A stretch of DNA of 64,000 nucleotides from Lentisphaerota bacterium (GCA_015061915.1 SUVR01000004.1:53093-117092), one strand, 5' to 3'; positions 1-64,000 are shown, counted from the first letter of the stretch. The notes: generated from the letters alone by a model not told the origin. Numbers and translations: made by a program.

Positions 1-107
1 GCAAGGAAATGCCCCAATTCATGCACAAAAACGCAAAGACCGAAAAAGATGATCATAAACAACGCGGATCCGATCACGGTCAAAATCTGCCCGACAACTT
101 CCAACAT
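1..107 (-). CDS. rseP: RIP/site-2 membrane zinc metalloprotease RseP, N-terminal part (runs off window start)
   Basis: Not in the ORF track. Manual translation from ATG at 107 gives MLEVVGQILTVIGSALFMIIFFGLCVFVHELGHFL, a TM segment plus HExxH motif. GGAG RBS upstream; lies directly after dxr, the conserved synteny. Confidence 0.9.
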   Translation of the reverse strand, partial: MLEVVGQILTVIGSALFMIIFFGLCVFVHELGHFL

Positions 108-120
108 TTTTCAATTCTCC

Positions 121-1284
121 TTATTTCACTTGCAGGGACGCAGCATAAGCGCGCGCCCATTCATCCGCCGCAAAAATTTCTTCCAGCGTCGGGTCTTTTT
201 TGTTCTGATGGTCAGACATCGTTTTTTCGATAACTGTCCAGATCCCCGGCAGGGCGATTTCACCGTCCCGGAAACGCACGCCCGCCACATCGTTGGCAGC
301 GTTCATCACTGCCGCCAGCGTTCCCTGTTCCCGCATTGCAGTCCGGGCAAAGGAAAGCGAGGGGAACACACGCTCATCCACCCGTTCAAATGTCAAACTT
401 CCGGTCTGCGCCAGATCCAGCCGTTTCAATCCGGTATTGATCCGGTCCGGCAGAGTCAGCGCATATTGGATCGGGAAACACATATCCGGCACGCTCAACA
501 GCGCTGTCTGGTTTCCATCTCGCCACTCCACAATGGAATGAATGATCGATTGGGGATGCACCAGCACATCGATCCGGTCTCCACTCATCTGAAAAAGATG
601 ATGCGCTTCCACCATCTCCAATGCCTTGTTCATCAGCGTCGCCGAGTCCAACGTCACTTTCGGACCCATAGACCAGGTGGGATGCTTCATGGCGTCCGCC
701 CAGGTCACTCCGGCAAGATCTGCAAAACTTTTACCGCGGAACGGTCCACCGCTTGCCGTCAGGATCAGCTTTTCCACATTCTCCGGGGAATGTCCTTCAA
801 GACACTGAAACAACGCACTGTGTTCGCTGTCAACCGGAAGAATACGCACTTTTTTTTCTGCCGCCAGCTTCATCACGGGGTATCCTGCCGCGACCAGCAC
901 TTCCTTGCTCGCCAGCGCAATGTCACGCCCCGCTCCGATCGCAGCAACCACCGGCAGGATCGCTGCATTTCCAACGATCGCCGATACAACCAGATCCAGT
1001 TCCAGAGTCGAAAGCAGATCGCACAACGCCTTTTCACCGGCGTAAGCTGTCGTTCCGGCGGGGACCTGCGAACGCAGTTGCGGGAGACAGGTCTCTGCCG
1101 CAGTGACAGTATGCGGCACCTTGAACTCCGCCGCAATTTCCGCCAGTTTCGGGATGTTCCCCCCACCCGCAGAGATCAGCACCAGTTCAAACGCCTCCGG
1201 CATGGCACGCAGCACACGCAGCGTACTGGTCCCGATGGACCCTGTTGCGCCCAGCAGTGCGATCCGTTTTTTCTTCCCGTTCAT
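121..1284 (-). CDS. dxr: 1-deoxy-D-xylulose-5-phosphate reductoisomerase
   Basis: LLGATGSIG, PVDSEHSALFQ, LTASGGPFR and HPTWSMGPKVTLDSATLMNKALE motifs. ATG overlaps the dtd stop (TGATG). Confidence 0.98.
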   Translation of the reverse strand: MNGKKKRIALLGATGSIGTSTLRVLRAMPEAFELVLISAGGGNIPKLAEIAAEFKVPHTVTAAETCLPQLRSQVPAGTTAYAGEKALCDLLSTLELDLVVSAIVGNAAILPVVAAIGAGRDIALASKEVLVAAGYPVMKLAAEKKVRILPVDSEHSALFQCLEGHSPENVEKLILTASGGPFRGKSFADLAGVTWADAMKHPTWSMGPKVTLDSATLMNKALEMVEAHHLFQMSGDRIDVLVHPQSIIHSIVEWRDGNQTALLSVPDMCFPIQYALTLPDRINTGLKRLDLAQTGSLTFERVDERVFPSLSFARTAMREQGTLAAVMNAANDVAGVRFRDGEIALPGIWTVIEKTMSDHQNKKDPTLEEIFAADEWARAYAASLQVK

Positions 1285-1733
1285 CAATCTGCCTTGCTTT
1301 CGACCATAAATGTCACCGGTCCGTCATTTTCGATGGAGACCAGCATATCGGCACCGAATTCACCGGTGGGGACATCTTTCCCCAGTTTTTCTTTCATCAG
1401 TGCCACAAATTTTTCATACAGCGGGATCGCCTGAGCCGGCAATGCCGCTTCGCTGAATCCGGGACGGCGCCCTTTCCGGCAATCGCCGTACAGGGTAAAC
1501 TGGGAAACGACCAACGCCTCTCCGCCGCAATCCAGCAAAGATTTGTTCATCTTTCCTTCGTCATCACAGAAGATCCGTAAATTTACCAGCTTATCTGCCA
1601 GATAGACAGCATCTGCTTCCGTGTCGCTGTGCGTTACGCCGAAAAGGATCATCAAGCCCGGTCCGATCGCACCGACCGTCTTACCATCGATAGAGACGGA
1701 CGCCCGTTTCACCCGCTGGATCAAAGCACGCAT
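1284..1733 (-). CDS. dtd: D-aminoacyl-tRNA deacylase
   Basis: MRALIQRV start; SQFTLY and NDGPVT motifs. Confidence 0.98.
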
Positions 1734-1737
1734 GATC

Positions 1738-2289
1738 TTATCCCTTGATCAGTTTCAAAAATTCCGCACGGGTTTCCGCTTCACGGCGGAAACTGCCCAG
1801 CATGGAGGAGGTTTCCATCACGGAATTCTGTTTCTGCACGCCGCGCATCAACATACAGAGATGTTGAGCCTCCATCACCACGCCTACACCCTGCGGAGCA
1901 AGAACTTCCTGGATCGCATCGGCGATCTGGCGGCAGAGCCGTTCCTGCACCTGCAAACGCCGTGCAAACATATCCACGATCCGCGCCAGCTTACTCACGC
2001 CCACGATCTTCCCGTTGGGGATGTAACCGATATGACACTTGCCGAAGAACGGCAGCAGATGATGTTCACACATACTGTAAAATTCAATATCGCGCACGAT
2101 CACCATATCGTCCACATCTTCTTCAAAGATCGCACCGTGGACCACTTCATCCAGGTTCTGACGATAGCCTCTGGTCAGAAAATCCCAGCTCCGGTGGACC
2201 CGCTCCGGGGTCTTGATCAGCCCTTCACGCTCCGGGTCTTCCCCGATCTTCTGCAGAAGCGAGCGGACTTCGTTCTGAATATCGTCCAT
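1738..2289 (-). CDS. folE: GTP cyclohydrolase I
   Basis: [30 protein letters not shown] and HLCMLMRGV motifs. Confidence 0.98.
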
Positions 2290-3563
2290 CACACCTGCTC
2301 CATTGCCTGATCAAAGTCAGCAATAATGTCATCAATATTTTCAATACCGACAGACACACGGACCATTTCCGGCAGCACGCCCGCCGCAACCAGTTCTTCA
2401 TCAGTCAACTGACGGTGTGTCATACTTGCCGGATGCAACACGCCGGTACGGACATCTGCCACATGGACAACGATCGCCGCCAGTTTCAGGCTGTTCATCA
2501 CCTTTTCGCTTGCCGCCTTGCCACCCTTCATGCCGAAGCACAGCACGCCGCTGCCGCCCTTGAGATATTTTTTCGCCATTTCGTACTGATCGTCCCCCTT
2601 GAGGAACGGATATTTCACCCAGGCGACCTTGGGATGATTCTGCAGGTGTTCTGCCAGTTTCAGAGCATTTTCGCTGTGGCGTTCCATACGCAGATGCAGC
2701 GTTTCCAGCCCCACATGGCTCAGGAACGCATTGAACGGCATCATGGGGAAGCCCAGGTCACGCACCCACTGGACGCGCAGCTTGACACTGAAGGGACACG
2801 CCGCAAAGTCGCGGGTATAGATCAGACCGTGGTAGCTCTTATCCGGTTCCGTGAATTCGGGGAACTTGCCGTTTGCCCAGTTGAACGTACCTTTTTCGAT
2901 CACGATCCCGCCAACAGAAAGGGCGTGACCATCCGTGTACTTCGTGGTGGAATGGGTCACAATATCTGCACCGAAATCGAAGGGCTTGCAAAGGAAGGGA
3001 GTCGGGAATGTATTATCCACGATGAACGGCACACCCAGTTCTTTGGCAGCCTTGCTGAATTCTTCAAAGTTGAGAACCGTCAGCGCCGGATTGGCAATGG
3101 TCTCGGCAAAGACAGCACGGGTTTCCGGACGGGCGGCAGCGATGATCTCTTCCGCCGTGGCATCGCTGGAAACAAGAGTCACTTCCACGCCCATTTTCTT
3201 GAGGGTGTTGGTGAACAGGGAAACGGTCCCGCCGTAAAGTGCCGCACTTGCAATCACGTGCTGACCGCAGGTACAGCAGTTCATGATCGCCATAGTATTG
3301 GCGGTCTGTCCGGCGGAAAGCGCCACCGCAGCCACGCCGCCTTCGAGGGCAGCCATCTTCTTTTCAAAGCAGTCGACTGTGGGGTTGGCGAGGCGGGTGT
3401 AGAAAAATCCCGGCGCCTTCAGGTCAAACAGATCTGCCACTTCCTGACTGGTATTGTATTTGTAAGTAGTACTCTGAACAATGGGCACCACACGTGCTTC
3501 GCCGTTCTGAGGTTCATACCCCGCCTGAACAGCAAGGGTTTCGATCTTCCAATTCTTATCCAT
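2289..3563 (-). CDS. metY: O-acetylhomoserine/O-acetylserine sulfhydrylase (PLP)
   Basis: [21 protein letters not shown] (PLP lysine), [10 protein letters not shown] and RVSVGIE motifs. Confidence 0.9.
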
Positions 3564-3590
3564 AATTCAATCTCCGGAATTCAAAAAGAC

Positions 3591-4826
3591 TTATTCGCAA
3601 ACTTCGTCCAGACACCACTTGTTGCGGAACAGCGGTTCTCGGTCGATCCACTTGCCGTTGGTGAAGTCGGGGAACGCCACCGGAGCGGAACCGAGAGCAA
3701 TGGACTGCTCGGAAAGAGCGGTGACTGCCATCCATGCGGCGCAGTCGTACACGTCGATCGGGGTCACAGTGCGGTTGCGGACCGCATCGAAGAAGGCGCG
3801 GAGAGCGAGTGCATCCATACCGCCGTGTCCGCCCACCTGATTGTTGCGGAATTCTTTCCAGATCGGGTGGTCGTATTCTTCGTAATACTTATCCTGGGGA
3901 TCCCATTCGTGAGTGGTGTAGGGATTGCCGGCAACGTCCAGCTTTTCATATTTCGGGCTCATACCTTCCACATAGATGCCTTTGGCGTTTTCCAGCCAGA
4001 TCCCCTTGGTCCCCTGCACGCGACAGTCGCGGGAGTAAGGACGGGGCAGAGAAATGCCGTGGGTCAGCGTGATGCACTCGCCGTTGGCACACTTGATTAC
4101 GGTCGTGACAATATCCCCGATATTGAAGTGGCGGGGCGCGCCGCTGGCTTCTGCCGCCAGATCAAAACCTCTGCCCTTGGTGGCGGTGGAGGTCAGACTC
4201 AGGAAGCGGTTGCCACGGTTGATGCGCAGGATCTTGGAGATGGGGCCCAGACCGTGGGTCGGATAGAGGTCCGCATTACGGAACTGATTGTGCAGAGCCC
4301 GTTCGGAGCGGGAACCGTTCCACGCCATTTCGGAAAGATCGTGTTCGTAACCGCATTCGCAGTAGATCAGTTCGCCGAACATACCTTTGCGAACCATGTT
4401 CAGCACCATAAGTTCTTCACGGCCGTAGCAGCAGTTTTCCAGCATCATACAGGAAACGCCGGTGGATTCTGCGGCATGGACCAGATGCCAGAGTTCGTCA
4501 ATGCTGGAAGCACCGCCCACTTCGATCCCGGCGTACTTGCCGGCATTCATAGCGGCTTCGGCGATCTGGAGATGGGAGTTCCAGGAGGTGGGAACGAGAA
4601 CCGCATCCACATTGGGATCCTGGATCAGCTGACGGTAATCCGTATAGGCAGCCGGTTTGGGGCAGTCGTGGGCGGCAATGATGTTCAGGATCTTTTCGAT
4701 CCGTGCCTGATTGAAGTCACAGACCGCCGTAACGATCACTTCGCCTTTGAGTGCAAACATAGTGGCAAGGAGCGTTTCTGTTCTTGCGCCAAGCCCGATA
4801 ATACCGATTTTCACTGCATTGCTCAT
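3591..4826 (-). CDS. Gfo/Idh/MocA-family NAD-dependent protein, GH109 alpha-N-acetylgalactosaminidase-like
   Basis: Rossmann N-terminus; MMLENCCY, LYPTHGLGP, PRPYSR and GGHGGMD motifs typical of GH109. No signal peptide. Confidence 0.82.
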   Translation of the reverse strand: MSNAVKIGIIGLGARTETLLATMFALKGEVIVTAVCDFNQARIEKILNIIAAHDCPKPAAYTDYRQLIQDPNVDAVLVPTSWNSHLQIAEAAMNAGKYAGIEVGGASSIDELWHLVHAAESTGVSCMMLENCCYGREELMVLNMVRKGMFGELIYCECGYEHDLSEMAWNGSRSERALHNQFRNADLYPTHGLGPISKILRINRGNRFLSLTSTATKGRGFDLAAEASGAPRHFNIGDIVTTVIKCANGECITLTHGISLPRPYSRDCRVQGTKGIWLENAKGIYVEGMSPKYEKLDVAGNPYTTHEWDPQDKYYEEYDHPIWKEFRNNQVGGHGGMDALALRAFFDAVRNRTVTPIDVYDCAAWMAVTALSEQSIALGSAPVAFPDFTNGKWIDREPLFRNKWCLDEVCE

Positions 4827-4874
4827 TGTATTCGATTCCTTTCGTATGGAAATTTATTTTTCTGTCTCAATTTT

Positions 4875-5975
4875 TCATCTGCCGCCGGACTGCTTCAGCC
4901 AGGCTTCCACAAACATATCCAGATCCCCGTCCAGAACGGCAGCGGTGTTACCCGTTTCCACATCGGTACGCAGGTCCTTCACCATCTGATACGGCTGCAG
5001 CACATAGGAACGGATCTGGCTGCCCCAGCCGATCTCGGCTTTGTCGCCGGAGATCTGGGCGGCTTCCCGTTTCCGCTTTTCTTCCTCCAGTTCGTACAAG
5101 CGGGCTTTCAACATTTTCATTGCCATTTCCCGGTTCTTGTGCTGGGAACGCTCCACCTGACACGCTACCACCACGCCCGTCGGCAGGTGAGTGATACGCA
5201 CTGCACTGTCCGTACGGTTGACGTACTGACCGCCCGCACCGGATGCCCGGTAGGTGTCGATCCGCAGATCTTTTTCTTCCACGGCGATGTCAATATCTTC
5301 TTCCAGTTCAGGGAAAGCATCGGCAGAGGCAAAGGAAGTATGCCGCCGTGCATTGCTGTCGAAGGGGGAAATACGGACAAGGCGGTGGATCCCCCGTTCC
5401 GCTTTCAGGTAACCGTAGGAAAATTCGCCGGTGACTTTAAGAACGGCGCTCTTGATGCCCGCTTCATCGCCCGGCTGCATATCAATGATCTCATCCTTCC
5501 AGCCGCGACGCTCGAACCAACGGCGGTACATACGCAGCAGAATACTCGCCCAGTCGCAGGATTCTGTGCCGCCTGCGCCGGAGTGGATGTAAAAATAACA
5601 GTTGTTCCGGTCAAACTTACCGGAGAGAAAGCTCACCAGTTCGATCTTGTCCAGATCTTTTTCCAGAGTTGCCCAGGCGCCGTCTGCTTCTTCCAGAAAC
5701 ATCTCATCTTCGGCGGCAAGTTCCGCAATCGCCAGAAAGTCATCCGCTTTCCGCTTGACAGCGGCGTAGGGTTCGATCACATTCTTGCAGGCGGAAAGGC
5801 TTTGCACGGTCGCCTGCGCCGATTCCTTATCATCCCAGAAATCCGGCTTCGCCATAATGCCTTCGATCTCTTTGATCCTGGCTTTCGTTTCATCGATCTT
5901 CAGAAAGGTGGAAAGTTCCTCCAGACGCTGTACCACCGCCTGCCCTTTCTGTCTAACTTCTTCAATCGTCATCAT
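4875..5975 (-). CDS. prfB: Peptide chain release factor 2, single uninterrupted ORF
   Basis: GAGGTES, RLVRISPFD (SPF), GAGGQ and WGSQIRSYV motifs. Confidence 0.97.
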   Translation of the reverse strand: MMTIEEVRQKGQAVVQRLEELSTFLKIDETKARIKEIEGIMAKPDFWDDKESAQATVQSLSACKNVIEPYAAVKRKADDFLAIAELAAEDEMFLEEADGAWATLEKDLDKIELVSFLSGKFDRNNCYFYIHSGAGGTESCDWASILLRMYRRWFERRGWKDEIIDMQPGDEAGIKSAVLKVTGEFSYGYLKAERGIHRLVRISPFDSNARRHTSFASADAFPELEEDIDIAVEEKDLRIDTYRASGAGGQYVNRTDSAVRITHLPTGVVVACQVERSQHKNREMAMKMLKARLYELEEEKRKREAAQISGDKAEIGWGSQIRSYVLQPYQMVKDLRTDVETGNTAAVLDGDLDMFVEAWLKQSGGR

Positions 5976-6010
5976 AGTTCAAAAATCCTTCGGTTAAATT
6001 TCAACCTCAT

Positions 6011-6038
6011 AACATAATCGAAAATGACGAATTTTCAA
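6011..6038 (-). promoter_or_regulatory. Putative sigma70-type promoter for the prfB operon
   Basis: Minus strand TTGAAA (6038-6033)-N16-TATGTT (6016-6011). Confidence 0.5.
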
Positions 6039-6246
6039 GTATATTTTATATAAAGACGGGAAAGAATCGGCAAAAAAATTCATTTGAAGATCCGGAAAGC
6101 ACTTTGCAGCAACGAATCGCCCTGTTTTTGACGACTCCCCCCTACCCCCGCACAAAGTCCGGTCGTCCGTCAAAAACAGACCCGTTTGGATCACCGGGGA
6201 ACGTTTCCCCGGCGACATAATGGTTTTGAGCGTCAAACAAAAGCAC

Positions 6247-6282
6247 AAAAAAACGGAGTACAGCGTGCTGCCGTACCCCGTT
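6247..6282 (-). terminator. Intrinsic terminator after the alkaline phosphatase gene
   Basis: Minus strand AACGGGGTACGGC-loop-GCTGTACTCCGTT followed by a T-run. Confidence 0.75.
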
Positions 6283-6304
6283 CCGTATCGACTGAAAAAA
6301 GCGA

Positions 6305-7729
6305 TTACTTGATGATCTGTTCGATCTTGCTGCGGAGCGTGGAATTCTTCAGTTCCGGATCTTTGAAGAGTTCCGCACCGGGACCGAAGGCATTGGTAAT
6401 GACCTTGGCGTTGGAGTGACCGCCGGTGGTGTACTTGATCCCCACATATTCATCACGCCATGCTGCGGCTTTGTTTGCGATTTCGCCACCGCCGATCCGG
6501 CGGATCTTCGCGTTTTTCGGCGCATAGTTTGTTTCGATCATTCCCTTGATCTGGGCAAGCTGTTCTGCCGTGAACTTGTCAAAACCCATCAGGTCTTTGA
6601 GCTTTGCAATGATCTTATTCGCAGACATCTGCTTTTTGATCATGGCGTGCAGTTCCTGACCGAGCTTATCCTTGCGCATCTTCTGCTTCCAGAGCAGCTG
6701 GACATTCTTTTTCAGTTTTTCGGGATCCACGATCTGCAGACCGCCGGTTTCGTGGTCGGCTGTCACAATGACCAGTGTTTCTTCCGGATGTGCCGCCTGA
6801 AATTCCAGAGCAGCTGCCACCGCACGGTCAAAAGCACGGACTTCCCGGATCATCCATGCGGAGTCGTTGTTGTGTCCGGAGTGGTCGATCCAACCACATT
6901 CCAGCATGATGAAAAAGCCGTTCTTGTTGGTGAGTGCGAAACTTTCAGCAGCGAAGGTCAGGTAGTCGCCAATGGAGATCCACTTGTCAGCGCCGGGCTT
7001 CTGGTTCCAGGCCACATAGGGCTGGCAGCCGGCATAGATCTTATTCATGGGAACGGAGGGATTGTTCTTGATGATCTCATATTCTGCATCCAGAGCCGCC
7101 TTGACCGGCTTGCCGGAATAGATGGTATACCCGGCAGCTTCCAGCGTTTTGCGGTAAGTCTTTTCCTGGGGCGGAAGAGCGGGATCATCGAGAATGTAGT
7201 TGGTGTTGCAATGGAGCAGGAGGCTGCCGCCGACAAAATCCACATTGGACTTCGCCAGGTCTGCAATGATCTGATTGCGCATGGAGCGTTTTTCCTGATG
7301 AGCGTACTGGGCAGCCGGAGTGGCGTCAGAAAGTCCGCAGGAGGAAATGATCCCGACAGCGAAGCCTCTTTCCCGCTTCAGAGCGGCAGAGAGACTTTCC
7401 ACCGGCTTTTTGTTTTCGTCCACGCCAATCGCGCCGTTGTAGGTCTTGATCCCGCAGGCAATAGCGGTACCGCTGGCAGCGGAGTCCGTGGTCCAACCGT
7501 GGATTTCATTGGTGTCCGTGGGCGTGAAGACATCGCCGGAATTCATCACAAGCTGTTTGCCCACTGCCGCTTCTGCAACAGCACGCTGGTTCGGACCGAA
7601 ACCGTCGCCAATAAGAACGAATACATACTTGACCTTGCTCTTGGCATCATCTTTGGCACAGACCGAAGAACAGGCTGTGGAGATGCAGAGAGCGCCGATC
7701 ATCACGAGAGTGAAAAGGTGTTTCAACAT
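6305..7729 (-). CDS. Alkaline phosphatase, exported (possible lipoprotein)
   Basis: IGDGFG, TDSAASGTA (catalytic Ser), ATPAA, IDHSGHNND, TADHETGG and GGH metal ligands. Signal peptide with ISTAC. Confidence 0.93.
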   Translation of the reverse strand: MLKHLFTLVMIGALCISTACSSVCAKDDAKSKVKYVFVLIGDGFGPNQRAVAEAAVGKQLVMNSGDVFTPTDTNEIHGWTTDSAASGTAIACGIKTYNGAIGVDENKKPVESLSAALKRERGFAVGIISSCGLSDATPAAQYAHQEKRSMRNQIIADLAKSNVDFVGGSLLLHCNTNYILDDPALPPQEKTYRKTLEAAGYTIYSGKPVKAALDAEYEIIKNNPSVPMNKIYAGCQPYVAWNQKPGADKWISIGDYLTFAAESFALTNKNGFFIMLECGWIDHSGHNNDSAWMIREVRAFDRAVAAALEFQAAHPEETLVIVTADHETGGLQIVDPEKLKKNVQLLWKQKMRKDKLGQELHAMIKKQMSANKIIAKLKDLMGFDKFTAEQLAQIKGMIETNYAPKNAKIRRIGGGEIANKAAAWRDEYVGIKYTTGGHSNAKVITNAFGPGAELFKDPELKNSTLRSKIEQIIK

Positions 7730-7880
7730 ACTTTTTCCTTTTGTTGATTTGTAAGTTTGTAATAGAGATGTAATTCTGTCGCGAATATAACATCTTTTTC
7801 AATAAAAATCAAGCGTTCTTCAAAAAAAATACATCGCAGAAAATTCCGTTTTTTTTACAATATATTCCATAACAACACGG

Positions 7881-7909
7881 TTGACAAAACAGTTGAGATG
7901 TGCTATTTT
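7881..7909 (+). promoter_or_regulatory. Putative sigma70-type promoter for the 1321-aa gene
   Basis: TTGACA-N17-TATTTT with an extended -10 TG. Confidence 0.55.
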
Positions 7910-7961
7910 GCAGAAGAAATGAAGATGTGTCCCCACACCACAACCAGAAGGAATCAGCCAA

Positions 7962-10900
7962 ATGAAGATGAAGTTCCTCCTCCCCGCTTTACTCCTCCTT
8001 TCAGCCCCGCTCCAAGCGGCAGTCTCCCTTTCTCCCGGCGGCTTGCTTCCTGCTGCGGAAGACCCGAAAAAGCCCGCCGTCTTCCCGGCTGAACCGATTC
8101 TTTTGAAAGCGGATCAGCAGCCGAAAGAATACACGCTGACCTATCGGGCAAAATTCACCGGAAAGAAGCAGGACCATACCCTGCGGCTGCATTATCAGGA
8201 GCTGAACAAAGACGGCGCAAAACTGAAGTCTCCCCTCACGGTCACGGGGGTTGTTTTTGATCCCAACGGACACTCCACGGTCAATGGCAGGGGGATCTGC
8301 CGGCTCGCGTACAACGGGATCCTCCCCGTGCATCAGCGGTATCTGGCGGAACCGTTGTTTCAGACCGGTGAGTGGTACGACTTCAAACTGACCGCCCGGA
8401 ATATGGAGGAATACATCGCCCTGACGCTCTTCGTGAAGAAGGGCGACCAATGGCGGCGACTGCTCGCCGGCAATGTGATGACCAACCGTCAGCTCGCCGG
8501 GGTGAGTTTCGCTTCCGGTTCCGGTTTGGAACTGGCGGATATCGCCCTTGATCCGGTCGGTCCCGCACCGGAAAAACTGCTGCCCGGCGCTTCGGCAAAA
8601 AGCAAAGTCATAACGGTTCCCTTTGCCGGTGAGAAAACCGGCGTAAAACTGCGTCTGACGCCCGGATCCTATCCGGTCCAGATCATGATCCAGCTGCTGA
8701 ACAGCAAGCAGGAAAAACCGGTGGTCTATACCTACCGCCTCAATCCCGTTGCCCAGAATTTTTCCTGGAAAGAAGAGTTCACCGTTGAGAAAGAGGTGGA
8801 TGGCGTAAAGAAAAAAGTCAAGGAAACGATCTCCAAAAGTCATACATTCGAGGATACGGGGATCGATGTACTGGCGAACAACTGGCGCCTCTACACAGTT
8901 TACACCCGTGCCCGCGTTGCCGGCCGCTATCATAACAATCAGATGGCGGAGATCGCAGCAAATCCGGAGAAGTACGGCAAAACTGCGTCCGCGAGCGAGT
9001 TTGTCCTTGAGTTCCGCAGTACACCGGCCGGACGCGAGTTGTGGCTCAACGGCAGTTTTTTCCAGAAGATCCCCGAGTCAGTCACGTTTGATCAGATCAA
9101 GGTCTCCCTGCCAGCTGGCGCAGTCTGCCCCGAACCGGAAATACGCAATGGTCCCGTGACTGTCGTCGCCCCGTGTTATCAGCCGGTCCCTGTAACGCCC
9201 GATGATGACATGATCCCCATTCCCGGGATGAAGCATTTTATGATCCCCCGGTGCGGGGAAGAAGACGCTTTTGCAACGGCACTCTGCAAGGTCAACCGGG
9301 GCTCCTATCTGCTGGAGTGCGACGGCTATCTCTCCCGGTCCGCCTTCGATGCCATGCCGGACAGTTTCATCCGCCGCGTTCCCGTCGCCCAGTACAACCG
9401 GGCGTATGTCCTCTGCGCTCTTTCGCCCGATCCCGAAAAGAAGATGACAACCGATGTCACCGCACGCCTGACCAGTTTTTACAGTCCCAACAACGCCGGC
9501 TGCTCGCCGGAGATGATCGCATATCAGACCGTCACGCTGCCCCGGAGTGAATCTGCTCCCCTGCCGCCGAATGTAAAACGCGTGGGTAACGGTATGTTCC
9601 TTGTCGCCTTTGATCTGGATGTCGGTAAGATCCAGGACGTGATCTTTATGAAGAAAAACGCCTTCCTGGACTTTGAAGTGATGGGCGGTCTGTTCGAGGG
9701 GGATGACTACTATATCTACTGCGGCGGCAAGCCAGCCAAAACGCCTTCTGCGGTCAAAGTCTATGGGGCAGTTCTGGAACGGACTCCGGTCAGTATGATG
9801 GTGGAATCCGGGCAGATCGGAAATATCTATTATCCCAACGAAACGCCCGCCATGACTGCTCACCTTTCGGGTGCGGCGGATCAGAACGTTACGGTCGACT
9901 GGATCGTGAAAGATCTGGATGGAAAGACGGTCTTTTCCAAACAGGATGTCTGGACGGTGAAACCTGCGGAAAAGACAGCGCTCCGCACCGAATTTCCGGT
10001 CAAAGCCATCGGACACTATACGGTGAATGTTCAGCTGAAAGACCCCGCCGGAAAGGTGCTGGTCAACTATGCCGGCTCTTTCGTGCGAATCCCTGCCGAT
10101 ACCCGTAAAGCGTTCTATGATTCCCCGTACTTCCTCTGGAATTTCGGCGGCGCCCACGGCACTCCGGGCGATCTGGAAACGGTCAGTTATCTTTACAACC
10201 GCATCGGTGCCCGCAAGGCGCAGCTCTGGAATTACAAATATTCCGAAGAGGAAGTCCGATCCCACAAGATGATGCACGGTCCGTTCCCCTATCTGCGCTC
10301 CAAGGCGGCGACTCCGGAAGAACGGGCGAAAGATCTGGATGCCCAGATCCAGCGCCTGATCAAACGTTATCCCCACACGGACAGCGCGCTGATCTTCCAT
10401 GAAAGCGGCGGCGGACCGGATCCGCTGGAACTCTGCGGCGGCGTCACGGAGATCACGCCGGAACAGAAGGCGGAAGATGAACGCAAAAGTCAGCGGGCGA
10501 TCGAACTGGCGCAGGCATGGCGCAGAAACGCTCCGCATATCCGCCTGACCGTCGGCAACAGCGGCGGTACGATCGGGCTGATCGCCCGTCTGTTCCGGGC
10601 GGGCTATCCCCGGGATCTGATCGACCGGATCGGGGAGGAATCGGTGGGGCAGACCATGCCGCCGGAACGCTCTACTGCCGGATCCTTCTGGAAACTTTAC
10701 GAACTGGGCAGGATCTACGGTTACAAAGATCTTGGTGTGGAAGCCTGCTATGAATGGAAATCCCGTCTGCCCCGCTGCTTTACGCCCCGGAAACACGCGT
10801 CGCTCTGCGCCCGGGACCTGCTGATCGCCCACGCTTGGAAGTCGCCCACCATTCCGGTCCCCGGCGGCTTTGAAAAGGCGAACAGTTATTATAATACGGT

Positions 10901-11927
10901 CTGGGGCGGCGGCGGTTTCACCCGTTATCCGCTGGCGCAGCCCCGCCCGGTCATCAGTGTGGGGGCTATCTTTACACATGTGTTCGATCAGGTGGAATTT
11001 CTCCGCATGATCCCCACCGGCTCCCAGACAGTCTATGCGCTGGAATTCAGGAAGGGAGATGGCTTTATCTACGCGCTCTGGACGCCCCGCGGCTGTGTGA
11101 AGACTGCCGTCAATACCCGCGAAAAAGAACTGAACGGCATGGATATCTACGGTCGCCCGCTTGTCTGGAAGAGCGGCGAAAAACTCTCCGTTTCCGAAGA
11201 AGCGGTTTACCTGATGAGCAGGACAAAGATCGAATCGTTCACCGCAGAATCGGAACGCTCATTCCCGTGGGAACAGTACTCCGGGATCGAAAATGCAGTC
11301 CTCTCCGTGAAAATGGATGACGCCGCAAAGTGGACCGCTGACATGCAGGAACACAGCCGTCTGAAACAGAACCCGAAGAGCCTGCCGACACTGGCACCGG
11401 GCAGCTACACGCTGAAGACGGTTACAGATAAAGAGCGCGGTAATTGTCTGGAAGTCAGCCTCGCACCAGTGGCGGAAGTGAAGAACCCGCTGCTGCAGGA
11501 ATATGTGTTCATCCGCCCGCAGGAACCGGTCGTGTTGAACGGCAAGGCGGATACGGTAGGGCTGTGGATCAAGGGTAACTCCAGCTGGGCAAAGCTGTAC
11601 TTTGAACTGGAGGACGCCGACGGCGATGTCTGGATGACTTTCAGCGCCTACTACGACTGGCCCGATCAGCTGGGGATCAACTTTGACGGCTGGCATCTGG
11701 TGTGCTGTCCGCTGACCGATGCCTCTCCGGTGAAAATCCCCTGTCCCAACGAGGATCGCTACATCTGGCGCCACATCCAGTCCGGAAAAGGCAGCGACCG
11801 GAAGCTGACATTCCCGGTCAAGTTGCGCGGTGTAGGGATCGCCATGCCCCGGAAGGTGCTGAACATTCTGGAAATGGAAGATGTGAAGATCCAATCCGTG
11901 CGCCTCGGCGGTTTTGTCAATTATTGA
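7962..11927 (+). CDS. Large secreted hypothetical protein (1321 aa), possibly a glycoside hydrolase-like multidomain protein
   Basis: Sec signal peptide (MKFLLPALLLLSAPLQA) and coding-like codon use. C-terminal segment GLWIKGNSS..FELED..INFDGW resembles CBM-like beta-sandwiches. No family confidently recognised. Confidence 0.75.
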   Translation: MKMKFLLPALLLLSAPLQAAVSLSPGGLLPAAEDPKKPAVFPAEPILLKADQQPKEYTLTYRAKFTGKKQDHTLRLHYQELNKDGAKLKSPLTVTGVVFDPNGHSTVNGRGICRLAYNGILPVHQRYLAEPLFQTGEWYDFKLTARNMEEYIALTLFVKKGDQWRRLLAGNVMTNRQLAGVSFASGSGLELADIALDPVGPAPEKLLPGASAKSKVITVPFAGEKTGVKLRLTPGSYPVQIMIQLLNSKQEKPVVYTYRLNPVAQNFSWKEEFTVEKEVDGVKKKVKETISKSHTFEDTGIDVLANNWRLYTVYTRARVAGRYHNNQMAEIAANPEKYGKTASASEFVLEFRSTPAGRELWLNGSFFQKIPESVTFDQIKVSLPAGAVCPEPEIRNGPVTVVAPCYQPVPVTPDDDMIPIPGMKHFMIPRCGEEDAFATALCKVNRGSYLLECDGYLSRSAFDAMPDSFIRRVPVAQYNRAYVLCALSPDPEKKMTTDVTARLTSFYSPNNAGCSPEMIAYQTVTLPRSESAPLPPNVKRVGNGMFLVAFDLDVGKIQDVIFMKKNAFLDFEVMGGLFEGDDYYIYCGGKPAKTPSAVKVYGAVLERTPVSMMVESGQIGNIYYPNETPAMTAHLSGAADQNVTVDWIVKDLDGKTVFSKQDVWTVKPAEKTALRTEFPVKAIGHYTVNVQLKDPAGKVLVNYAGSFVRIPADTRKAFYDSPYFLWNFGGAHGTPGDLETVSYLYNRIGARKAQLWNYKYSEEEVRSHKMMHGPFPYLRSKAATPEERAKDLDAQIQRLIKRYPHTDSALIFHESGGGPDPLELCGGVTEITPEQKAEDERKSQRAIELAQAWRRNAPHIRLTVGNSGGTIGLIARLFRAGYPRDLIDRIGEESVGQTMPPERSTAGSFWKLYELGRIYGYKDLGVEACYEWKSRLPRCFTPRKHASLCARDLLIAHAWKSPTIPVPGGFEKANSYYNTVWGGGGFTRYPLAQPRPVISVGAIFTHVFDQVEFLRMIPTGSQTVYALEFRKGDGFIYALWTPRGCVKTAVNTREKELNGMDIYGRPLVWKSGEKLSVSEEAVYLMSRTKIESFTAESERSFPWEQYSGIENAVLSVKMDDAAKWTADMQEHSRLKQNPKSLPTLAPGSYTLKTVTDKERGNCLEVSLAPVAEVKNPLLQEYVFIRPQEPVVLNGKADTVGLWIKGNSSWAKLYFELEDADGDVWMTFSAYYDWPDQLGINFDGWHLVCCPLTDASPVKIPCPNEDRYIWRHIQSGKGSDRKLTFPVKLRGVGIAMPRKVLNILEMEDVKIQSVRLGGFVNY

Positions 11928-11948
11928 GGGAAAAATACAGATTCCCTC

Positions 11949-11976
11949 TTGAAAAGTACGCTTTGTATGTTATATT
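11949..11976 (+). promoter_or_regulatory. Putative promoter of the IscU-like/GGGtGRT operon
   Basis: TTGAAA-N16-TATATT with TG extension; AGGAG RBS before 12040. Confidence 0.6.
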
Positions 11977-12039
11977 ATACGGATTTTTGATCATCGCAAA
12001 AACTACTAACCAAACTTCTAACGATACAGGAGAATCAAA

Positions 12040-12747
12040 ATGACCTTCACTCATGAAGTCGAACAGATGTGCTGTGTCGCCAAGGGCCCGAAACACGGTC
12101 CCGCTCCGATCCCGCAGGAAGGGAAATGGACGAAGGCGAAAGAGATCACGGAAATTTCCGGTCTCACTCACGGCGTCGGCTGGTGTGCCCCGCAGCAGGG
12201 TGCCTGCAAACTCACCCTCAACGTCAAAGATGGTATCATCCAGGAAGCTCTCGTTGAAACGATCGGCTGCTCCGGCATGACTCACTCCGCTGCCATGGCT
12301 GCGGAAATCCTGCCCGGCAAAACCATCCTCGAAGCCCTGAACACGGACCTCGTCTGTGACGCGATCAACACTGCCATGCGCGAACTGTTCCTCCAGATCG
12401 TTTACGGCCGCACCCAGACTGCGTTCTCCGAAGGCGGTCTCCCCATCGGTGCCGGTCTGGAAGACCTCAAGCAGCTCCGTTCCATCACCGGTACCATGTA
12501 CGGCACCTCCGCAAAGGGCGTCCGTTATCTGGAAATGGCGGAAGGCTATGTGACCGGTCTGGCTCTCGATGAAGACGATCAGGTCATCGGTTACGAGTTC
12601 GTCAACCTCGGCAAGATGATGGAAGCGATCAACTCCGGCAAGGAAGAGATCCTCAGTATGCCGACGAAAGACCTCGTCAAGAAATTCCAGAAGACCTACG
12701 GCCGCTTTGCCGATGCCGCCAAGGTCATCAACCCGCGCAAGGCATAA
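12040..12747 (+). CDS. IscU/NifU_N-like Fe-S scaffold-domain protein (GGGtGRT partner)
   Basis: GWCAPQQGACKLTLNV, ETIGCSGMTHS and LVCDA give IscU-like Cys spacing, followed by a long C-terminal extension. Confidence 0.85.
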   Translation: MTFTHEVEQMCCVAKGPKHGPAPIPQEGKWTKAKEITEISGLTHGVGWCAPQQGACKLTLNVKDGIIQEALVETIGCSGMTHSAAMAAEILPGKTILEALNTDLVCDAINTAMRELFLQIVYGRTQTAFSEGGLPIGAGLEDLKQLRSITGTMYGTSAKGVRYLEMAEGYVTGLALDEDDQVIGYEFVNLGKMMEAINSGKEEILSMPTKDLVKKFQKTYGRFADAAKVINPRKA

Positions 12748-12765
12748 GGAAGGGAGTTCGTCACT

Positions 12766-13764
12766 ATGGCACTTTTTGAAAGCTACGAACGCCGTATTGC
12801 TCAGATCAACAAATTTCTGAACGATAACGGGATCGCTTCCATCGAAGAAGCAGAACAGATCACCAAAGGCAAAGGTCTGGACATCTATCAGCGTGTGAAA
12901 GACATCCAGCCGATCTGCTTTGAAAACGCCTGCTGGGCATACTTGGTCGGTGCTGCCGTCGCCATCAAGCGCGGTCAGACCGTTGCCAGCGAAATCGCCA
13001 AGACCCTCGGCGAAGGCCTCCAGAGCTTCTGCATCCCCGGTTCCGTTGCGGACGACCGTAAAGTCGGTATCGGCCACGGCAACCTGGCATCCATGCTCCT
13101 CGAAGACCAGACCAAGTGCTTTGCGTTCTGCGCAGGTCACGAATCCTTCGCTGCTGCTGAAGGTGCGATCGGTCTTGCCCGCAGCGCCAACAAAGCCCGT
13201 AAAGAACCCCTCCGCGTGATCCTGAACGGTCTCGGCAAAGACGCTGCCATGATCATCAGCCGTATCAACGGCTTCACCTTCGTTGAAACCGAATTCGACT
13301 ATGCCACCGGCGAACTCAAAGTCGTCGCTGAAAAGGCATACTCCAAGGGCGAACGCGCAGCGGTCCGCTGCTACGGCGCTGATGACGTCCGTGAAGGCGT
13401 CGCCATTATGTGGAACGAAGATGTGGATATCGCCATCACCGGTAACTCCACGAACCCGACCCGCTTCCAGCACCCGGTTATGGGCACCTACAAGAAAGAA
13501 CGGATCGCCAACGGCAGAAAGTTCTTCTCTGTGGCTTCCGGCGGCGGCACGGGCAGAACCCTGCACCCGGACAACATGGCTGCCGGTCCTGCTTCCTACG
13601 GCATGACGGACACCATGGGCAGAATGCACTCCGACGCACAGTTCGCCGGTTCCTCCTCGGTTCCGGCACACGTCGAAATGATGGGTCTCATCGGCATGGG
13701 CAACAACCCCATGGTCGGTGCATCCGTTGACGTTGCTGTGGCTGTCGCTCAGGCGATGAAATAA
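12766..13764 (+). CDS. GGGtGRT family protein (uncharacterised)
   Basis: Literal ASGGGTGRTLHPDN motif, 332 aa, AGHESFAAAEGA, MALFESYERR start. Confidence 0.95.
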   Translation: MALFESYERRIAQINKFLNDNGIASIEEAEQITKGKGLDIYQRVKDIQPICFENACWAYLVGAAVAIKRGQTVASEIAKTLGEGLQSFCIPGSVADDRKVGIGHGNLASMLLEDQTKCFAFCAGHESFAAAEGAIGLARSANKARKEPLRVILNGLGKDAAMIISRINGFTFVETEFDYATGELKVVAEKAYSKGERAAVRCYGADDVREGVAIMWNEDVDIAITGNSTNPTRFQHPVMGTYKKERIANGRKFFSVASGGGTGRTLHPDNMAAGPASYGMTDTMGRMHSDAQFAGSSSVPAHVEMMGLIGMGNNPMVGASVDVAVAVAQAMK

Positions 13765-13782
13765 GTCGCACTACTGCAATTC

Positions 13783-13821
13783 AGGGAGCGGTTTCTTTTT
13801 CCGGGAAACCGCTCCCTTTTT
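13783..13821 (+). terminator. Intrinsic terminator
   Basis: AGGGAGCGGTTTC / GAAACCGCTCCCT 13-bp stem followed by TTTT. Confidence 0.85.
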
Positions 13822-13859
13822 GACCATAGCAATGAACGGAAAGAAAGGCGGATGAGGCA

Positions 13860-15536
13860 ATGAAGGGCAAACGCAAAGTAAGTACAAAACGTTATCAGAA
13901 GCGCTACGATGAAGCGTACGAACCGGATATGGAGCAGATCAACTCCGAGATCGCTGAACTTCAGGCGGCGGAGCAGGAGGATCGGGACGAAGAACGGGAT
14001 CCGGGCGATGATGCGTTGACAGACGTGCGCAGTGCGCTTCCCTCCATTGCCATCGTTGGCAGACCCAATGTGGGCAAATCTTCTCTGTTCAATGCCATCC
14101 TCAAGCGCAGACAGGCGATCGTGCATTTTGACAGCGGCGTGACACGGGACCGCGTCTCCGCTTCCGGCGTCTTTGATAAATGCCGTTTCACCCTCTTCGA
14201 TACCGGCGGGCTCGGTATGTATCAGGGCGAAAAACGCGGCGTCGGGTTCTGGGACCGGATGATCGAAGAACAGGTGGACGCCGCTATCGCTTCCGCCGAT
14301 ACCATTCTCTTTGTGGTGGATGTACAGGCGGGGCTCAGCCCGCTGGATAAGAACATCGCCGCCAAGATCCGCACCTGCGGAAAAAAAGTCCTGCTCGTAG
14401 CGAACAAGGCAGACAACGCCGGGTTCGAGAAGCACGCGGATGAGTTCTACGAGCTGGGCTTTGACAAAGTCTATACCGTTTCCTGTCTCCACCGGAGAGG
14501 GATCGATGACATGATGACGGAAGCCGTGGCGGGTCTGCCCCGGATCCGGGAAGGCCGCAAAGTGACCCGTCCTCTGCGGATCGCCGTCTTCGGCAGACCG
14601 AACGTGGGCAAGTCCTCTCTGGTCAACCGGATGCTGGGCGAACAGCGGGTCATTGTGAGCGATGTTCCCGGCACGACACGGGATACCATCGACGTGGAAT
14701 TTATGCTCCCCTGCCGGGATGAACTCGTGCCTGCCATGATCGTGGACACCGCCGGGTTGCGGAAACGGTCCAAGGTGGATGACGCCGTGGAGCAGTACAG
14801 TAATATGCGTGCCGCCGAAGCATTGGAAACGTGCGATATCGTCCTTTTTGTGATCGAATCCAGCGTAGGCTTTGCCACGGCACAGGATAAAAGCATTGCC
14901 CGTATGGTGGAGGAATCCGGCAAGGGCTGTATCATCGTCGCCAACAAGTGGGACATCCGGGCGGACGGCAAGCGTGCGCAGGAAATGCTGGAGGACATCC
15001 ACACCTCCCTGCCCAAGATGCGCTACGCCCCGGTGGTCTTCACCTCGGCAAAGACCGGGTACAACTTTGACGCCCTTTATGAAGCGATCGCCCAGCTCCG
15101 CGGGCAGATGTCCCTCAAGATCTCCACGTCCATGCTGAACCGGGTGATCCAGGACGCCGTGACGCGGAATCTGCCGCCGGTGGTCGGCACAAAACCTCTG
15201 AAGATCTACTACGGCACTATGACCAGTTCCACACCTCCGAAGGCAGTGCTTTTTGTGAACAAAGTCTCCTATTGTGCCGACACATACAAGACCTATCTGG
15301 TCAACTATTTCCGCAAGGCGTTCGGTTTTGTGGGCTTCCCCGTGTTCATCCGTCTGCAGGAACGCGAACGGCGCGATTTGAGCGAAGTGGTGAACCATCA
15401 GGGCAGTACCGGCAAGAAACACGTTGCCAACGCCAAACAGTACAAGGAAAAGAAGCAGAAAAGCATTGCTGCCAAGCACGAAAAACGGGCTGCCGCCCGG
15501 AAGAAAAAAGGCAGCTACGGCGCCTTTGAAGATTGA
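13860..15536 (+). CDS. der: Ribosome biogenesis GTPase Der (EngA) with charged N- and C-terminal extensions
   Basis: Two GRPNVGKSS P-loops, DTGG/DTAG, NKAD/NKWD and a KH-like C domain. Confidence 0.96.
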   Translation: MKGKRKVSTKRYQKRYDEAYEPDMEQINSEIAELQAAEQEDRDEERDPGDDALTDVRSALPSIAIVGRPNVGKSSLFNAILKRRQAIVHFDSGVTRDRVSASGVFDKCRFTLFDTGGLGMYQGEKRGVGFWDRMIEEQVDAAIASADTILFVVDVQAGLSPLDKNIAAKIRTCGKKVLLVANKADNAGFEKHADEFYELGFDKVYTVSCLHRRGIDDMMTEAVAGLPRIREGRKVTRPLRIAVFGRPNVGKSSLVNRMLGEQRVIVSDVPGTTRDTIDVEFMLPCRDELVPAMIVDTAGLRKRSKVDDAVEQYSNMRAAEALETCDIVLFVIESSVGFATAQDKSIARMVEESGKGCIIVANKWDIRADGKRAQEMLEDIHTSLPKMRYAPVVFTSAKTGYNFDALYEAIAQLRGQMSLKISTSMLNRVIQDAVTRNLPPVVGTKPLKIYYGTMTSSTPPKAVLFVNKVSYCADTYKTYLVNYFRKAFGFVGFPVFIRLQERERRDLSEVVNHQGSTGKKHVANAKQYKEKKQKSIAAKHEKRAAARKKKGSYGAFED

Positions 15537-15553
15537 GGTGCAATTCTGTTTTT

Positions 15554-16390
15554 TCAGAACTCGAATGTCAGGCCATCGTAACAGGGCGTGACGTTGAGGG
15601 GCGTCATGATCTTGAGCAGTTCTTCGTGGGGACAGACGCTGTGATGTTCAAAATGGGTGGCGAAATTGGGCGTCTCTTCCGTCATCAGCCCGTATTCGAT
15701 CAGACGGGTGCGGAACTTGAGGTAAACATTCAAGCCCATGTGTGATTTTGCCAGATCGGGATTGCGTGCGGCGCCGTAGCAATCGATGATAGCGGCATCC
15801 AGTTTGTATCCGCACTGGCGGATCATCTCCCACGTTTCATCGGACCACCAGCCGGTATCGTTGGCAATCAGCAGGGATTTTCCGCCACGGGTGAGGATGT
15901 AATTCAGGGGAGTCGTTCCGGGGTCGTGGTCGGCACGGACCGCAAAGATCTCCATGGAGCCATCCGGGGTGGTCAGGCGTTCGCCGGGGTGAATGGGGCA
16001 GGACCGCATGGAAGCGTAGGCAAAACCGCCGCCTTTTTCTCCGCCGACACAGCGCTGGGGCATATCATCGCCGTAAAAATCCAGCACAGGCGGATTGAGG
16101 GCGAACTTGGGGGAACCGCGGCGACCGATCAGCTCCAGATTGAGGTGGTCGCCGTGGCAATGAGTATTCAGAACGCGCCTGATCTTTGCGTAGTCCACAT
16201 AAAACAGGCGCATCTGTTCACGCAGGTCCGGACCGAAGTCGATCAGCGTATCGTCGTCGATGAGATAGCTGGTGCATCTTCTGTAATCGGGGCTTTCCGG
16301 GTTGCGCCGGGCGTGTTCGCAACTGGCGCAGGTGCAGAAAAGCGAGGGCACTCCTTCCGAGCCGCCGCTGCCGAGAACAGTAAACTTCAT
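15554..16390 (-). CDS. Metallo-beta-lactamase-fold hydrolase, PhnP-like
   Basis: LGSGGSEGVP..CxCxxC Zn site, THCHGDH motif, C-terminal THFEH and YDG. Confidence 0.85.
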   Translation of the reverse strand: MKFTVLGSGGSEGVPSLFCTCASCEHARRNPESPDYRRCTSYLIDDDTLIDFGPDLREQMRLFYVDYAKIRRVLNTHCHGDHLNLELIGRRGSPKFALNPPVLDFYGDDMPQRCVGGEKGGGFAYASMRSCPIHPGERLTTPDGSMEIFAVRADHDPGTTPLNYILTRGGKSLLIANDTGWWSDETWEMIRQCGYKLDAAIIDCYGAARNPDLAKSHMGLNVYLKFRTRLIEYGLMTEETPNFATHFEHHSVCPHEELLKIMTPLNVTPCYDGLTFEF

Positions 16391-16417
16391 CTGCCGGACC
16401 TTCCGTGTTCCGTTCGA

Positions 16418-17227
16418 TCAGAAATCGACCTTGATGGCGTTTTCAAATTCCTCGTTGATGAAGGCGACACCGGCGGGGCCCAGCGCTTCCATCAGGGGAT
16501 CGTCATCTTTTTCGCAGAATCCAACCGGGTTGTGGCGGATCCAGCCTTCGGCGATCCCGTATTTCTTGGAGAGGCGTCCGATCATCTTGCCGCCATCCAC
16601 CAACCCCTGAATGTAGGAGTTGGTCGCCTGACTGACATCCAGCCAGGACTGCTGGCTCTTGTGGCAGGAGAGCATCTGCTTCTTCATCTCGATCACGGGT
16701 TCCACGTTCACGAAAATGCCGGGGATCACGGGACGGCGGAGGGTATCCACCAGCGAGTGCGGCATAGCGTGGTAAACGGTCAGGAAGTCATCAAACTTCT
16801 GGGAGGGACGGGCAGTCTTTGCGTTGCCCATACCGCGGCAGAAGGCGGCGGAGACGGCGAGGCGTCCGGCGTTGACGTGGTCTTCCATATAGTCGTAAGG
16901 ACCATGCGTCAGCACGATTTTGGGCTTCACATCCCGGACTTCCGGCAGGAGTTTGCCGAACAGCTCGGAGTTGTAAAAGACTTCCAGGTCGTTGCAGATG
17001 CTTTCGTGGTAGTGGAAGCCGGCAAGCGCACAGGCGTCAATGGCTTCCTGACGGCGCATCCGCACGATAGTTTCGTAGTCATACTTTTCCGTGCCGAGGC
17101 TGCCGTTTGCGATATTCATGTAGTGGATCTCCCAGCCCAGTTTCTGGAGCTGGAGGAGCGTACCCGCCATCTGGAATTCGATATCATCCGGATGGCAGGC
17201 GATCGCCATAGCGACTTTGTTGGACAT
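16418..17227 (-). CDS. PIG-L/LmbE family N-acetyl deacetylase
   Basis: ACHPDDIE, RRQEA, DYMEDH and HKSQ motifs. Start taken at MSNKV with GAGGAG RBS. Confidence 0.9.
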   Translation of the reverse strand: MSNKVAMAIACHPDDIEFQMAGTLLQLQKLGWEIHYMNIANGSLGTEKYDYETIVRMRRQEAIDACALAGFHYHESICNDLEVFYNSELFGKLLPEVRDVKPKIVLTHGPYDYMEDHVNAGRLAVSAAFCRGMGNAKTARPSQKFDDFLTVYHAMPHSLVDTLRRPVIPGIFVNVEPVIEMKKQMLSCHKSQQSWLDVSQATNSYIQGLVDGGKMIGRLSKKYGIAEGWIRHNPVGFCEKDDDPLMEALGPAGVAFINEEFENAIKVDF

Positions 17228-17249
17228 AGTGTTGCGCTCCTCTGAAAGA

Positions 17250-18176
17250 TCAGTGCATTTCCACGTCGCAGACACCGAATCCGCCGCGGAAGAAGCTGAA
17301 GGTCACATCCGGGTGATCGGAGAGGAGACTCATGGGCACGGCGCTGTCCGCGATCTTCTTGGAGAGCATATAGGTGGTCAGGCGCATACCGAAGGGGTTG
17401 TCGTGGTGACCGGGATGCCAGATGGAGACTTTTTCCGCCTTCCAGGTCTGGACAGGACCGACGGTGACCGCCACCGTGGGAACGTTCTGGACCGTGCCGC
17501 CGCCGGAGGTTCTGGCGTTCTGGATCAGGGTGATCGGGTGCAGGTCAACGATACGGGTGGAAAGTTTGCGGTATTCTTCCGGGCTGGGCGGATTGTCCAC
17601 ATAAGCACCTTCGCGCTTGACAGGGTCGTTGAACGCCCAGTGCTTGGTTTCGCCCTGACCGCCCTGCATGAGGACGCAGCGGACATTTTCCCACGCCTTG
17701 TTGTATTCTTCCGGATTTTCCGTGGGGAAGTGGAGGTTTTCCATGGGCATACGGAGGTCTTCACGGATGCGGTTGAAGCACAGATCCATATCACACTTTG
17801 CGAAGCCCATGGGGAAGTTCATATCGGCAGCCTTGCCATCGACAATCCATTCATCCATACCGAAGAAGTGGCAGTTCTTGAGGTCCAGATTCATAGCATT
17901 GACCATCTGGGCAACGATGGGGAGCTGTTCGGTGGGACCGATGGGACCGCAGACGCCGCAGGGGCGTTCGGGAGTCGCCTGCATCCAGGCAGAAATGTAT
18001 TCCAGAGCTTCCGCAGCATAGAATTCCTGAATGGTGTCGTAGATATTGATCTTGAAACCGGGGCGCTCGTAATCTTTGAGCGTGTCAATGGTGATCTTTG
18101 CAGCTTCGTCGAGGATGCTGCGGTCGAGTGTGGTGTAGTCCCACCATGCCGGTGCCAGTTTGCTGAGTGCTCTCAT
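17250..18176 (-). CDS. Glucosamine/galactosamine-6-phosphate isomerase (NagB-like), divergent
   Basis: FFGMDEW and [14 protein letters not shown] motifs; VPTVAVTVG. Confidence 0.8.
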
Positions 18177-18234
18177 TTCTTTTCTCCTTGATTTGAGATC
18201 GTTTGTTTTGTATTATGGATTCCGTTCAAAAATC

Positions 18235-19044
18235 TTATTCGGTGGCGTTTTCCACGCCGGGGAATGTGCCGCTGCGGACATCGTCCACATAGGAAGAGAC
18301 GGCATTTTTCATTTCGTTGCCCAGATCGGCATAACGCTTTGCGTGCTTGGGCAGGTATTCGGTAAAAAATCCCACAAGGTCCGCAATGACCTGCACCTGA
18401 CCATCACAATACGGTCCAGCTCCGATCCCGATGGTAGGGATATCCAGACTTTCTGTGATCTTCTTCGCCAAAGAGGCGGGCAGACATTCAAAGACAATGG
18501 CAAAGGCGCCCGCTTCCTGAAGTGCGATGGCATCCGCAAGCAGGGCTTCCGCCTCTTCCTCTTTTCTGCCGTGAATCCGGTAGCCGCCGGAAGTCTTGAC
18601 AGACTGAGGAAGCAGACCGATGTGTGCGCAGACAGGGATCCCCGCCTCCACAAGGCGTTTGACCACAGGAATGGTGGAGTGATCAGTTTCCAGTTTCACC
18701 GCATCACAATTTGCATCCTGGATCAGACGCGCCGCATTGAGCAGGGTCTGTTCTTCGGAAAGATGGAAGGAAAGGAAGGGCATATCACCCACAATGAATG
18801 TATCGGGAGCGCCGCGGCGGACCGCTTTGCAGTGGTGGACCATATCATCCATCGTAACCGGGACAGTATCCGAGTAACCGAGAGCCGCCATACCGAGAGA
18901 ATCGCCGACGAGAATCATATCCACGCCGCCCGCCTGCGCAAATTTTGCGGTGGGGGCATCGTATGCGGTGAGCATCACGATTTTTTCGCCATTGGTCTTC
19001 ATCTTCCGGAGTGTCCGGACCGTATGTTTTTTTCCACTTGTCAT
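18235..19044 (-). CDS. panB: 3-methyl-2-oxobutanoate hydroxymethyltransferase
   Basis: MLTAYD, LVGDSLG, HIGLLPQS and IGIGAG..DGQ motifs. Confidence 0.98.
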   Translation of the reverse strand: MTSGKKHTVRTLRKMKTNGEKIVMLTAYDAPTAKFAQAGGVDMILVGDSLGMAALGYSDTVPVTMDDMVHHCKAVRRGAPDTFIVGDMPFLSFHLSEEQTLLNAARLIQDANCDAVKLETDHSTIPVVKRLVEAGIPVCAHIGLLPQSVKTSGGYRIHGRKEEEAEALLADAIALQEAGAFAIVFECLPASLAKKITESLDIPTIGIGAGPYCDGQVQVIADLVGFFTEYLPKHAKRYADLGNEMKNAVSSYVDDVRSGTFPGVENATE

Positions 19045-19093
19045 ATCGTATCTCCTCAGTAAAACGGATTCACATGGAACAAGGTTATGGCAT

Positions 19094-19193
19094 AATATAC
19101 ATAGAAAAGCCGCTAATGCAAGGAAAAAGCAGGCTGTTTTTCACAAAAAAGAAGAGATTTTCATTTGAAAAATTGTCAGTATGAATGTAAAAT
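19094..19193. promoter_or_regulatory. Divergent promoters for panB (-) and rnr (+)
   Basis: Minus strand TTGCAT-N16-TATATT (19121-19094); plus strand TTGAAA-N17-TAAAAT (19165-19193). Confidence 0.5.
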
Positions 19194-19224
19194 TATAGCG
19201 AAAACCTGAAGGAAAGAAACGATT

Positions 19225-21201
19225 ATGGGCAAGAAAAAAGCAAAAAAACAGGGAAATGCAGCGGAACAGACGATCCGGGCAAAGTTTGCTGCAGCCAACG
19301 GCGGATTCGGCTTTGCCGTCCCGCTGGATCAGAAAAAAATCACACAGGATATCTTTATTCCACCCGCCTATACCGGCAATGCGATCGACGGGGACATTGT
19401 TCTTGTCCGGATCCGGAAAGAACGCAACGGCAAGCGGTTCCGGGAGGAAGACCGGGGACCGGTGGGGGAAATTGCGGAAGTGATCGAACACGGCAAAAAA
19501 AATATTGTTGCTCAACTGACCGGGAAACGTTCCGCCTGCCCTATGGATAAACATCTGCCGGAAGAAATCACGGTCAATACCCTTCCCAAAGGGGCAAAGA
19601 CCGGCGACTGGGTCAAACTCTCCCTGCTCAATACGGGGAAGAAGCGGACAAAAAACCTGTATGCGGAAGGCACGGAACGGATCGGGCGGTCCGGCACCGT
19701 GGCGGCTGACCTCAAAGCCATTGCTGCCGAATTTGATCTGCAGGATAACGCATACACCGAAAAGCAGAATACTGCCGCCGGGAAACTGGAGCCGCTGGCA
19801 ATCAAACGGGTCCGGATGACCAAGCCCTGGACCATCACGATCGACCCGGCAGATGCACACGATTTTGACGATGCGATCTCCCTCGCACCCGGCAAGACGA
19901 AAGAAGAGGTGCTGCTGGGTGTTCATATTGCCGATGTCGCCGCCTATATCCAGCCCGGATCGACCTTCGACAAAGAGGCTGCAAAACGCTGTTTTTCAGC
20001 CTATATTCCCGGTATGTTTCTTCCGATGCTCCCCAAAGCCCTGACGCAAAAGATGAGTCTGCGGGAGGGCGTGGATTCACCTGCACATACCATCCTTTTC
20101 ACCGTTGATAAAAAATCCGGTAAGATCAGAAAAACAGAACGCTTCCACTCCGTTGTCCGGATCAAAAAAAGGCTGGATTACGGAACCGTGCAGAACTTTC
20201 TGGACGATCCGAAAAGCGCACCCGTTGATTGGACGGCAACATTCAAAAAGAATCTGAAACTTCTGACAGAAACCGTGCGGGCGATCCGGCAAAACCGGCG
20301 GGAACAGGAGCAGTTTCTGGATATGCCCCTGCCGGAAATCCGGGTCATCTGCGATGAAAAAACGAAGCGTATCACCGGGATCCAGCGCAAAGAACCGTGC
20401 GAGGCGGATGCCCTTGTGGAAGAATGTATGCTTGCCGCCAACACCGCCGTGGCAGAGGAACTCATTGCCAAACAAACACCGGGTATGTTCCGGATCCATC
20501 CTGAACCGGATCCGGAGAAAATTGATCAGTTTGCCATGATCTGTATGGATTCCTTCCACTTCAGCCCCGGCGATATTCTCTCCTCCCGGACGGCGTGTCA
20601 GCATTTTCTGGCGTCGATCCCGGAAGGCACAAAAAAGCCGGTGATCCTCTCCCTGTTCCTGCGCTCCCTGCCCCGGGCATCTTATCAGGCGGAACCGGGA
20701 TTGCACTACGGACTCGGCAAAGAAAAATACGCTCATTTCACCAGTCCGATCCGGCGCTATCCGGACTTGCTGATCCATCAGCAGCTGTGGAATCTGGACT
20801 GTAACAAGGCTTTGAAGTCCAAAAAGAGACTGGCAGAGCTGGCAGAGACCTGTTCCCTGAAAGAAGAAAATGTGGATAACGCTTTTTTTGCCGCCAATGA
20901 CCGGCTGAAACTGCATTTTCTGCAGGAAAACGGCGCTATGGAAAACGGCACTTTGTTTGAAGCTGTTATCAGCCGGGTGACTGCCGCAGGGATCGTATGC
21001 AGTATTGACGAATTGGGGCTTTACGGGTTCATCCCCCGGGAACGGCTGCGGGGCGGCGATTACCGCAGATCCAGCGTCCGGCGCCAGAAAATGGTCTCCG
21101 GAACAGGTCACAATTCTTATAAAACCGGCGACTTTATTTATGTAACACTGGATGCCATTGATCCGGTCCGCGGCACAGTAACATTCCGTCCGGCAATTTA
21201 A
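19225..21201 (+). CDS. rnr: Ribonuclease R / RNase II family 3'-5' exoribonuclease
   Basis: Cold-shock domain GFGF, TIDPADAHDFDDAIS, VHIADV, HFTSPIRRYPDL and C-terminal S1. Confidence 0.92.
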   Translation: MGKKKAKKQGNAAEQTIRAKFAAANGGFGFAVPLDQKKITQDIFIPPAYTGNAIDGDIVLVRIRKERNGKRFREEDRGPVGEIAEVIEHGKKNIVAQLTGKRSACPMDKHLPEEITVNTLPKGAKTGDWVKLSLLNTGKKRTKNLYAEGTERIGRSGTVAADLKAIAAEFDLQDNAYTEKQNTAAGKLEPLAIKRVRMTKPWTITIDPADAHDFDDAISLAPGKTKEEVLLGVHIADVAAYIQPGSTFDKEAAKRCFSAYIPGMFLPMLPKALTQKMSLREGVDSPAHTILFTVDKKSGKIRKTERFHSVVRIKKRLDYGTVQNFLDDPKSAPVDWTATFKKNLKLLTETVRAIRQNRREQEQFLDMPLPEIRVICDEKTKRITGIQRKEPCEADALVEECMLAANTAVAEELIAKQTPGMFRIHPEPDPEKIDQFAMICMDSFHFSPGDILSSRTACQHFLASIPEGTKKPVILSLFLRSLPRASYQAEPGLHYGLGKEKYAHFTSPIRRYPDLLIHQQLWNLDCNKALKSKKRLAELAETCSLKEENVDNAFFAANDRLKLHFLQENGAMENGTLFEAVISRVTAAGIVCSIDELGLYGFIPRERLRGGDYRRSSVRRQKMVSGTGHNSYKTGDFIYVTLDAIDPVRGTVTFRPAI

Positions 21202-21315
21202 GACATATATTTTTCCATTTTTTCTTAAAATTGCGCTTGATTTTGAGGTGGTGTTGGATATATTAGGCGTGGACCTTATATACTGTAAACAACAAAATCA
21301 AACGGAGAACGGATC

Positions 21316-22479
21316 ATGGTTGTCAATACCCCCCCGATGGGCTGGAACTCGTGGAACACTTTTGGAACAAATATTTCGGATCAGCTGATCCGGGAAGTGG
21401 CAGATAAATTCATCGAACTGGGCTTGGATGAAGCCGGTTACAAATATGTGGTGATCGATGACTGCTGGAGTCTGCGTGACCGGGATCCGGAAACCGGAAA
21501 GATCGTTGCCGACCCGGAAAAATTCCCCGCCGGCATGAAGGCGCTTTCGGATTATGTTCACTCCAAAGGGCTGAAGTTCGGGATGTATTCCTGCGCCGGT
21601 CTGCGTACCTGCGGCAACTATCCCGGCAGCTTCGGACATGAATTTCTGGATGCTCAAACCTTCGCCGAATACGGCTGCGACTACCTGAAGTATGACTACT
21701 GCTACTTCCCCCACGACTCCGCAAAAACACCCAACACCTACCTCGTTATGGGCAACGCCCTCCGCGCCTGCGGCAGAGAGATCCTCTACTCCCTGTGCAA
21801 CTGGGGACAACAGGATGTCTGGACATGGGCAAAGGCTGTGGGCGGTAATATGTACCGCTCCACCGGGGATATCTTTGACAACGCCGTTTCCTTCTCGGAC
21901 ATCGCCAAGAGTCAGCTGGATAAATACTGCTACTCCGGCGCGACCTGTTTCAATGATATGGATATGCTGACCGTCGGGATGTACGGCAAAGGTAATGTGG
22001 GCTGCCAGAAAGACGAAATGACTGCCGAAGAAAAGAAAGTCTGGTTCGACCGCTACTGCAACCAGTTCTCCCTCTGGTGTATCATGGGCTCCCCGCTGAT
22101 GCTGGGCGCAGATATCCGCAACATGGATGAAGATATCCTCAATCTGGTCAAGAACAAAGATCTGATCCGGATCAATCAGGACCCGGAATGCCGTCCCGCA
22201 TTCAAGGTGACGGACTGGGATCCGGCGACCAGCGTCGGTCTGGCAAAACTGCTCTCCGACGGCACGATCGCACTCGGTCTTTTCAACTTCAATGAAGACG
22301 GCAGAAAGATGCAGATCCTCTGCGAATCTCTGGGCTATCCCTATGCTTCCGGTTACGATCTGAAGGCACGGGACATCTTCACCGGCGAAGAACAGCTCCT
22401 GACCCGGGAAATGATGCTGGAAGATGTTGCCCCCTACGGCTGCCGTATGTTTATCCTCACCCCGGTAAAGCGCGCCTGA
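21316..22479 (+). CDS. Alpha-galactosidase, glycoside hydrolase family 27
   Basis: TPPMGWNSWN, IDDCW, DYLKYDYC, RSTGDI and NDMDML motifs. Confidence 0.95.
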   Translation: MVVNTPPMGWNSWNTFGTNISDQLIREVADKFIELGLDEAGYKYVVIDDCWSLRDRDPETGKIVADPEKFPAGMKALSDYVHSKGLKFGMYSCAGLRTCGNYPGSFGHEFLDAQTFAEYGCDYLKYDYCYFPHDSAKTPNTYLVMGNALRACGREILYSLCNWGQQDVWTWAKAVGGNMYRSTGDIFDNAVSFSDIAKSQLDKYCYSGATCFNDMDMLTVGMYGKGNVGCQKDEMTAEEKKVWFDRYCNQFSLWCIMGSPLMLGADIRNMDEDILNLVKNKDLIRINQDPECRPAFKVTDWDPATSVGLAKLLSDGTIALGLFNFNEDGRKMQILCESLGYPYASGYDLKARDIFTGEEQLLTREMMLEDVAPYGCRMFILTPVKRA

Positions 22480-22482
22480 TCT

Positions 22483-22704
22483 ATGCCGGAGATCTGCTAT
22501 CAATGCAACAGCCCGGTGGTCGGCGACGGGATCGGGCTGAATAAAAAACTGGTCAACCGGGGTACGGAAAAATTCCTGTGTCTGCGGTGTCTCGCGGCAC
22601 ATTTCCGGATCACGGAAGAAGAACTGGGCATTATGGCGGATCATTTCCGGGCTGCCGGCTGCACCTTATTTTCGCCACAAAAACAGGAGAGAACGGACCA
22701 ATGA
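22483..22704 (+). CDS. Small Cys-containing (zinc-ribbon-like) hypothetical protein
   Basis: CxxC...CxxC...GCxLF in 73 aa. Fills the gap between GH27 and murA and overlaps the murA start (ATGA). Confidence 0.75.
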   Translation: MPEICYQCNSPVVGDGIGLNKKLVNRGTEKFLCLRCLAAHFRITEEELGIMADHFRAAGCTLFSPQKQERTDQ

Positions 22705-23990
22705 AAAGTCTGATCATCGAAGGACCTTCCAAAATTTCCGGAACGATCGTACCGGGCGGCAACAAAAACGCAGCTCTGCCCATTGTGGCGGCGTGCCTGC
22801 TGACCGAAGAAGAAGTGGTGATCCACAATATGCCGGAAATCGTGGATGTACAGGTAATGCTGGATCTGGCGGCAAGTATCGGCGTCAAAGTGGAACGGAA
22901 CGGCAAGACCGTGAAGATCCATGCAAAAACGGTCACCAGCGCCACCCTGCCCTCCAAAATGTGCGCCCGTGTCCGTGGCTCGATCCTGTTTGCCGGTGCG
23001 GTAACTTACCGTTGCGGAGAAGCACATATCGGGCTGCCCGGCGGCGACTTTATCGGCAGACGCAGGCTGGATTCCCATTACTACGGTCTCGGAAAACTGG
23101 GGATCACTTGTGACATCCGGGAAGGCATGGCGAACTTCTCCATTGCCAAAAAGCTGCGCGGCGCCGATATGTTTCTGGACGAAGCCAGTGTCACCGCTAC
23201 GGAACAGATCCTCATTGCCGCCAGCGTTGCACCCGGTAAGACGATCATCCGGAACGCAGCCAGCGAACCGCATATCCAGCAGCTGGCGGAACTGCTGAAC
23301 AAAATGGGCGCAAAAATCGAAGGCATCGGCACAAACGAACTGAAAGTTCAAGGTGCTGAAATGCTGCACGGCGCTGAATATACCATTGACTCCGACCACG
23401 TGGAAGTGGCGTCCTTCCTTTCCCTTGCCGCCGCAACCAAAGGCGGACTTGACTTTGTGGGACCGATCCGCCCGCACCATTACTGGATGACGCGCCGTAT
23501 GTTCGAGCGGTTCAATATCCGTTTCAAACTGGAACCGGACCACATTCATATGCCCGCAGGTCAGCGTCTCATCGTGCGGAAGGATGCAGGCGATGCGATC
23601 CCCGTGATCGCAGACGGTCCGTGGCCCCAGTTCCCCAGCGATATGATGAGCTGTATGATCGTGGCTGCCACACAGGCACGGGGGACTGCCATGTTCTTCG
23701 AGAAAATGTTTGAAAGCCGGATGTACTTTGTGGACCGCCTCATTGCCATGGGAGCCAATGCCATTATCTGCGACCCGCACCGCGCCGTGATCACCGGCCC
23801 CTCCAAACTCCGGGGTTTGCAGATGTCCAGTCCGGACATCCGGGCGGGCATGGCACTGGTTCTGGCGGCGGCTTGCGCCAAAGGCAGATCCGTGATCAAC
23901 AATGCGGATATGATCTACCGTGGCTACGAAGACCTGGTCCCGAAGCTCCGGAGTATCGGGGTCAATGTGGAAGAACAGGAACTGGATTGA
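22701..23990 (+). CDS. murA: UDP-N-acetylglucosamine 1-carboxyvinyltransferase
   Basis: GNKNAALP, LPGGDFIGRR, ASVTATE, FESR and DIRAG motifs. GGAG RBS before ATG 22701. Confidence 0.96.
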   Translation: MKSLIIEGPSKISGTIVPGGNKNAALPIVAACLLTEEEVVIHNMPEIVDVQVMLDLAASIGVKVERNGKTVKIHAKTVTSATLPSKMCARVRGSILFAGAVTYRCGEAHIGLPGGDFIGRRRLDSHYYGLGKLGITCDIREGMANFSIAKKLRGADMFLDEASVTATEQILIAASVAPGKTIIRNAASEPHIQQLAELLNKMGAKIEGIGTNELKVQGAEMLHGAEYTIDSDHVEVASFLSLAAATKGGLDFVGPIRPHHYWMTRRMFERFNIRFKLEPDHIHMPAGQRLIVRKDAGDAIPVIADGPWPQFPSDMMSCMIVAATQARGTAMFFEKMFESRMYFVDRLIAMGANAIICDPHRAVITGPSKLRGLQMSSPDIRAGMALVLAAACAKGRSVINNADMIYRGYEDLVPKLRSIGVNVEEQELD

Positions 23991-23999
23991 GGTCCGTTC

Positions 24000-24791
24000 T
24001 CACTTGAAACAGGGCGGACAGTCCAGTGTGTCCGCCATGGCCTCTTCTGCGGAGTAAAAAACTTTCTGCAGGTACAGCCCCCGGGGCGGCGCTACAAAAT
24101 CCGGCAGGATCGTTTCCGGATCAGCCACAGCATTGCGGAATGTTTCCACACTCATTTCCCCCGTTGCGACGGCATGAAGGCAGCCTACCACCCGCCGGAT
24201 CATTTTGTGCAGGAATCCGGAGCCGGAAAAATAGAAGCAGTGCAGCGGTCCGAAGGAATGCAGCTCCGCCTTCCAGACGGTGCGGGGCTTCAAACTGGTG
24301 GCATCTTTTCTGCCTGTAAAACTGCGGAATATATGCTCACCCTCAAGGGTGTTCAGGGCGCACCGTACCGCATCCAGATCAAGCTTTTCTTCCGTCCAGC
24401 TCCAGCAGCATTTGGAAAGAAAAAGATTTTCCGCACCGGTATTGATCACATACACATACGCCTTACCGCAGGTCTCTGTAGCAAGAAAACGGGGCGGCAT
24501 TTCCTGAACAGAATCGATCCGGATATCGTGAGGCAGACGCTTGTTCAACTCCTGCCGGATCGTGTCACAGCAAAGTTTTTGTTCCGTGCGAAACGATGCC
24601 GTCATACCCACCGCATGGACACCTGCATCGGTGCGGCTGCAGCCGGAAAGGAACACAGTCTGATCTTTCAGCAGATTCCGGAGCGCAAACTCCATTACGC
24701 TCTGCACCGTTGTCTGATCCGGCTGATTCTGCCAACCGGCGTAACGGGTCCCATTGAAAGAAAAAGTAAGCATATATGTTTTTTCGTTCAT
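24000..24791 (-). CDS. truA: tRNA pseudouridine(38-40) synthase
   Basis: YAGWQNQ, SRTDAGVHA, GFLHKMIR and APPRGLYL motifs. True start MNEKTY overlaps the upstream stop. Confidence 0.93.
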   Translation of the reverse strand: MNEKTYMLTFSFNGTRYAGWQNQPDQTTVQSVMEFALRNLLKDQTVFLSGCSRTDAGVHAVGMTASFRTEQKLCCDTIRQELNKRLPHDIRIDSVQEMPPRFLATETCGKAYVYVINTGAENLFLSKCCWSWTEEKLDLDAVRCALNTLEGEHIFRSFTGRKDATSLKPRTVWKAELHSFGPLHCFYFSGSGFLHKMIRRVVGCLHAVATGEMSVETFRNAVADPETILPDFVAPPRGLYLQKVFYSAEEAMADTLDCPPCFK

Positions 24792-25225
24792 CACAGATTT
24801 TCCTTTATCGCAAGATGAATCCAAATCCAGAGAGCATAACGGCAGATTTTTCCGGCTGTCATAAAGAGCAGAAATTTTCCTGCAGGATAACGCATAAATC
24901 CGAGCGCAATGGCAAAGACATCTCCCACCACCGGCAGAAAACAAAGAAATGCACCGGCGGCACCGAATCTGCCGATCCGTTTCTGCGCCCGTTCGATCTG
25001 ATATGCCGTAACGCGGCAATATTTTTTCAGCCAGTCCAGCTTGCCGAGGCGTCCGAGGTACCAGGTGGTCATGCTTCCGGCGGCATTGCCCAATGTGGCA
25101 CCGGCAAGAGCGAGTCCCCACGGCAGACCGGCTGCGAGCGCGGCACTGAGTGCAGCTTCGGAACTGAACGGCAAAACAGTCGCAGCCAGAAACGCTGCCC
25201 AAAACAGGGAAAAGAAAAGAAGCAT
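24791..25225 (-). CDS. YqaA/DedA (SNARE-associated, VTT) family membrane protein
   Basis: FLAATVLPFSSE, GNAAGS..WYLGR, LPVVGD and GKxxRY motifs. Confidence 0.9.
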   Translation of the reverse strand: MLLFFSLFWAAFLAATVLPFSSEAALSAALAAGLPWGLALAGATLGNAAGSMTTWYLGRLGKLDWLKKYCRVTAYQIERAQKRIGRFGAAGAFLCFLPVVGDVFAIALGFMRYPAGKFLLFMTAGKICRYALWIWIHLAIKENL

Positions 25226-26091
25226 TATTCGGCTTCCGCCTTTTTCAGGCTGTTTTCACGGAAGATCTTTTCCCGGTCCTTGAACCAGATCTTCAATTTT
25301 ACCGGATCGTCACGGAGCTGCAGCATTTGAGAACGGAACTTATGAGCTTCTTCGGCAGTCAGATCATATTTTTTCAACAGACGGTAAAACTCAAATTCCG
25401 GAGCCGGAGCAGAGGAGCGGTAAATCACTTTCCCGGCAGGATTGCGGATCGTCCGGGCGGCAACGATCTTATCATCATTTACCGGTACTGTCGAAAAATT
25501 GTACTTCCGATGCAGTTCTTCGTACCCGACCTGCTCTGCATCTTCAGTCCGGTAGGTGAACCGGTTGCAACGATAGGAAACATGGTGAAAACGCTTGCCA
25601 TTGCTCAGAGAGACCTGATCCACTTCCTGAATGGAGAACTCATCCGGATACTTTGTTAATCTCTCCCGGCTGTGCTGGAACAACTCACCGGCAAATCCGG
25701 TGGAATAAGATTCCTCCACTTTGGTCGCCCGGATGGCATATTTCTGCATTTTGATGTCCACAGTCACCAGGACCGCCACTTTGTCACCGGGACGGAACTG
25801 GCGGCAATAGATCGGTCCGCCATATATGGTACAATTTTCAATATCAGCCGGAAAAAGGTTCCAGGAATGTTGCGCATAAAGCAGTTTGCCCTTCCCGATC
25901 GTAAAAGAATCCCTGCCGATCTCTGTGATCGTGCCGAAATAAATATGAGTCTGGATAAAGGGGATATTTGCCGCCTCTGCCATTTCCACTGTTTCCGGAT
26001 ACCAATCGGAATTCTTCAGGACCTGCGGCATACAACCGGAAACTGCCCCGAACAGGATGAGGCTGATCAACAACAGCAGTATTTTTTTCAT
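25225..26091 (-). CDS. Hypothetical lipoprotein
   Basis: MKKILLLLISLILFGAVSGC lipobox; stop abuts the next start. No family recognised. Confidence 0.7.
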   Translation of the reverse strand: MKKILLLLISLILFGAVSGCMPQVLKNSDWYPETVEMAEAANIPFIQTHIYFGTITEIGRDSFTIGKGKLLYAQHSWNLFPADIENCTIYGGPIYCRQFRPGDKVAVLVTVDIKMQKYAIRATKVEESYSTGFAGELFQHSRERLTKYPDEFSIQEVDQVSLSNGKRFHHVSYRCNRFTYRTEDAEQVGYEELHRKYNFSTVPVNDDKIVAARTIRNPAGKVIYRSSAPAPEFEFYRLLKKYDLTAEEAHKFRSQMLQLRDDPVKLKIWFKDREKIFRENSLKKAEAE

Positions 26092-26236
26092 AAGTCCGTG
26101 AAAATCTCCAAGATTCCGAATATCTGTTAACAATCAATATAGCGCAATTTTTGAGTTTGTCAAATCCGGGAGCAAAAATTCCGTTTGCGGTTTGATTTTT
26201 TCGGTTCCGGCAGTAGAGTATGAAAGAGGAGATTTT

Positions 26237-26917
26237 ATGAAGTACAGCAAGATCACAACAGGCAGATTCATCAACCGGGCGAACCGCTTTATCGCCACGG
26301 TTGAAATTGACGGTATCCCAACCACGGTCCATGTCAAGAACACAGGACGGTGCCGGGAACTGCTGGTGCCGGGCGCAACCGTTTATCTCGCCGTTTCTGA
26401 TAATCCGGCACGGAAGACAAAGTATGATCTGATCGCTGTTGACAAGAATGGTCTGCTCATCAATATGGACTCCCAGATCCCGAATGATGTCGCCGCAGAA
26501 TGGCTGCCGGGAAGCGGTCTCTTTCCCCCGACTGCCATCATCCGGCGGGAAGTCACCTGTGGAAAATCCCGTTTCGATTTTATGATCCGTGACGGCGAAA
26601 AGACCTGCTATCTGGAAGTCAAAGGCGTCACACTGGAAGACAACGGCATTGCCCGTTTTCCGGATGCACCAACCGAACGGGGAGCAAAACATCTCCGGGA
26701 ACTGACATCACTGGTTGAACAGGGATTCTCCGCCTGCGTTCTATTTGTGATCCAGATGAAAACGATCCGTGAACTGCACCCGAACGATGCCATGGATCCC
26801 GCTTTCGGTGCTGCATTGCGGGAAGCTGCCGCCGCCGGGGTGATGATCCGTGCGGTGGATTGCCTTGTTACGCCGGAAAGTCTGGTTGCGGACTGCGAAG
26901 TAAAAGTCGTTCTGTGA
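26237..26917 (+). CDS. sfsA: DNA/RNA nuclease SfsA
   Basis: RANRF, HVKNTGR, SRFDF, EVKGVTL and FPDAPTERGAKHL motifs. Confidence 0.96.
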   Translation: MKYSKITTGRFINRANRFIATVEIDGIPTTVHVKNTGRCRELLVPGATVYLAVSDNPARKTKYDLIAVDKNGLLINMDSQIPNDVAAEWLPGSGLFPPTAIIRREVTCGKSRFDFMIRDGEKTCYLEVKGVTLEDNGIARFPDAPTERGAKHLRELTSLVEQGFSACVLFVIQMKTIRELHPNDAMDPAFGAALREAAAAGVMIRAVDCLVTPESLVADCEVKVVL

Positions 26918-26935
26918 ACAAAAAACAAAAATGAT

Positions 26936-26963
26936 TTGACATCACGCAAAAGCAGTTTATATT
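26936..26963 (+). promoter_or_regulatory. Putative promoter for the LRR gene
   Basis: TTGACA-N16-TATATT. Confidence 0.55.
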
Positions 26964-27005
26964 ACAGAAGAAAGAACAGGAATTATTCATAAGGAACAAC
27001 CGGTC

Positions 27006-28079
27006 ATGACACTAAAATTGAAACTGTTTTTCATCATTTTCTGCATTGCTCATTCTATTTTTTTATGCGAGGCTCAGGAAAAAAAGAAAAATATGGTCCC
27101 TCCACAGCCTGCAGCACCGCAGGAGGAACAGATCGAAGTCGATGGTATGCTTCTGACAAAGGATGGCAAAACCCTGATCAAACCCAAAAATTTCTGGCTC
27201 AATACGGCAACGATCCCGGATCAGGTAAGGATCATCCGTGGCGGTGCGTTCCGGCACCATGTCCGGCTTCAAAGTGTTGAGATCCCGGATTCCGTGGAGG
27301 AAATCGGTATTGCAGCATTTCAGAACTGTTCAAAACTGCAAATGGTCAAGCTGCCGAACGGTCTGAAAAAGATCGAAGATTATCTGTTTTACAATTGTCC
27401 GGCGTTGTCTGAAATCGTGATCCCGGATTCCGTGGAAGAGATCGGCGAAGGCGCATTCTGGCACTGCAATAATCTGAAGCAGATCACTATTCCCCGGAAT
27501 GTGAAAAAAATCGGCGGCAAAGCTTTGCTCGGCATTGATGAAATCATCCTTGACCCTGAACAGAAAACTTTTATCTTTGATGATGACGGGGTACTGATTG
27601 ACCAGAAAGAAAAGATCCTCCTGCGTGTACCGCAACATCTTTCCGGAACTTATGAAGTGCCGGATGGTATCAAAACGATCAGCGGCGGGGCTTTTTACGG
27701 CTGCAGCCGTCTGATAAAAGTGGTGATTCCGGATAGCGTGGAAATGATTGGCGCAGAGGCGTTCAACAAGTGCAGAAATTTAAGGGAAATCATATTACCT
27801 GAAGGCTTGAAAATAATCGAACATCAGGCATTCGCCTATTGTCAGAATTTGCAGGCTGTCGACCTGCCCGATACGGTGGAAGAAATCCATTCCAAAGCCT
27901 TTTTGGGTTGTATCAACCTGACAAAGCTCAAGCTTTCAAAGTCCCTCAAAACAGTGAAAAAGAAAGCATTTGACAACTGTAAAAATCTGCAGACAATCAT
28001 TGTACCGCAGACGATCTCTTACAGAACGCTTTGCTCCTGGCATATCCCCGGCCGGAAAATTATCCGCCCGAAGGACTGA
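27006..28079 (+). CDS. BspA-type leucine-rich repeat (LRR_5) exported protein
   Basis: Signal peptide; repeated IPDSVEEIGxxAFxxCxxL units. Confidence 0.93.
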   Translation: MTLKLKLFFIIFCIAHSIFLCEAQEKKKNMVPPQPAAPQEEQIEVDGMLLTKDGKTLIKPKNFWLNTATIPDQVRIIRGGAFRHHVRLQSVEIPDSVEEIGIAAFQNCSKLQMVKLPNGLKKIEDYLFYNCPALSEIVIPDSVEEIGEGAFWHCNNLKQITIPRNVKKIGGKALLGIDEIILDPEQKTFIFDDDGVLIDQKEKILLRVPQHLSGTYEVPDGIKTISGGAFYGCSRLIKVVIPDSVEMIGAEAFNKCRNLREIILPEGLKIIEHQAFAYCQNLQAVDLPDTVEEIHSKAFLGCINLTKLKLSKSLKTVKKKAFDNCKNLQTIIVPQTISYRTLCSWHIPGRKIIRPKD

Positions 28080-28150
28080 GGAGACGATCCATACTTCCAT
28101 ACTCCGCTATCCGGTCACAACTGCGTATAGCACACAAAGCATCGCAAGAC

Positions 28151-28187
28151 AAAAAAAGACTCCGTTCCATTTGGAGCGGAGTCTTTT
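28151..28187. terminator. Bidirectional intrinsic terminator between the LRR gene and rpsD
   Basis: AAAAAAAGACTCCGTTCCA-TT-TGGAGCGGAGTCTTTT. Confidence 0.85.
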
Positions 28188-28216
28188 GGTATACCGTTGC
28201 GGTATTGCCGTCAGGC

Positions 28217-28828
28217 TTAGCGGGCGTAGTATTCGACGACGCTCAAAGCCTTCACGTTCACCGGGATCTCTTCGATCATCGGTTCGCGGACGATCGTGAT
28301 CTTCAGCGTTTCCTTGTCGGTTTCCACATAGGGAGGAACCGTGGAGGAAATGCCCTTGGCGATTTCAGCAACTGCCGGGGACTTTTCTGCGTTGATGGAA
28401 ACGACCTGACCGGGTTTCAGCTTGTAGGAGCCGCGGTCAACGATCTTGCCATCCACGAGAATGTGGCGGTGGCTGACAAACTGCTTGGCAGCAAAAATAG
28501 TGGGAGCGAAACCGGCATGATACACGATGGCATCGAGACGGGCTTCGATTTCCTGCATAAGTCTTTCGTTGGTCTTGCCGTCTTTGCGCTTGGCGGCGAG
28601 GAAAGCGTTGCGGAGCTGATTTTCAGTGAGCGCATAGTGAGCTTTCAGCTTCTGCTTTTCCTGCATCATTTCCCCGAAGGTGGAGAGTTTTTTACGCTTG
28701 GCGTTTTTGCCCTGCAGACCGGCAGCGTAAGTTCTGGCTTTGCCCTTGACAGTGGGGCAGTTCGGCATGTTCCAGACGCAGTAACCGAGGCGTCTGCACA
28801 GCTTGTGTTTTGCTTGAGCTTTCTTCAT
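28217..28828 (-). CDS. rpsD: 30S ribosomal protein S4
   Basis: EKQKLK..Y, EARLDAIVY, AAKQFVSHRHILVDG and VVEYYAR motifs. Start MKKAQ with GAAAGGA RBS. Confidence 0.97.
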   Translation of the reverse strand: MKKAQAKHKLCRRLGYCVWNMPNCPTVKGKARTYAAGLQGKNAKRKKLSTFGEMMQEKQKLKAHYALTENQLRNAFLAAKRKDGKTNERLMQEIEARLDAIVYHAGFAPTIFAAKQFVSHRHILVDGKIVDRGSYKLKPGQVVSINAEKSPAVAEIAKGISSTVPPYVETDKETLKITIVREPMIEEIPVNVKALSVVEYYAR

Positions 28829-28863
28829 CCCGTAATCCTTTCCGTTGAAAGAGTTTAAGTAAC

Positions 28864-28950
28864 AGACCAAAGGCGTCAAGCTCCGTTACCGGGGGCCTTC
28901 AGTCTATATCCGAATTCTTTTAATCTACACCACATTACGCTTTTTTTCAA
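28864..28950 (-). promoter_or_regulatory. rpsD promoter and structured 5' leader
   Basis: TTGAAA-N17-TAGATT (28950-28922); leader hairpin 28905-28864 with a GUAA tetraloop. Confidence 0.55.
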
Positions 28951-29089
28951 GTCCGCTTTCAAACTTTTACAGATTTTTTTACTTTTTCCATGACGGTCCG
29001 GAGGCGATTCTTTCCCAAAGCCTCAAATTCTTGCGTAAATTTTTGATTTTCCCCTTGCGAAAAGAAAATCTCATGCTAAAGTATGTTTT

Positions 29090-30127
29090 GTGTATTATAG
29101 AAACCAATTTCGGGGTGTCGAGACGGATACGAACGGAAACAAAATCAAAGTGTACTTCATGGGTGCCGGGGCTTTTGCTCCGCCGGTACTCCGTGCCATT
29201 TGCGCCTGCAACGATATCGAACTTGTCGGGACCGCCACTCAGCCGGATAAAGCCGCCGGCAGAAAACGGATCCTGACCTCCACCCCGCTTGGACAATGGG
29301 CTGATGCGAACGGCGTTCCCTGTGATCGGGTCGTTTCGGTCAACACAGAGGACTTTCTGATGGAACTGCAGAAACTGGCTCCCGATCTGGTAGTCGTAGT
29401 CTCCTTCGGGCAGATCCTCAAACAGCCAATCCTGGATGCTCCCCGTTACGGATGTCTCAATGTCCATGCCTCCATTCTTCCCCGCTATCGCGGGGCTTCT
29501 CCCATCGCTTCCGCCATTCTCAACGGCGATGAAGAAACCGGTGTCACTTTTATGCAGATGGAGCGGGGTCTGGACTCCGGCCCCATGTATACCATCGACC
29601 GGATGCCCATCCCGGCAGGGATCACCACGGAAGCATTGGAAAAGCAACTGGCTGAAATGGCGGGCGACCGCATTGCGGAAGTGATCCGGGAAATCGTCAA
29701 TGGCTCCCGCAAACCCGTTCCCCAGCCGGAAAATGGCGTGACCATCGCCACAAAAATCCGCAAAGTAGATGGTTCAGTGGACTGGACCGAAGATGCCGCA
29801 CTCATCGAACGGCGGATCCGGGCATACGCAAAATGGCCCAACACCCGCTTCTGCTTTGCCGGAAAGGACCGTCCTGTTCAGGTGCGGATCACCTCTGCAA
29901 CAGCAACTGCGTGGTCTCCGGCAGGTGAGCCGGGAAAAATCCTTTCCATGCCGAACGGGAAACGGCAGCTGATGGTCAAATGCGGCAGCGGCGCACTGCT
30001 GATCGAACGCGTGCTGCCCGAGGGAAAAAAGGAAATGGCAGTGGCGGACTTTATCAATGGAGCACACTTGAATGTTGGCGACTTGCTCCTGAACGGTCCG
30101 GATAAACTCCCTGCCGCAAGTGAATGA
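29090..30127 (+). CDS. fmt: Methionyl-tRNA formyltransferase (start uncertain)
   Basis: VYFMG, TQPDKAAGR, NVHASILPRYRGASPI, ETGVT and GLDSG motifs. Confidence 0.95.
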   Translation: MYYRNQFRGVETDTNGNKIKVYFMGAGAFAPPVLRAICACNDIELVGTATQPDKAAGRKRILTSTPLGQWADANGVPCDRVVSVNTEDFLMELQKLAPDLVVVVSFGQILKQPILDAPRYGCLNVHASILPRYRGASPIASAILNGDEETGVTFMQMERGLDSGPMYTIDRMPIPAGITTEALEKQLAEMAGDRIAEVIREIVNGSRKPVPQPENGVTIATKIRKVDGSVDWTEDAALIERRIRAYAKWPNTRFCFAGKDRPVQVRITSATATAWSPAGEPGKILSMPNGKRQLMVKCGSGALLIERVLPEGKKEMAVADFINGAHLNVGDLLLNGPDKLPAASE

Positions 30128-30197
30128 AAAAACTGTGATCCGGTGAACCTGGCTTACGCACCGTTTGGACGCCAACGCAAAGGAAGAAACTGCAATC

Positions 30198-31874
30198 ATG
30201 GCTAAAAAAAAACAGATCATCCTCAACTGTGAGGAACTCGAAACCCGTGCCGCATACCTGAAAAACGGCAGGCTGGAAGAATATGAACTGGAACGCACGT
30301 GCGATGAGATCGTGCCGGGCTCCATCTATCTGGCAAAAATCGTGCGCCACGAACCCGGTCTCGAAGCCGCTTTCGCCGACATCGGCGCAGAAAAAAATGC
30401 TTTCATCCATTACCGGGATATGCTCCCGGCGTCTTACGATATGCTGGACAACATCCGGCAGCTGGATGAGCAGGAAGACGCCATCAAACAGACCGGCAAA
30501 AAGGGCAAAGTTGCCAAAGGCGCACCGAAAAAGCTGTTGGGCATCGTAACTGAAAAACTGCGTACATTTATGGGGCGCACCAATAAAGCACAGCGTCTCA
30601 AAGAGCTGGAAGAAAAAATCCATTCCGGCAAGATCACCAGCAAGGATATTCCCAAGGTATTTCCCTGCGGTTCGGAAGTGCTGGTGCAGGTCACAAAAGG
30701 TCCCATCGGCACAAAAGGTGCGCGGGCAACCACGAATATCACCCTTGCCGGACGCTATCTGGTGCTGCTGCCCTACTCCAAGCACATCGGACTTTCCAGC
30801 AAGATCGATGACAAAAAAGAGCGGGATCGCCTCCGGAAGATCCTCCGCTCTCTGGAACTGCCGGAAGCTATGGGGCTGATTTGCCGGACGGTCGGCGAAG
30901 GCAGAAAAGCCGTTTTCTTTGAACGGGATCTGCATATGCTGCTGGATCTCTGGCTCAAGGTGGAACAGGCGCTTGAGCAGCCGCACGCACCAAAACTCGT
31001 CCTGCCCGAACCCACCCTCCTCGAACGGACCGTGCGGGACTCCCTGACCGATGAAATCGATGAGATCATTGTGGACAGCAAGGAAAAATACGAATTCCTG
31101 CAGGATGCTCTGAAAAAATTTGTCGGCAACGACTTCCAGACGAAACTGACCCTCCACAAGCGGGCGGACTCCGTCTTCAGCCGCTATAAAGTCTCCGAAC
31201 AGGTCGCCGCCATCTTCAACCGGGTGGTCCCCCTGCCCGGCGGCGGGTATCTCTGCATTGATGAAACCGAAGCGCTGATCGCCATTGACATCAACTCCGG
31301 CAAGAGTAAGAACGGCAAGGACCAGCCCGAACTGGTGCTGAAGACCAATCTGGAGGCGGCGGAAGAGATCGCCCGCCAGATGCGGCTCCGGAACATCGGC
31401 GGTCAGGTGGTGATCGACTTCATCGACATGGCGAATGCGCAGGACCGGGAAAAAGTCAATTCCGCCATGAAAAAATTTCTCAGGGAAGACCGGGCAAAAA
31501 CAAAGGTCCTGCCCATCAGCAAGTTCGGTCTGATGGAAATGACCCGCCAGCGGGAACACGAAAGCGTCAAGGACCTGGTGTACGACCTGTGTCCGTACTG
31601 CAACGGTTCCGGTCATGTCAAATCCGCTATCACCATGAGCGTGGAGATCCAGCGCAGACTGAAAGAAGTCCTGCGGAAGAAGGGCGGAAAGAAGAACGGG
31701 ATCCGGGTCATCATGAACCCCACGATCCTCGCACGACTGAAGAACGACGATGCCGAACTGCTCACCGATCTGGAAAATCAGTACGGCAAGGACCTTCAGT
31801 TCCGGGCAGACCCCACGATCCATATTGAAGAATTCAAGTTGGTCGACCCTAAAACCGGCACTTCATTGGATTGA
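30198..31874 (+). CDS. Ribonuclease G/E family endoribonuclease
   Basis: PGLEAAFADIG, VQVTKGPIGTKGAR, IDINSG, QMRLRNIGG.VIDFIDM and CPYCNGSG motifs. Confidence 0.95.
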   Translation: MAKKKQIILNCEELETRAAYLKNGRLEEYELERTCDEIVPGSIYLAKIVRHEPGLEAAFADIGAEKNAFIHYRDMLPASYDMLDNIRQLDEQEDAIKQTGKKGKVAKGAPKKLLGIVTEKLRTFMGRTNKAQRLKELEEKIHSGKITSKDIPKVFPCGSEVLVQVTKGPIGTKGARATTNITLAGRYLVLLPYSKHIGLSSKIDDKKERDRLRKILRSLELPEAMGLICRTVGEGRKAVFFERDLHMLLDLWLKVEQALEQPHAPKLVLPEPTLLERTVRDSLTDEIDEIIVDSKEKYEFLQDALKKFVGNDFQTKLTLHKRADSVFSRYKVSEQVAAIFNRVVPLPGGGYLCIDETEALIAIDINSGKSKNGKDQPELVLKTNLEAAEEIARQMRLRNIGGQVVIDFIDMANAQDREKVNSAMKKFLREDRAKTKVLPISKFGLMEMTRQREHESVKDLVYDLCPYCNGSGHVKSAITMSVEIQRRLKEVLRKKGGKKNGIRVIMNPTILARLKNDDAELLTDLENQYGKDLQFRADPTIHIEEFKLVDPKTGTSLD

Positions 31875-31904
31875 ATCGCACAACATCGAAAATTCAACAC
31901 ATAA

Positions 31905-35087
<3,183 letters not shown>

Positions 35088-35105
35088 AACAGAAGGATGC
35101 CGGTT

Positions 35106-35262
35106 GGACGGCAGCCGGCTCCGGCGCGGCAGCCGTGAGTGCCGGAAAAAATCGGTTGCGATTTTTTCCGCACTCACGGGTTCTGCCCGGCAGAACCGGT
35201 CAGCGGGGCGGGTGGCGACCCGCCCGCTGACCGCTGCCGCGCCGGAGTCCGTGCTGCCGTCC
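35106..35262. repeat. GC-rich nested palindromic element (four-way junction), element 1
   Basis: Outer stem 35106-35133/35233-35262 enclosing three contiguous hairpins 35134-35178, 35179-35197 and 35198-35232, paired by hand. Confidence 0.85.
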
Positions 35263-35313
35263 GGTCAAACTTTTTCCTCCAACCAGACTGTATTCAAGAA
35301 AGACCTTTTCCCT

Positions 35314-36453
35314 ATGATTCCCCGTTCCCGTCAGGACCTGATCCGGCTTGAAAATGATTCTCTTGCGCCCTATGCGATCCGTTCGGAGGGTGCAGCTTCG
35401 ACCCGTCTCCATCCAGAGCCGATCCACCCGTTCCGTACGGACTTTCAGCGTGACCGGGACCGGGTTCTGCACAGCCGTGCGTTCCGGCGTCTGGAGTACA
35501 AGACGCAGGTCTTTCTGAGTGGTTCAGGCGACCACCTGCGGAACCGTCTGACCCATACCATTGAGGTGGCAGCCATTGCGAAGACGATTTCCAACGCACT
35601 ATCGCTGAACATCGACCTGACGGAAGCGATCGCCCTGGCGCACGATCTGGGGCATACACCGTTCGGGCACGCCGGTGAGCGGGCGATGGCGGTCATCATG
35701 GCGAACAACGGCGGTTTTGACCACAATCTGCAAGCGCTGCGGGTGATCGATCATCTGGAGATCAAGTATCCTGAATACGATGGGATCAACCTGACCATTG
35801 CGGCACGGCAGGGGCTGATCAAGCACCGGACGCCCGGTATGACTGCGCTGGATGGCATTCTGCTCCCGCCCAAGCCCGGTCTGGAGGCGCAGGTGGCGGA
35901 TCTGGCGGACGACCTGACCTACTACGGGCACGATGTGGATGACGGTCTGGATTCGGGTATTCTCACTCACGAGATGCTGTCCTCTCTGGAAATCTGGCAG
36001 CGTGCCTGTGAATTGGCAAAACAGCACAAATATCTCCCCGGCGATGACCGTTTCCTCCCCTTTGCGGTCCGGTCGCTCATCGACATGATGGTGGGGGATG
36101 CCATCCGTAACTCTGCAAAACAGATCGAAGCGGCGGCACCCGCCTCGCCGGAAGAAGTCATGCAGCTGCCGAAGATGCTGATCTCCTTCAGTCCGGAGTT
36201 CCAGAAGCTGACCGATGATCTGAAAAAATTTCTGTACGAAAATCTCTACTTCGGGCCGGAACTGAGCAAACTGAACGAGCTTTCCATGAGTCGTCTTTCC
36301 TACCTTTTCGATACGTTCTGCGCCCATCCGGAAGAAATGGGATCCTCCGCCCGGAACCGGATCGAAAGCGATGGTCTGACACGGGCGGTGGCAGATCACA
36401 TTGCGGGTATGACGGACAACTTTGCGGTCAGCGAGTATCTGCGTCTGAAATAA
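35314..36453 (+). CDS. dgt: Deoxyguanosinetriphosphate triphosphohydrolase (HD family)
   Basis: FQRDRDRVLHSRAFRRLEYKTQV, RNRLTHT, HDLGHTPFGHAGE and AGMTD motifs. True start MIPRS. Confidence 0.95.
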   Translation: MIPRSRQDLIRLENDSLAPYAIRSEGAASTRLHPEPIHPFRTDFQRDRDRVLHSRAFRRLEYKTQVFLSGSGDHLRNRLTHTIEVAAIAKTISNALSLNIDLTEAIALAHDLGHTPFGHAGERAMAVIMANNGGFDHNLQALRVIDHLEIKYPEYDGINLTIAARQGLIKHRTPGMTALDGILLPPKPGLEAQVADLADDLTYYGHDVDDGLDSGILTHEMLSSLEIWQRACELAKQHKYLPGDDRFLPFAVRSLIDMMVGDAIRNSAKQIEAAAPASPEEVMQLPKMLISFSPEFQKLTDDLKKFLYENLYFGPELSKLNELSMSRLSYLFDTFCAHPEEMGSSARNRIESDGLTRAVADHIAGMTDNFAVSEYLRLK

Positions 36454-36569
36454 ATCAGGCTTGGCGGGTAACCCCGCAGAATTCATCGCTGAACGGTCCG
36501 GCAGCGCCCTTCTTGTTCACGTTCCCGGAGCAGATATCCTCTTTTCGTTCGTTCAACCTGTAGAAGATC

Positions 36570-37316
36570 TTACTTGCGCAGAGCGGCTTTCATCGCTGCA
36601 GCAACATTGCTGGTGATGGCATCCACGCCGTTCGCTTCAAAGTAACGGCAGCGTTCTTCATCGTCGATGGTCCAGACCGCCAGATAGTAACCGCGCTTCT
36701 TCACTTCGGCAAGGAATTCAGGCGTAAGGACATCGTTGCTTCCGCCAACATCCAGACCGTCAGCGCCGATCCGTTCCAGCGTGGAGAAAATGTCATCCCA
36801 GGTATAGCGGGGAGTTCCGTCTTCGTTATTCCGCATATGAGCGAGCCAGAGAGCGGGCACTTCGGGGATGACTTTTTTACATTCCGCCACCATATCCGCC
36901 TGGAAGGAAATCATCACGATCTGTTCAAAGGGGATGGAGGAATTTTCGATCTCTTTGCGCATGGCGGCGACCACTTCCGGATCGTTTGCCTTGACTTCCA
37001 CAAAATATTTACGACCCGGCTTCAGGGTCTTGAGAGAATCGGAAAACAGGGGGATCTTTTCGCCCTTATACGCTTCGTGATGACCGGAAACATCCAGCAG
37101 TTCCAGTTCAACAAAAGGCGTCTCTTCGATCACCCGATCTACACCGGACATCCGTTTTGTGCTGAAATCATGACCGCAGACCAGCAGTTTTTCCGCGGTG
37201 AAATGAATATCGCACTCCATGCCGTCCGTATCTCTTTCGTTGGAAAGGCGGTAGGCTGCGAGTGTGTTTTCAGGGGCGTCGTGGGATTCTCCACGGTGGG
37301 AAATAAAAATGCTCAT
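36570..37316 (-). CDS. Glycerophosphodiester phosphodiesterase family protein
   Basis: SHRG, APENTLAA, ECDIH, VWTID and GVDAITSN motifs. Confidence 0.93.
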   Translation of the reverse strand: MSIFISHRGESHDAPENTLAAYRLSNERDTDGMECDIHFTAEKLLVCGHDFSTKRMSGVDRVIEETPFVELELLDVSGHHEAYKGEKIPLFSDSLKTLKPGRKYFVEVKANDPEVVAAMRKEIENSSIPFEQIVMISFQADMVAECKKVIPEVPALWLAHMRNNEDGTPRYTWDDIFSTLERIGADGLDVGGSNDVLTPEFLAEVKKRGYYLAVWTIDDEERCRYFEANGVDAITSNVAAAMKAALRK

Positions 37317-37529
37317 TGTTCGGCTTCCTTCTGTTATTTGTTCCGTAAAAGTTCACTTTCCTTGCATACTATTACCTACTTTTTCCGTTTTTCAATGTCT
37401 TCTTATAAAAAATAAATCAAAAAAAGTCTGCACGCCCACTTGTTAATTTAAAATTATGGAGTAGGTTACTGTGTGGGGGATTACATTATTGGAAACAGGA
37501 ACAAAAAAAGAAGGGGAACAGGAAAGATT

Positions 37530-40163
37530 ATGAGTGACCAGAACAATATGAATAATGATGACTTCGGGATCAAGCGCCCGAAAGATACGTACACGATCAC
37601 CATCAGCGGCGGCGAACAGCTGAAACCGGTGGATGGCGGCGACAACGAAAGAATTATGGATGTACCCGCCCTGCCCCTGAGCGATGTGGTGGTATTTCCG
37701 TATGCCCTCTCCCCCCTGATGCTGAACGATGACAAATCGGTCCGCACCATCGAATCTGCCGTTTCCAACGAACGGTTCGTGGCGTTCTTTCCGGAAATGC
37801 CGGATGAACCGGCACCGGATCAGGCGGATGGCATCGACTTGAAAGTAAAACCCATTGAACTCAACGGCAGAAAAGTCTCCTCGGTGGGCGTGCTGGTCCG
37901 TATCGTAAAAATGCTCAAGTTCCCGGATGGCACCCTGCGGGTCCTCGTGCGCGGTCTCTCCCGTGTCCAGTTCCTTTCCATTCAGTCCCGTGTTCCCTTT
38001 ACAACGGTCCGGACAGAACGGCTGGAACCGGGCGTTGACAACTCCATTGAGACCATGGCAATGGTCCGGAACGCCATCAAGCAATTTCAGGAGATCATCT
38101 CCTTCTCTCCCAATTTTCCGGAAGAACTGCGGATCGCAGTTTCCAATCTGACCGATAATACCCGGATCGCAGACCTGATCGCCGATACGCTCAATATCTC
38201 CTACCGGGAAAAACTCGCCCTGCTGACGATCAACGATCTGCAGGAACGGCTGCACCTCCTTGCGATCCTGCTGAACCGGGAAGTGGAAGTACTGCGTCTC
38301 GGTTCCGAGATCCAGAGTCAGGTCCACGATGTTATGAGCAAACAGCAGCGGGAATTTTTCCTGCGGGAACAGCTCAAACAGATCAAGGAAGAACTGGGCG
38401 AAGGCAACCGGAACCCCGATATTGTCTCCATCAATGAACGTATGGAAAAAGTGGATCTTCCTCCGAATATCCGCGACCTGATCAACAAGGAAGTGGAACG
38501 GCTGGATATCATCCCGCAAGCATCCGGCGAGTACAATATTGCTTACACCTATATCGACTGGCTCCTTTCCGTTCCGTGGAACGAATACACGGAAGACCGG
38601 CTGGATGTGAACGAAGCTGCCCGGATCCTGGATGAAGACCACTACGGGCTGCAGGATGTGAAAGAACGGATCCTGGAATATCTCTCCGTTCTTCAGCTCA
38701 AAAAGAACCGTAAAGCTCCAATCATCTGTTTTGCAGGTCCTCCGGGCGTGGGAAAAACATCTCTCGGCAAATCCATCGCCAGCGCTATGGGCAGAAAATT
38801 TGTGCGTATCTCGCTGGGCGGGATCAAGGATGAAGCGGAGATCCGCGGACACCGCCGCACCTATATCGGCGCACTTCCCGGCAGAATCATTCAGGGGATG
38901 AAAAAAGCCGGCACCAGCAACCCGGTGTTTATGCTGGACGAACTGGACAAAGTAGGCAATGATTACCGGGGCGATCCGGCTTCCGCCCTGCTGGAAGTAT
39001 TGGACCCCCAGCAGAATTCCTCCTTCAACGATCATTATCTGGAAGTGGACTACGACTTGAGTTCGGTGATGTTCATTGCCACCGCCAATATTGAAGATAC
39101 CATTCCACGCCCCCTGCTGGACCGTATGGAAATGATCCGTCTGCCCGGTTATACCGCCATGGAAAAACACGAGATCGCACGCCGGTATCTGATTCCCCGC
39201 CAGATGAAAGAAAACGGACTGAAAACAGAAGACATCCGGTTCACCCGCAGTGCGTTGGATGAAGTCATCACCTTCTACACCGTGGAAGCTGGCGTCCGCA
39301 ATCTGGAACGGACCTTCGGTACAATTTGCCGGAAACTGGCAAGAAAGATCGTGGAAGGTGCCGTGGAAGCGGGATCCGGCTATGTCGTTACGCCCGCCGT
39401 GGTGCAGGACTTGCTCGGACCCCGGAAGTTCCAGATGGATAAATCGGAAGATCAGCCACAGATCGGTATCGCCACCGGTATGGCATGGACCAGCGTCGGC
39501 GGCTCCACCCTGCCGGTGGAAGCAACGATGATGCCCGGTAAAGGCGATCTCAAACTGACCGGCTCTCTGGGCGATGTGATGAAGGAAAGCGCGATGACCG
39601 CCTTCAGCCTTGTCCGCAGCAGATGCAGCGAACTGGGAATCGATTGCGATGTCTTCGGCAAGTACGATTTCCATATCCACGTGCCGGATGGCGCCACACC
39701 GAAGGATGGTCCCAGTGCCGGGGTCACCCTCACGACTGCCCTGGTCTCTCTGCTGACGAAACGCCCGGTCCGTCCCCATCTCTCCATGACCGGTGAGATC
39801 ACGCTCCGGGGTAAAGTCACGGCGGTCGGCGGCATCAAGGAAAAAGTCATTGCTGCGCTCCGGGCTGGCGTTCGGGACATTATGATGCCCGCAGACAACG
39901 AAAAAGATCTGCACGATGTTCCGGAAGAAGTCAAGAAAGCCGTCAAGTTCCACTTTGCAGATAAGATCGAAGATGTGCTTGCGTTTGCTATGCCGAAAAA
40001 TGTCAAAGCCTGTCCCGCAAACAAGGCCAAGGCGGTAAAAGATGAAATCTACACCTTTGACCTGCCGCAGGACGACGATGCAGAAACACCCGCAAAGCCC
40101 GCCCCGGCAAAGAAAAAACGCACCGCAACACGCAAGAAAAAGAAAACAGAGGAAGAAAAATGA
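37530..40163 (+). CDS. lon: ATP-dependent protease La (Lon)
   Basis: LON N domain, GPPGVGKTS, HRRTYIGALPG and PKDGPSAG motifs. Start taken at MSDQN. Confidence 0.97.
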   Translation: MSDQNNMNNDDFGIKRPKDTYTITISGGEQLKPVDGGDNERIMDVPALPLSDVVVFPYALSPLMLNDDKSVRTIESAVSNERFVAFFPEMPDEPAPDQADGIDLKVKPIELNGRKVSSVGVLVRIVKMLKFPDGTLRVLVRGLSRVQFLSIQSRVPFTTVRTERLEPGVDNSIETMAMVRNAIKQFQEIISFSPNFPEELRIAVSNLTDNTRIADLIADTLNISYREKLALLTINDLQERLHLLAILLNREVEVLRLGSEIQSQVHDVMSKQQREFFLREQLKQIKEELGEGNRNPDIVSINERMEKVDLPPNIRDLINKEVERLDIIPQASGEYNIAYTYIDWLLSVPWNEYTEDRLDVNEAARILDEDHYGLQDVKERILEYLSVLQLKKNRKAPIICFAGPPGVGKTSLGKSIASAMGRKFVRISLGGIKDEAEIRGHRRTYIGALPGRIIQGMKKAGTSNPVFMLDELDKVGNDYRGDPASALLEVLDPQQNSSFNDHYLEVDYDLSSVMFIATANIEDTIPRPLLDRMEMIRLPGYTAMEKHEIARRYLIPRQMKENGLKTEDIRFTRSALDEVITFYTVEAGVRNLERTFGTICRKLARKIVEGAVEAGSGYVVTPAVVQDLLGPRKFQMDKSEDQPQIGIATGMAWTSVGGSTLPVEATMMPGKGDLKLTGSLGDVMKESAMTAFSLVRSRCSELGIDCDVFGKYDFHIHVPDGATPKDGPSAGVTLTTALVSLLTKRPVRPHLSMTGEITLRGKVTAVGGIKEKVIAALRAGVRDIMMPADNEKDLHDVPEEVKKAVKFHFADKIEDVLAFAMPKNVKACPANKAKAVKDEIYTFDLPQDDDAETPAKPAPAKKKRTATRKKKKTEEEK

Positions 40164-40948
40164 AACGATTGCTCATCGCCATTCTGCTGACCGCATTTCT
40201 GGTCCCTGTTCTCCCTGCACAGGAAATGCCGGATTTTTCCAGGATCCCCGCAGAGCAGTTCCTGCAATATACGATCCATCGTTTGAAACCGGATCCGCAA
40301 AAGGAAATCTGGATGAAGATGAACGGCAAGATCCAGCACCGCAGAAAGGGATTCAGCACACTGACTTCGCCCATCCGGTTGGGTGTTCTGTTTATGCCTG
40401 CCCGGGCAATGGGTGTCCTTTCTCTGGATGACGGCGCGGAAAGCTACCGCCTGACTCAGCAGTTCACCGTGCCGCCCACACCCCCCACCTGTATCCCCGC
40501 AGGAAACGGGCAGGATGCGGCAAAAGCAAAGCTGCCGGTATTCGGACTCTCCCCCAACGATCTGATGCTGGGATTTCTCTACCGGAAACCGGTCCGGGAG
40601 GAAGCGCAGACTCATGTTTCCATTTACAACACCCGCGTGTTTGTCATGTTTCTGCCCAAGGGAACGGATGGCGAAAAAGACTTTGATCAGTATGCACGGG
40701 TCTACATCAGTACGGAATACCTGGTCCCTCTCAAGGTCGAATGGTTCAAGGAAGATCCTGTCGGAAAAGATCCGGAACCGTACCGCTCTTTTGAAATCAC
40801 CGCCATCAAAAAAATCAATGGCTATGTCATGGTTTCCAAAATGCGCCTCGATGGTCCGGACTGGCGTACCCGGATCGACTTCTCCCATCTGGATATCGGA
40901 GAAGTGGATGAAAACGGCGCTCCGAAAGATCTTTTCAACCTCAAGTAA
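40160..40948 (+). CDS. Exported protein, outer-membrane lipoprotein-sorting (LolA-like) fold
   Basis: Signal peptide. ARVYISTEYLVPLKVEW and IKKINGYVMVSKM segments typical of LolA-like proteins. Overlaps the lon stop. Confidence 0.6.
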   Translation: MKRLLIAILLTAFLVPVLPAQEMPDFSRIPAEQFLQYTIHRLKPDPQKEIWMKMNGKIQHRRKGFSTLTSPIRLGVLFMPARAMGVLSLDDGAESYRLTQQFTVPPTPPTCIPAGNGQDAAKAKLPVFGLSPNDLMLGFLYRKPVREEAQTHVSIYNTRVFVMFLPKGTDGEKDFDQYARVYISTEYLVPLKVEWFKEDPVGKDPEPYRSFEITAIKKINGYVMVSKMRLDGPDWRTRIDFSHLDIGEVDENGAPKDLFNLK

Positions 40949-40960
40949 AGGAATCACGAT

Positions 40961-41587
40961 ATGACCCGGTGCAGTATCCGGACAATTTTGCAAAAACGCA
41001 ATCGGCAGAGCGGACAGGCGATCTCCGAACTGGCGGTCTGCCTCATCGGTCTGCTGGTGGTGCTGCTCGGATTTCTCCTGCTCTCCACGCTCTCGCAGGA
41101 AGGTGTCACAAATGTGATCGCCGCCAGACAGGATGCCGATAAAAACGCCCGGAACGGTCAGAGCAGCGTCGGCAGCAGCAGTACACTGGAAAATATTTCT
41201 CACTGGGACTACGGTCCGAGAGGCGTGCCGTTCAACCGGGACGATACCCCCGTAAAAGCAACAAACAACAGCGGCAGTGTTTTTTTCGGACAACTGACCG
41301 ACAATGGAGGAAAATTCGACTTCAAGACCGCCGGCAACGATTCGTGGCTGCCGGAATACTACAACCCGTTGAAAAAATTACAGAAAGATGATATCCTGCT
41401 GGATGCCGCCAATCTGACCGTCGGATCCTCTACCGAAAAGGATCCCCTCGGGAAGCGCGGCTTGGAATCACTCAAAAACGCAGCAAGAAATATCCTGGGC
41501 GTCCGGGCAGATTTTGAAGTGACGGATTATGTATTTATGCCGGAAAAGGTAACCGTCCCCCTCCCGGAAGAAGCCACCGGAAAGTAA
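40961..41587 (+). CDS. TadE/Flp pseudopilin-like protein
   Basis: Basic leader then G|QAISE plus a hydrophobic helix (prepilin cleavage motif with Glu+5), followed by AAR. Confidence 0.65.
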   Translation: MTRCSIRTILQKRNRQSGQAISELAVCLIGLLVVLLGFLLLSTLSQEGVTNVIAARQDADKNARNGQSSVGSSSTLENISHWDYGPRGVPFNRDDTPVKATNNSGSVFFGQLTDNGGKFDFKTAGNDSWLPEYYNPLKKLQKDDILLDAANLTVGSSTEKDPLGKRGLESLKNAARNILGVRADFEVTDYVFMPEKVTVPLPEEATGK

Positions 41588-41622
41588 GCAGAATTTTGAA
41601 CAGGAAAGAAAGGATTACAAAT

Positions 41623-42117
41623 ATGAATCGGTTGACAGACCCCGCAAGCAAGATCATGACGCTGGCAGATGCGGTGGAGTGGCGCGAAAAAATGCGCATC
41701 GCCGGAAAAAGAGTCTCTCTCACAAACGGATGCTTTGACCTTTTGCACCGGGGACACGCCGAATATCTCAAAGCTGCCGCAGAACTGGCGGATGCACTGG
41801 TGGTCCTCATCAATTCCGATGAGTCCGTCCGGGAACTGAAAGGTCCCACCCGCCCCGTCAACTGCGAATATGACCGGGCGTACCTCCTCGGATGCTTTGC
41901 TTTCATCGATGCAGTGGTCGTCTTCAACGGAAAACGCTGCACCAAAGAACTGGATGCCCTCGCACCGGATGCGTATGCAAAAGGCGGCGATTACACCATC
42001 GAAACATTGGATCCGGAGGAACGGGAAGCTCTCCTCAATGCCGGAACGGAGATCTCCTTTATCCCCTTCGTTCCCGACCACTCAACGACAAGGCTGATCG
42101 AAAAAGCAAAAGGCTGA
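41623..42117 (+). CDS. Cytidylyltransferase-family D-glycero-manno-heptose-1-phosphate adenylyltransferase (RfaE2/HldC)
   Basis: TNGCFDLLHRGH, NSDESVRELKGPTRP, KGGDY and STT motifs. Confidence 0.92.
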   Translation: MNRLTDPASKIMTLADAVEWREKMRIAGKRVSLTNGCFDLLHRGHAEYLKAAAELADALVVLINSDESVRELKGPTRPVNCEYDRAYLLGCFAFIDAVVVFNGKRCTKELDALAPDAYAKGGDYTIETLDPEEREALLNAGTEISFIPFVPDHSTTRLIEKAKG

Positions 42118-42136
42118 TCCGGTCGTTTCATTTTTT

Positions 42137-42183
42137 GCGGTGTAAAACCTCCCGACCCGGTTTTGCACCGCCTTCTTTTTTTT
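42137..42183 (+). terminator. Intrinsic terminator 1 after the lon operon
   Basis: GCGGTGTAAAACC / GGTTTTGCACCGC followed by a T-run. Confidence 0.75.
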
Positions 42184-42191
42184 GATTTCCG

Positions 42192-42238
42192 AGCGAAACT
42201 GCAAAGCAAATCTGTCTTCCTGCAGTTTCGCTTTTTTT
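42192..42238 (+). terminator. Intrinsic terminator 2 (tandem)
   Basis: AGCGAAACTGCA / TGCAGTTTCGCT followed by a T-run. Confidence 0.7.
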
Positions 42239-42362
42239 GCGTATTTCAAAAGTAAAATCCTTTTTTTCCACTTTTTTCCTTTCATTTTCAGCCGTCTGCG
42301 GCTCCGTCAAAGAAAATCCATAAAAAAAGTCAAAAAAAATTGAAAAATTTTTCAAAAAAGGC

Positions 42363-42418
42363 TTGAAACGCGCGATATTTAGGGTAAATTAGTGGAGGTT
42401 AGGTGAAATTAGGTGAAT
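42363..42418 (+). promoter_or_regulatory. dcw promoter with 10-bp-period direct repeats (probable MraZ operator)
   Basis: TTGAAA-N16-TAAATT overlapped by TTAGGGTAAA TTAGTGGAGG TTAGGTGAAA TTAGGTGAAT (42379-42418). Confidence 0.7.
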
Positions 42419-42440
42419 TCCGCAAATCGAAAGGTGCAAT

Positions 42441-42884
42441 ATGGCAGAAACAAGTGCAACACCCTCTCTTTTCAGAGATTATGTGTTCAGCATTGACGCT
42501 CAGGGGCGCGTGGCTGTGCCAGCTGACTGGCGTTCTGCAAGCACGACTTTCATGCTCATTCCGGGAAAAGAAGCTACTCTGCAACTGTATCCGGAAACCA
42601 CTTTCAACGAACAGATCATGCCAAAACTGCGGCAGATCTCTGCAACAGATCCCGTTGCGCTCCGGATGAGACGGCAACTGGGTAAACTGGTCTGTTCGTG
42701 CGTGTGCGATAAGCAGGGGCGGATCCAGATCTCACCGGAACTGTTGAAATTTGCAAATCTGGAAAAGCGGGCGGCTCTGATCGGATCCGGTGACTTTGCA
42801 CAGATCATGACTGCAGAACGGTGGGAAGCCGAACAGCGTGAAAGCGACTTCGCAAGCGAAGACTTCCTGGATATTCTGGGGTGA
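42441..42884 (+). CDS. mraZ: Transcriptional regulator MraZ
   Basis: IDAQGRVAVP and DKQGRI duplicated motifs; first gene of the dcw cluster. Confidence 0.92.
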   Translation: MAETSATPSLFRDYVFSIDAQGRVAVPADWRSASTTFMLIPGKEATLQLYPETTFNEQIMPKLRQISATDPVALRMRRQLGKLVCSCVCDKQGRIQISPELLKFANLEKRAALIGSGDFAQIMTAERWEAEQRESDFASEDFLDILG

Positions 42885-43840
42885 TGCAAATGGATGGTGT
42901 GGAATGTCATATACCGGTTTTACCGGATGAGACGATTGAATGTGTCATGCCGTGGACAAGCGGTGCGGTGCGGGTCATCGACGGCACCGTCGGGTATGGC
43001 GGGCACAGCTCATTGATACTGAAAAAAAATCCGGAAGCACTGCTTCTGGGGATCGATCGGGACAAAGGCGCACTGGCGTTCTCAAAAGAACGGCTGGCAT
43101 TTGCCGGAAACCGTGTTCAGCTGGCATACGGGAACTTTTCCACGCTGGCAGAACGGGCAGCAGAGATCGGTTGGAACAAGGTCGATTCCATTCTGTTGGA
43201 TATCGGTGTTTCCTCCCCCCAGATTGATACGCCGGAGCGGGGTTTTTCCTTCCGCTTTGAGGCGCCGCTGGATATGCGTATGGACCGGAGCAGCCGTCTG
43301 ACGGCAGCCGATGTGGTCAACACATATTCCGGCGAAGAACTGACCCGGATCTTCCGGGAATACGGCGAGATCCGCGAGGCAAAAAAACTTGCCAATGCGA
43401 TCCTGCGGGAACGGGAGACGGAAGCGATCACTACCTGCGGAAAACTGGCGGAGATCTGCGAGAAAGCACTGGGTAAACCGGGCAGACGCACCGGACCGCC
43501 GGCACCGACTCTGCCCTTTCAGGCGATCCGGATCGAAGTCAACGGAGAACTGGATGAACTGGAACAGGCGCTGGAATCGGCAGTAAATCTGCTGAACCCG
43601 GGCGGCAGACTTTCGGTGATCAGTTTTCACTCGCTGGAAGACAGGATCGTCAAACGTTTCTTTCAGGAGATGGCAGTCACCTGCAAGTGTCCGCCGGGAT
43701 GCCCGGTCTGCATCTGCAACTGGCAGCCGAAGCTGGAGATCCTGACCAGAAAACCCCTTACTGCATCCGCCGGGGAGTTGGCAAAAAACAGCCGTTCCGC
43801 CTGTGCAAAATTGCGGTCAGCAAAGCGGATCAACGGATAA
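42881..43840 (+). CDS. rsmH: 16S rRNA m4C1402 methyltransferase
   Basis: HIPVL, DGTVGYGGHS, DIGVSSPQID, PLDMRMD and SFHSLEDRIVK motifs. Confidence 0.97.
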   Translation: MMQMDGVECHIPVLPDETIECVMPWTSGAVRVIDGTVGYGGHSSLILKKNPEALLLGIDRDKGALAFSKERLAFAGNRVQLAYGNFSTLAERAAEIGWNKVDSILLDIGVSSPQIDTPERGFSFRFEAPLDMRMDRSSRLTAADVVNTYSGEELTRIFREYGEIREAKKLANAILRERETEAITTCGKLAEICEKALGKPGRRTGPPAPTLPFQAIRIEVNGELDELEQALESAVNLLNPGGRLSVISFHSLEDRIVKRFFQEMAVTCKCPPGCPVCICNWQPKLEILTRKPLTASAGELAKNSRSACAKLRSAKRING

Positions 43841-43893
43841 ATCAGTATAAAAAAGAAGATTAAATAACGGAAAACGGACAAGGAGAACAGAGT

Positions 43894-44310
43894 ATGAACG
43901 AATTTACAAGAAAAATGAAACCCTCGCTTTCAGCGGACAGAGTACGGCAGCCCAGGAAGAAATCCCGTGCTGCGGTAGTTATGGCAGTGATCCTGCCGGC
44001 AATCGTTTTTGCGTTCGTTATGATCTGTTTCCGGATCCATTATACGACTCAGGTCGAAAAACTGAATCAGAAGGCGGCGTATCTGGATAACGAGATCGAA
44101 CAGGTGCGTTACAATATCCAGAACATCCAGAACCGGAAAGACGCCCTCTGCAGCCTCCCGCACATCCGGAAGCAGATCGCAAGATTCAATCTGCCTCTGG
44201 TGCCGCGCCAGCCCAGCCAGTTGAGCTATCTCCGGGCGGAAAACAGCCCCTCCAATCATCAGTCAAATTCTGCATTTTCTTCTGAAAACCGGGTTGCTCA
44301 GGTAAAGTGA
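43894..44310 (+). CDS. Cell division protein FtsL-like
   Basis: Single TM segment plus coiled coil; position between rsmH and the PBP gene. Confidence 0.7.
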   Translation: MNEFTRKMKPSLSADRVRQPRKKSRAAVVMAVILPAIVFAFVMICFRIHYTTQVEKLNQKAAYLDNEIEQVRYNIQNIQNRKDALCSLPHIRKQIARFNLPLVPRQPSQLSYLRAENSPSNHQSNSAFSSENRVAQVK

Positions 44311-44311
44311 T

Positions 44312-46177
44312 ATGCCCAATAAGGAATTAAAAACAGTTTTTTTCCGTTTGCTGTTTTTCTTTCTTCTGGTCATTGCGTGCTTTATTTTTGCCGGTATGCA
44401 GATGTACCGGATCCAAATCACGCGCCACGATGAACTGCTCCGGGCGGCACAGGCTCAATATCGCAGCACAATGACAGAGCAGACCAGCATGGGCGAGATC
44501 TACGACTGCAACGGCAATCGTCTGGTCAGCAATAAATTTGTCAAGACCATTATTTTCGACCCCAGTATCGTTCCTTCTGCGGATGACCGGGAAAAGATCG
44601 CACATCTTCTTTCCCATCTCATGCCGGAACTGGACTATAAAGAACTGCTCCGGAAAATGAACAGCGATGTTTTGTCCGGGAAAAAAGTGCAGTACGTTGT
44701 CCTTGCCAGGGATGTGGATTTTGAAAAAGCAACGGAGATCGAAAAAAACATCATCGGTATGCATATGCGGGGGCTTACGTTCAAACGCGTGAACCGCCGT
44801 TTCTATCCCAAAGGAAGGATGCTTGCCAATGTGCTGGGGATCAGTTACATCAGCAACGAAGAAACCACCGGTGTTTCCGGATTGGAAGGTACATTCAAGA
44901 AGGAACTCAAGGGGGAAGACGGAAAAATCTCCTATTATCAGGGCGGGGATGGCTCGATCATCCGTGGAACGGTGAACAAACACATCAGCGGTCAAAGCGG
45001 AAAAAATGTCTACCTGACGATCAATGAACCGATCCAGGCAATTTTGGAAGAGGAAATCGACCAGCTTTATGCAGATACCGGCTCCAAAGCAGTCTATGCA
45101 GCCATTGCAGATCCTTATACCGGTGACATCCTTGCCATAGCTCAGCGTCCGACATTCGATCCGAATGACCGCCGTACAATGAAAGACAAACTTGCCAGTA
45201 CCAATCTGATCTCCGCCAATCCCTACGAGCCGGGGTCTGTTATGAAACCTTTTGTTGTTTCCATGGCGCTGGATGACGGCGTGATCAAACGGGATACCAT
45301 CATCCGGACCGGGTTCGATAAAACATGGTTCTATGCGGGGCGTCCTTTACGGGACACCCATATTGTCGGCAATGCCACTCCCCTGCAGGTCATTCAGCAC
45401 TCCAGCAACATCGGCACTGCCATGATCGCAGTTATGCTCGGCGAAAAACGGGTGTATGAGATCCTTTCCTCTTTCGGATTCGGCAGAAAGACCGGGCTGC
45501 CCATCACGCCGGAAAGTTCCGGCAGATTGAATCCGGTCAAAAAATGGGACTCTCTGACCGTCACCCGAATCTGCATCGGACACGCCATCATGGTCACGCC
45601 GCTGCAGCTGCTCCGGGCATATTGTATGCTGGCAAACGGCGGTTATCCGGTCCAGCTGCGTATGATTGATGCGATTGAAGATGAAAAGAACGGCAAAGTG
45701 AAACAGCCTTATCTCATCAGTACGGAATCTGTTTTCAAAAATCCCGGCACCCACCGGGAAGTGGTCCGTATGCTGAAAACGGTCACAAAACCGGGTGGCA
45801 CCTCTTCACAGTCTGCGGTCCCCGGCTTTGAAGTTGCCGGAAAGACCGGAACGGCAAACAAGATCGAAAACGGCAGATATGTCAAAGGAAAATATTTCTC
45901 CTCGTTCTGCGGCTTCATTCCCGCCGATAATCCGAAGTTTGTGATCGTGATCACCTGCGATGAACCCACAGGCAAAAACCTTTACGGCGGTTCCACATCC
46001 GGTCCTGCATTCGCACGGATCGCAAAACGCACGCTGGACTACATGGATGTCCAGCCCGATATGACGCTGGAAGAATGGGAAAAAATGATCTCTGAGGCAA
46101 AGAAGCAGAGTCACAAAGATATGATGAAGCGGGAAAATGACCGGCGCGCATCTCTCGGAATGGCGCCGCTGCAGTAA
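44312..46177 (+). CDS. ftsI: Class B penicillin-binding protein (FtsI/PBP3)
   Basis: EPGSVMKP (SxxK), SSN and KTGT motifs; dcw context. Confidence 0.92.
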   Translation: MPNKELKTVFFRLLFFFLLVIACFIFAGMQMYRIQITRHDELLRAAQAQYRSTMTEQTSMGEIYDCNGNRLVSNKFVKTIIFDPSIVPSADDREKIAHLLSHLMPELDYKELLRKMNSDVLSGKKVQYVVLARDVDFEKATEIEKNIIGMHMRGLTFKRVNRRFYPKGRMLANVLGISYISNEETTGVSGLEGTFKKELKGEDGKISYYQGGDGSIIRGTVNKHISGQSGKNVYLTINEPIQAILEEEIDQLYADTGSKAVYAAIADPYTGDILAIAQRPTFDPNDRRTMKDKLASTNLISANPYEPGSVMKPFVVSMALDDGVIKRDTIIRTGFDKTWFYAGRPLRDTHIVGNATPLQVIQHSSNIGTAMIAVMLGEKRVYEILSSFGFGRKTGLPITPESSGRLNPVKKWDSLTVTRICIGHAIMVTPLQLLRAYCMLANGGYPVQLRMIDAIEDEKNGKVKQPYLISTESVFKNPGTHREVVRMLKTVTKPGGTSSQSAVPGFEVAGKTGTANKIENGRYVKGKYFSSFCGFIPADNPKFVIVITCDEPTGKNLYGGSTSGPAFARIAKRTLDYMDVQPDMTLEEWEKMISEAKKQSHKDMMKRENDRRASLGMAPLQ

Positions 46178-46181
46178 AAAA

Positions 46182-47510
46182 TCACTGTCCGTCTTTCATC
46201 TTGCGCTGTTTCTCCCGGCGCAATTTGTTCCAATAGTCCAGACGCCGCTGGATCTCCCGTTCAAAGCCCCGTTCCACCGGCTGATAGAACGTTTTGCGCC
46301 CCATTCCCTCCGGAAAATAATCCTGTCCGGAGAAACCGTCTTCGGTATCGGGATCGTACTGATACCCCTTGTTGTATCCCAATTCCTTCATCAGCTTGGT
46401 AGGAGCGTTGAGAATGTGCATCGGCGGCGTCAGGGAGCCGGTCTGCTTCGCTTCGGCAAGCGCCTTTGGCCAAGCCTTGTAAACACTGGTTGATTTAGGT
46501 GCAGTCCCCAGATAGACCACCAGTTCCGCAATGGCAAGATCCCCTTCCGGCGATCCCAGCCGTTCGTAGGCATCCCACGCCGAAATGGCAAACTGGAGGG
46601 CATTCGGATCTGCCAGACTTACATCTTCCATCGCAAACCGGGTCAGACGCCGCAGCAGGTAGAGAGGATCCTCTCCGCCATCGATCATGCGTGCCGCCCA
46701 GTAAAGCGCCGCATCCGGGTCGGAGCCGCGCAGGGACTTATGCAGCGCACTGATCAGGTTGTAATGTCCTTCACGATCCTTGTCGTATTGAGGTGCCCGC
46801 TGCTGCACGATCTTCATCAGTCCGGCAGAATCCAGCATTTCATCTTCTTTGGTCAGATCAAAAACGGTCTCAATAAGATTGATAAAATATCTGCCGTCGC
46901 CGTCCGCCAGCTGCAGGAGCGTGGCGCGTGCTTCATCGGTCAGTGACAGCTTGCGACCGCTTTCCGCCTCTGCACGGAGAACGATCTTTTCAAGCGCCGT
47001 TTTATCCAGATGATTCAGCACAAAGACCTTACACCGGGAAAGCAGAGCGCTGTTCAGTTCAAACGAGGGATTTTCTGTAGTCGCACCGACAAGCACCACG
47101 GTCCCGTTTTCTACATAAGGCAGAAAACCATCCTGCTGCGCCCGGTTGAAACGGTGGATCTCATCCACAAAGAGAAGCGTTCCCTCCCCTGCAAGACGGC
47201 GCCGTTTGGCATCGTCAAAGGCTTTCCGCAGTTCAGCGATGCCGGAAAAAACAGCGGAAATGGCAACAAAGTGCATATTGGTATGCTGCGCCATGATCCG
47301 GGCGCAAGTGGTCTTGCCGCATCCGGGAGGTCCCCAGAGGATGAAGCTGGAAAGTTTGTTGCTTTCGATCATCCGCCGCAAGGGTCCGTCCGGTCCCAGC
47401 AGATGATCCTGCCCAACGATGTCATCCAGACTTTTCGGGCGCAGACGATCCGCCAGCGGACGCTGGATATTGCTCGCAAAAAGGGAATCGGTCTCTTCCT
47501 CAAAGCTCAT
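46182..47510 (-). CDS. rarA: Replication-associated recombination protein A
   Basis: PLADRLRP, WGPPGCGKTT, DEIHRFNRAQQD and ISALHKSLRGSD motifs. Confidence 0.97.
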   Translation of the reverse strand: MSFEEETDSLFASNIQRPLADRLRPKSLDDIVGQDHLLGPDGPLRRMIESNKLSSFILWGPPGCGKTTCARIMAQHTNMHFVAISAVFSGIAELRKAFDDAKRRRLAGEGTLLFVDEIHRFNRAQQDGFLPYVENGTVVLVGATTENPSFELNSALLSRCKVFVLNHLDKTALEKIVLRAEAESGRKLSLTDEARATLLQLADGDGRYFINLIETVFDLTKEDEMLDSAGLMKIVQQRAPQYDKDREGHYNLISALHKSLRGSDPDAALYWAARMIDGGEDPLYLLRRLTRFAMEDVSLADPNALQFAISAWDAYERLGSPEGDLAIAELVVYLGTAPKSTSVYKAWPKALAEAKQTGSLTPPMHILNAPTKLMKELGYNKGYQYDPDTEDGFSGQDYFPEGMGRKTFYQPVERGFEREIQRRLDYWNKLRREKQRKMKDGQ

Positions 47511-48091
47511 AACACGCCTTTGGTGGAAGGAACGCCCTTGACCCGGGGATCAATGCTGACCGCCTCGGAAAGCGCCCGGGCAAAGCCCTTGAAGATGGAT
47601 TCAAAGATGTGGTGCGTTTCGCCCGCCGCCAGCATCTTGATGTGCAGATTCATGCCGCCTTTCACGGAGAGAGCGGTGAAAAATTCCTTGAAGAGAGCCG
47701 TATCCATATCCTTGATGAAGGGAGCGGGGACGGGGACATCGTAAACGAGGTACGGTCTGCCGGAGAGGTCCAGCGCCACGAGGGAAAGGGTCTCATCCAT
47801 GGGCAGCAGGAAGTTTCCGTAGCGACGGATCCCGCACTTGTCGCCGAGCGCCTGAATAATGGCTTCGCCGAGAGCAAGCCCCATGTCTTCCATCGTGTGA
47901 TGGCAGTCCACATCCAGATCGCCCTTTGCCTCCACGGTCAGGTCAAAATTGCCGTGCTTGGCAAAAAGGGTCAGCATATGATCCATGAATCCGATCCCGG
48001 TGGAGATCGTGCTGTTGCCTTCGCCGTCAAGATCGATCGTTACGAGGATGTCGGTTTCTTTCGTGGTACGTTTTACACTGCCTGTTCTCAT
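47507..48091 (-). CDS. hisB: Imidazoleglycerol-phosphate dehydratase
   Basis: RTTKET, DCHHTMED, PMDE, HHIFE and PSTKG motifs. Confidence 0.97.
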   Translation of the reverse strand: MRTGSVKRTTKETDILVTIDLDGEGNSTISTGIGFMDHMLTLFAKHGNFDLTVEAKGDLDVDCHHTMEDMGLALGEAIIQALGDKCGIRRYGNFLLPMDETLSLVALDLSGRPYLVYDVPVPAPFIKDMDTALFKEFFTALSVKGGMNLHIKMLAAGETHHIFESIFKGFARALSEAVSIDPRVKGVPSTKGVL

Positions 48092-48134
48092 GTGGAGACT
48101 CCTGTTGATTGTATGTTATCGTTATATTTTCTGT

Positions 48135-49238
48135 TCAGATGATCCGTTTTTCCGTTTCCGCATCAAAGAGATGAGCCCGTTTCCCGTACAGCGCCAGATC
48201 CAGTTCATCCCCTACGGCGACCTGCCGGTGGGCATCCACCCGGGCGATACAGGACGCCCCGGTGCCTGCATCCAGATAGAGATAGGTCTCTGCGCCCATC
48301 GGCTCCCGCACTTCCACTTTTGCGTGGAGCCGGGCGACCGATCCGGATTTTTCCGCCTGGTCCGACCCGATGTCTTCCGGACGGATGCCATAAACAACCG
48401 TTTTTCCGGCATAATCCTTTATCGTCTCTGTCCAATCCGGCGGCAGGGGAATACAAATATTTCCTGCCCGGAAAGAGAATCCGCCATCGTGTTCCTGCAA
48501 TTCTCCGCGGATCAAATTCATCGGCGGCGTACCGATAAAACCGGCAACAAACAGATTCGCCGGATTGTCATAAATATTCATTGGCGTATCCACCTGCTGG
48601 ATCACGCCGTCCTTCATAACGCAGATCCGGTCCCCCATGGTCATAGCTTCCGCCTGATCGTGGGTCACATAGATCATCGTTGCTTCCAGCCGGGTATGCA
48701 GCTTGCTGATCTCCGCCCGCATCTGAACGCGCATTTTTGCATCCAGATTGGAGAGCGGTTCATCAAACAGAAAGACCGCCGGCTTCCGGACAATGGCTCT
48801 ACCCACAGCCACCCGCTGACGCTGTCCGCCGGAAAGTGCTTTCGGTTTCCGGTCAAGATACCCGTTCAAACCGAGGATCTCCGCCGTCTCACGGACCCGT
48901 CTCTCTATATCGGCTTTGGGGATCTTCCGCAGTTTCAGCCCGAACGCCAGATTTTCATACACGGTCATGTGGGGGTACAGCGCATAATTCTGAAACACCA
49001 TGGCAATATCCCGATCCTTCGGGGGAACATTGTTCACCACCCGGTCCCCGATCCGGATCGTGCCGTCACTGACATCCTCCAGACCGGCGATCATCCGCAG
49101 CATCGTGGATTTTCCGCAGCCGGAGGGTCCCACCAAAACCATAAATTCACGGTCATTCACGGTCAGAGAAAGCCGGTTGACGGCAAGTACGCCACCCTCG
49201 TAGACTTTACTGACTTCGCTGACCGTTACGTTTGCCAT
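48135..49238 (-). CDS. Carbohydrate ABC transporter ATP-binding protein (MalK/MsmX/UgpC family)
   Basis: GPSGCGKST, VFQNYALYPH, LSGGQRQR, YVTHDQ motifs and a TOBE domain. Confidence 0.95.
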   Translation of the reverse strand: MANVTVSEVSKVYEGGVLAVNRLSLTVNDREFMVLVGPSGCGKSTMLRMIAGLEDVSDGTIRIGDRVVNNVPPKDRDIAMVFQNYALYPHMTVYENLAFGLKLRKIPKADIERRVRETAEILGLNGYLDRKPKALSGGQRQRVAVGRAIVRKPAVFLFDEPLSNLDAKMRVQMRAEISKLHTRLEATMIYVTHDQAEAMTMGDRICVMKDGVIQQVDTPMNIYDNPANLFVAGFIGTPPMNLIRGELQEHDGGFSFRAGNICIPLPPDWTETIKDYAGKTVVYGIRPEDIGSDQAEKSGSVARLHAKVEVREPMGAETYLYLDAGTGASCIARVDAHRQVAVGDELDLALYGKRAHLFDAETEKRII

Positions 49239-49255
49239 TTCCGTTCGATTTCCGT

Positions 49256-50428
49256 TCAGTTCTGCTGCTGTTTCCAATAGGGCGAGATCTCACGCAGACG
49301 TGCGATCACCGGCGGCAGCACTTCCAGAACACGGTCTACTTCCGCTTCCGTGTTGTAACGGGAGAAGCTGAAACGGATGGAGCCGTGTGCGGCGGTGTAA
49401 GGAACCCCCATGGCACGCAGTACGTGGGACGGTTCCAGGCTGCCGGTTGTGCAGGCACTGCCGCTGCTGGCGCAGATGTTGTGCATATCCAGCAGCATCA
49501 GGATGGATTCGCCTTCGATGTATTCAAAAGAAATGTTTGCCGTGTTGGGCAAACGGTGTTCCACATCGCCATTGATCCGGACCGAAGGAATGGAGGCAAG
49601 AACGCCCTGCTCCAGTTTATCCCGCAACGCACGGACCGCTGTGTTTTCGTGACCGATGTTCGCCAGCGCCAGTTCCGCCGCCTTGCCGAGACCAACAATG
49701 CTCGCCAGGTTCTCCGTTCCCGCACGGCGGCCATGCTCCTGATGTCCTCCGATGATGTACGGATGGAACCGGACACCGCGTTTTACATACAGCGCACCGA
49801 TCCCTTTCGGAGCGTGGAACTTGTGACCGGAAAGGCTCAACATATCGATGGGCAGTTCTGCCAGATTCATCGGAACTTTTCCAACCGCCTGGACCGCGTC
49901 CGTATGGAAGAGCGCGCCGTTTTTCCGGGCAAGCTCGCCCAGTTCGATCACGGGCTGGATGTTGCCGGTCTCGTTGTTCGCCCACATCACAGACACAACT
50001 GCTGTTTCGGAGTCGATCATCTCGCGCGCACGGTCCATATCCAGTCTGCCTCTGGCATCCACGGGAATGATGGAGACTTTATAGCCGTTCCGCTCCAGTT
50101 CTTTGCCCAGATTCAGCACAGCAGGATGTTCGACTTTGGAAATGACAACTTTTCTGCGTTTGGGGCAGATGGAAAGCGCCGAACGGATCGCCGTGGTATC
50201 GCTTTCCGTACCGCAGGAGGTAAAGATGATCTCGGAGTTCTGCGCACCGATCAAAGCTCCCAGTTGCGCACGGGCTTCTTCCACCTTCGCAGCAAGCTGT
50301 CCGCCGAAACGGTGAATACTGGAGGGGTTGCCGTAAAACTCCGTGAGATACGGCGTCATCGCCTCGAAAACTTCCGGCGCCACACAGGTGGTCGCGTTGT
50401 TGTCCAGGTAGATAATATTGCTGCTCAT
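49256..50428 (-). CDS. nifS: Cysteine desulfurase NifS
   Basis: YLDNNATT, SGHKFHAPKG and SSGSACT motifs; follows nifU. Confidence 0.95.
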   Translation of the reverse strand: MSSNIIYLDNNATTCVAPEVFEAMTPYLTEFYGNPSSIHRFGGQLAAKVEEARAQLGALIGAQNSEIIFTSCGTESDTTAIRSALSICPKRRKVVISKVEHPAVLNLGKELERNGYKVSIIPVDARGRLDMDRAREMIDSETAVVSVMWANNETGNIQPVIELGELARKNGALFHTDAVQAVGKVPMNLAELPIDMLSLSGHKFHAPKGIGALYVKRGVRFHPYIIGGHQEHGRRAGTENLASIVGLGKAAELALANIGHENTAVRALRDKLEQGVLASIPSVRINGDVEHRLPNTANISFEYIEGESILMLLDMHNICASSGSACTTGSLEPSHVLRAMGVPYTAAHGSIRFSFSRYNTEAEVDRVLEVLPPVIARLREISPYWKQQQN

Positions 50429-50429
50429 C

Positions 50430-51290
50430 TTACTTGACTTCCTCTACTTGCAGGTCGGCACAGACCAATTCCTGAAGTTTGCCTTCCACCAGTTTTTTCA
50501 GCGTGAGGGAGGCATTGGGACAGGCCGCGCACATACCTTTGAGGCGCACATGGACCACTTTTCCTTCCAGATCAATCAGCTCAATGCTGCCGCCATCCCG
50601 TTCCAATGCGGGCTTGATCTCTTTGTCAATGACTTCCTGAACGCGGAGGATCTTTTTGACAAGAGAAAGAGAATCGAAGGAATCTTCCTGCACGGGAGCG
50701 GGTTCTGCCCACATTTCATCCAGGATCTCCTGAATGGAATCCAGACACATACCGCAGGCACCGCCCGCCTTGGTATATTCCGTGATTTCTTCCACGGTAT
50801 GCAGATTATTGATCTTGGCAACCTTGCGGATCTTGGCATCCGTGATCCCGAAACAGTGGCAGATGATTCTGCCTTCGTGGTCGGTTTCATCCACTTCCAG
50901 TTCTTCGTAAGGTTCGCCGTGTTTCTTCTTGTAGTCCACGATCGCCGCCTGAAGAGCCTCCATTCCCATCACAGAACAGTGCATTTTTTCTTCCGGCAGT
51001 TCGCCGAGGGCATCGGCAATGTTCCGGTTGGTGATTTTGGCAGCTTCATCCAGTGTCAGCCCTTTGACCAGTTCGGTCAGAACGGAACTGGAAGCGATGG
51101 CGCTGGCGCAGCCGAATGTCTGAAATTTGATGTCACTGATCCGTTTTTCATCATCCAGACGGATCGTGATCTTGAGTGCGTCACCGCAGGTCATGTTACC
51201 GACTTCTGCTTCTGCATCGGGATTTTCAATGGTACCCACATTCCGGGGGTTCAGGAAGTGGTCCATCACTTTATCTGTATAGTTCCACAT
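50430..51290 (-). CDS. nifU: Fe-S cluster assembly protein NifU (three-domain)
   Basis: IscU domain (CGD, FGC, HC), BFD-like CxC...CxxC and Nfu CAAC domain. Confidence 0.96.
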   Translation of the reverse strand: MWNYTDKVMDHFLNPRNVGTIENPDAEAEVGNMTCGDALKITIRLDDEKRISDIKFQTFGCASAIASSSVLTELVKGLTLDEAAKITNRNIADALGELPEEKMHCSVMGMEALQAAIVDYKKKHGEPYEELEVDETDHEGRIICHCFGITDAKIRKVAKINNLHTVEEITEYTKAGGACGMCLDSIQEILDEMWAEPAPVQEDSFDSLSLVKKILRVQEVIDKEIKPALERDGGSIELIDLEGKVVHVRLKGMCAACPNASLTLKKLVEGKLQELVCADLQVEEVK

Positions 51291-51510
51291 GGAAAAATCT
51301 CCTTTCCTTGCGTATGTGTTAAAAATAAGTTCAATAGATAATATATCACGCGCGTGCCGATTTTACAAGGGAGTTGACCGGAGAAAGAACAAGTTTGTTC
51401 GGGAAAAAATTGAAGAAAAACTCCAACTTTCAGGATGCTGCGGTGTCTATTGCCTCTGCCGGGGCATGGAGGCAAGCCCGTACCGGAAACAAGAAAAAAG
51501 GAGGTTCACT

Positions 51511-52137
51511 ATGATGAAAGTACTGTCAAAAACCCTGTTTACTGCAGCCGCGATCCTGTTCTGCGCCGGATTCACCGGCTGTAAATGTTGTGCCGATGAA
51601 AAAAAAGCGTGCGACCCCAAAGATGATGCGCAGTGCAACACCTGCAACTGCCCCGTCCTGCTGGTGATCGGAGAAGATGAAGAACAGATCGGCGACTGCA
51701 CCGTATGCACCGTGTGGTGTCAGGAATACACTCCCTGCATGAATGCAGCTGCCGCCTGCCCCGCCATCGCAAAGCATACCTTGAAAGATGCACCTCTGTG
51801 CGCAAAATGCAAAGATGCCATTATGGCAAACGCTCCCCAGCGGAAAGACTGCGCTGTGTGCGGCAAAGAAGCAAAGCCCTGTGCAGCCTGTACGGATAAA
51901 CTCCATAACAGCAAGGTCAAAGATCTGATGAGCGCCGAGTCTATGAAGGCAAATATGAACTGCAAAGAATGTAAGAAAACCACCGAAGCCGCCGCAAAAG
52001 CAAAAGCGGAAAAAATGAAAAAAGCCGATAATGCAGATGACGACGATGATGTGGTCGTGGTGGAAGAAGTCGATGCCGTGATCGTTCCGGTCCCGGCTCC
52101 GGCAGACGACACAAAGAAAACCGAAGAAAAAAAGTAA
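51511..52137 (+). CDS. Cysteine-rich lipoprotein-like hypothetical protein (208 aa)
   Basis: AGGAGG RBS; lipobox-like FTGC; 21 Cys including six CxxC; acidic/Lys-rich tail; followed by a terminator. Confidence 0.8.
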   Translation: MMKVLSKTLFTAAAILFCAGFTGCKCCADEKKACDPKDDAQCNTCNCPVLLVIGEDEEQIGDCTVCTVWCQEYTPCMNAAAACPAIAKHTLKDAPLCAKCKDAIMANAPQRKDCAVCGKEAKPCAACTDKLHNSKVKDLMSAESMKANMNCKECKKTTEAAAKAKAEKMKKADNADDDDDVVVVEEVDAVIVPVPAPADDTKKTEEKK

Positions 52138-52180
52138 CTCGAAATAACACCGGTCAATCCGGTAGCTGATCGTGTCCGGT

Positions 52181-52210
52181 ACGGGGGAACTGAAAAGCCC
52201 CCGTTTTTTT
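52181..52210 (+). terminator. Intrinsic terminator
   Basis: ACGGGGG / CCCCCGT followed by a T-run. Confidence 0.75.
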
Positions 52211-52216
52211 GTTTAT

Positions 52217-52367
52217 GCCTCTTCCACCAACGGCGGACGGGGCGGCACGGCGCGCGGTTAAACCGCGCTGCCGCCGTATGCGCAGTTTTCCTGCGCGCAT
52301 ACGGCGGCGGTTCTGCGCAGAGCGCAGAACCTGCCGTGCCGCCCGCTCCGCCGTTGGTGGAAGAGGC
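52217..52367. repeat. GC-rich nested palindromic element (four-way junction), element 2
   Basis: 21-bp perfect terminal IR (52217-52237/52347-52367) extended by about 13 bp, enclosing hairpins 52252-52268, 52270-52308 and 52309-52331. Confidence 0.88.
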
Positions 52368-52513
52368 GATCTCATCTGTTGTTCATTACCGTTTTTAAAT
52401 CTTTTTTTACATAATCTGCCGGTTGATTTTCTCATACGCAAGGTGTATATTATGTTTTTATGATTCATAAACTATCAACTAAAACATAAAACTGTGAAGG
52501 ATTCAAAGGAAAG

Positions 52514-54715
52514 ATGCTGAACTTTCATTTGAGCGTTGTGCAGCAGATCGCGATTCTCGCGCTTCAGCTGGGTGTCATCATTTTTGCCGCAAAGTTTTGC
52601 GGTGACTTTGCAAAAAAACTGAAAATGCCCTCCGTGCTGGGGGAACTGTGTGCCGGTATCATCATCGGTCCCTGCGTGCTTGGCGGTGCCGCTCTTGCGG
52701 GCAAACTGATCCAGTGGGGCATTCCGCTGGATGCGATCCACCTGGAAAACGGTCTGTTCGGTTTTACGCCGGATGTTGTTGCTCATGGGGTTGATGAAGC
52801 TGGAAAAGAAGCGGCAGTCACTTTGAAAAACATCACGTTCCAAACCTATCATTCTTCCCTTTATGCGCTTGCCACGATCGGCTCCATTCTTCTGCTGTTT
52901 ATGTCCGGTCTGGAAACGGACCTGCGGATGTTCTTCCGTTACTCTCTGGTCGGTACGATCGTGGGGATCGGCGGGGTGATCTTCTCCTACTTCTTCGGTG
53001 CGGGGATCGGCGTTTACATGCTGGGACTTTCCTGGATGGATCCGGTTTCAATGTTCCTGGGTATTCTCTGTACGGCGACCAGCGTGGGTATTACCGCGCG
53101 TATTCTTTCTGAAAAGAAGAAAGTGGATACACCGGAAGGTGTGACGATCCTTGCCGCGGCGGTGATCGACGACGTTCTCGGTGTGATCTGCCTCGCTGTT
53201 GTTGTCGGCATTGTCGGTGCCAGCAGTTCCGGAGGCACTCCGGCCTGGGGTGAAATCGGCATCACGGCGGCAAAATGTGTCGGTTTCTGGCTGGTTGCAA
53301 CTGCGATCGGTCTGCTTCTCGCCCGTCACATTGCAAAATTCCTCAAGATTTTCAAAAGCCCCATCATCTTTGCCTCTCTCTCCTTCGGTCTGGCACTGAT
53401 CCTGGCGGGTATTTTTGAAATGAACCACCTTGCCATGATCATTGGTGCATACGTTATGGGCTTGAGTCTTTCCAAGACGGATATTTCCTTTGCGATCCAG
53501 ACCGCACTTGAACCGCTCGCCGCATTCTTTGTGCCCATCTTCTTCGTGGTCATGGGTATGCTGGTGGATATCAGCGTTTTCGCAAAAATGGATGTTCTCA
53601 AGATCGGTGCGGTCTATGCTCTGCTGGCGATCATTGCCAAAGTTCTCGGCTGTGCGCTGCCGGCTCTGTTCATGAACTTCAACACCATCGGTTCCCTGCG
53701 TATCGGGTGCGGTATGATCCCCCGTGGTGAAGTTGCCCTCATCATTGCCGGTATCGGTATGACAATGGGGATCCTGGACAGCAATGTCTTCGGTATTGCG
53801 ATCATCATGACGCTGGCGACCACGCTCTTTGCGCCGCCCCTGCTCTCCTTCACCCTCAGTGTCGGCGGCAAAGGCACCCGCAAGGATGAAAAAGATATGT
53901 CGGTGGTTCACACCTCCTTCCCCTTCCCCTCTGTCATGGTTACGGACTTTGTACTTCGTCGCCTCATTGAAAATCTGGAATCGGAAGGGTACATGCTTTC
54001 CCATCTGGACAAAGATTCCGGCGTGCTTCAGATCCGCAAGGACAACCTCTCCTTTGCTCTGACCAAGAGTCCGAAGGAATTTGTGTTTGAATCCAACCCG
54101 GACGAAGTCCCGTTCATCCGTGCCATCATGTTTGAATCCATCGTGGCACTGCATCAGGATCTGGAAGGTCTGAAGAAACTGGCGAATCCGGAAGAGATCC
54201 GCAAGGATTACTTTGACGCTTCCGCTGAAGTCTTTGCGCCGGAAAACAGCAAGCAGATCCGCACTATGATCGAAAAAGGACTCTGCCTCAACAGCATCAT
54301 CATGGATCTGAAAGCAAACACCAAGGAAGCAGTCATCAAAGAAATGATCTGCCGCCTCGCCGGCAATGGTCTGCTTCTGGATAAAGATCTCTGCGAAAAA
54401 GATGTTCTGGAACGGGAAGCGATCGTTTCCACCTGCTTCCAGAACGGGATCGCCCTGCCCCACGGCAGAACGGACGGGGTCAAGGAACTGGTCGCGGCTG
54501 TCGGTATCAACCGGAACGGTTACAATTTTGATGCCATTGACGGCAAGCCCTCCAAGATCTTTGTGATGTGCCTCAGCCCGAAAAACTCGGATGGTCCCCA
54601 CATCGAATTTGTGGCAACGGTCGGCTCCGTGCTGGCAAAACAGGAAAACATTGACAGTATTCTTTCTGCCGAAACGCCGGAAGAAGTCTTTGCGATCCTG
54701 GACATCAAAAAGTAA
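52514..54715 (+). CDS. Cation:proton antiporter (CPA2) fused to a C-terminal PTS EIIA (Fru/Ntr-type) domain
   Basis: PSVLGEL, GLETD, ATSVGIT, AAVIDD and GMIPRGEV motifs; C-terminal ERE..ST..GIALPHGR. Confidence 0.92.
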   Translation: MLNFHLSVVQQIAILALQLGVIIFAAKFCGDFAKKLKMPSVLGELCAGIIIGPCVLGGAALAGKLIQWGIPLDAIHLENGLFGFTPDVVAHGVDEAGKEAAVTLKNITFQTYHSSLYALATIGSILLLFMSGLETDLRMFFRYSLVGTIVGIGGVIFSYFFGAGIGVYMLGLSWMDPVSMFLGILCTATSVGITARILSEKKKVDTPEGVTILAAAVIDDVLGVICLAVVVGIVGASSSGGTPAWGEIGITAAKCVGFWLVATAIGLLLARHIAKFLKIFKSPIIFASLSFGLALILAGIFEMNHLAMIIGAYVMGLSLSKTDISFAIQTALEPLAAFFVPIFFVVMGMLVDISVFAKMDVLKIGAVYALLAIIAKVLGCALPALFMNFNTIGSLRIGCGMIPRGEVALIIAGIGMTMGILDSNVFGIAIIMTLATTLFAPPLLSFTLSVGGKGTRKDEKDMSVVHTSFPFPSVMVTDFVLRRLIENLESEGYMLSHLDKDSGVLQIRKDNLSFALTKSPKEFVFESNPDEVPFIRAIMFESIVALHQDLEGLKKLANPEEIRKDYFDASAEVFAPENSKQIRTMIEKGLCLNSIIMDLKANTKEAVIKEMICRLAGNGLLLDKDLCEKDVLEREAIVSTCFQNGIALPHGRTDGVKELVAAVGINRNGYNFDAIDGKPSKIFVMCLSPKNSDGPHIEFVATVGSVLAKQENIDSILSAETPEEVFAILDIKK

Positions 54716-54730
54716 TTTCTGACTGTGAAT

Positions 54731-55867
54731 ATGAAAAAGGAAGCTGCGAAACAGAAAAAAATCTGCTTCAAAGGCGTCCTTTTTTATGCCGTCATTTCCA
54801 CCCTGCTGACACTGACGGGAATAGGAGGTGCATTTCTTATGGCGAGATTCGGTTCATTGCCCACTGCCGCAGAAACAGCACAATGGCAAGAACTTGAAAA
54901 CTACCGGGACGGCAGATTCCACAATCTGGAAACCAACGACTTTGCAGCAAAAAAAGCGGTCCGGAAATCGGGTTTCCTCAAGTTTCTTTTCAAGTCAAAA
55001 AATGCGCCATCCTTTTCGATCCCGCAAAAACAGGACCGGCACAACAATGCTCCGCTCAAGGATGCGTTCAGTGTTTACTGGCTGGGACATTCCAGCCTGA
55101 TCTTTGAGTTGGGCGATGCCCGTTTTATGACGGATCCGGTCTTCGGAAATGCGGCTCCGGTTCCGGGGATCGTCACCCGTTACTGCGAACCGCCTATCCG
55201 CCGGGAGGAACTGCCGGAGCTGGACTTCATCATTGTTTCCCACGACCATTACGATCACCTGGAATATACCACGATCCGGGCGCTGAAAGATACCGAAATT
55301 ATCTTTGTCACGCCCGTTGGTGTCGGTGCAAGGCTCCGCTCCTTCGGGATCAAGCCGGAGAACATCCGGGAACTTTACTGGTACGAAAGCACGCAGATCG
55401 GCAATACCACGATCACTGCCGCTCCCGGACGACACTTTTCCGGCAGAACACTGAAAGACCGTTACAAAACGCTCTGGGCAAGCTGGATCATCGAAAACGG
55501 CGGAAAAAAGATCTTTTTCGGCGGCGACAGCGGCTATGGAAAACATTTCAAAGAGATCGGAAAAAAATTCGGTCCTTTTGATCTCGTCTGTCTTGAAATT
55601 GATGCGTGGAACGAAAACTGGAAGAACAATCATATGTTCCCGCACGAATTTCCGGTAGCGGCAAAAGAGCTGAACGCAAAACTTGCCATGCCCATTCATT
55701 GGGCGGTGTTTGACCTCGCTATGCACCCGTGGAAAGAATCCATCACGTTGGTAACGGACGAGGCAAAAAAAGCCGGACTCCCTCTTTTCACCCCCATGAT
55801 GGGTGAGATCGCTTATCCCGGAATAACAAAAACCTGCCCCTGGTGGCAGGAGCTGCCGGAGCGTTGA
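54731..55867 (+). CDS. MBL-fold metallo-hydrolase (RomA/NAPE-PLD-like), membrane anchored
   Basis: WLGHSS, TDPVF, SHDHYDHL, HFSGR, GGDSGY and PIHW motifs. Confidence 0.9.
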   Translation: MKKEAAKQKKICFKGVLFYAVISTLLTLTGIGGAFLMARFGSLPTAAETAQWQELENYRDGRFHNLETNDFAAKKAVRKSGFLKFLFKSKNAPSFSIPQKQDRHNNAPLKDAFSVYWLGHSSLIFELGDARFMTDPVFGNAAPVPGIVTRYCEPPIRREELPELDFIIVSHDHYDHLEYTTIRALKDTEIIFVTPVGVGARLRSFGIKPENIRELYWYESTQIGNTTITAAPGRHFSGRTLKDRYKTLWASWIIENGGKKIFFGGDSGYGKHFKEIGKKFGPFDLVCLEIDAWNENWKNNHMFPHEFPVAAKELNAKLAMPIHWAVFDLAMHPWKESITLVTDEAKKAGLPLFTPMMGEIAYPGITKTCPWWQELPER

Positions 55868-55868
55868 G

Positions 55869-57263
55869 ATGGCTCCCCGCTGTACCCTCACGTTCAACGA
55901 AGGTACCCTGATCCTGTCCGGCGATCCGGATGCGCTGACTCTGCTCCGGGATGAACTTACTTATGATGATCGGATCCGTTCCTGGCGCGCTCCGGCATAC
56001 CGTTATGAAGCAATCATGCGCACCCTTTACGGCGCTGGCGTAACGGTCACGGACAACGCCCGGAATTATCCGGATCTGCCACTGACACTCCACTCCCCCC
56101 ACAAGCCTCTGAAGCACCAGCAGTACGCTATGCAGCAATGGCTGACGGCAAAAAGGCGCGGCGTCGTCGTGATGCCTACCGGATCGGGTAAGACTTTTCT
56201 TGCGTTCCTTGCCATCCAGAGCGTACAGCGCCCCACTCTTGTCATTGTTCCGACGATCGATCTGCTTCAGCAATGGGCGCGGCAGCTGGAGGAGGCGTTT
56301 CAGATCCCGGTCGGTATGCTGGGCGGCGGAAGTCACGACATCCAGCCGGTCACGGTATCCACCTACGACTCTGCGGTCCTGCGTATGAATGAGATCGGCA
56401 ACCGTTTCGGACTGGTCATCTTTGACGAATGTCATCACCTGCCCGGTGAAATCAACCGCAGTGCCGCCACGCTCTGCCTCGCTCCTTACCGGCTGGGCTT
56501 GACCGCCACCCCCGAACGGAACGACGACGGCGAGGAAGTGCTGCAGCGGATCGTAGGCAATATCGTCTGCCGCATCCATATTGACGAGTTGGAAGGGACC
56601 GTGCTTTCCCCCTATGTAACAAAGCGGATCTTTGTGCCGCTGGAGCCGGATGAACTGGCGGAATATCAGGCGGCGCGAAAGAAATATGTGGATTTTGTCC
56701 GGGCAAACAACATTGATTTTCAGGCACCGGATGGCTGGCAGCGTTTTATGCTTCTCTGCGCACGGATGAACGGCGGCCGTGCCGTACTTCAGGCGTGGCT
56801 CCGGCAACGGGAGATCGCCCGCTGCGGCAGGGCAAAACTCAATGTACTCTGGCAGATCATCCGGAATCATCCCGCGGAGCGTTGCATCATCTTCACGGCG
56901 GACAACGACACTGCGTACCGGATCGGCGAGGCGCTCTGTTTCCCCGTTCTCACCCACAAGACAAAGGCGGCGGAACGGAAAGAATTTCTGGCAAAATTCC
57001 GGTCCGGTGAATACAATGTTCTTGTGACCAGCCGGGTATTGAACGAAGGTGTGGACGTACCGGAAGCATCCATCGGGATCGTGGTTTCCGGCTCGGCAGG
57101 GACACGGGAACACGTACAGCGGCTGGGGCGTATCCTGCGCCGGAGCAAAGAAGGCAAACTGGCACAACTGTTTGAACTGGTCAGCGAAGGAACCTCCGAG
57201 ATGAGTGTCAGCGAACGACGCCGCGCCAACCGGGCATACAACCGCAGGAGGACATCATGCTGA
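55869..57263 (+). CDS. Superfamily 2 helicase, XPB/Rad25-like
   Basis: MPTGSGKT, DECHH, LGLTAT, LNEGVDVP and QRLGRILR motifs; N-terminal WRAPAYRY domain. Confidence 0.92.
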   Translation: MAPRCTLTFNEGTLILSGDPDALTLLRDELTYDDRIRSWRAPAYRYEAIMRTLYGAGVTVTDNARNYPDLPLTLHSPHKPLKHQQYAMQQWLTAKRRGVVVMPTGSGKTFLAFLAIQSVQRPTLVIVPTIDLLQQWARQLEEAFQIPVGMLGGGSHDIQPVTVSTYDSAVLRMNEIGNRFGLVIFDECHHLPGEINRSAATLCLAPYRLGLTATPERNDDGEEVLQRIVGNIVCRIHIDELEGTVLSPYVTKRIFVPLEPDELAEYQAARKKYVDFVRANNIDFQAPDGWQRFMLLCARMNGGRAVLQAWLRQREIARCGRAKLNVLWQIIRNHPAERCIIFTADNDTAYRIGEALCFPVLTHKTKAAERKEFLAKFRSGEYNVLVTSRVLNEGVDVPEASIGIVVSGSAGTREHVQRLGRILRRSKEGKLAQLFELVSEGTSEMSVSERRRANRAYNRRRTSC

Positions 57264-58426
57264 CAAAAGATCTGCTCCGGCTCCGGGCGTCCGGATCGTA
57301 CCTGCGTCCACAATTTCTCAAAACGGATGACCACGAACTGCTCCAATTTGCAAAGGAACTGATCGCCATTTATGAAGAGGGGATCGGAGAACAGGCGGAA
57401 ACGCTGGATAATCTGGCGGAGATGCTCGTGCTGCGTCAGAAAGATCTGAAACTGGCGCGGGGACTGCTCAAAGTCGTACGCAGCCGTGCAATTTTTTCCG
57501 GCGAAAACGATGATTTTCCGTACACGGAAAAACGGCAGGAAGTCTTTGCCCGCACCATGGAACTGCTCCGCAGCGGCGCCCTGCCGGAAGATCCCCGCTC
57601 TGTCCGGGATCACATCTACCCGGACACCCGCCTTCTCTACGGCGATCTGCCTGAAAACGAGGCGTTGATCCGGTTCAAAAAGACTTTCCCGCAGGAAGCA
57701 TTGGAGCGCTACAACACCGGACTGGTTCAAGGGGCATTGCTCACAGCAGGGGCACTGGAACTTTCCATTCCGGCAGCAACTCCGGCGGCGGACTTGCGAA
57801 ACCTGTTCCGGAGCTTGCGTTTCTTCCGGCTTCTATTCTCCGGCTGCATCGAAAAAAAGATGCTGAAACTGGTCATCGACGGTCCCGCTTCCATCCTTGA
57901 AAACAGTCTCAAGTACGGGTTGCAGCTCGCCTGTTTCTTCCCGGCGGTCTGCCGTCTGCCACAATGGAAACTGGCTTGTTCCGTGATGAAAAACGGAAAG
58001 ATATACCGGCTTGTACTGGATGAAAGTTCCCGTCTGCAAAGCCATCGTGCCCAATTCAGCGGAAATCTGGAGGAACACCGGATGTTCCTCGCCTACTTCC
58101 GTGAACACGGCGAAGGCTGGAAAATTGATGACACTCCCGGATACCTCTCCCCCGATCCGCAGCGGATCATCTTCCCCGATTTTCAGTTCACGAAGGACGG
58201 CAGAACGGTCTGTCTGGAACTGTTCCACCGCTGGCACGCAACCGCCTTGAACGAACGGCTGGCGAATCCTCCGGAGGGACTCATCATCGGAGTGGACCGA
58301 TCGCTGTTGAAAAAAGACGGCGTTCTGAAAGCAAAACTGGAAGCAGATCCCTTCTTTCAAAAATGCGGTTTCTTTTTCCGCGACTTCCCCGGCACGGAAA
58401 ATGTACTGAAATTGTTGAATAAATAA
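57257..58426 (+). CDS. DUF790 family (Bax1-like) predicted endonuclease
   Basis: MLTKDLL start, LYGDL, RYNxxLVQG, DGPAS..KYGLQLA and PDFxF...LELFHRW nuclease-like motif. Overlaps the helicase. Confidence 0.85.
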   Translation: MLTKDLLRLRASGSYLRPQFLKTDDHELLQFAKELIAIYEEGIGEQAETLDNLAEMLVLRQKDLKLARGLLKVVRSRAIFSGENDDFPYTEKRQEVFARTMELLRSGALPEDPRSVRDHIYPDTRLLYGDLPENEALIRFKKTFPQEALERYNTGLVQGALLTAGALELSIPAATPAADLRNLFRSLRFFRLLFSGCIEKKMLKLVIDGPASILENSLKYGLQLACFFPAVCRLPQWKLACSVMKNGKIYRLVLDESSRLQSHRAQFSGNLEEHRMFLAYFREHGEGWKIDDTPGYLSPDPQRIIFPDFQFTKDGRTVCLELFHRWHATALNERLANPPEGLIIGVDRSLLKKDGVLKAKLEADPFFQKCGFFFRDFPGTENVLKLLNK

Positions 58427-58522
58427 CATTTTTTTCCTTGATTTTTCTCTCTGAAGCTGTATCTTTCTTCTGTCGGTATCCATTTATCAACCAAAACCAA
58501 CAGAAAGTCATGAGAGATCATC

Positions 58523-59605
58523 ATGAAAATTGAAGAAATCGACAAAAATTTCAAGACCGCTGACCTCGGCGGCACCCCTGTGAATTTTTATAACGCCTGT
58601 ACCGCCCCCTTTGTGATCGAAGGTTTTGCGTGGCGCAAAGACGGCGAGACAACGTTCTACCGTCTGCCCCGCAATTTCACGAAGGACGATGTGAACGAAG
58701 GCGCTCTTTATCTCGCCAACAACACCTCCGGCGGCGTGATCCGTTTCCGCACAAATTCCCCGTATATCGCCATCCGGGCGAAACTGGTCTACTCCGCCGA
58801 TATGAACCATATGCCCCGCGCAGGCAGTGCCGGGTTCGACATCTACCGCGGCAGACACCATGTGGGCACTGCTCAGCCCAGTCGGGATCAGGCGGCTATG
58901 GAACAGATCCTCTGCCAGAATCCCCTGCCCGGAAAGATGGGCGATTTCACCGTGAATATGCCCCTTTACGGCGGCTGTGCGGATATTGAGATCGGGCTGG
59001 CTCCGGGAGCAAAACTCCTTCCCCCGAAAGCACATAAAGTCAAACTGCCGATCCTTTTCTACGGCTCCTCCATCACCCAGGGCGGATGCGCCTCCCGTCC
59101 GGGCAATATGTACCCCTCTCACCTGTGCCGTGCAGTGGATGCCCCCCAGATCAATCTGGGCTTCTCCGGGTCCGGCAGGGGCGAGATCGCGGTGGCGAAG
59201 GCGATCGCTTCCGTTCCGCTGGCGGCATTCGTTATGGACTACGACCACAACGCCCCCAATGTTGAACATCTGGAAAAGACTCACGAAAAGTTCTTCAAGG
59301 CGATCCGGAAAAAACAGCCGCTTGTACCCATCATCATTATGAGCAAGTGCGACATTTATCCCGAATTCAAAAACGGAACATACGCCGACAGCTGCAAGCG
59401 CAAAGCGGTCATTTACAAGACATACGAAAATGCGGTCAAAGCCGGTGACAAACATGTTTACTTCATTGATGGTGAGGTCCTCTTCGGCAAGTCGGAACGC
59501 ACCACCTGCACCGTGGACCGCTGTCACCCCAACGATTACGGCTTCTTTATGATGTATAAAGCCGTATTGCCCGTCCTCAAAAAAGCGCTGGCGGAAGCCG
59601 AATAA
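58523..59605 (+). CDS. SGNH/GDSL hydrolase with N-terminal GxDLY-like domain (probable carbohydrate esterase)
   Basis: RFRTNS, GFDIY, YGSSITQG, NLGFSG and DRCHPND motifs. Confidence 0.9.
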   Translation: MKIEEIDKNFKTADLGGTPVNFYNACTAPFVIEGFAWRKDGETTFYRLPRNFTKDDVNEGALYLANNTSGGVIRFRTNSPYIAIRAKLVYSADMNHMPRAGSAGFDIYRGRHHVGTAQPSRDQAAMEQILCQNPLPGKMGDFTVNMPLYGGCADIEIGLAPGAKLLPPKAHKVKLPILFYGSSITQGGCASRPGNMYPSHLCRAVDAPQINLGFSGSGRGEIAVAKAIASVPLAAFVMDYDHNAPNVEHLEKTHEKFFKAIRKKQPLVPIIIMSKCDIYPEFKNGTYADSCKRKAVIYKTYENAVKAGDKHVYFIDGEVLFGKSERTTCTVDRCHPNDYGFFMMYKAVLPVLKKALAEAE

Positions 59606-59620
59606 CAGCAGGAGGGTTTT

Positions 59621-61348
59621 ATGGTCCACAGTTACCCCGTTTATCCCACCCGCACCCGCACGGATCTCGGCGGGCTCTGGGATTTTGCGTTCCTCTCTGA
59701 AAAGGAAGCCGCCCTCCCCGAATTTGAATCGCCGGCAGGGATCGTCTTCAACGATAAACAACTCGTTCCCGGCTGCTTCGATGCCACCGGCACGTACGCC
59801 GGACAGCGTGGGATCGGGATCTACCGGACCGCAGTCAAAGTCGGCAAGTCCGGCAAAGTCCGTCTGGAGATCGGTGCCACCACCGTTTCCGCAAAGATTT
59901 TCTGGGACAACGCCCTGATCGCCGAAAACAAGCTCGCCTACTCCGGCGTGGCATATGAGTTCGATACCACCGCCGGTAAGCACGAACTGGTCGTTGCGGT
60001 GGAAAACCGGATCGATACGGACTATAACCCGCTGGCGTGGAACTATTACGACTTCCATTTCGCTGGCGGTATCCTCCGCTCCATCTGCCTGTATGAACTG
60101 CCGGAAGGAACCCGCCTCGGACGCTGCGCTGTCACCACACTGGACATCGCCACTGGAAAAGTCCGGTTGGATTCAGAACTGGTCAACGCACCGGAAGCCA
60201 TGATCCAGACACTCGCGGTTGCCTTCGATGATGCCGCCGCCCAGCCGTACGAATTTTCCTTCGCCAACGGCGTGGCAACGCTGGAACTGAACGTGCCGGA
60301 CTTCAAACTCTGGAGTCCGGAAGAACCCAACCTCCACATCGTAACGGTCTCCCTGCCCGATGGCTCCGATGCCGTTACCGAACGCTTCGGGATCCGCACT
60401 GTGGAGACGAAAGATCAGAAGATCCTGCTCAACGGAAAGCCGATCTATCCCGCCGGTTACAACCGCCACGAAGCGCATCCGGAATTCGGCGTGACCCTGC
60501 CTCCGGCGATCATGATGGAAGACCTGCAGATCCTCCGCTCCATGAACTGCAATTTTGTGCGCGGCTGCCATTATCCGCAGGACCAGTATTTCCTGGATCT
60601 CTGCGACGAACTGGGCTTTATGGTCTGGGAAGAATCTCTCGGCTGGGGCAACCGGCCGGAACAGGGCGAACGGGAAGACTTCTGCGCTCTTCAGCGGGAA
60701 CAGACCGTTCTCATGGTCAGAAACAGCCGCAACCACCCCTGCGTGATCATGTGGGGCTTCCTGAATGAATGTCACTCCCATACCGAGCCGTATCGCAAAC
60801 TCATCGGGCAGCTGGTCAAAGACATCAAGGCGCTCGACACCACCCGCCCCACCACGTTTGCCTCCATGATGATCGCATACGGCGAACAGTGTCTGGATCT
60901 GGTGGATATCATCTCCTGCAACACCTATCCCGGCTGGTACGGCGTTGACAACAACGAACCGGATCCGCAGAGGAAGATCGCACCCCGCATGGATCAGGTC
61001 ATTGCGGAAACAAGCACCCCCGAACTGGTGAACAAGCCCCTGCTGATCAGCGAGATCGGTACCGCCGCTCTTGCCGGATGTCACGACAGAGTCCGCAGAC
61101 AGCAGTGGACCGAGGAGTTTCAGAACGATTACATTCAGGAAGTCATCGACGTTCTGACGGAACGCCCCCGGATTCAGGGCTTGATCCTCTGGCAGTTCTG
61201 CGATGCCCGCACCTATGTGGGTGGAGGCGCTCTGAACCGGGCAAGAGGTTTCAACAACAAAGGTTCACTGGATGAATACCGCCGGGAAAAACTGGTGGCG
61301 GATACCGTCCGGCACGCCTTCACGAAAGCACCTTTTAACGGAAAATAA
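59621..61348 (+). CDS. GH2 glycoside hydrolase, beta-glucuronidase-like
   Basis: GYNRHE, RGCHYPQ, WGFLNE, ISEIG and NNKG (N-K motif of glucuronidases). Confidence 0.88.
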   Translation: MVHSYPVYPTRTRTDLGGLWDFAFLSEKEAALPEFESPAGIVFNDKQLVPGCFDATGTYAGQRGIGIYRTAVKVGKSGKVRLEIGATTVSAKIFWDNALIAENKLAYSGVAYEFDTTAGKHELVVAVENRIDTDYNPLAWNYYDFHFAGGILRSICLYELPEGTRLGRCAVTTLDIATGKVRLDSELVNAPEAMIQTLAVAFDDAAAQPYEFSFANGVATLELNVPDFKLWSPEEPNLHIVTVSLPDGSDAVTERFGIRTVETKDQKILLNGKPIYPAGYNRHEAHPEFGVTLPPAIMMEDLQILRSMNCNFVRGCHYPQDQYFLDLCDELGFMVWEESLGWGNRPEQGEREDFCALQREQTVLMVRNSRNHPCVIMWGFLNECHSHTEPYRKLIGQLVKDIKALDTTRPTTFASMMIAYGEQCLDLVDIISCNTYPGWYGVDNNEPDPQRKIAPRMDQVIAETSTPELVNKPLLISEIGTAALAGCHDRVRRQQWTEEFQNDYIQEVIDVLTERPRIQGLILWQFCDARTYVGGGALNRARGFNNKGSLDEYRREKLVADTVRHAFTKAPFNGK

Positions 61349-61381
61349 TACAGAAAATCAAAAAATAATAGTTTTTGTCAA

Positions 61382-61409
61382 TTGAAAACGGCAAAACTTC
61401 ATCTATAAT
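61382..61409 (+). promoter_or_regulatory. Putative promoter
   Basis: TTGAAA-N16-TATAAT. Confidence 0.6.
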
Positions 61410-61490
61410 AATGGATGAAGCTTACGTTTCTTTTACAAAACATCAAACCAAAACAGCAGGCAAAAGCCTGTAAATGAGGAGTAAAAAACT

Positions 61491-62288
61491 ATGAAACCGT
61501 TGGCAGTACAGCTGTACTCCCTCAGAGAGTACGCAGAAAAAGATTTCGTCCAGGTCCTGAAAAAAGTCGCTGAAATCGGCTACAAAGCAGTCGAACCCGC
61601 CGGCTTCTTCAACCTCTCCCCCGCTGAATTCAAGAAGATCATTGATGACCTGGGTCTGGAAATGTACTCCAGCCATCGTCCCTGGGCTAACAGCACCGCC
61701 GATGTCAATGAAATCGTCGACATCATGGGTACCCTCGGTCTGGACAACTGCGTTTGCGGTTACGGTCCCGATGCCTTCAAGGATCTGGATGCCATCAAGA
61801 GAACGGCTGATAATTCCAACGCCATGATCGAAGCCTTCAAGAAGCAGGGCCTCACCCTCTTCCAGCACAACCACTACTGGGAATTTGAACGCATCGACGG
61901 CAGACTCAAATATGACATCTATGATGAACTCTGCCCCGATATGAAGTACGAAATCGACTGCTTCTGGAGCACCAACAAGGGCACCGAAGATCCCGTCGCT
62001 ATGCTCAACAAGTTCGCAGACAAGACCATCTTCATGCACATGAAGGACGGTATCTGCAAGCAGGAAGCGGACAACGCCGGCATGAAGAACGGCCTCCTCG
62101 ATATGAAGATCGATCTGCTCCCCCTCGGCACCGGTACTCTCCCCATTCCGGATCTGGTCAAGGCGGCTCCCGCACAGGTCAAGACCATCGTGGTCGAACT
62201 GGACTACTGCTCCGTGGAAATGTGGAAGGCGATCGAAGAAAGCTACAAGTATATGACCGAAAACGGTCTCTGCGCAGGCAACAAGTAA
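61491..62288 (+). CDS. Sugar phosphate isomerase/epimerase (xylose-isomerase-like TIM barrel)
   Basis: VQLYSLR, HNHxxEF, EID, HMKD and VELD motifs. Confidence 0.9.
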   Translation: MKPLAVQLYSLREYAEKDFVQVLKKVAEIGYKAVEPAGFFNLSPAEFKKIIDDLGLEMYSSHRPWANSTADVNEIVDIMGTLGLDNCVCGYGPDAFKDLDAIKRTADNSNAMIEAFKKQGLTLFQHNHYWEFERIDGRLKYDIYDELCPDMKYEIDCFWSTNKGTEDPVAMLNKFADKTIFMHMKDGICKQEADNAGMKNGLLDMKIDLLPLGTGTLPIPDLVKAAPAQVKTIVVELDYCSVEMWKAIEESYKYMTENGLCAGNK

Positions 62289-62318
62289 GTCGAACTTCTC
62301 ATCAGGAGAAAGAACCTT

Positions 62319-63515
62319 ATGGCTGCTGTGAAAAAAGCACCCGCAAAGAAGGCTGCCGCACCGAAGAAACCCGCCGTACCCCGGGGAAAGAAATTCCGCA
62401 AGGTCAAAATGGGAATCATCGGTTGCGGTATGATTTCCGACACCTACTTCCAGGCGTCCAAAAAATTCAATGTCATTGAAGTGGTCGCCTGCTCGGACAT
62501 CATTCCCGAACGCGCAAAAAAGAAAGAGGAAATGTACGGCTGCAAGGCTATGACCAATGAAGAACTGCTCGCCCGCAAGGACATCGAGATCGTTCTCAAC
62601 CTCACGCCTCCGCAGGTACACTCCAAAATCGCCATGGATACCCTCAACGCCGGAAAGCACGCATACAGCGAAAAGCCTTTCGGCGTGGACGAAGCCGATG
62701 CCGCAAAGGTTATGGCTCTCGCGAAGAAAAAAGGTCTCCGTGTCGGTTGCGCGCCCGATACCTTCCTCGGCGGCGGCATCCAGACCTGCCGCAAGATGCT
62801 GGATGACGGCTGGATCGGAAAACCCATCGCCGCCACCGCCATGGTTCTCGGACGCGGTCCCGAAAAGTGGGGTCAGGCGCCCTTCTTCTACGACTACGGT
62901 GCAGGTCCCATGCTGGACCTGGGTCCCTACTATGTAACGGCGCTGGTCAACTTCTTCGGTCCTGCCAAGAGCGTTACCGCCATCACAAAGAAGGGATCTG
63001 AATCCCGGACGCTCGGTGCGGAAGTCGGCGAAACCTACAAGGACATCTACAAGCCCTTCGACCGCTACCCGGTCACGGTGACCACTCACCTGACCGGCGT
63101 GATCGAATTCCAGAGCGGCGTCCTTGCCACAGTCATTGCCAGCTTTGAAGCGTACGCCCACAATCATCCGCCCATCGAAATTTACGGCGATGAAGGCACG
63201 CTGCTGGTTCCGGATCCCAACACTTTCGGCGGTCCGGTCAAGATCTTCCGTCACGGTGAAAACAAATGGATCGAAGCGCCCCTCTCCCATATCTACACGG
63301 AAAACAGCCGATCCATCGGCGCCGCGGATATGGCGATCGCGCTTCAGACCGGCAGAAAACACCGCTGTAACGGCGATCTGGCAAACCATGTCCTTGAGAT
63401 TATGCTTGCCTTTGACAAGTCCAGCAAACTGGGCAAAAAGGTCGATCTCAAGACGACCTGCGAACGCCCGGAACCCCTCCAGCTCGGTCTGGAACACGGT
63501 GAAGTTGAAAAGTAA
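62319..63515 (+). CDS. Gfo/Idh/MocA family oxidoreductase
   Basis: IIGCGMIS, GKHAYSEKP, CAPDTFLG and GPMLDLGPYY motifs; Lys/Ala-rich N-terminal tail. Confidence 0.93.
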   Translation: MAAVKKAPAKKAAAPKKPAVPRGKKFRKVKMGIIGCGMISDTYFQASKKFNVIEVVACSDIIPERAKKKEEMYGCKAMTNEELLARKDIEIVLNLTPPQVHSKIAMDTLNAGKHAYSEKPFGVDEADAAKVMALAKKKGLRVGCAPDTFLGGGIQTCRKMLDDGWIGKPIAATAMVLGRGPEKWGQAPFFYDYGAGPMLDLGPYYVTALVNFFGPAKSVTAITKKGSESRTLGAEVGETYKDIYKPFDRYPVTVTTHLTGVIEFQSGVLATVIASFEAYAHNHPPIEIYGDEGTLLVPDPNTFGGPVKIFRHGENKWIEAPLSHIYTENSRSIGAADMAIALQTGRKHRCNGDLANHVLEIMLAFDKSSKLGKKVDLKTTCERPEPLQLGLEHGEVEK

Positions 63516-63539
63516 TTTTCAGCGGATATCGTAAATTCG

Positions 63540-63574
63540 ATGCGCTCTGTGAAATACCGGAGCGCATTTTTTTT
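63540..63574 (+). terminator. Intrinsic terminator
   Basis: ATGCGCTC / GAGCGCAT followed by a T-run. Confidence 0.75.
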
Positions 63575-63631
63575 GTTTCTCTCTTGAAATGCGGATTTTC
63601 GGGAGTATATTGAGTGTAAGGAGAAAATACA

Positions 63632-64000
63632 ATGGAAGCCATCAACGAGATCAAAATGGAAAAACAGACTCATCCGGATCTTTCCGTGTTGAGCCCCTTT
63701 GATCTGGTATTTGAATACAAAACCGAGCCTGATCCCGGCTTTCACGGGGACTCCCATTATGCCTTGCAGATCTGTATGGTCCTCCACGGCGAAGCGGAGA
63801 TGATGCTGGAAAATTTCAATGATACGTATACTGCGGGCGATCTCTGGTGGAATATGTGCTGGGAACCCCATGCGTACCGGCTTTCCGGAAGACGAAACTT
63901 TGTAGTGGCAGTAAACATCGACGTGGAACAGCTTGGCTCCTGCAGTCCTTTCGGCGGTTGCAACTGGCTGGCGCCCTTTGTGGCGAAACCGCAAAACCGT
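63632..64000 (+). CDS. Probable AraC-family regulator, N-terminal cupin domain (runs off window end)
   Basis: Not in the ORF track. AAGGAG RBS; open frame MEAINEIK...DSHYALQICMVLHG...AGDLWWNMCWEPHAY. TTGAAA-N16-TATATT promoter at 63584-63611. Confidence 0.75.
   Translation, partial: MEAINEIKMEKQTHPDLSVLSPFDLVFEYKTEPDPGFHGDSHYALQICMVLHGEAEMMLENFNDTYTAGDLWWNMCWEPHAYRLSGRRNFVVAVNIDVEQLGSCSPFGGCNWLAPFVAKPQNR

Follow-up and report, generated by a model that had tools for sequence, protein, structure and literature searches.

A family of three-hairpin palindromic elements at gene ends in a gut Lentisphaeria genome, probably REP/MITE-like mobile repeats

The 2.49 Mb source genome (G000) contains 68 GC-rich elements which fold into an outer stem closing three hairpins. 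The elements are probably small, non-coding, genus-restricted mobile palindromes of the REP/MITE type that carry terminators, at about 70 copies in a 2.5 Mb genome. Two of them are found in the window (the whole 64,000-nt stretch of DNA that was analysed); these two loci are members of the family and not an isolated pair.

Short palindromic repeats, REPs and MITEs among them, influence transcription, mRNA stability and genome rearrangement in bacteria. To our knowledge, the known families are recognised by sequence. The family described here is recognisable mainly by shape: it has one invariant four-arm plan and a 10-nt conserved core, and its sequence is otherwise free. Sequence-based repeat finders will therefore miss such families. 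Four congeners (G001, G002, G003 and G004) were compared with G000; G003 is the closest, at 91% identity.

The two window elements

According to a preliminary description, both window loci consist of an outer stem closing exactly three hairpins, and both lie downstream of a plus-strand gene. The folds have this layout (Table 1), and the upstream genes stop at 35087 and 52137. Element 1 has an MFE of -144.8 kcal/mol, against a mean of -80.5 for 200 shuffles (z -14.9); element 2 has an MFE of -142.4 kcal/mol, against a shuffle mean of -73.9 (z -15.7). Such folds do not arise often by chance, as no shuffle was as low for either element (0 of 200 for element 1). The outer stems contain 28 and 33 pairs, respectively. 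The junction contains no unpaired bases in element 1 and two in element 2.

The two loci share the arm GGTTCTGC-loop-GCAGAACC, located as described in arm 2 of element 1 and arm 3 of element 2. They also have a related GC-rich core adjoining the junction, GGCGCGGCAGC in element 1 and GGGGCGGCACGGC in element 2; the core-pattern match G000:C10:88215-88335 corresponds to window positions 35123-35243, within element 1. Outside the shared arm and core, the two sequences cannot be aligned. They are nevertheless less unrelated than first thought, since the outer-stem core is conserved and a limited set of hairpin words is in use. Neither this core nor the genome-wide recurrence of the layout had been noticed in the preliminary description.

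Neither window element has a hairpin followed by a T-run in either direction. Element 1 is a T-run-poor copy in a tandem gene context; its orthologue in G003 retains the fold, and hairpin 2 is identical. The ordinary terminator-shaped hairpin just before element 2 was read directly from the sequence; it was missed by the consensus scan because the loop limit of the scan is 8 and the loop here is 10 nt. In G004, the exchanger orthologue has an unrelated three-hairpin element at the same upstream position as element 2. The RNA data are assembled contigs from three RNA-library runs (together with one DNA run), which carry no strand, level or 3'-end information; one RNA contig of high depth ends at 52137, but a contig end is no evidence of termination.

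Table 1. Coordinates of the two window elements, their parts and the neighbouring genes and signals (window positions)
Feature	Position	Strand	Details	Basis
Family 2 glycoside hydrolase (beta-galactosidase-like), upstream of element 1	31938..35087	+		Pfam
Element 1	35106..35262		157-nt nested palindrome; outer stem and three hairpins	
Element 1 outer-stem 5' arm	35106..35133		core GGCGCGGCAGC at 35123-35133	parse
Element 1 hairpin 1	35134..35178		45 nt; internal A6...T6 sub-hairpin	fold
Element 1 hairpin 2	35179..35197		GGTTCTGC-CCG-GCAGAACC; arm common to element 2	
Element 1 hairpin 3	35198..35232		35 nt	fold
Element 1 outer-stem 3' arm	35233..35262		core complement GCCGCGCC at 35236-35243	
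HD-domain phosphohydrolase (dGTPase-like), downstream of element 1	35314..36453	+		Pfam
282-aa protein without Pfam family, upstream of element 2	51289..52137	+		Pfam search
Ordinary terminator-shaped hairpin, just before element 2	52181..52214	+	ACGGGGG, 10-nt loop, CCCCCGT, T7GTTT	read from sequence
Element 2	52217..52367		151-nt nested palindrome; outer stem and three hairpins, without A/T runs	
Element 2 outer-stem 5' arm	52217..52251		locus-specific 22-nt extension, then core-like GGGGCGGCACGGC at 52239-52251	
Element 2 hairpin 1	52252..52268		17 nt	fold
Element 2 hairpin 2	52270..52308		39 nt	fold
Element 2 hairpin 3	52309..52331		GGTTCTGCGC-AGA-GCGCAGAACC; arm common to element 1	
Element 2 outer-stem 3' arm	52332..52367			fold
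Promoter-like site, between element 2 and the next gene	52423..52451	+	TTGATT-17-TATATT; 9/12 consensus matches	consensus match only
Na+/H+ exchanger fused to PTS EIIA-2 domain, downstream of element 2	52514..54715	+		Pfam

Architecture, shared sequence and position across the genome

Exactly three branches are found in 69 of the 77 strongly folding inverted-repeat loci in the genome. Of these three-branched loci, 68 have folding energies under -0.65 kcal/mol per nt and 85% of their bases in pairs; they are 103-189 nt long and have a GC content of 67%. The outer stem varies from 9 to 33 bp, and the junction is tight (median 2 unpaired bases; 0-3 in 51 of the 68 copies). The same plan is found in G004, where all 12 such loci in 400 kb are three-branched. 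Nested insertions were considered as a source of larger or odd folds among the scanned loci and rejected; these are ordinary three-hairpin elements beside neighbouring hairpins.

The preliminary view that the family is defined mainly by architecture is borne out: the layout recurs about 70 times with little shared sequence. The outer stems carry a common 10-12 bp core, about RGGGCGCGGC, which is nearly free of T: at positions -13 to -5, this base is found in only 0-6 of the 136 arms. The word GGCGCGGC occurs 144 times in the genome, 27 of them within elements, whose share of the genome is 0.4%. Hairpins also share words. The first 8 nt are common to 118 hairpin pairs (expected 1.3; maximum 6 in 1000 column shuffles), and 13 words recur, GGTTCTGC among them.

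Full-length similarity between copies was rejected, since all-against-all blastn gives matches of only 15-36 nt, and the copies are too dissimilar for MAFFT alignment. A scan for the arm shared by the window elements, GGTTCTGC-N3-10-GCAGAACC, finds only the two known copies in 2.49 Mb; this arm is therefore not a family marker. Arms as captured genomic fragments were also rejected: outside the scanned elements there are 19 matches, of which the strong ones belong to additional, degraded elements and the remainder are only 18-23 nt. The preliminary description recognised no named family with this layout, and no Rfam family reaches its gathering score in the window. Below threshold, element 1 scores at best 23.6 bits (threshold 72.5); the best score of element 2, 33.8 bits (threshold 142), is to a plant miRNA hairpin model matched on both strands.

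Elements settle almost only behind stop codons, mainly between convergent genes. There are 41 convergent, 26 tandem and 1 divergent copies, compared with 157 convergent, 448 tandem and 212 divergent spacers genome-wide, all counts being based on a simple gene caller that over-extends starts. Elements thus occupy a quarter of convergent junctions (41/157). At least one gene 3' end is faced by 67 of the 68 copies, and the median distance to the stop codon is 22 nt. In convergent copies, a hairpin and then a T-run are met from 72 of 82 incoming directions. Tandem copies have this arrangement in the sense direction in 14 of 26 cases and in the antisense direction in 15; it is absent from both directions in 10 of the 26, both window elements included. 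Overall, a quarter to a third of copies lack a T-run. Elements probably set the ends of many transcripts in this uncultured gut lineage. The link to gene 3' ends, convergent pairs and T-runs had been missed in the preliminary description.

Duplication, turnover and host range

The unit has been copied to new intergenic sites, and the limits of the copied unit are the terminal repeats. In G004, C5:9770-9900 and C5:19145-19276 are nearly identical, with a handful of differences in the alignment; in G000, the copies at C2:243435 and C2:246914 are 87% identical over 158 nt. The flanks are unrelated in both pairs, and in both the homology starts and ends at terminal inverted repeats of the GGCGCGGCACC / GGTGCCGCGCC type. 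In these two pairs, the only two available, none of the four ends shows a direct repeat that would indicate a target-site duplication. The members of the G000 pair are 3.3 kb apart and could have arisen by local recombination. The copies at C6:58739 and C4:87854 have only hairpin 3 and a terminus in common, i.e. they are mosaic. Only two clearly related copy pairs are found; most copies have only 15-36 nt modules in common, and spread is therefore old or rare.

Elements are also gained and lost between closely related species. This was checked at orthologous loci: an entire element of 150-190 nt may separate two genes in one genome where congeners have no element and a gap of about 15-20 nt. 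For element 1, such a gap is found in G004 and G002; the G001 spacer contains a simple hairpin. Elements are retained in none of 10 syntenic comparisons when the congener has about 75% identity (70-80%). In G003, elements are kept in four of five syntenic comparisons, with the fold preserved; at the fifth, the spacer (374 nt) is entirely different, and its flanks are 95-97% identical.

The core pattern GGCGCGGC-N90-120-GCCGCGCC gives 11 hits in G000, 20 in G004, 5 in G002, 3 in G003 and none in G001; the reversed control gives none in any of the five. Of the 251 genomes scanned in the order, the remainder mostly have counts at or below the reversed control. Judged by this pattern, the family appears to be confined, within its order, to one genus of gut Lentisphaeria. 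Four other genera or families, each sampled over about 200 kb, yielded no elements. A 24-base terminus-plus-hairpin pattern has 11 hits in 185,579 species genomes. Ten of these are in high-GC Actinomycetes and other unrelated taxa and are presumed to be due to chance; the eleventh is in a Lentisphaeria MAG and folds as a three-hairpin element.

Structural constraint and origin of the elements

Stems are conserved while loops change. In four G000/G003 orthologues the MFE is retained, whereas an equal number of random changes costs 20-47 kcal/mol; simulated sequences were as stable in 0, 0, 1 and 0 of 300 cases. This supports the earlier claim of selection on structure. Between the two genomes, 23 of 248 pairs are changed, three of them compensated on both sides, compared with 27 of 82 unpaired bases. 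Uncompensated stem changes (12 pair-breaking, 4 wobble) exceed the three double changes; fast arm-to-arm copying is therefore not demonstrated. G-U pairs are rare (161 of 8449, or 1.9%) and equal between strands (25 sense and 28 antisense in the 26 tandem copies). Folding energy does not differ between sense and antisense either, the sense strand being more stable in 15 of the 26.

No transposase or other mobilising gene linked to the elements was found. The G000 match to PF01797 (Y1 transposase) covers profile positions 2-60 only, a 59-residue fragment in a 94-aa open frame; G003 has no PF01797 match. G001 has an intact Y1 gene yet no core-pattern hits. G004 has an intact IS200-like gene with AT-rich flanks and no elements beside it. 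The suggested link to RAYTs and REPs is consequently unsupported. No longer element with the same termini was found in G000, where six inverted core pairs lie 0.3-6 kb apart; these have arms of 13-15 bp, none is at an element, and their number is at a chance-like level.

The preliminary description offered three options: a non-autonomous mobile element, a Holliday-junction-like single-stranded DNA structure and an ncRNA class. The first fits best: copies sit at unrelated loci, their homology stops at the terminal inverted repeats, and congeners differ in which loci carry an element. In each copy, the terminal repeats with their core (about RGGGCGCGGC and its complement) pair as the inner part of the outer stem, and the three hairpins between them are drawn from a fast-changing, partly shared vocabulary. 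Most copies may act as two back-to-back intrinsic terminators: hairpin 1 and its T-run would serve the left gene, and hairpin 3 with the complementary A-run would serve the right gene. This would explain why elements are tolerated or favoured at gene ends. T-run-free copies, such as both window elements, are likely to be passengers beside ordinary terminators or inside operon spacers. Constraint probably acts on DNA, or equally on both strands, through purifying selection or arm-to-arm templated repair. The locus-specific extension of the outer stem may derive from inverted copying of the flank or from insertion into an older palindrome.

It is unlikely that the elements are instead non-mobile, elaborated intrinsic terminators of a lineage-specific design that arose in place, with like words due to convergent selection for the same RNA polymerase or termination-factor contacts. 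Location directly behind stop codons, the strong over-representation between convergent genes and virtual absence between divergent ones, the T-runs of convergent copies and the lack of long similarity among most copies are all consistent with that origin. However, it does not account for near-identical copies at unrelated loci whose homology ends at the terminal repeats, nor for whole elements present or absent between closely spaced genes; furthermore, some tandem copies (10/26) have no T-run at all, tandem antisense is as terminator-like as sense (15 vs 14), and element 2 directly follows an ordinary terminator hairpin. It is very unlikely that the elements are structured RNAs or RNA modules of 3' UTRs, with the four-way junction formed and acting in the transcript. 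Such a module might block 3' exonucleases, bind a protein at the conserved GGGCGCGGC word that would be carried by both convergent mRNAs or mark read-through RNA for a double-strand-specific RNase. Elements do lie within transcribed 3' regions, stems stay conserved between G000 and G003 as loops change, three of the stem changes being double and compensatory, and an RNA-library contig covers element 1 with G003-type variants (although this may be DNA carry-over). The rare, strand-equal G-U pairs weaken the ncRNA option, as do the similar fold energies of the two strands and the lack of any Rfam family near gathering score. In addition, a transcript ended at an internal T-run lacks the 3' arm, so the outer stem cannot form.

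The strand-symmetric, Watson-Crick-only constraint would suit a folded-DNA substrate, either single-stranded or an extruded cruciform, whose four-way junction is cut or joined by a putative recombinase, resolvase or HUH-type nuclease and whose architecture is the recognition signal. The invariant arm number, the tight junction, free arm sequence beside a conserved core adjoining the junction and duplicate copies bounded at the stem core point the same way. No candidate enzyme was found, the sole one tested being the Y1 HUH transposase (a fragment in G000 and unlinked in G004); this explanation, which overlaps the preferred mobile-element reading and is not cleanly exclusive of it, is held to be very unlikely. 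A further, also very unlikely, reading is that the four-arm plan and tight junction are themselves the signal: the elements would be self-templating palindromes, with a DNA junction read by an undescribed structure-specific enzyme and arms rewritten by templated copying within the element. This would explain near-complete hairpin turnover with Watson-Crick-perfect pairing and an arm number fixed at three; if true, it would represent a new way for DNA to be mobile or maintained. The mechanism that keeps exactly three perfectly paired hairpins despite sequence turnover is the question posed by the family.

Among known systems, the REP, BIME and REPIN sequences of Enterobacteria and Pseudomonas are mobilised by RAYT Y1 transposases. 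The REP unit is a single 20-40 bp hairpin with a GTAG or CGTC tag, and copies are alike in sequence. Both groups comprise abundant GC-rich extragenic palindromes at gene 3' ends and in convergent spacers (here, 67 of 68 extragenic copies face a gene 3' end); both are restricted to particular lineages and vary in presence among relatives, and in both paired inverted conserved units build a larger hairpin. Unlike REPs, the elements here have an unpaired-looking 10-12 nt G-rich core enclosing three hairpins of almost free sequence, are not accompanied by a RAYT gene and do not carry a GTAG tag; the last is explained by the near absence of T from the arm core.

MITEs and the Correia elements of Neisseria are non-autonomous, have terminal inverted repeats, copy into intergenic regions and may carry promoter or terminator signals. 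MITE copies are normally similar along their whole length, with target-site duplications and a parent insertion sequence. The elements described here are likewise bounded by terminal inverted repeats (in the two duplicate pairs) and have a core conserved across copies. In contrast to MITEs, only the termini and some hairpin words are common to copies, no target duplication is seen in the two duplicate pairs, and no parent element is found in G000.

An ordinary bidirectional terminator consists of a single hairpin with an A-run on one side and a T-run on the other. Convergent copies mostly resemble it: each strand has a GC-rich hairpin with a T-run after it, and both stop codons are about 20 nt away or less. 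The elements differ in having two separate hairpins facing across a third and a 9-33 bp outer stem clamp, which is unformable in a terminated transcript, and in the copies without a T-run. The literature on REPs, stem-loop repeat families and terminators, as far as it was accessible to the search, describes no closed three-hairpin repeat; absence from print is not claimed.

Elements of this kind break short-read assemblies, which matters for the quality of metagenome-assembled genomes; in the closest relative, assembly contigs end at elements.

Fold and genome-wide census

Elements 1 and 2, two intergenic stretches each downstream of a + strand gene, had been put forward as members of an undescribed structured family with one arm in common. 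Both folds are borne out: with RNA parameters, each is a single long outer stem around three hairpins and no more, and the junction has 0 unpaired bases in element 1 and 2 in element 2. The region of element 1 (35100-35270) has an MFE of -144.8 kcal/mol against a mean of -80.5 for 200 dinucleotide shuffles, none of which is as stable (z -14.9); the region of element 2 (52210-52375) has -142.4 against -73.9 (z -15.7). The common arm is also confirmed; it does not occur a third time in the whole 2.49 Mb assembly (31 contigs, 52% GC). Searched against Rfam, the window has no hit that reaches a family's gathering score; a relaxed threshold returns weak, generic hairpin matches only.

Features of the two element loci (window positions)
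Feature	Position	Remark
Element 1	35106-35262	
Element 1 core	35123-35133	GGCGCGGCAGC
Common arm in element 1	35179-35197	GGTTCTGC-loop-GCAGAACC
Terminator-shaped hairpin	52181-52214	Ordinary; directly before element 2; read from sequence
Element 2	52217-52367	
Element 2 core	52239-52251	GGGGCGGCACGGC
Common arm in element 2	52309-52331	GGTTCTGC-loop-GCAGAACC
Promoter-like site	52423-52451	After element 2

The search for additional copies revealed a large family. In the genome holding the window (G000), inverted repeats spanning 80-300 nt were each folded, and 77 loci have an MFE below -0.5 kcal/mol per nt. An outer stem closes exactly three branches at 69 of these; three loci have two branches, one has five with a three-branch element inside, and four are simple long hairpins. 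Two of the simple hairpins, on other contigs (C9:164549-164714 and C26:21123-21290), are near-identical, 166-168 nt long, with perfect terminal arms of 29-30 bp; they are a repeat distinct from the three-hairpin family. Sixty-eight three-branch loci lie below -0.65 kcal/mol per nt, with lengths of 103-189 nt (median 141), a mean GC content of 67% and an outer stem of 9-33 pairs; 85% of their bases are paired, and 51/68 have at most three unpaired junction bases. At least three further copies are found inside larger or degraded folds.

In the assembly of the closest congener (G003), contigs break inside or at all three elements of the stretch matching the 20 kb at G000 C25:256000-275900. It seems that these palindromes disrupt assembly from short reads, so draft genomes probably understate the number of copies.

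Shared sequence, duplication and range

The sequences of elements 1 and 2 had been described as non-alignable. This holds at full length, as all-against-all blastn gives no full-length similarity among copies and only 15-36 nt matches; the copies are nevertheless related through the outer-stem core and hairpin words. Outer arms aligned at the junction share a G-rich core that is approximately RGGGCGCGGC and also takes the forms GGCGGCGGTCC and GGCGCAGAC; positions -13 to -5 are nearly free of T (0-6 of 136 arms). Elements make up 0.4% of the genome and hold 27 of the 144 genomic occurrences of the word GGCGCGGC. Hairpin pairs with identical first 8 nt number 118, against 1.3 expected. Thirteen hairpin words recur, including GCCGGAGC (11 times, always in an arm adjoining the outer stem), GCTTTTTT (10 times, in every case within the middle arm) and GGTTCTGC, the word of the common arm (twice). 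A 13-bp inverted pair of a GGCG-type core word, 1073 bp apart at 56155-57227 (C10:109247-110319), is probably a chance occurrence within coding DNA.

Several copies are duplicates of the whole unit. In the congener G004, two oppositely oriented copies separated by 9.4 kb are near-identical across ~136 nt and have unrelated flanks; homology runs from GGCGCGGCACC to just past GGTGCCGCGCC. In G000, the copy at C2:243435 has an 87% identical counterpart in the neighbouring convergent spacer, at a distance of 3.3 kb, again with unrelated flanks; the outer-stem extensions of the two are unlike each other, and each is self-complementary. The copies at C6:58739 and C4:87854 have nothing in common beyond hairpin 3, the A-run and the terminus, which indicates that copies are mosaics. 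No target-site duplication is visible at the ends of these copies.

Turnover between species is quick. Element 1 is present in G003 (~91% identity) and absent from the three other congeners (~70-80%); the flanking genes are ~15-20 nt apart in G004 and G002, and a simple 35-nt hairpin takes the place of the element in G001. At the locus of element 2, the orthologous exchanger gene of G004 is preceded at the corresponding position by a three-hairpin element whose sequence is unrelated; other genera have plain terminators there. Where both flanks could be located on one sequence piece of the relative, G003 retains 4/5 elements and the more distant congeners 0/10; at the fifth G003 locus, flanks of 95-97% identity enclose an entirely different 374-nt spacer.

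The family is restricted to the genus. G004 has 12 elements in 400 kb, all 12 three-branched; none were found in the ~200 kb scanned per taxon for two further genera of the family and two further families. The core pattern GGCGCGGC-N90-120-GCCGCGCC was counted alongside its reversed form, as a control, across 251 genomes from the order. Counts for pattern and control are 11/0 in G000, 20/0 in G004, 5/0 in G002, 3/0 in G003 and 0/0 in G001; in nearly all remaining genomes the pattern does not exceed the control. Two genomes of another family of the order, G229 (4/1) and G160 (2/0), are slightly above control by pattern match only. Among 185,579 species genomes, a terminus-plus-hairpin pattern matches one Lentisphaeria MAG, in which the three-hairpin fold was confirmed, and ten more from unrelated high-GC taxa by pattern only. 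Conserved termini, duplicates, the genome-wide census and genus restriction together point to a repeat family.

Position at gene ends and terminator features

Gene context was taken from a crude self-trained gene caller, in which stops are reliable and starts over-extended. Convergent spacers hold 41 elements (157 such spacers exceed 50 nt genome-wide), tandem spacers 26 (of 448) and divergent spacers one doubtful element (of 212). On the side facing a gene end, the median distance between element and stop codon is 22 nt. The usual inner order is hairpin 1, T-run, GC stem, A-run and hairpin 3, the T-run pairing with the A-run to close the middle arm at its base. By sequence, hairpin 1 and the T-run together have the shape of an intrinsic terminator on the + strand, as do hairpin 3 and the A-run on the - strand. 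A hairpin with a T-run is met from 72/82 incoming transcription directions in convergent copies; among tandem copies it is present in 14/26 sense and 15/26 antisense, and 10/26, including elements 1 and 2, have none.

Element 1 is flanked by genes for a beta-galactosidase-like protein and an HD phosphohydrolase. A 1104-aa open frame at 31863-35177 (-) shadows the entire beta-galactosidase-like gene and extends into element 1; it is probably no gene, since the codon-usage caller picks the + strand gene, which carries Pfam domains. The gene at 51289-52137 (+) encodes a 282-aa protein without a Pfam family; in two bovine-gut RNA libraries its contig depth is 227 and 122 versus single digits nearby, contig depth being a poor measure of expression.

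Conserved pairing, related systems and mechanism

Four orthologous pairs between G000 and G003 show 6-21 differences per element with MFE almost unchanged. Random changes in equal number cost 20-47 kcal/mol; out of 300 simulations, 0, 0, 1 and 0 match the stability of the real element. Changes affect 23/248 base pairs (3 compensated double changes, 4 wobble, 12 broken, 4 gapped) and 27/82 unpaired bases. The retained MFE and the lower rate of change in pairs show that the fold is under constraint. G-U pairs are rare (161 of the 8449 pairs predicted); among the tandem copies (26), for which a sense strand is defined, the sense fold has 25 and the antisense fold 28, and energy favours neither fold. 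Such rarity and symmetry are predicted by a DNA-level or strand-symmetric constraint and not by a one-strand RNA gene. Furthermore, a transcript ended at the internal T-run does not contain the 3' arm, so the outer stem cannot form in it; this speaks against reading the clamp as an RNA feature of messages terminated there.

In the way they work, the elements resemble both REP/BIME/REPIN sequences and terminator-carrying MITEs; however, they lack the GTAG tag and RAYT that define the former; of the features that define the latter, no target duplication is visible at the ends of the duplicate copies and no parent element was found in G000. Most copies also resemble bidirectional terminators, but possess a third arm and a clamp in addition, and T-runs are missing from a sizeable minority. 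No description of such a family was found in a literature search of titles and partial abstracts. The combination of an unvarying shape and free sequence is unusual.

Mobilisation by a RAYT or other Y1 transposase, a gene that the preliminary description had proposed to look for, is unsupported. The sole Y1 (IS200/RAYT-type) match in G000 is a fragment (C1:73958-74134; profile positions 2-60; 94-aa open frame), and an intact IS200-like gene in G004 is unlinked to elements. In G000, no longer element sharing the same termini turned up. The family is duplicative, bounded by terminal inverted repeats and located at gene 3' ends; it turns over quickly between species, and its pairing is conserved. 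Most copies probably act as two facing terminators; T-run-free copies such as elements 1 and 2 would then be passengers. Pairing may be maintained through selection or through arm-to-arm templated repair, an idea that draws on template switching. The locus-specific outer extension might grow via inverted copying of the flank, or might reflect insertion into an older palindrome; it is short in young G004 copies and reaches up to 22 extra pairs in element 2.
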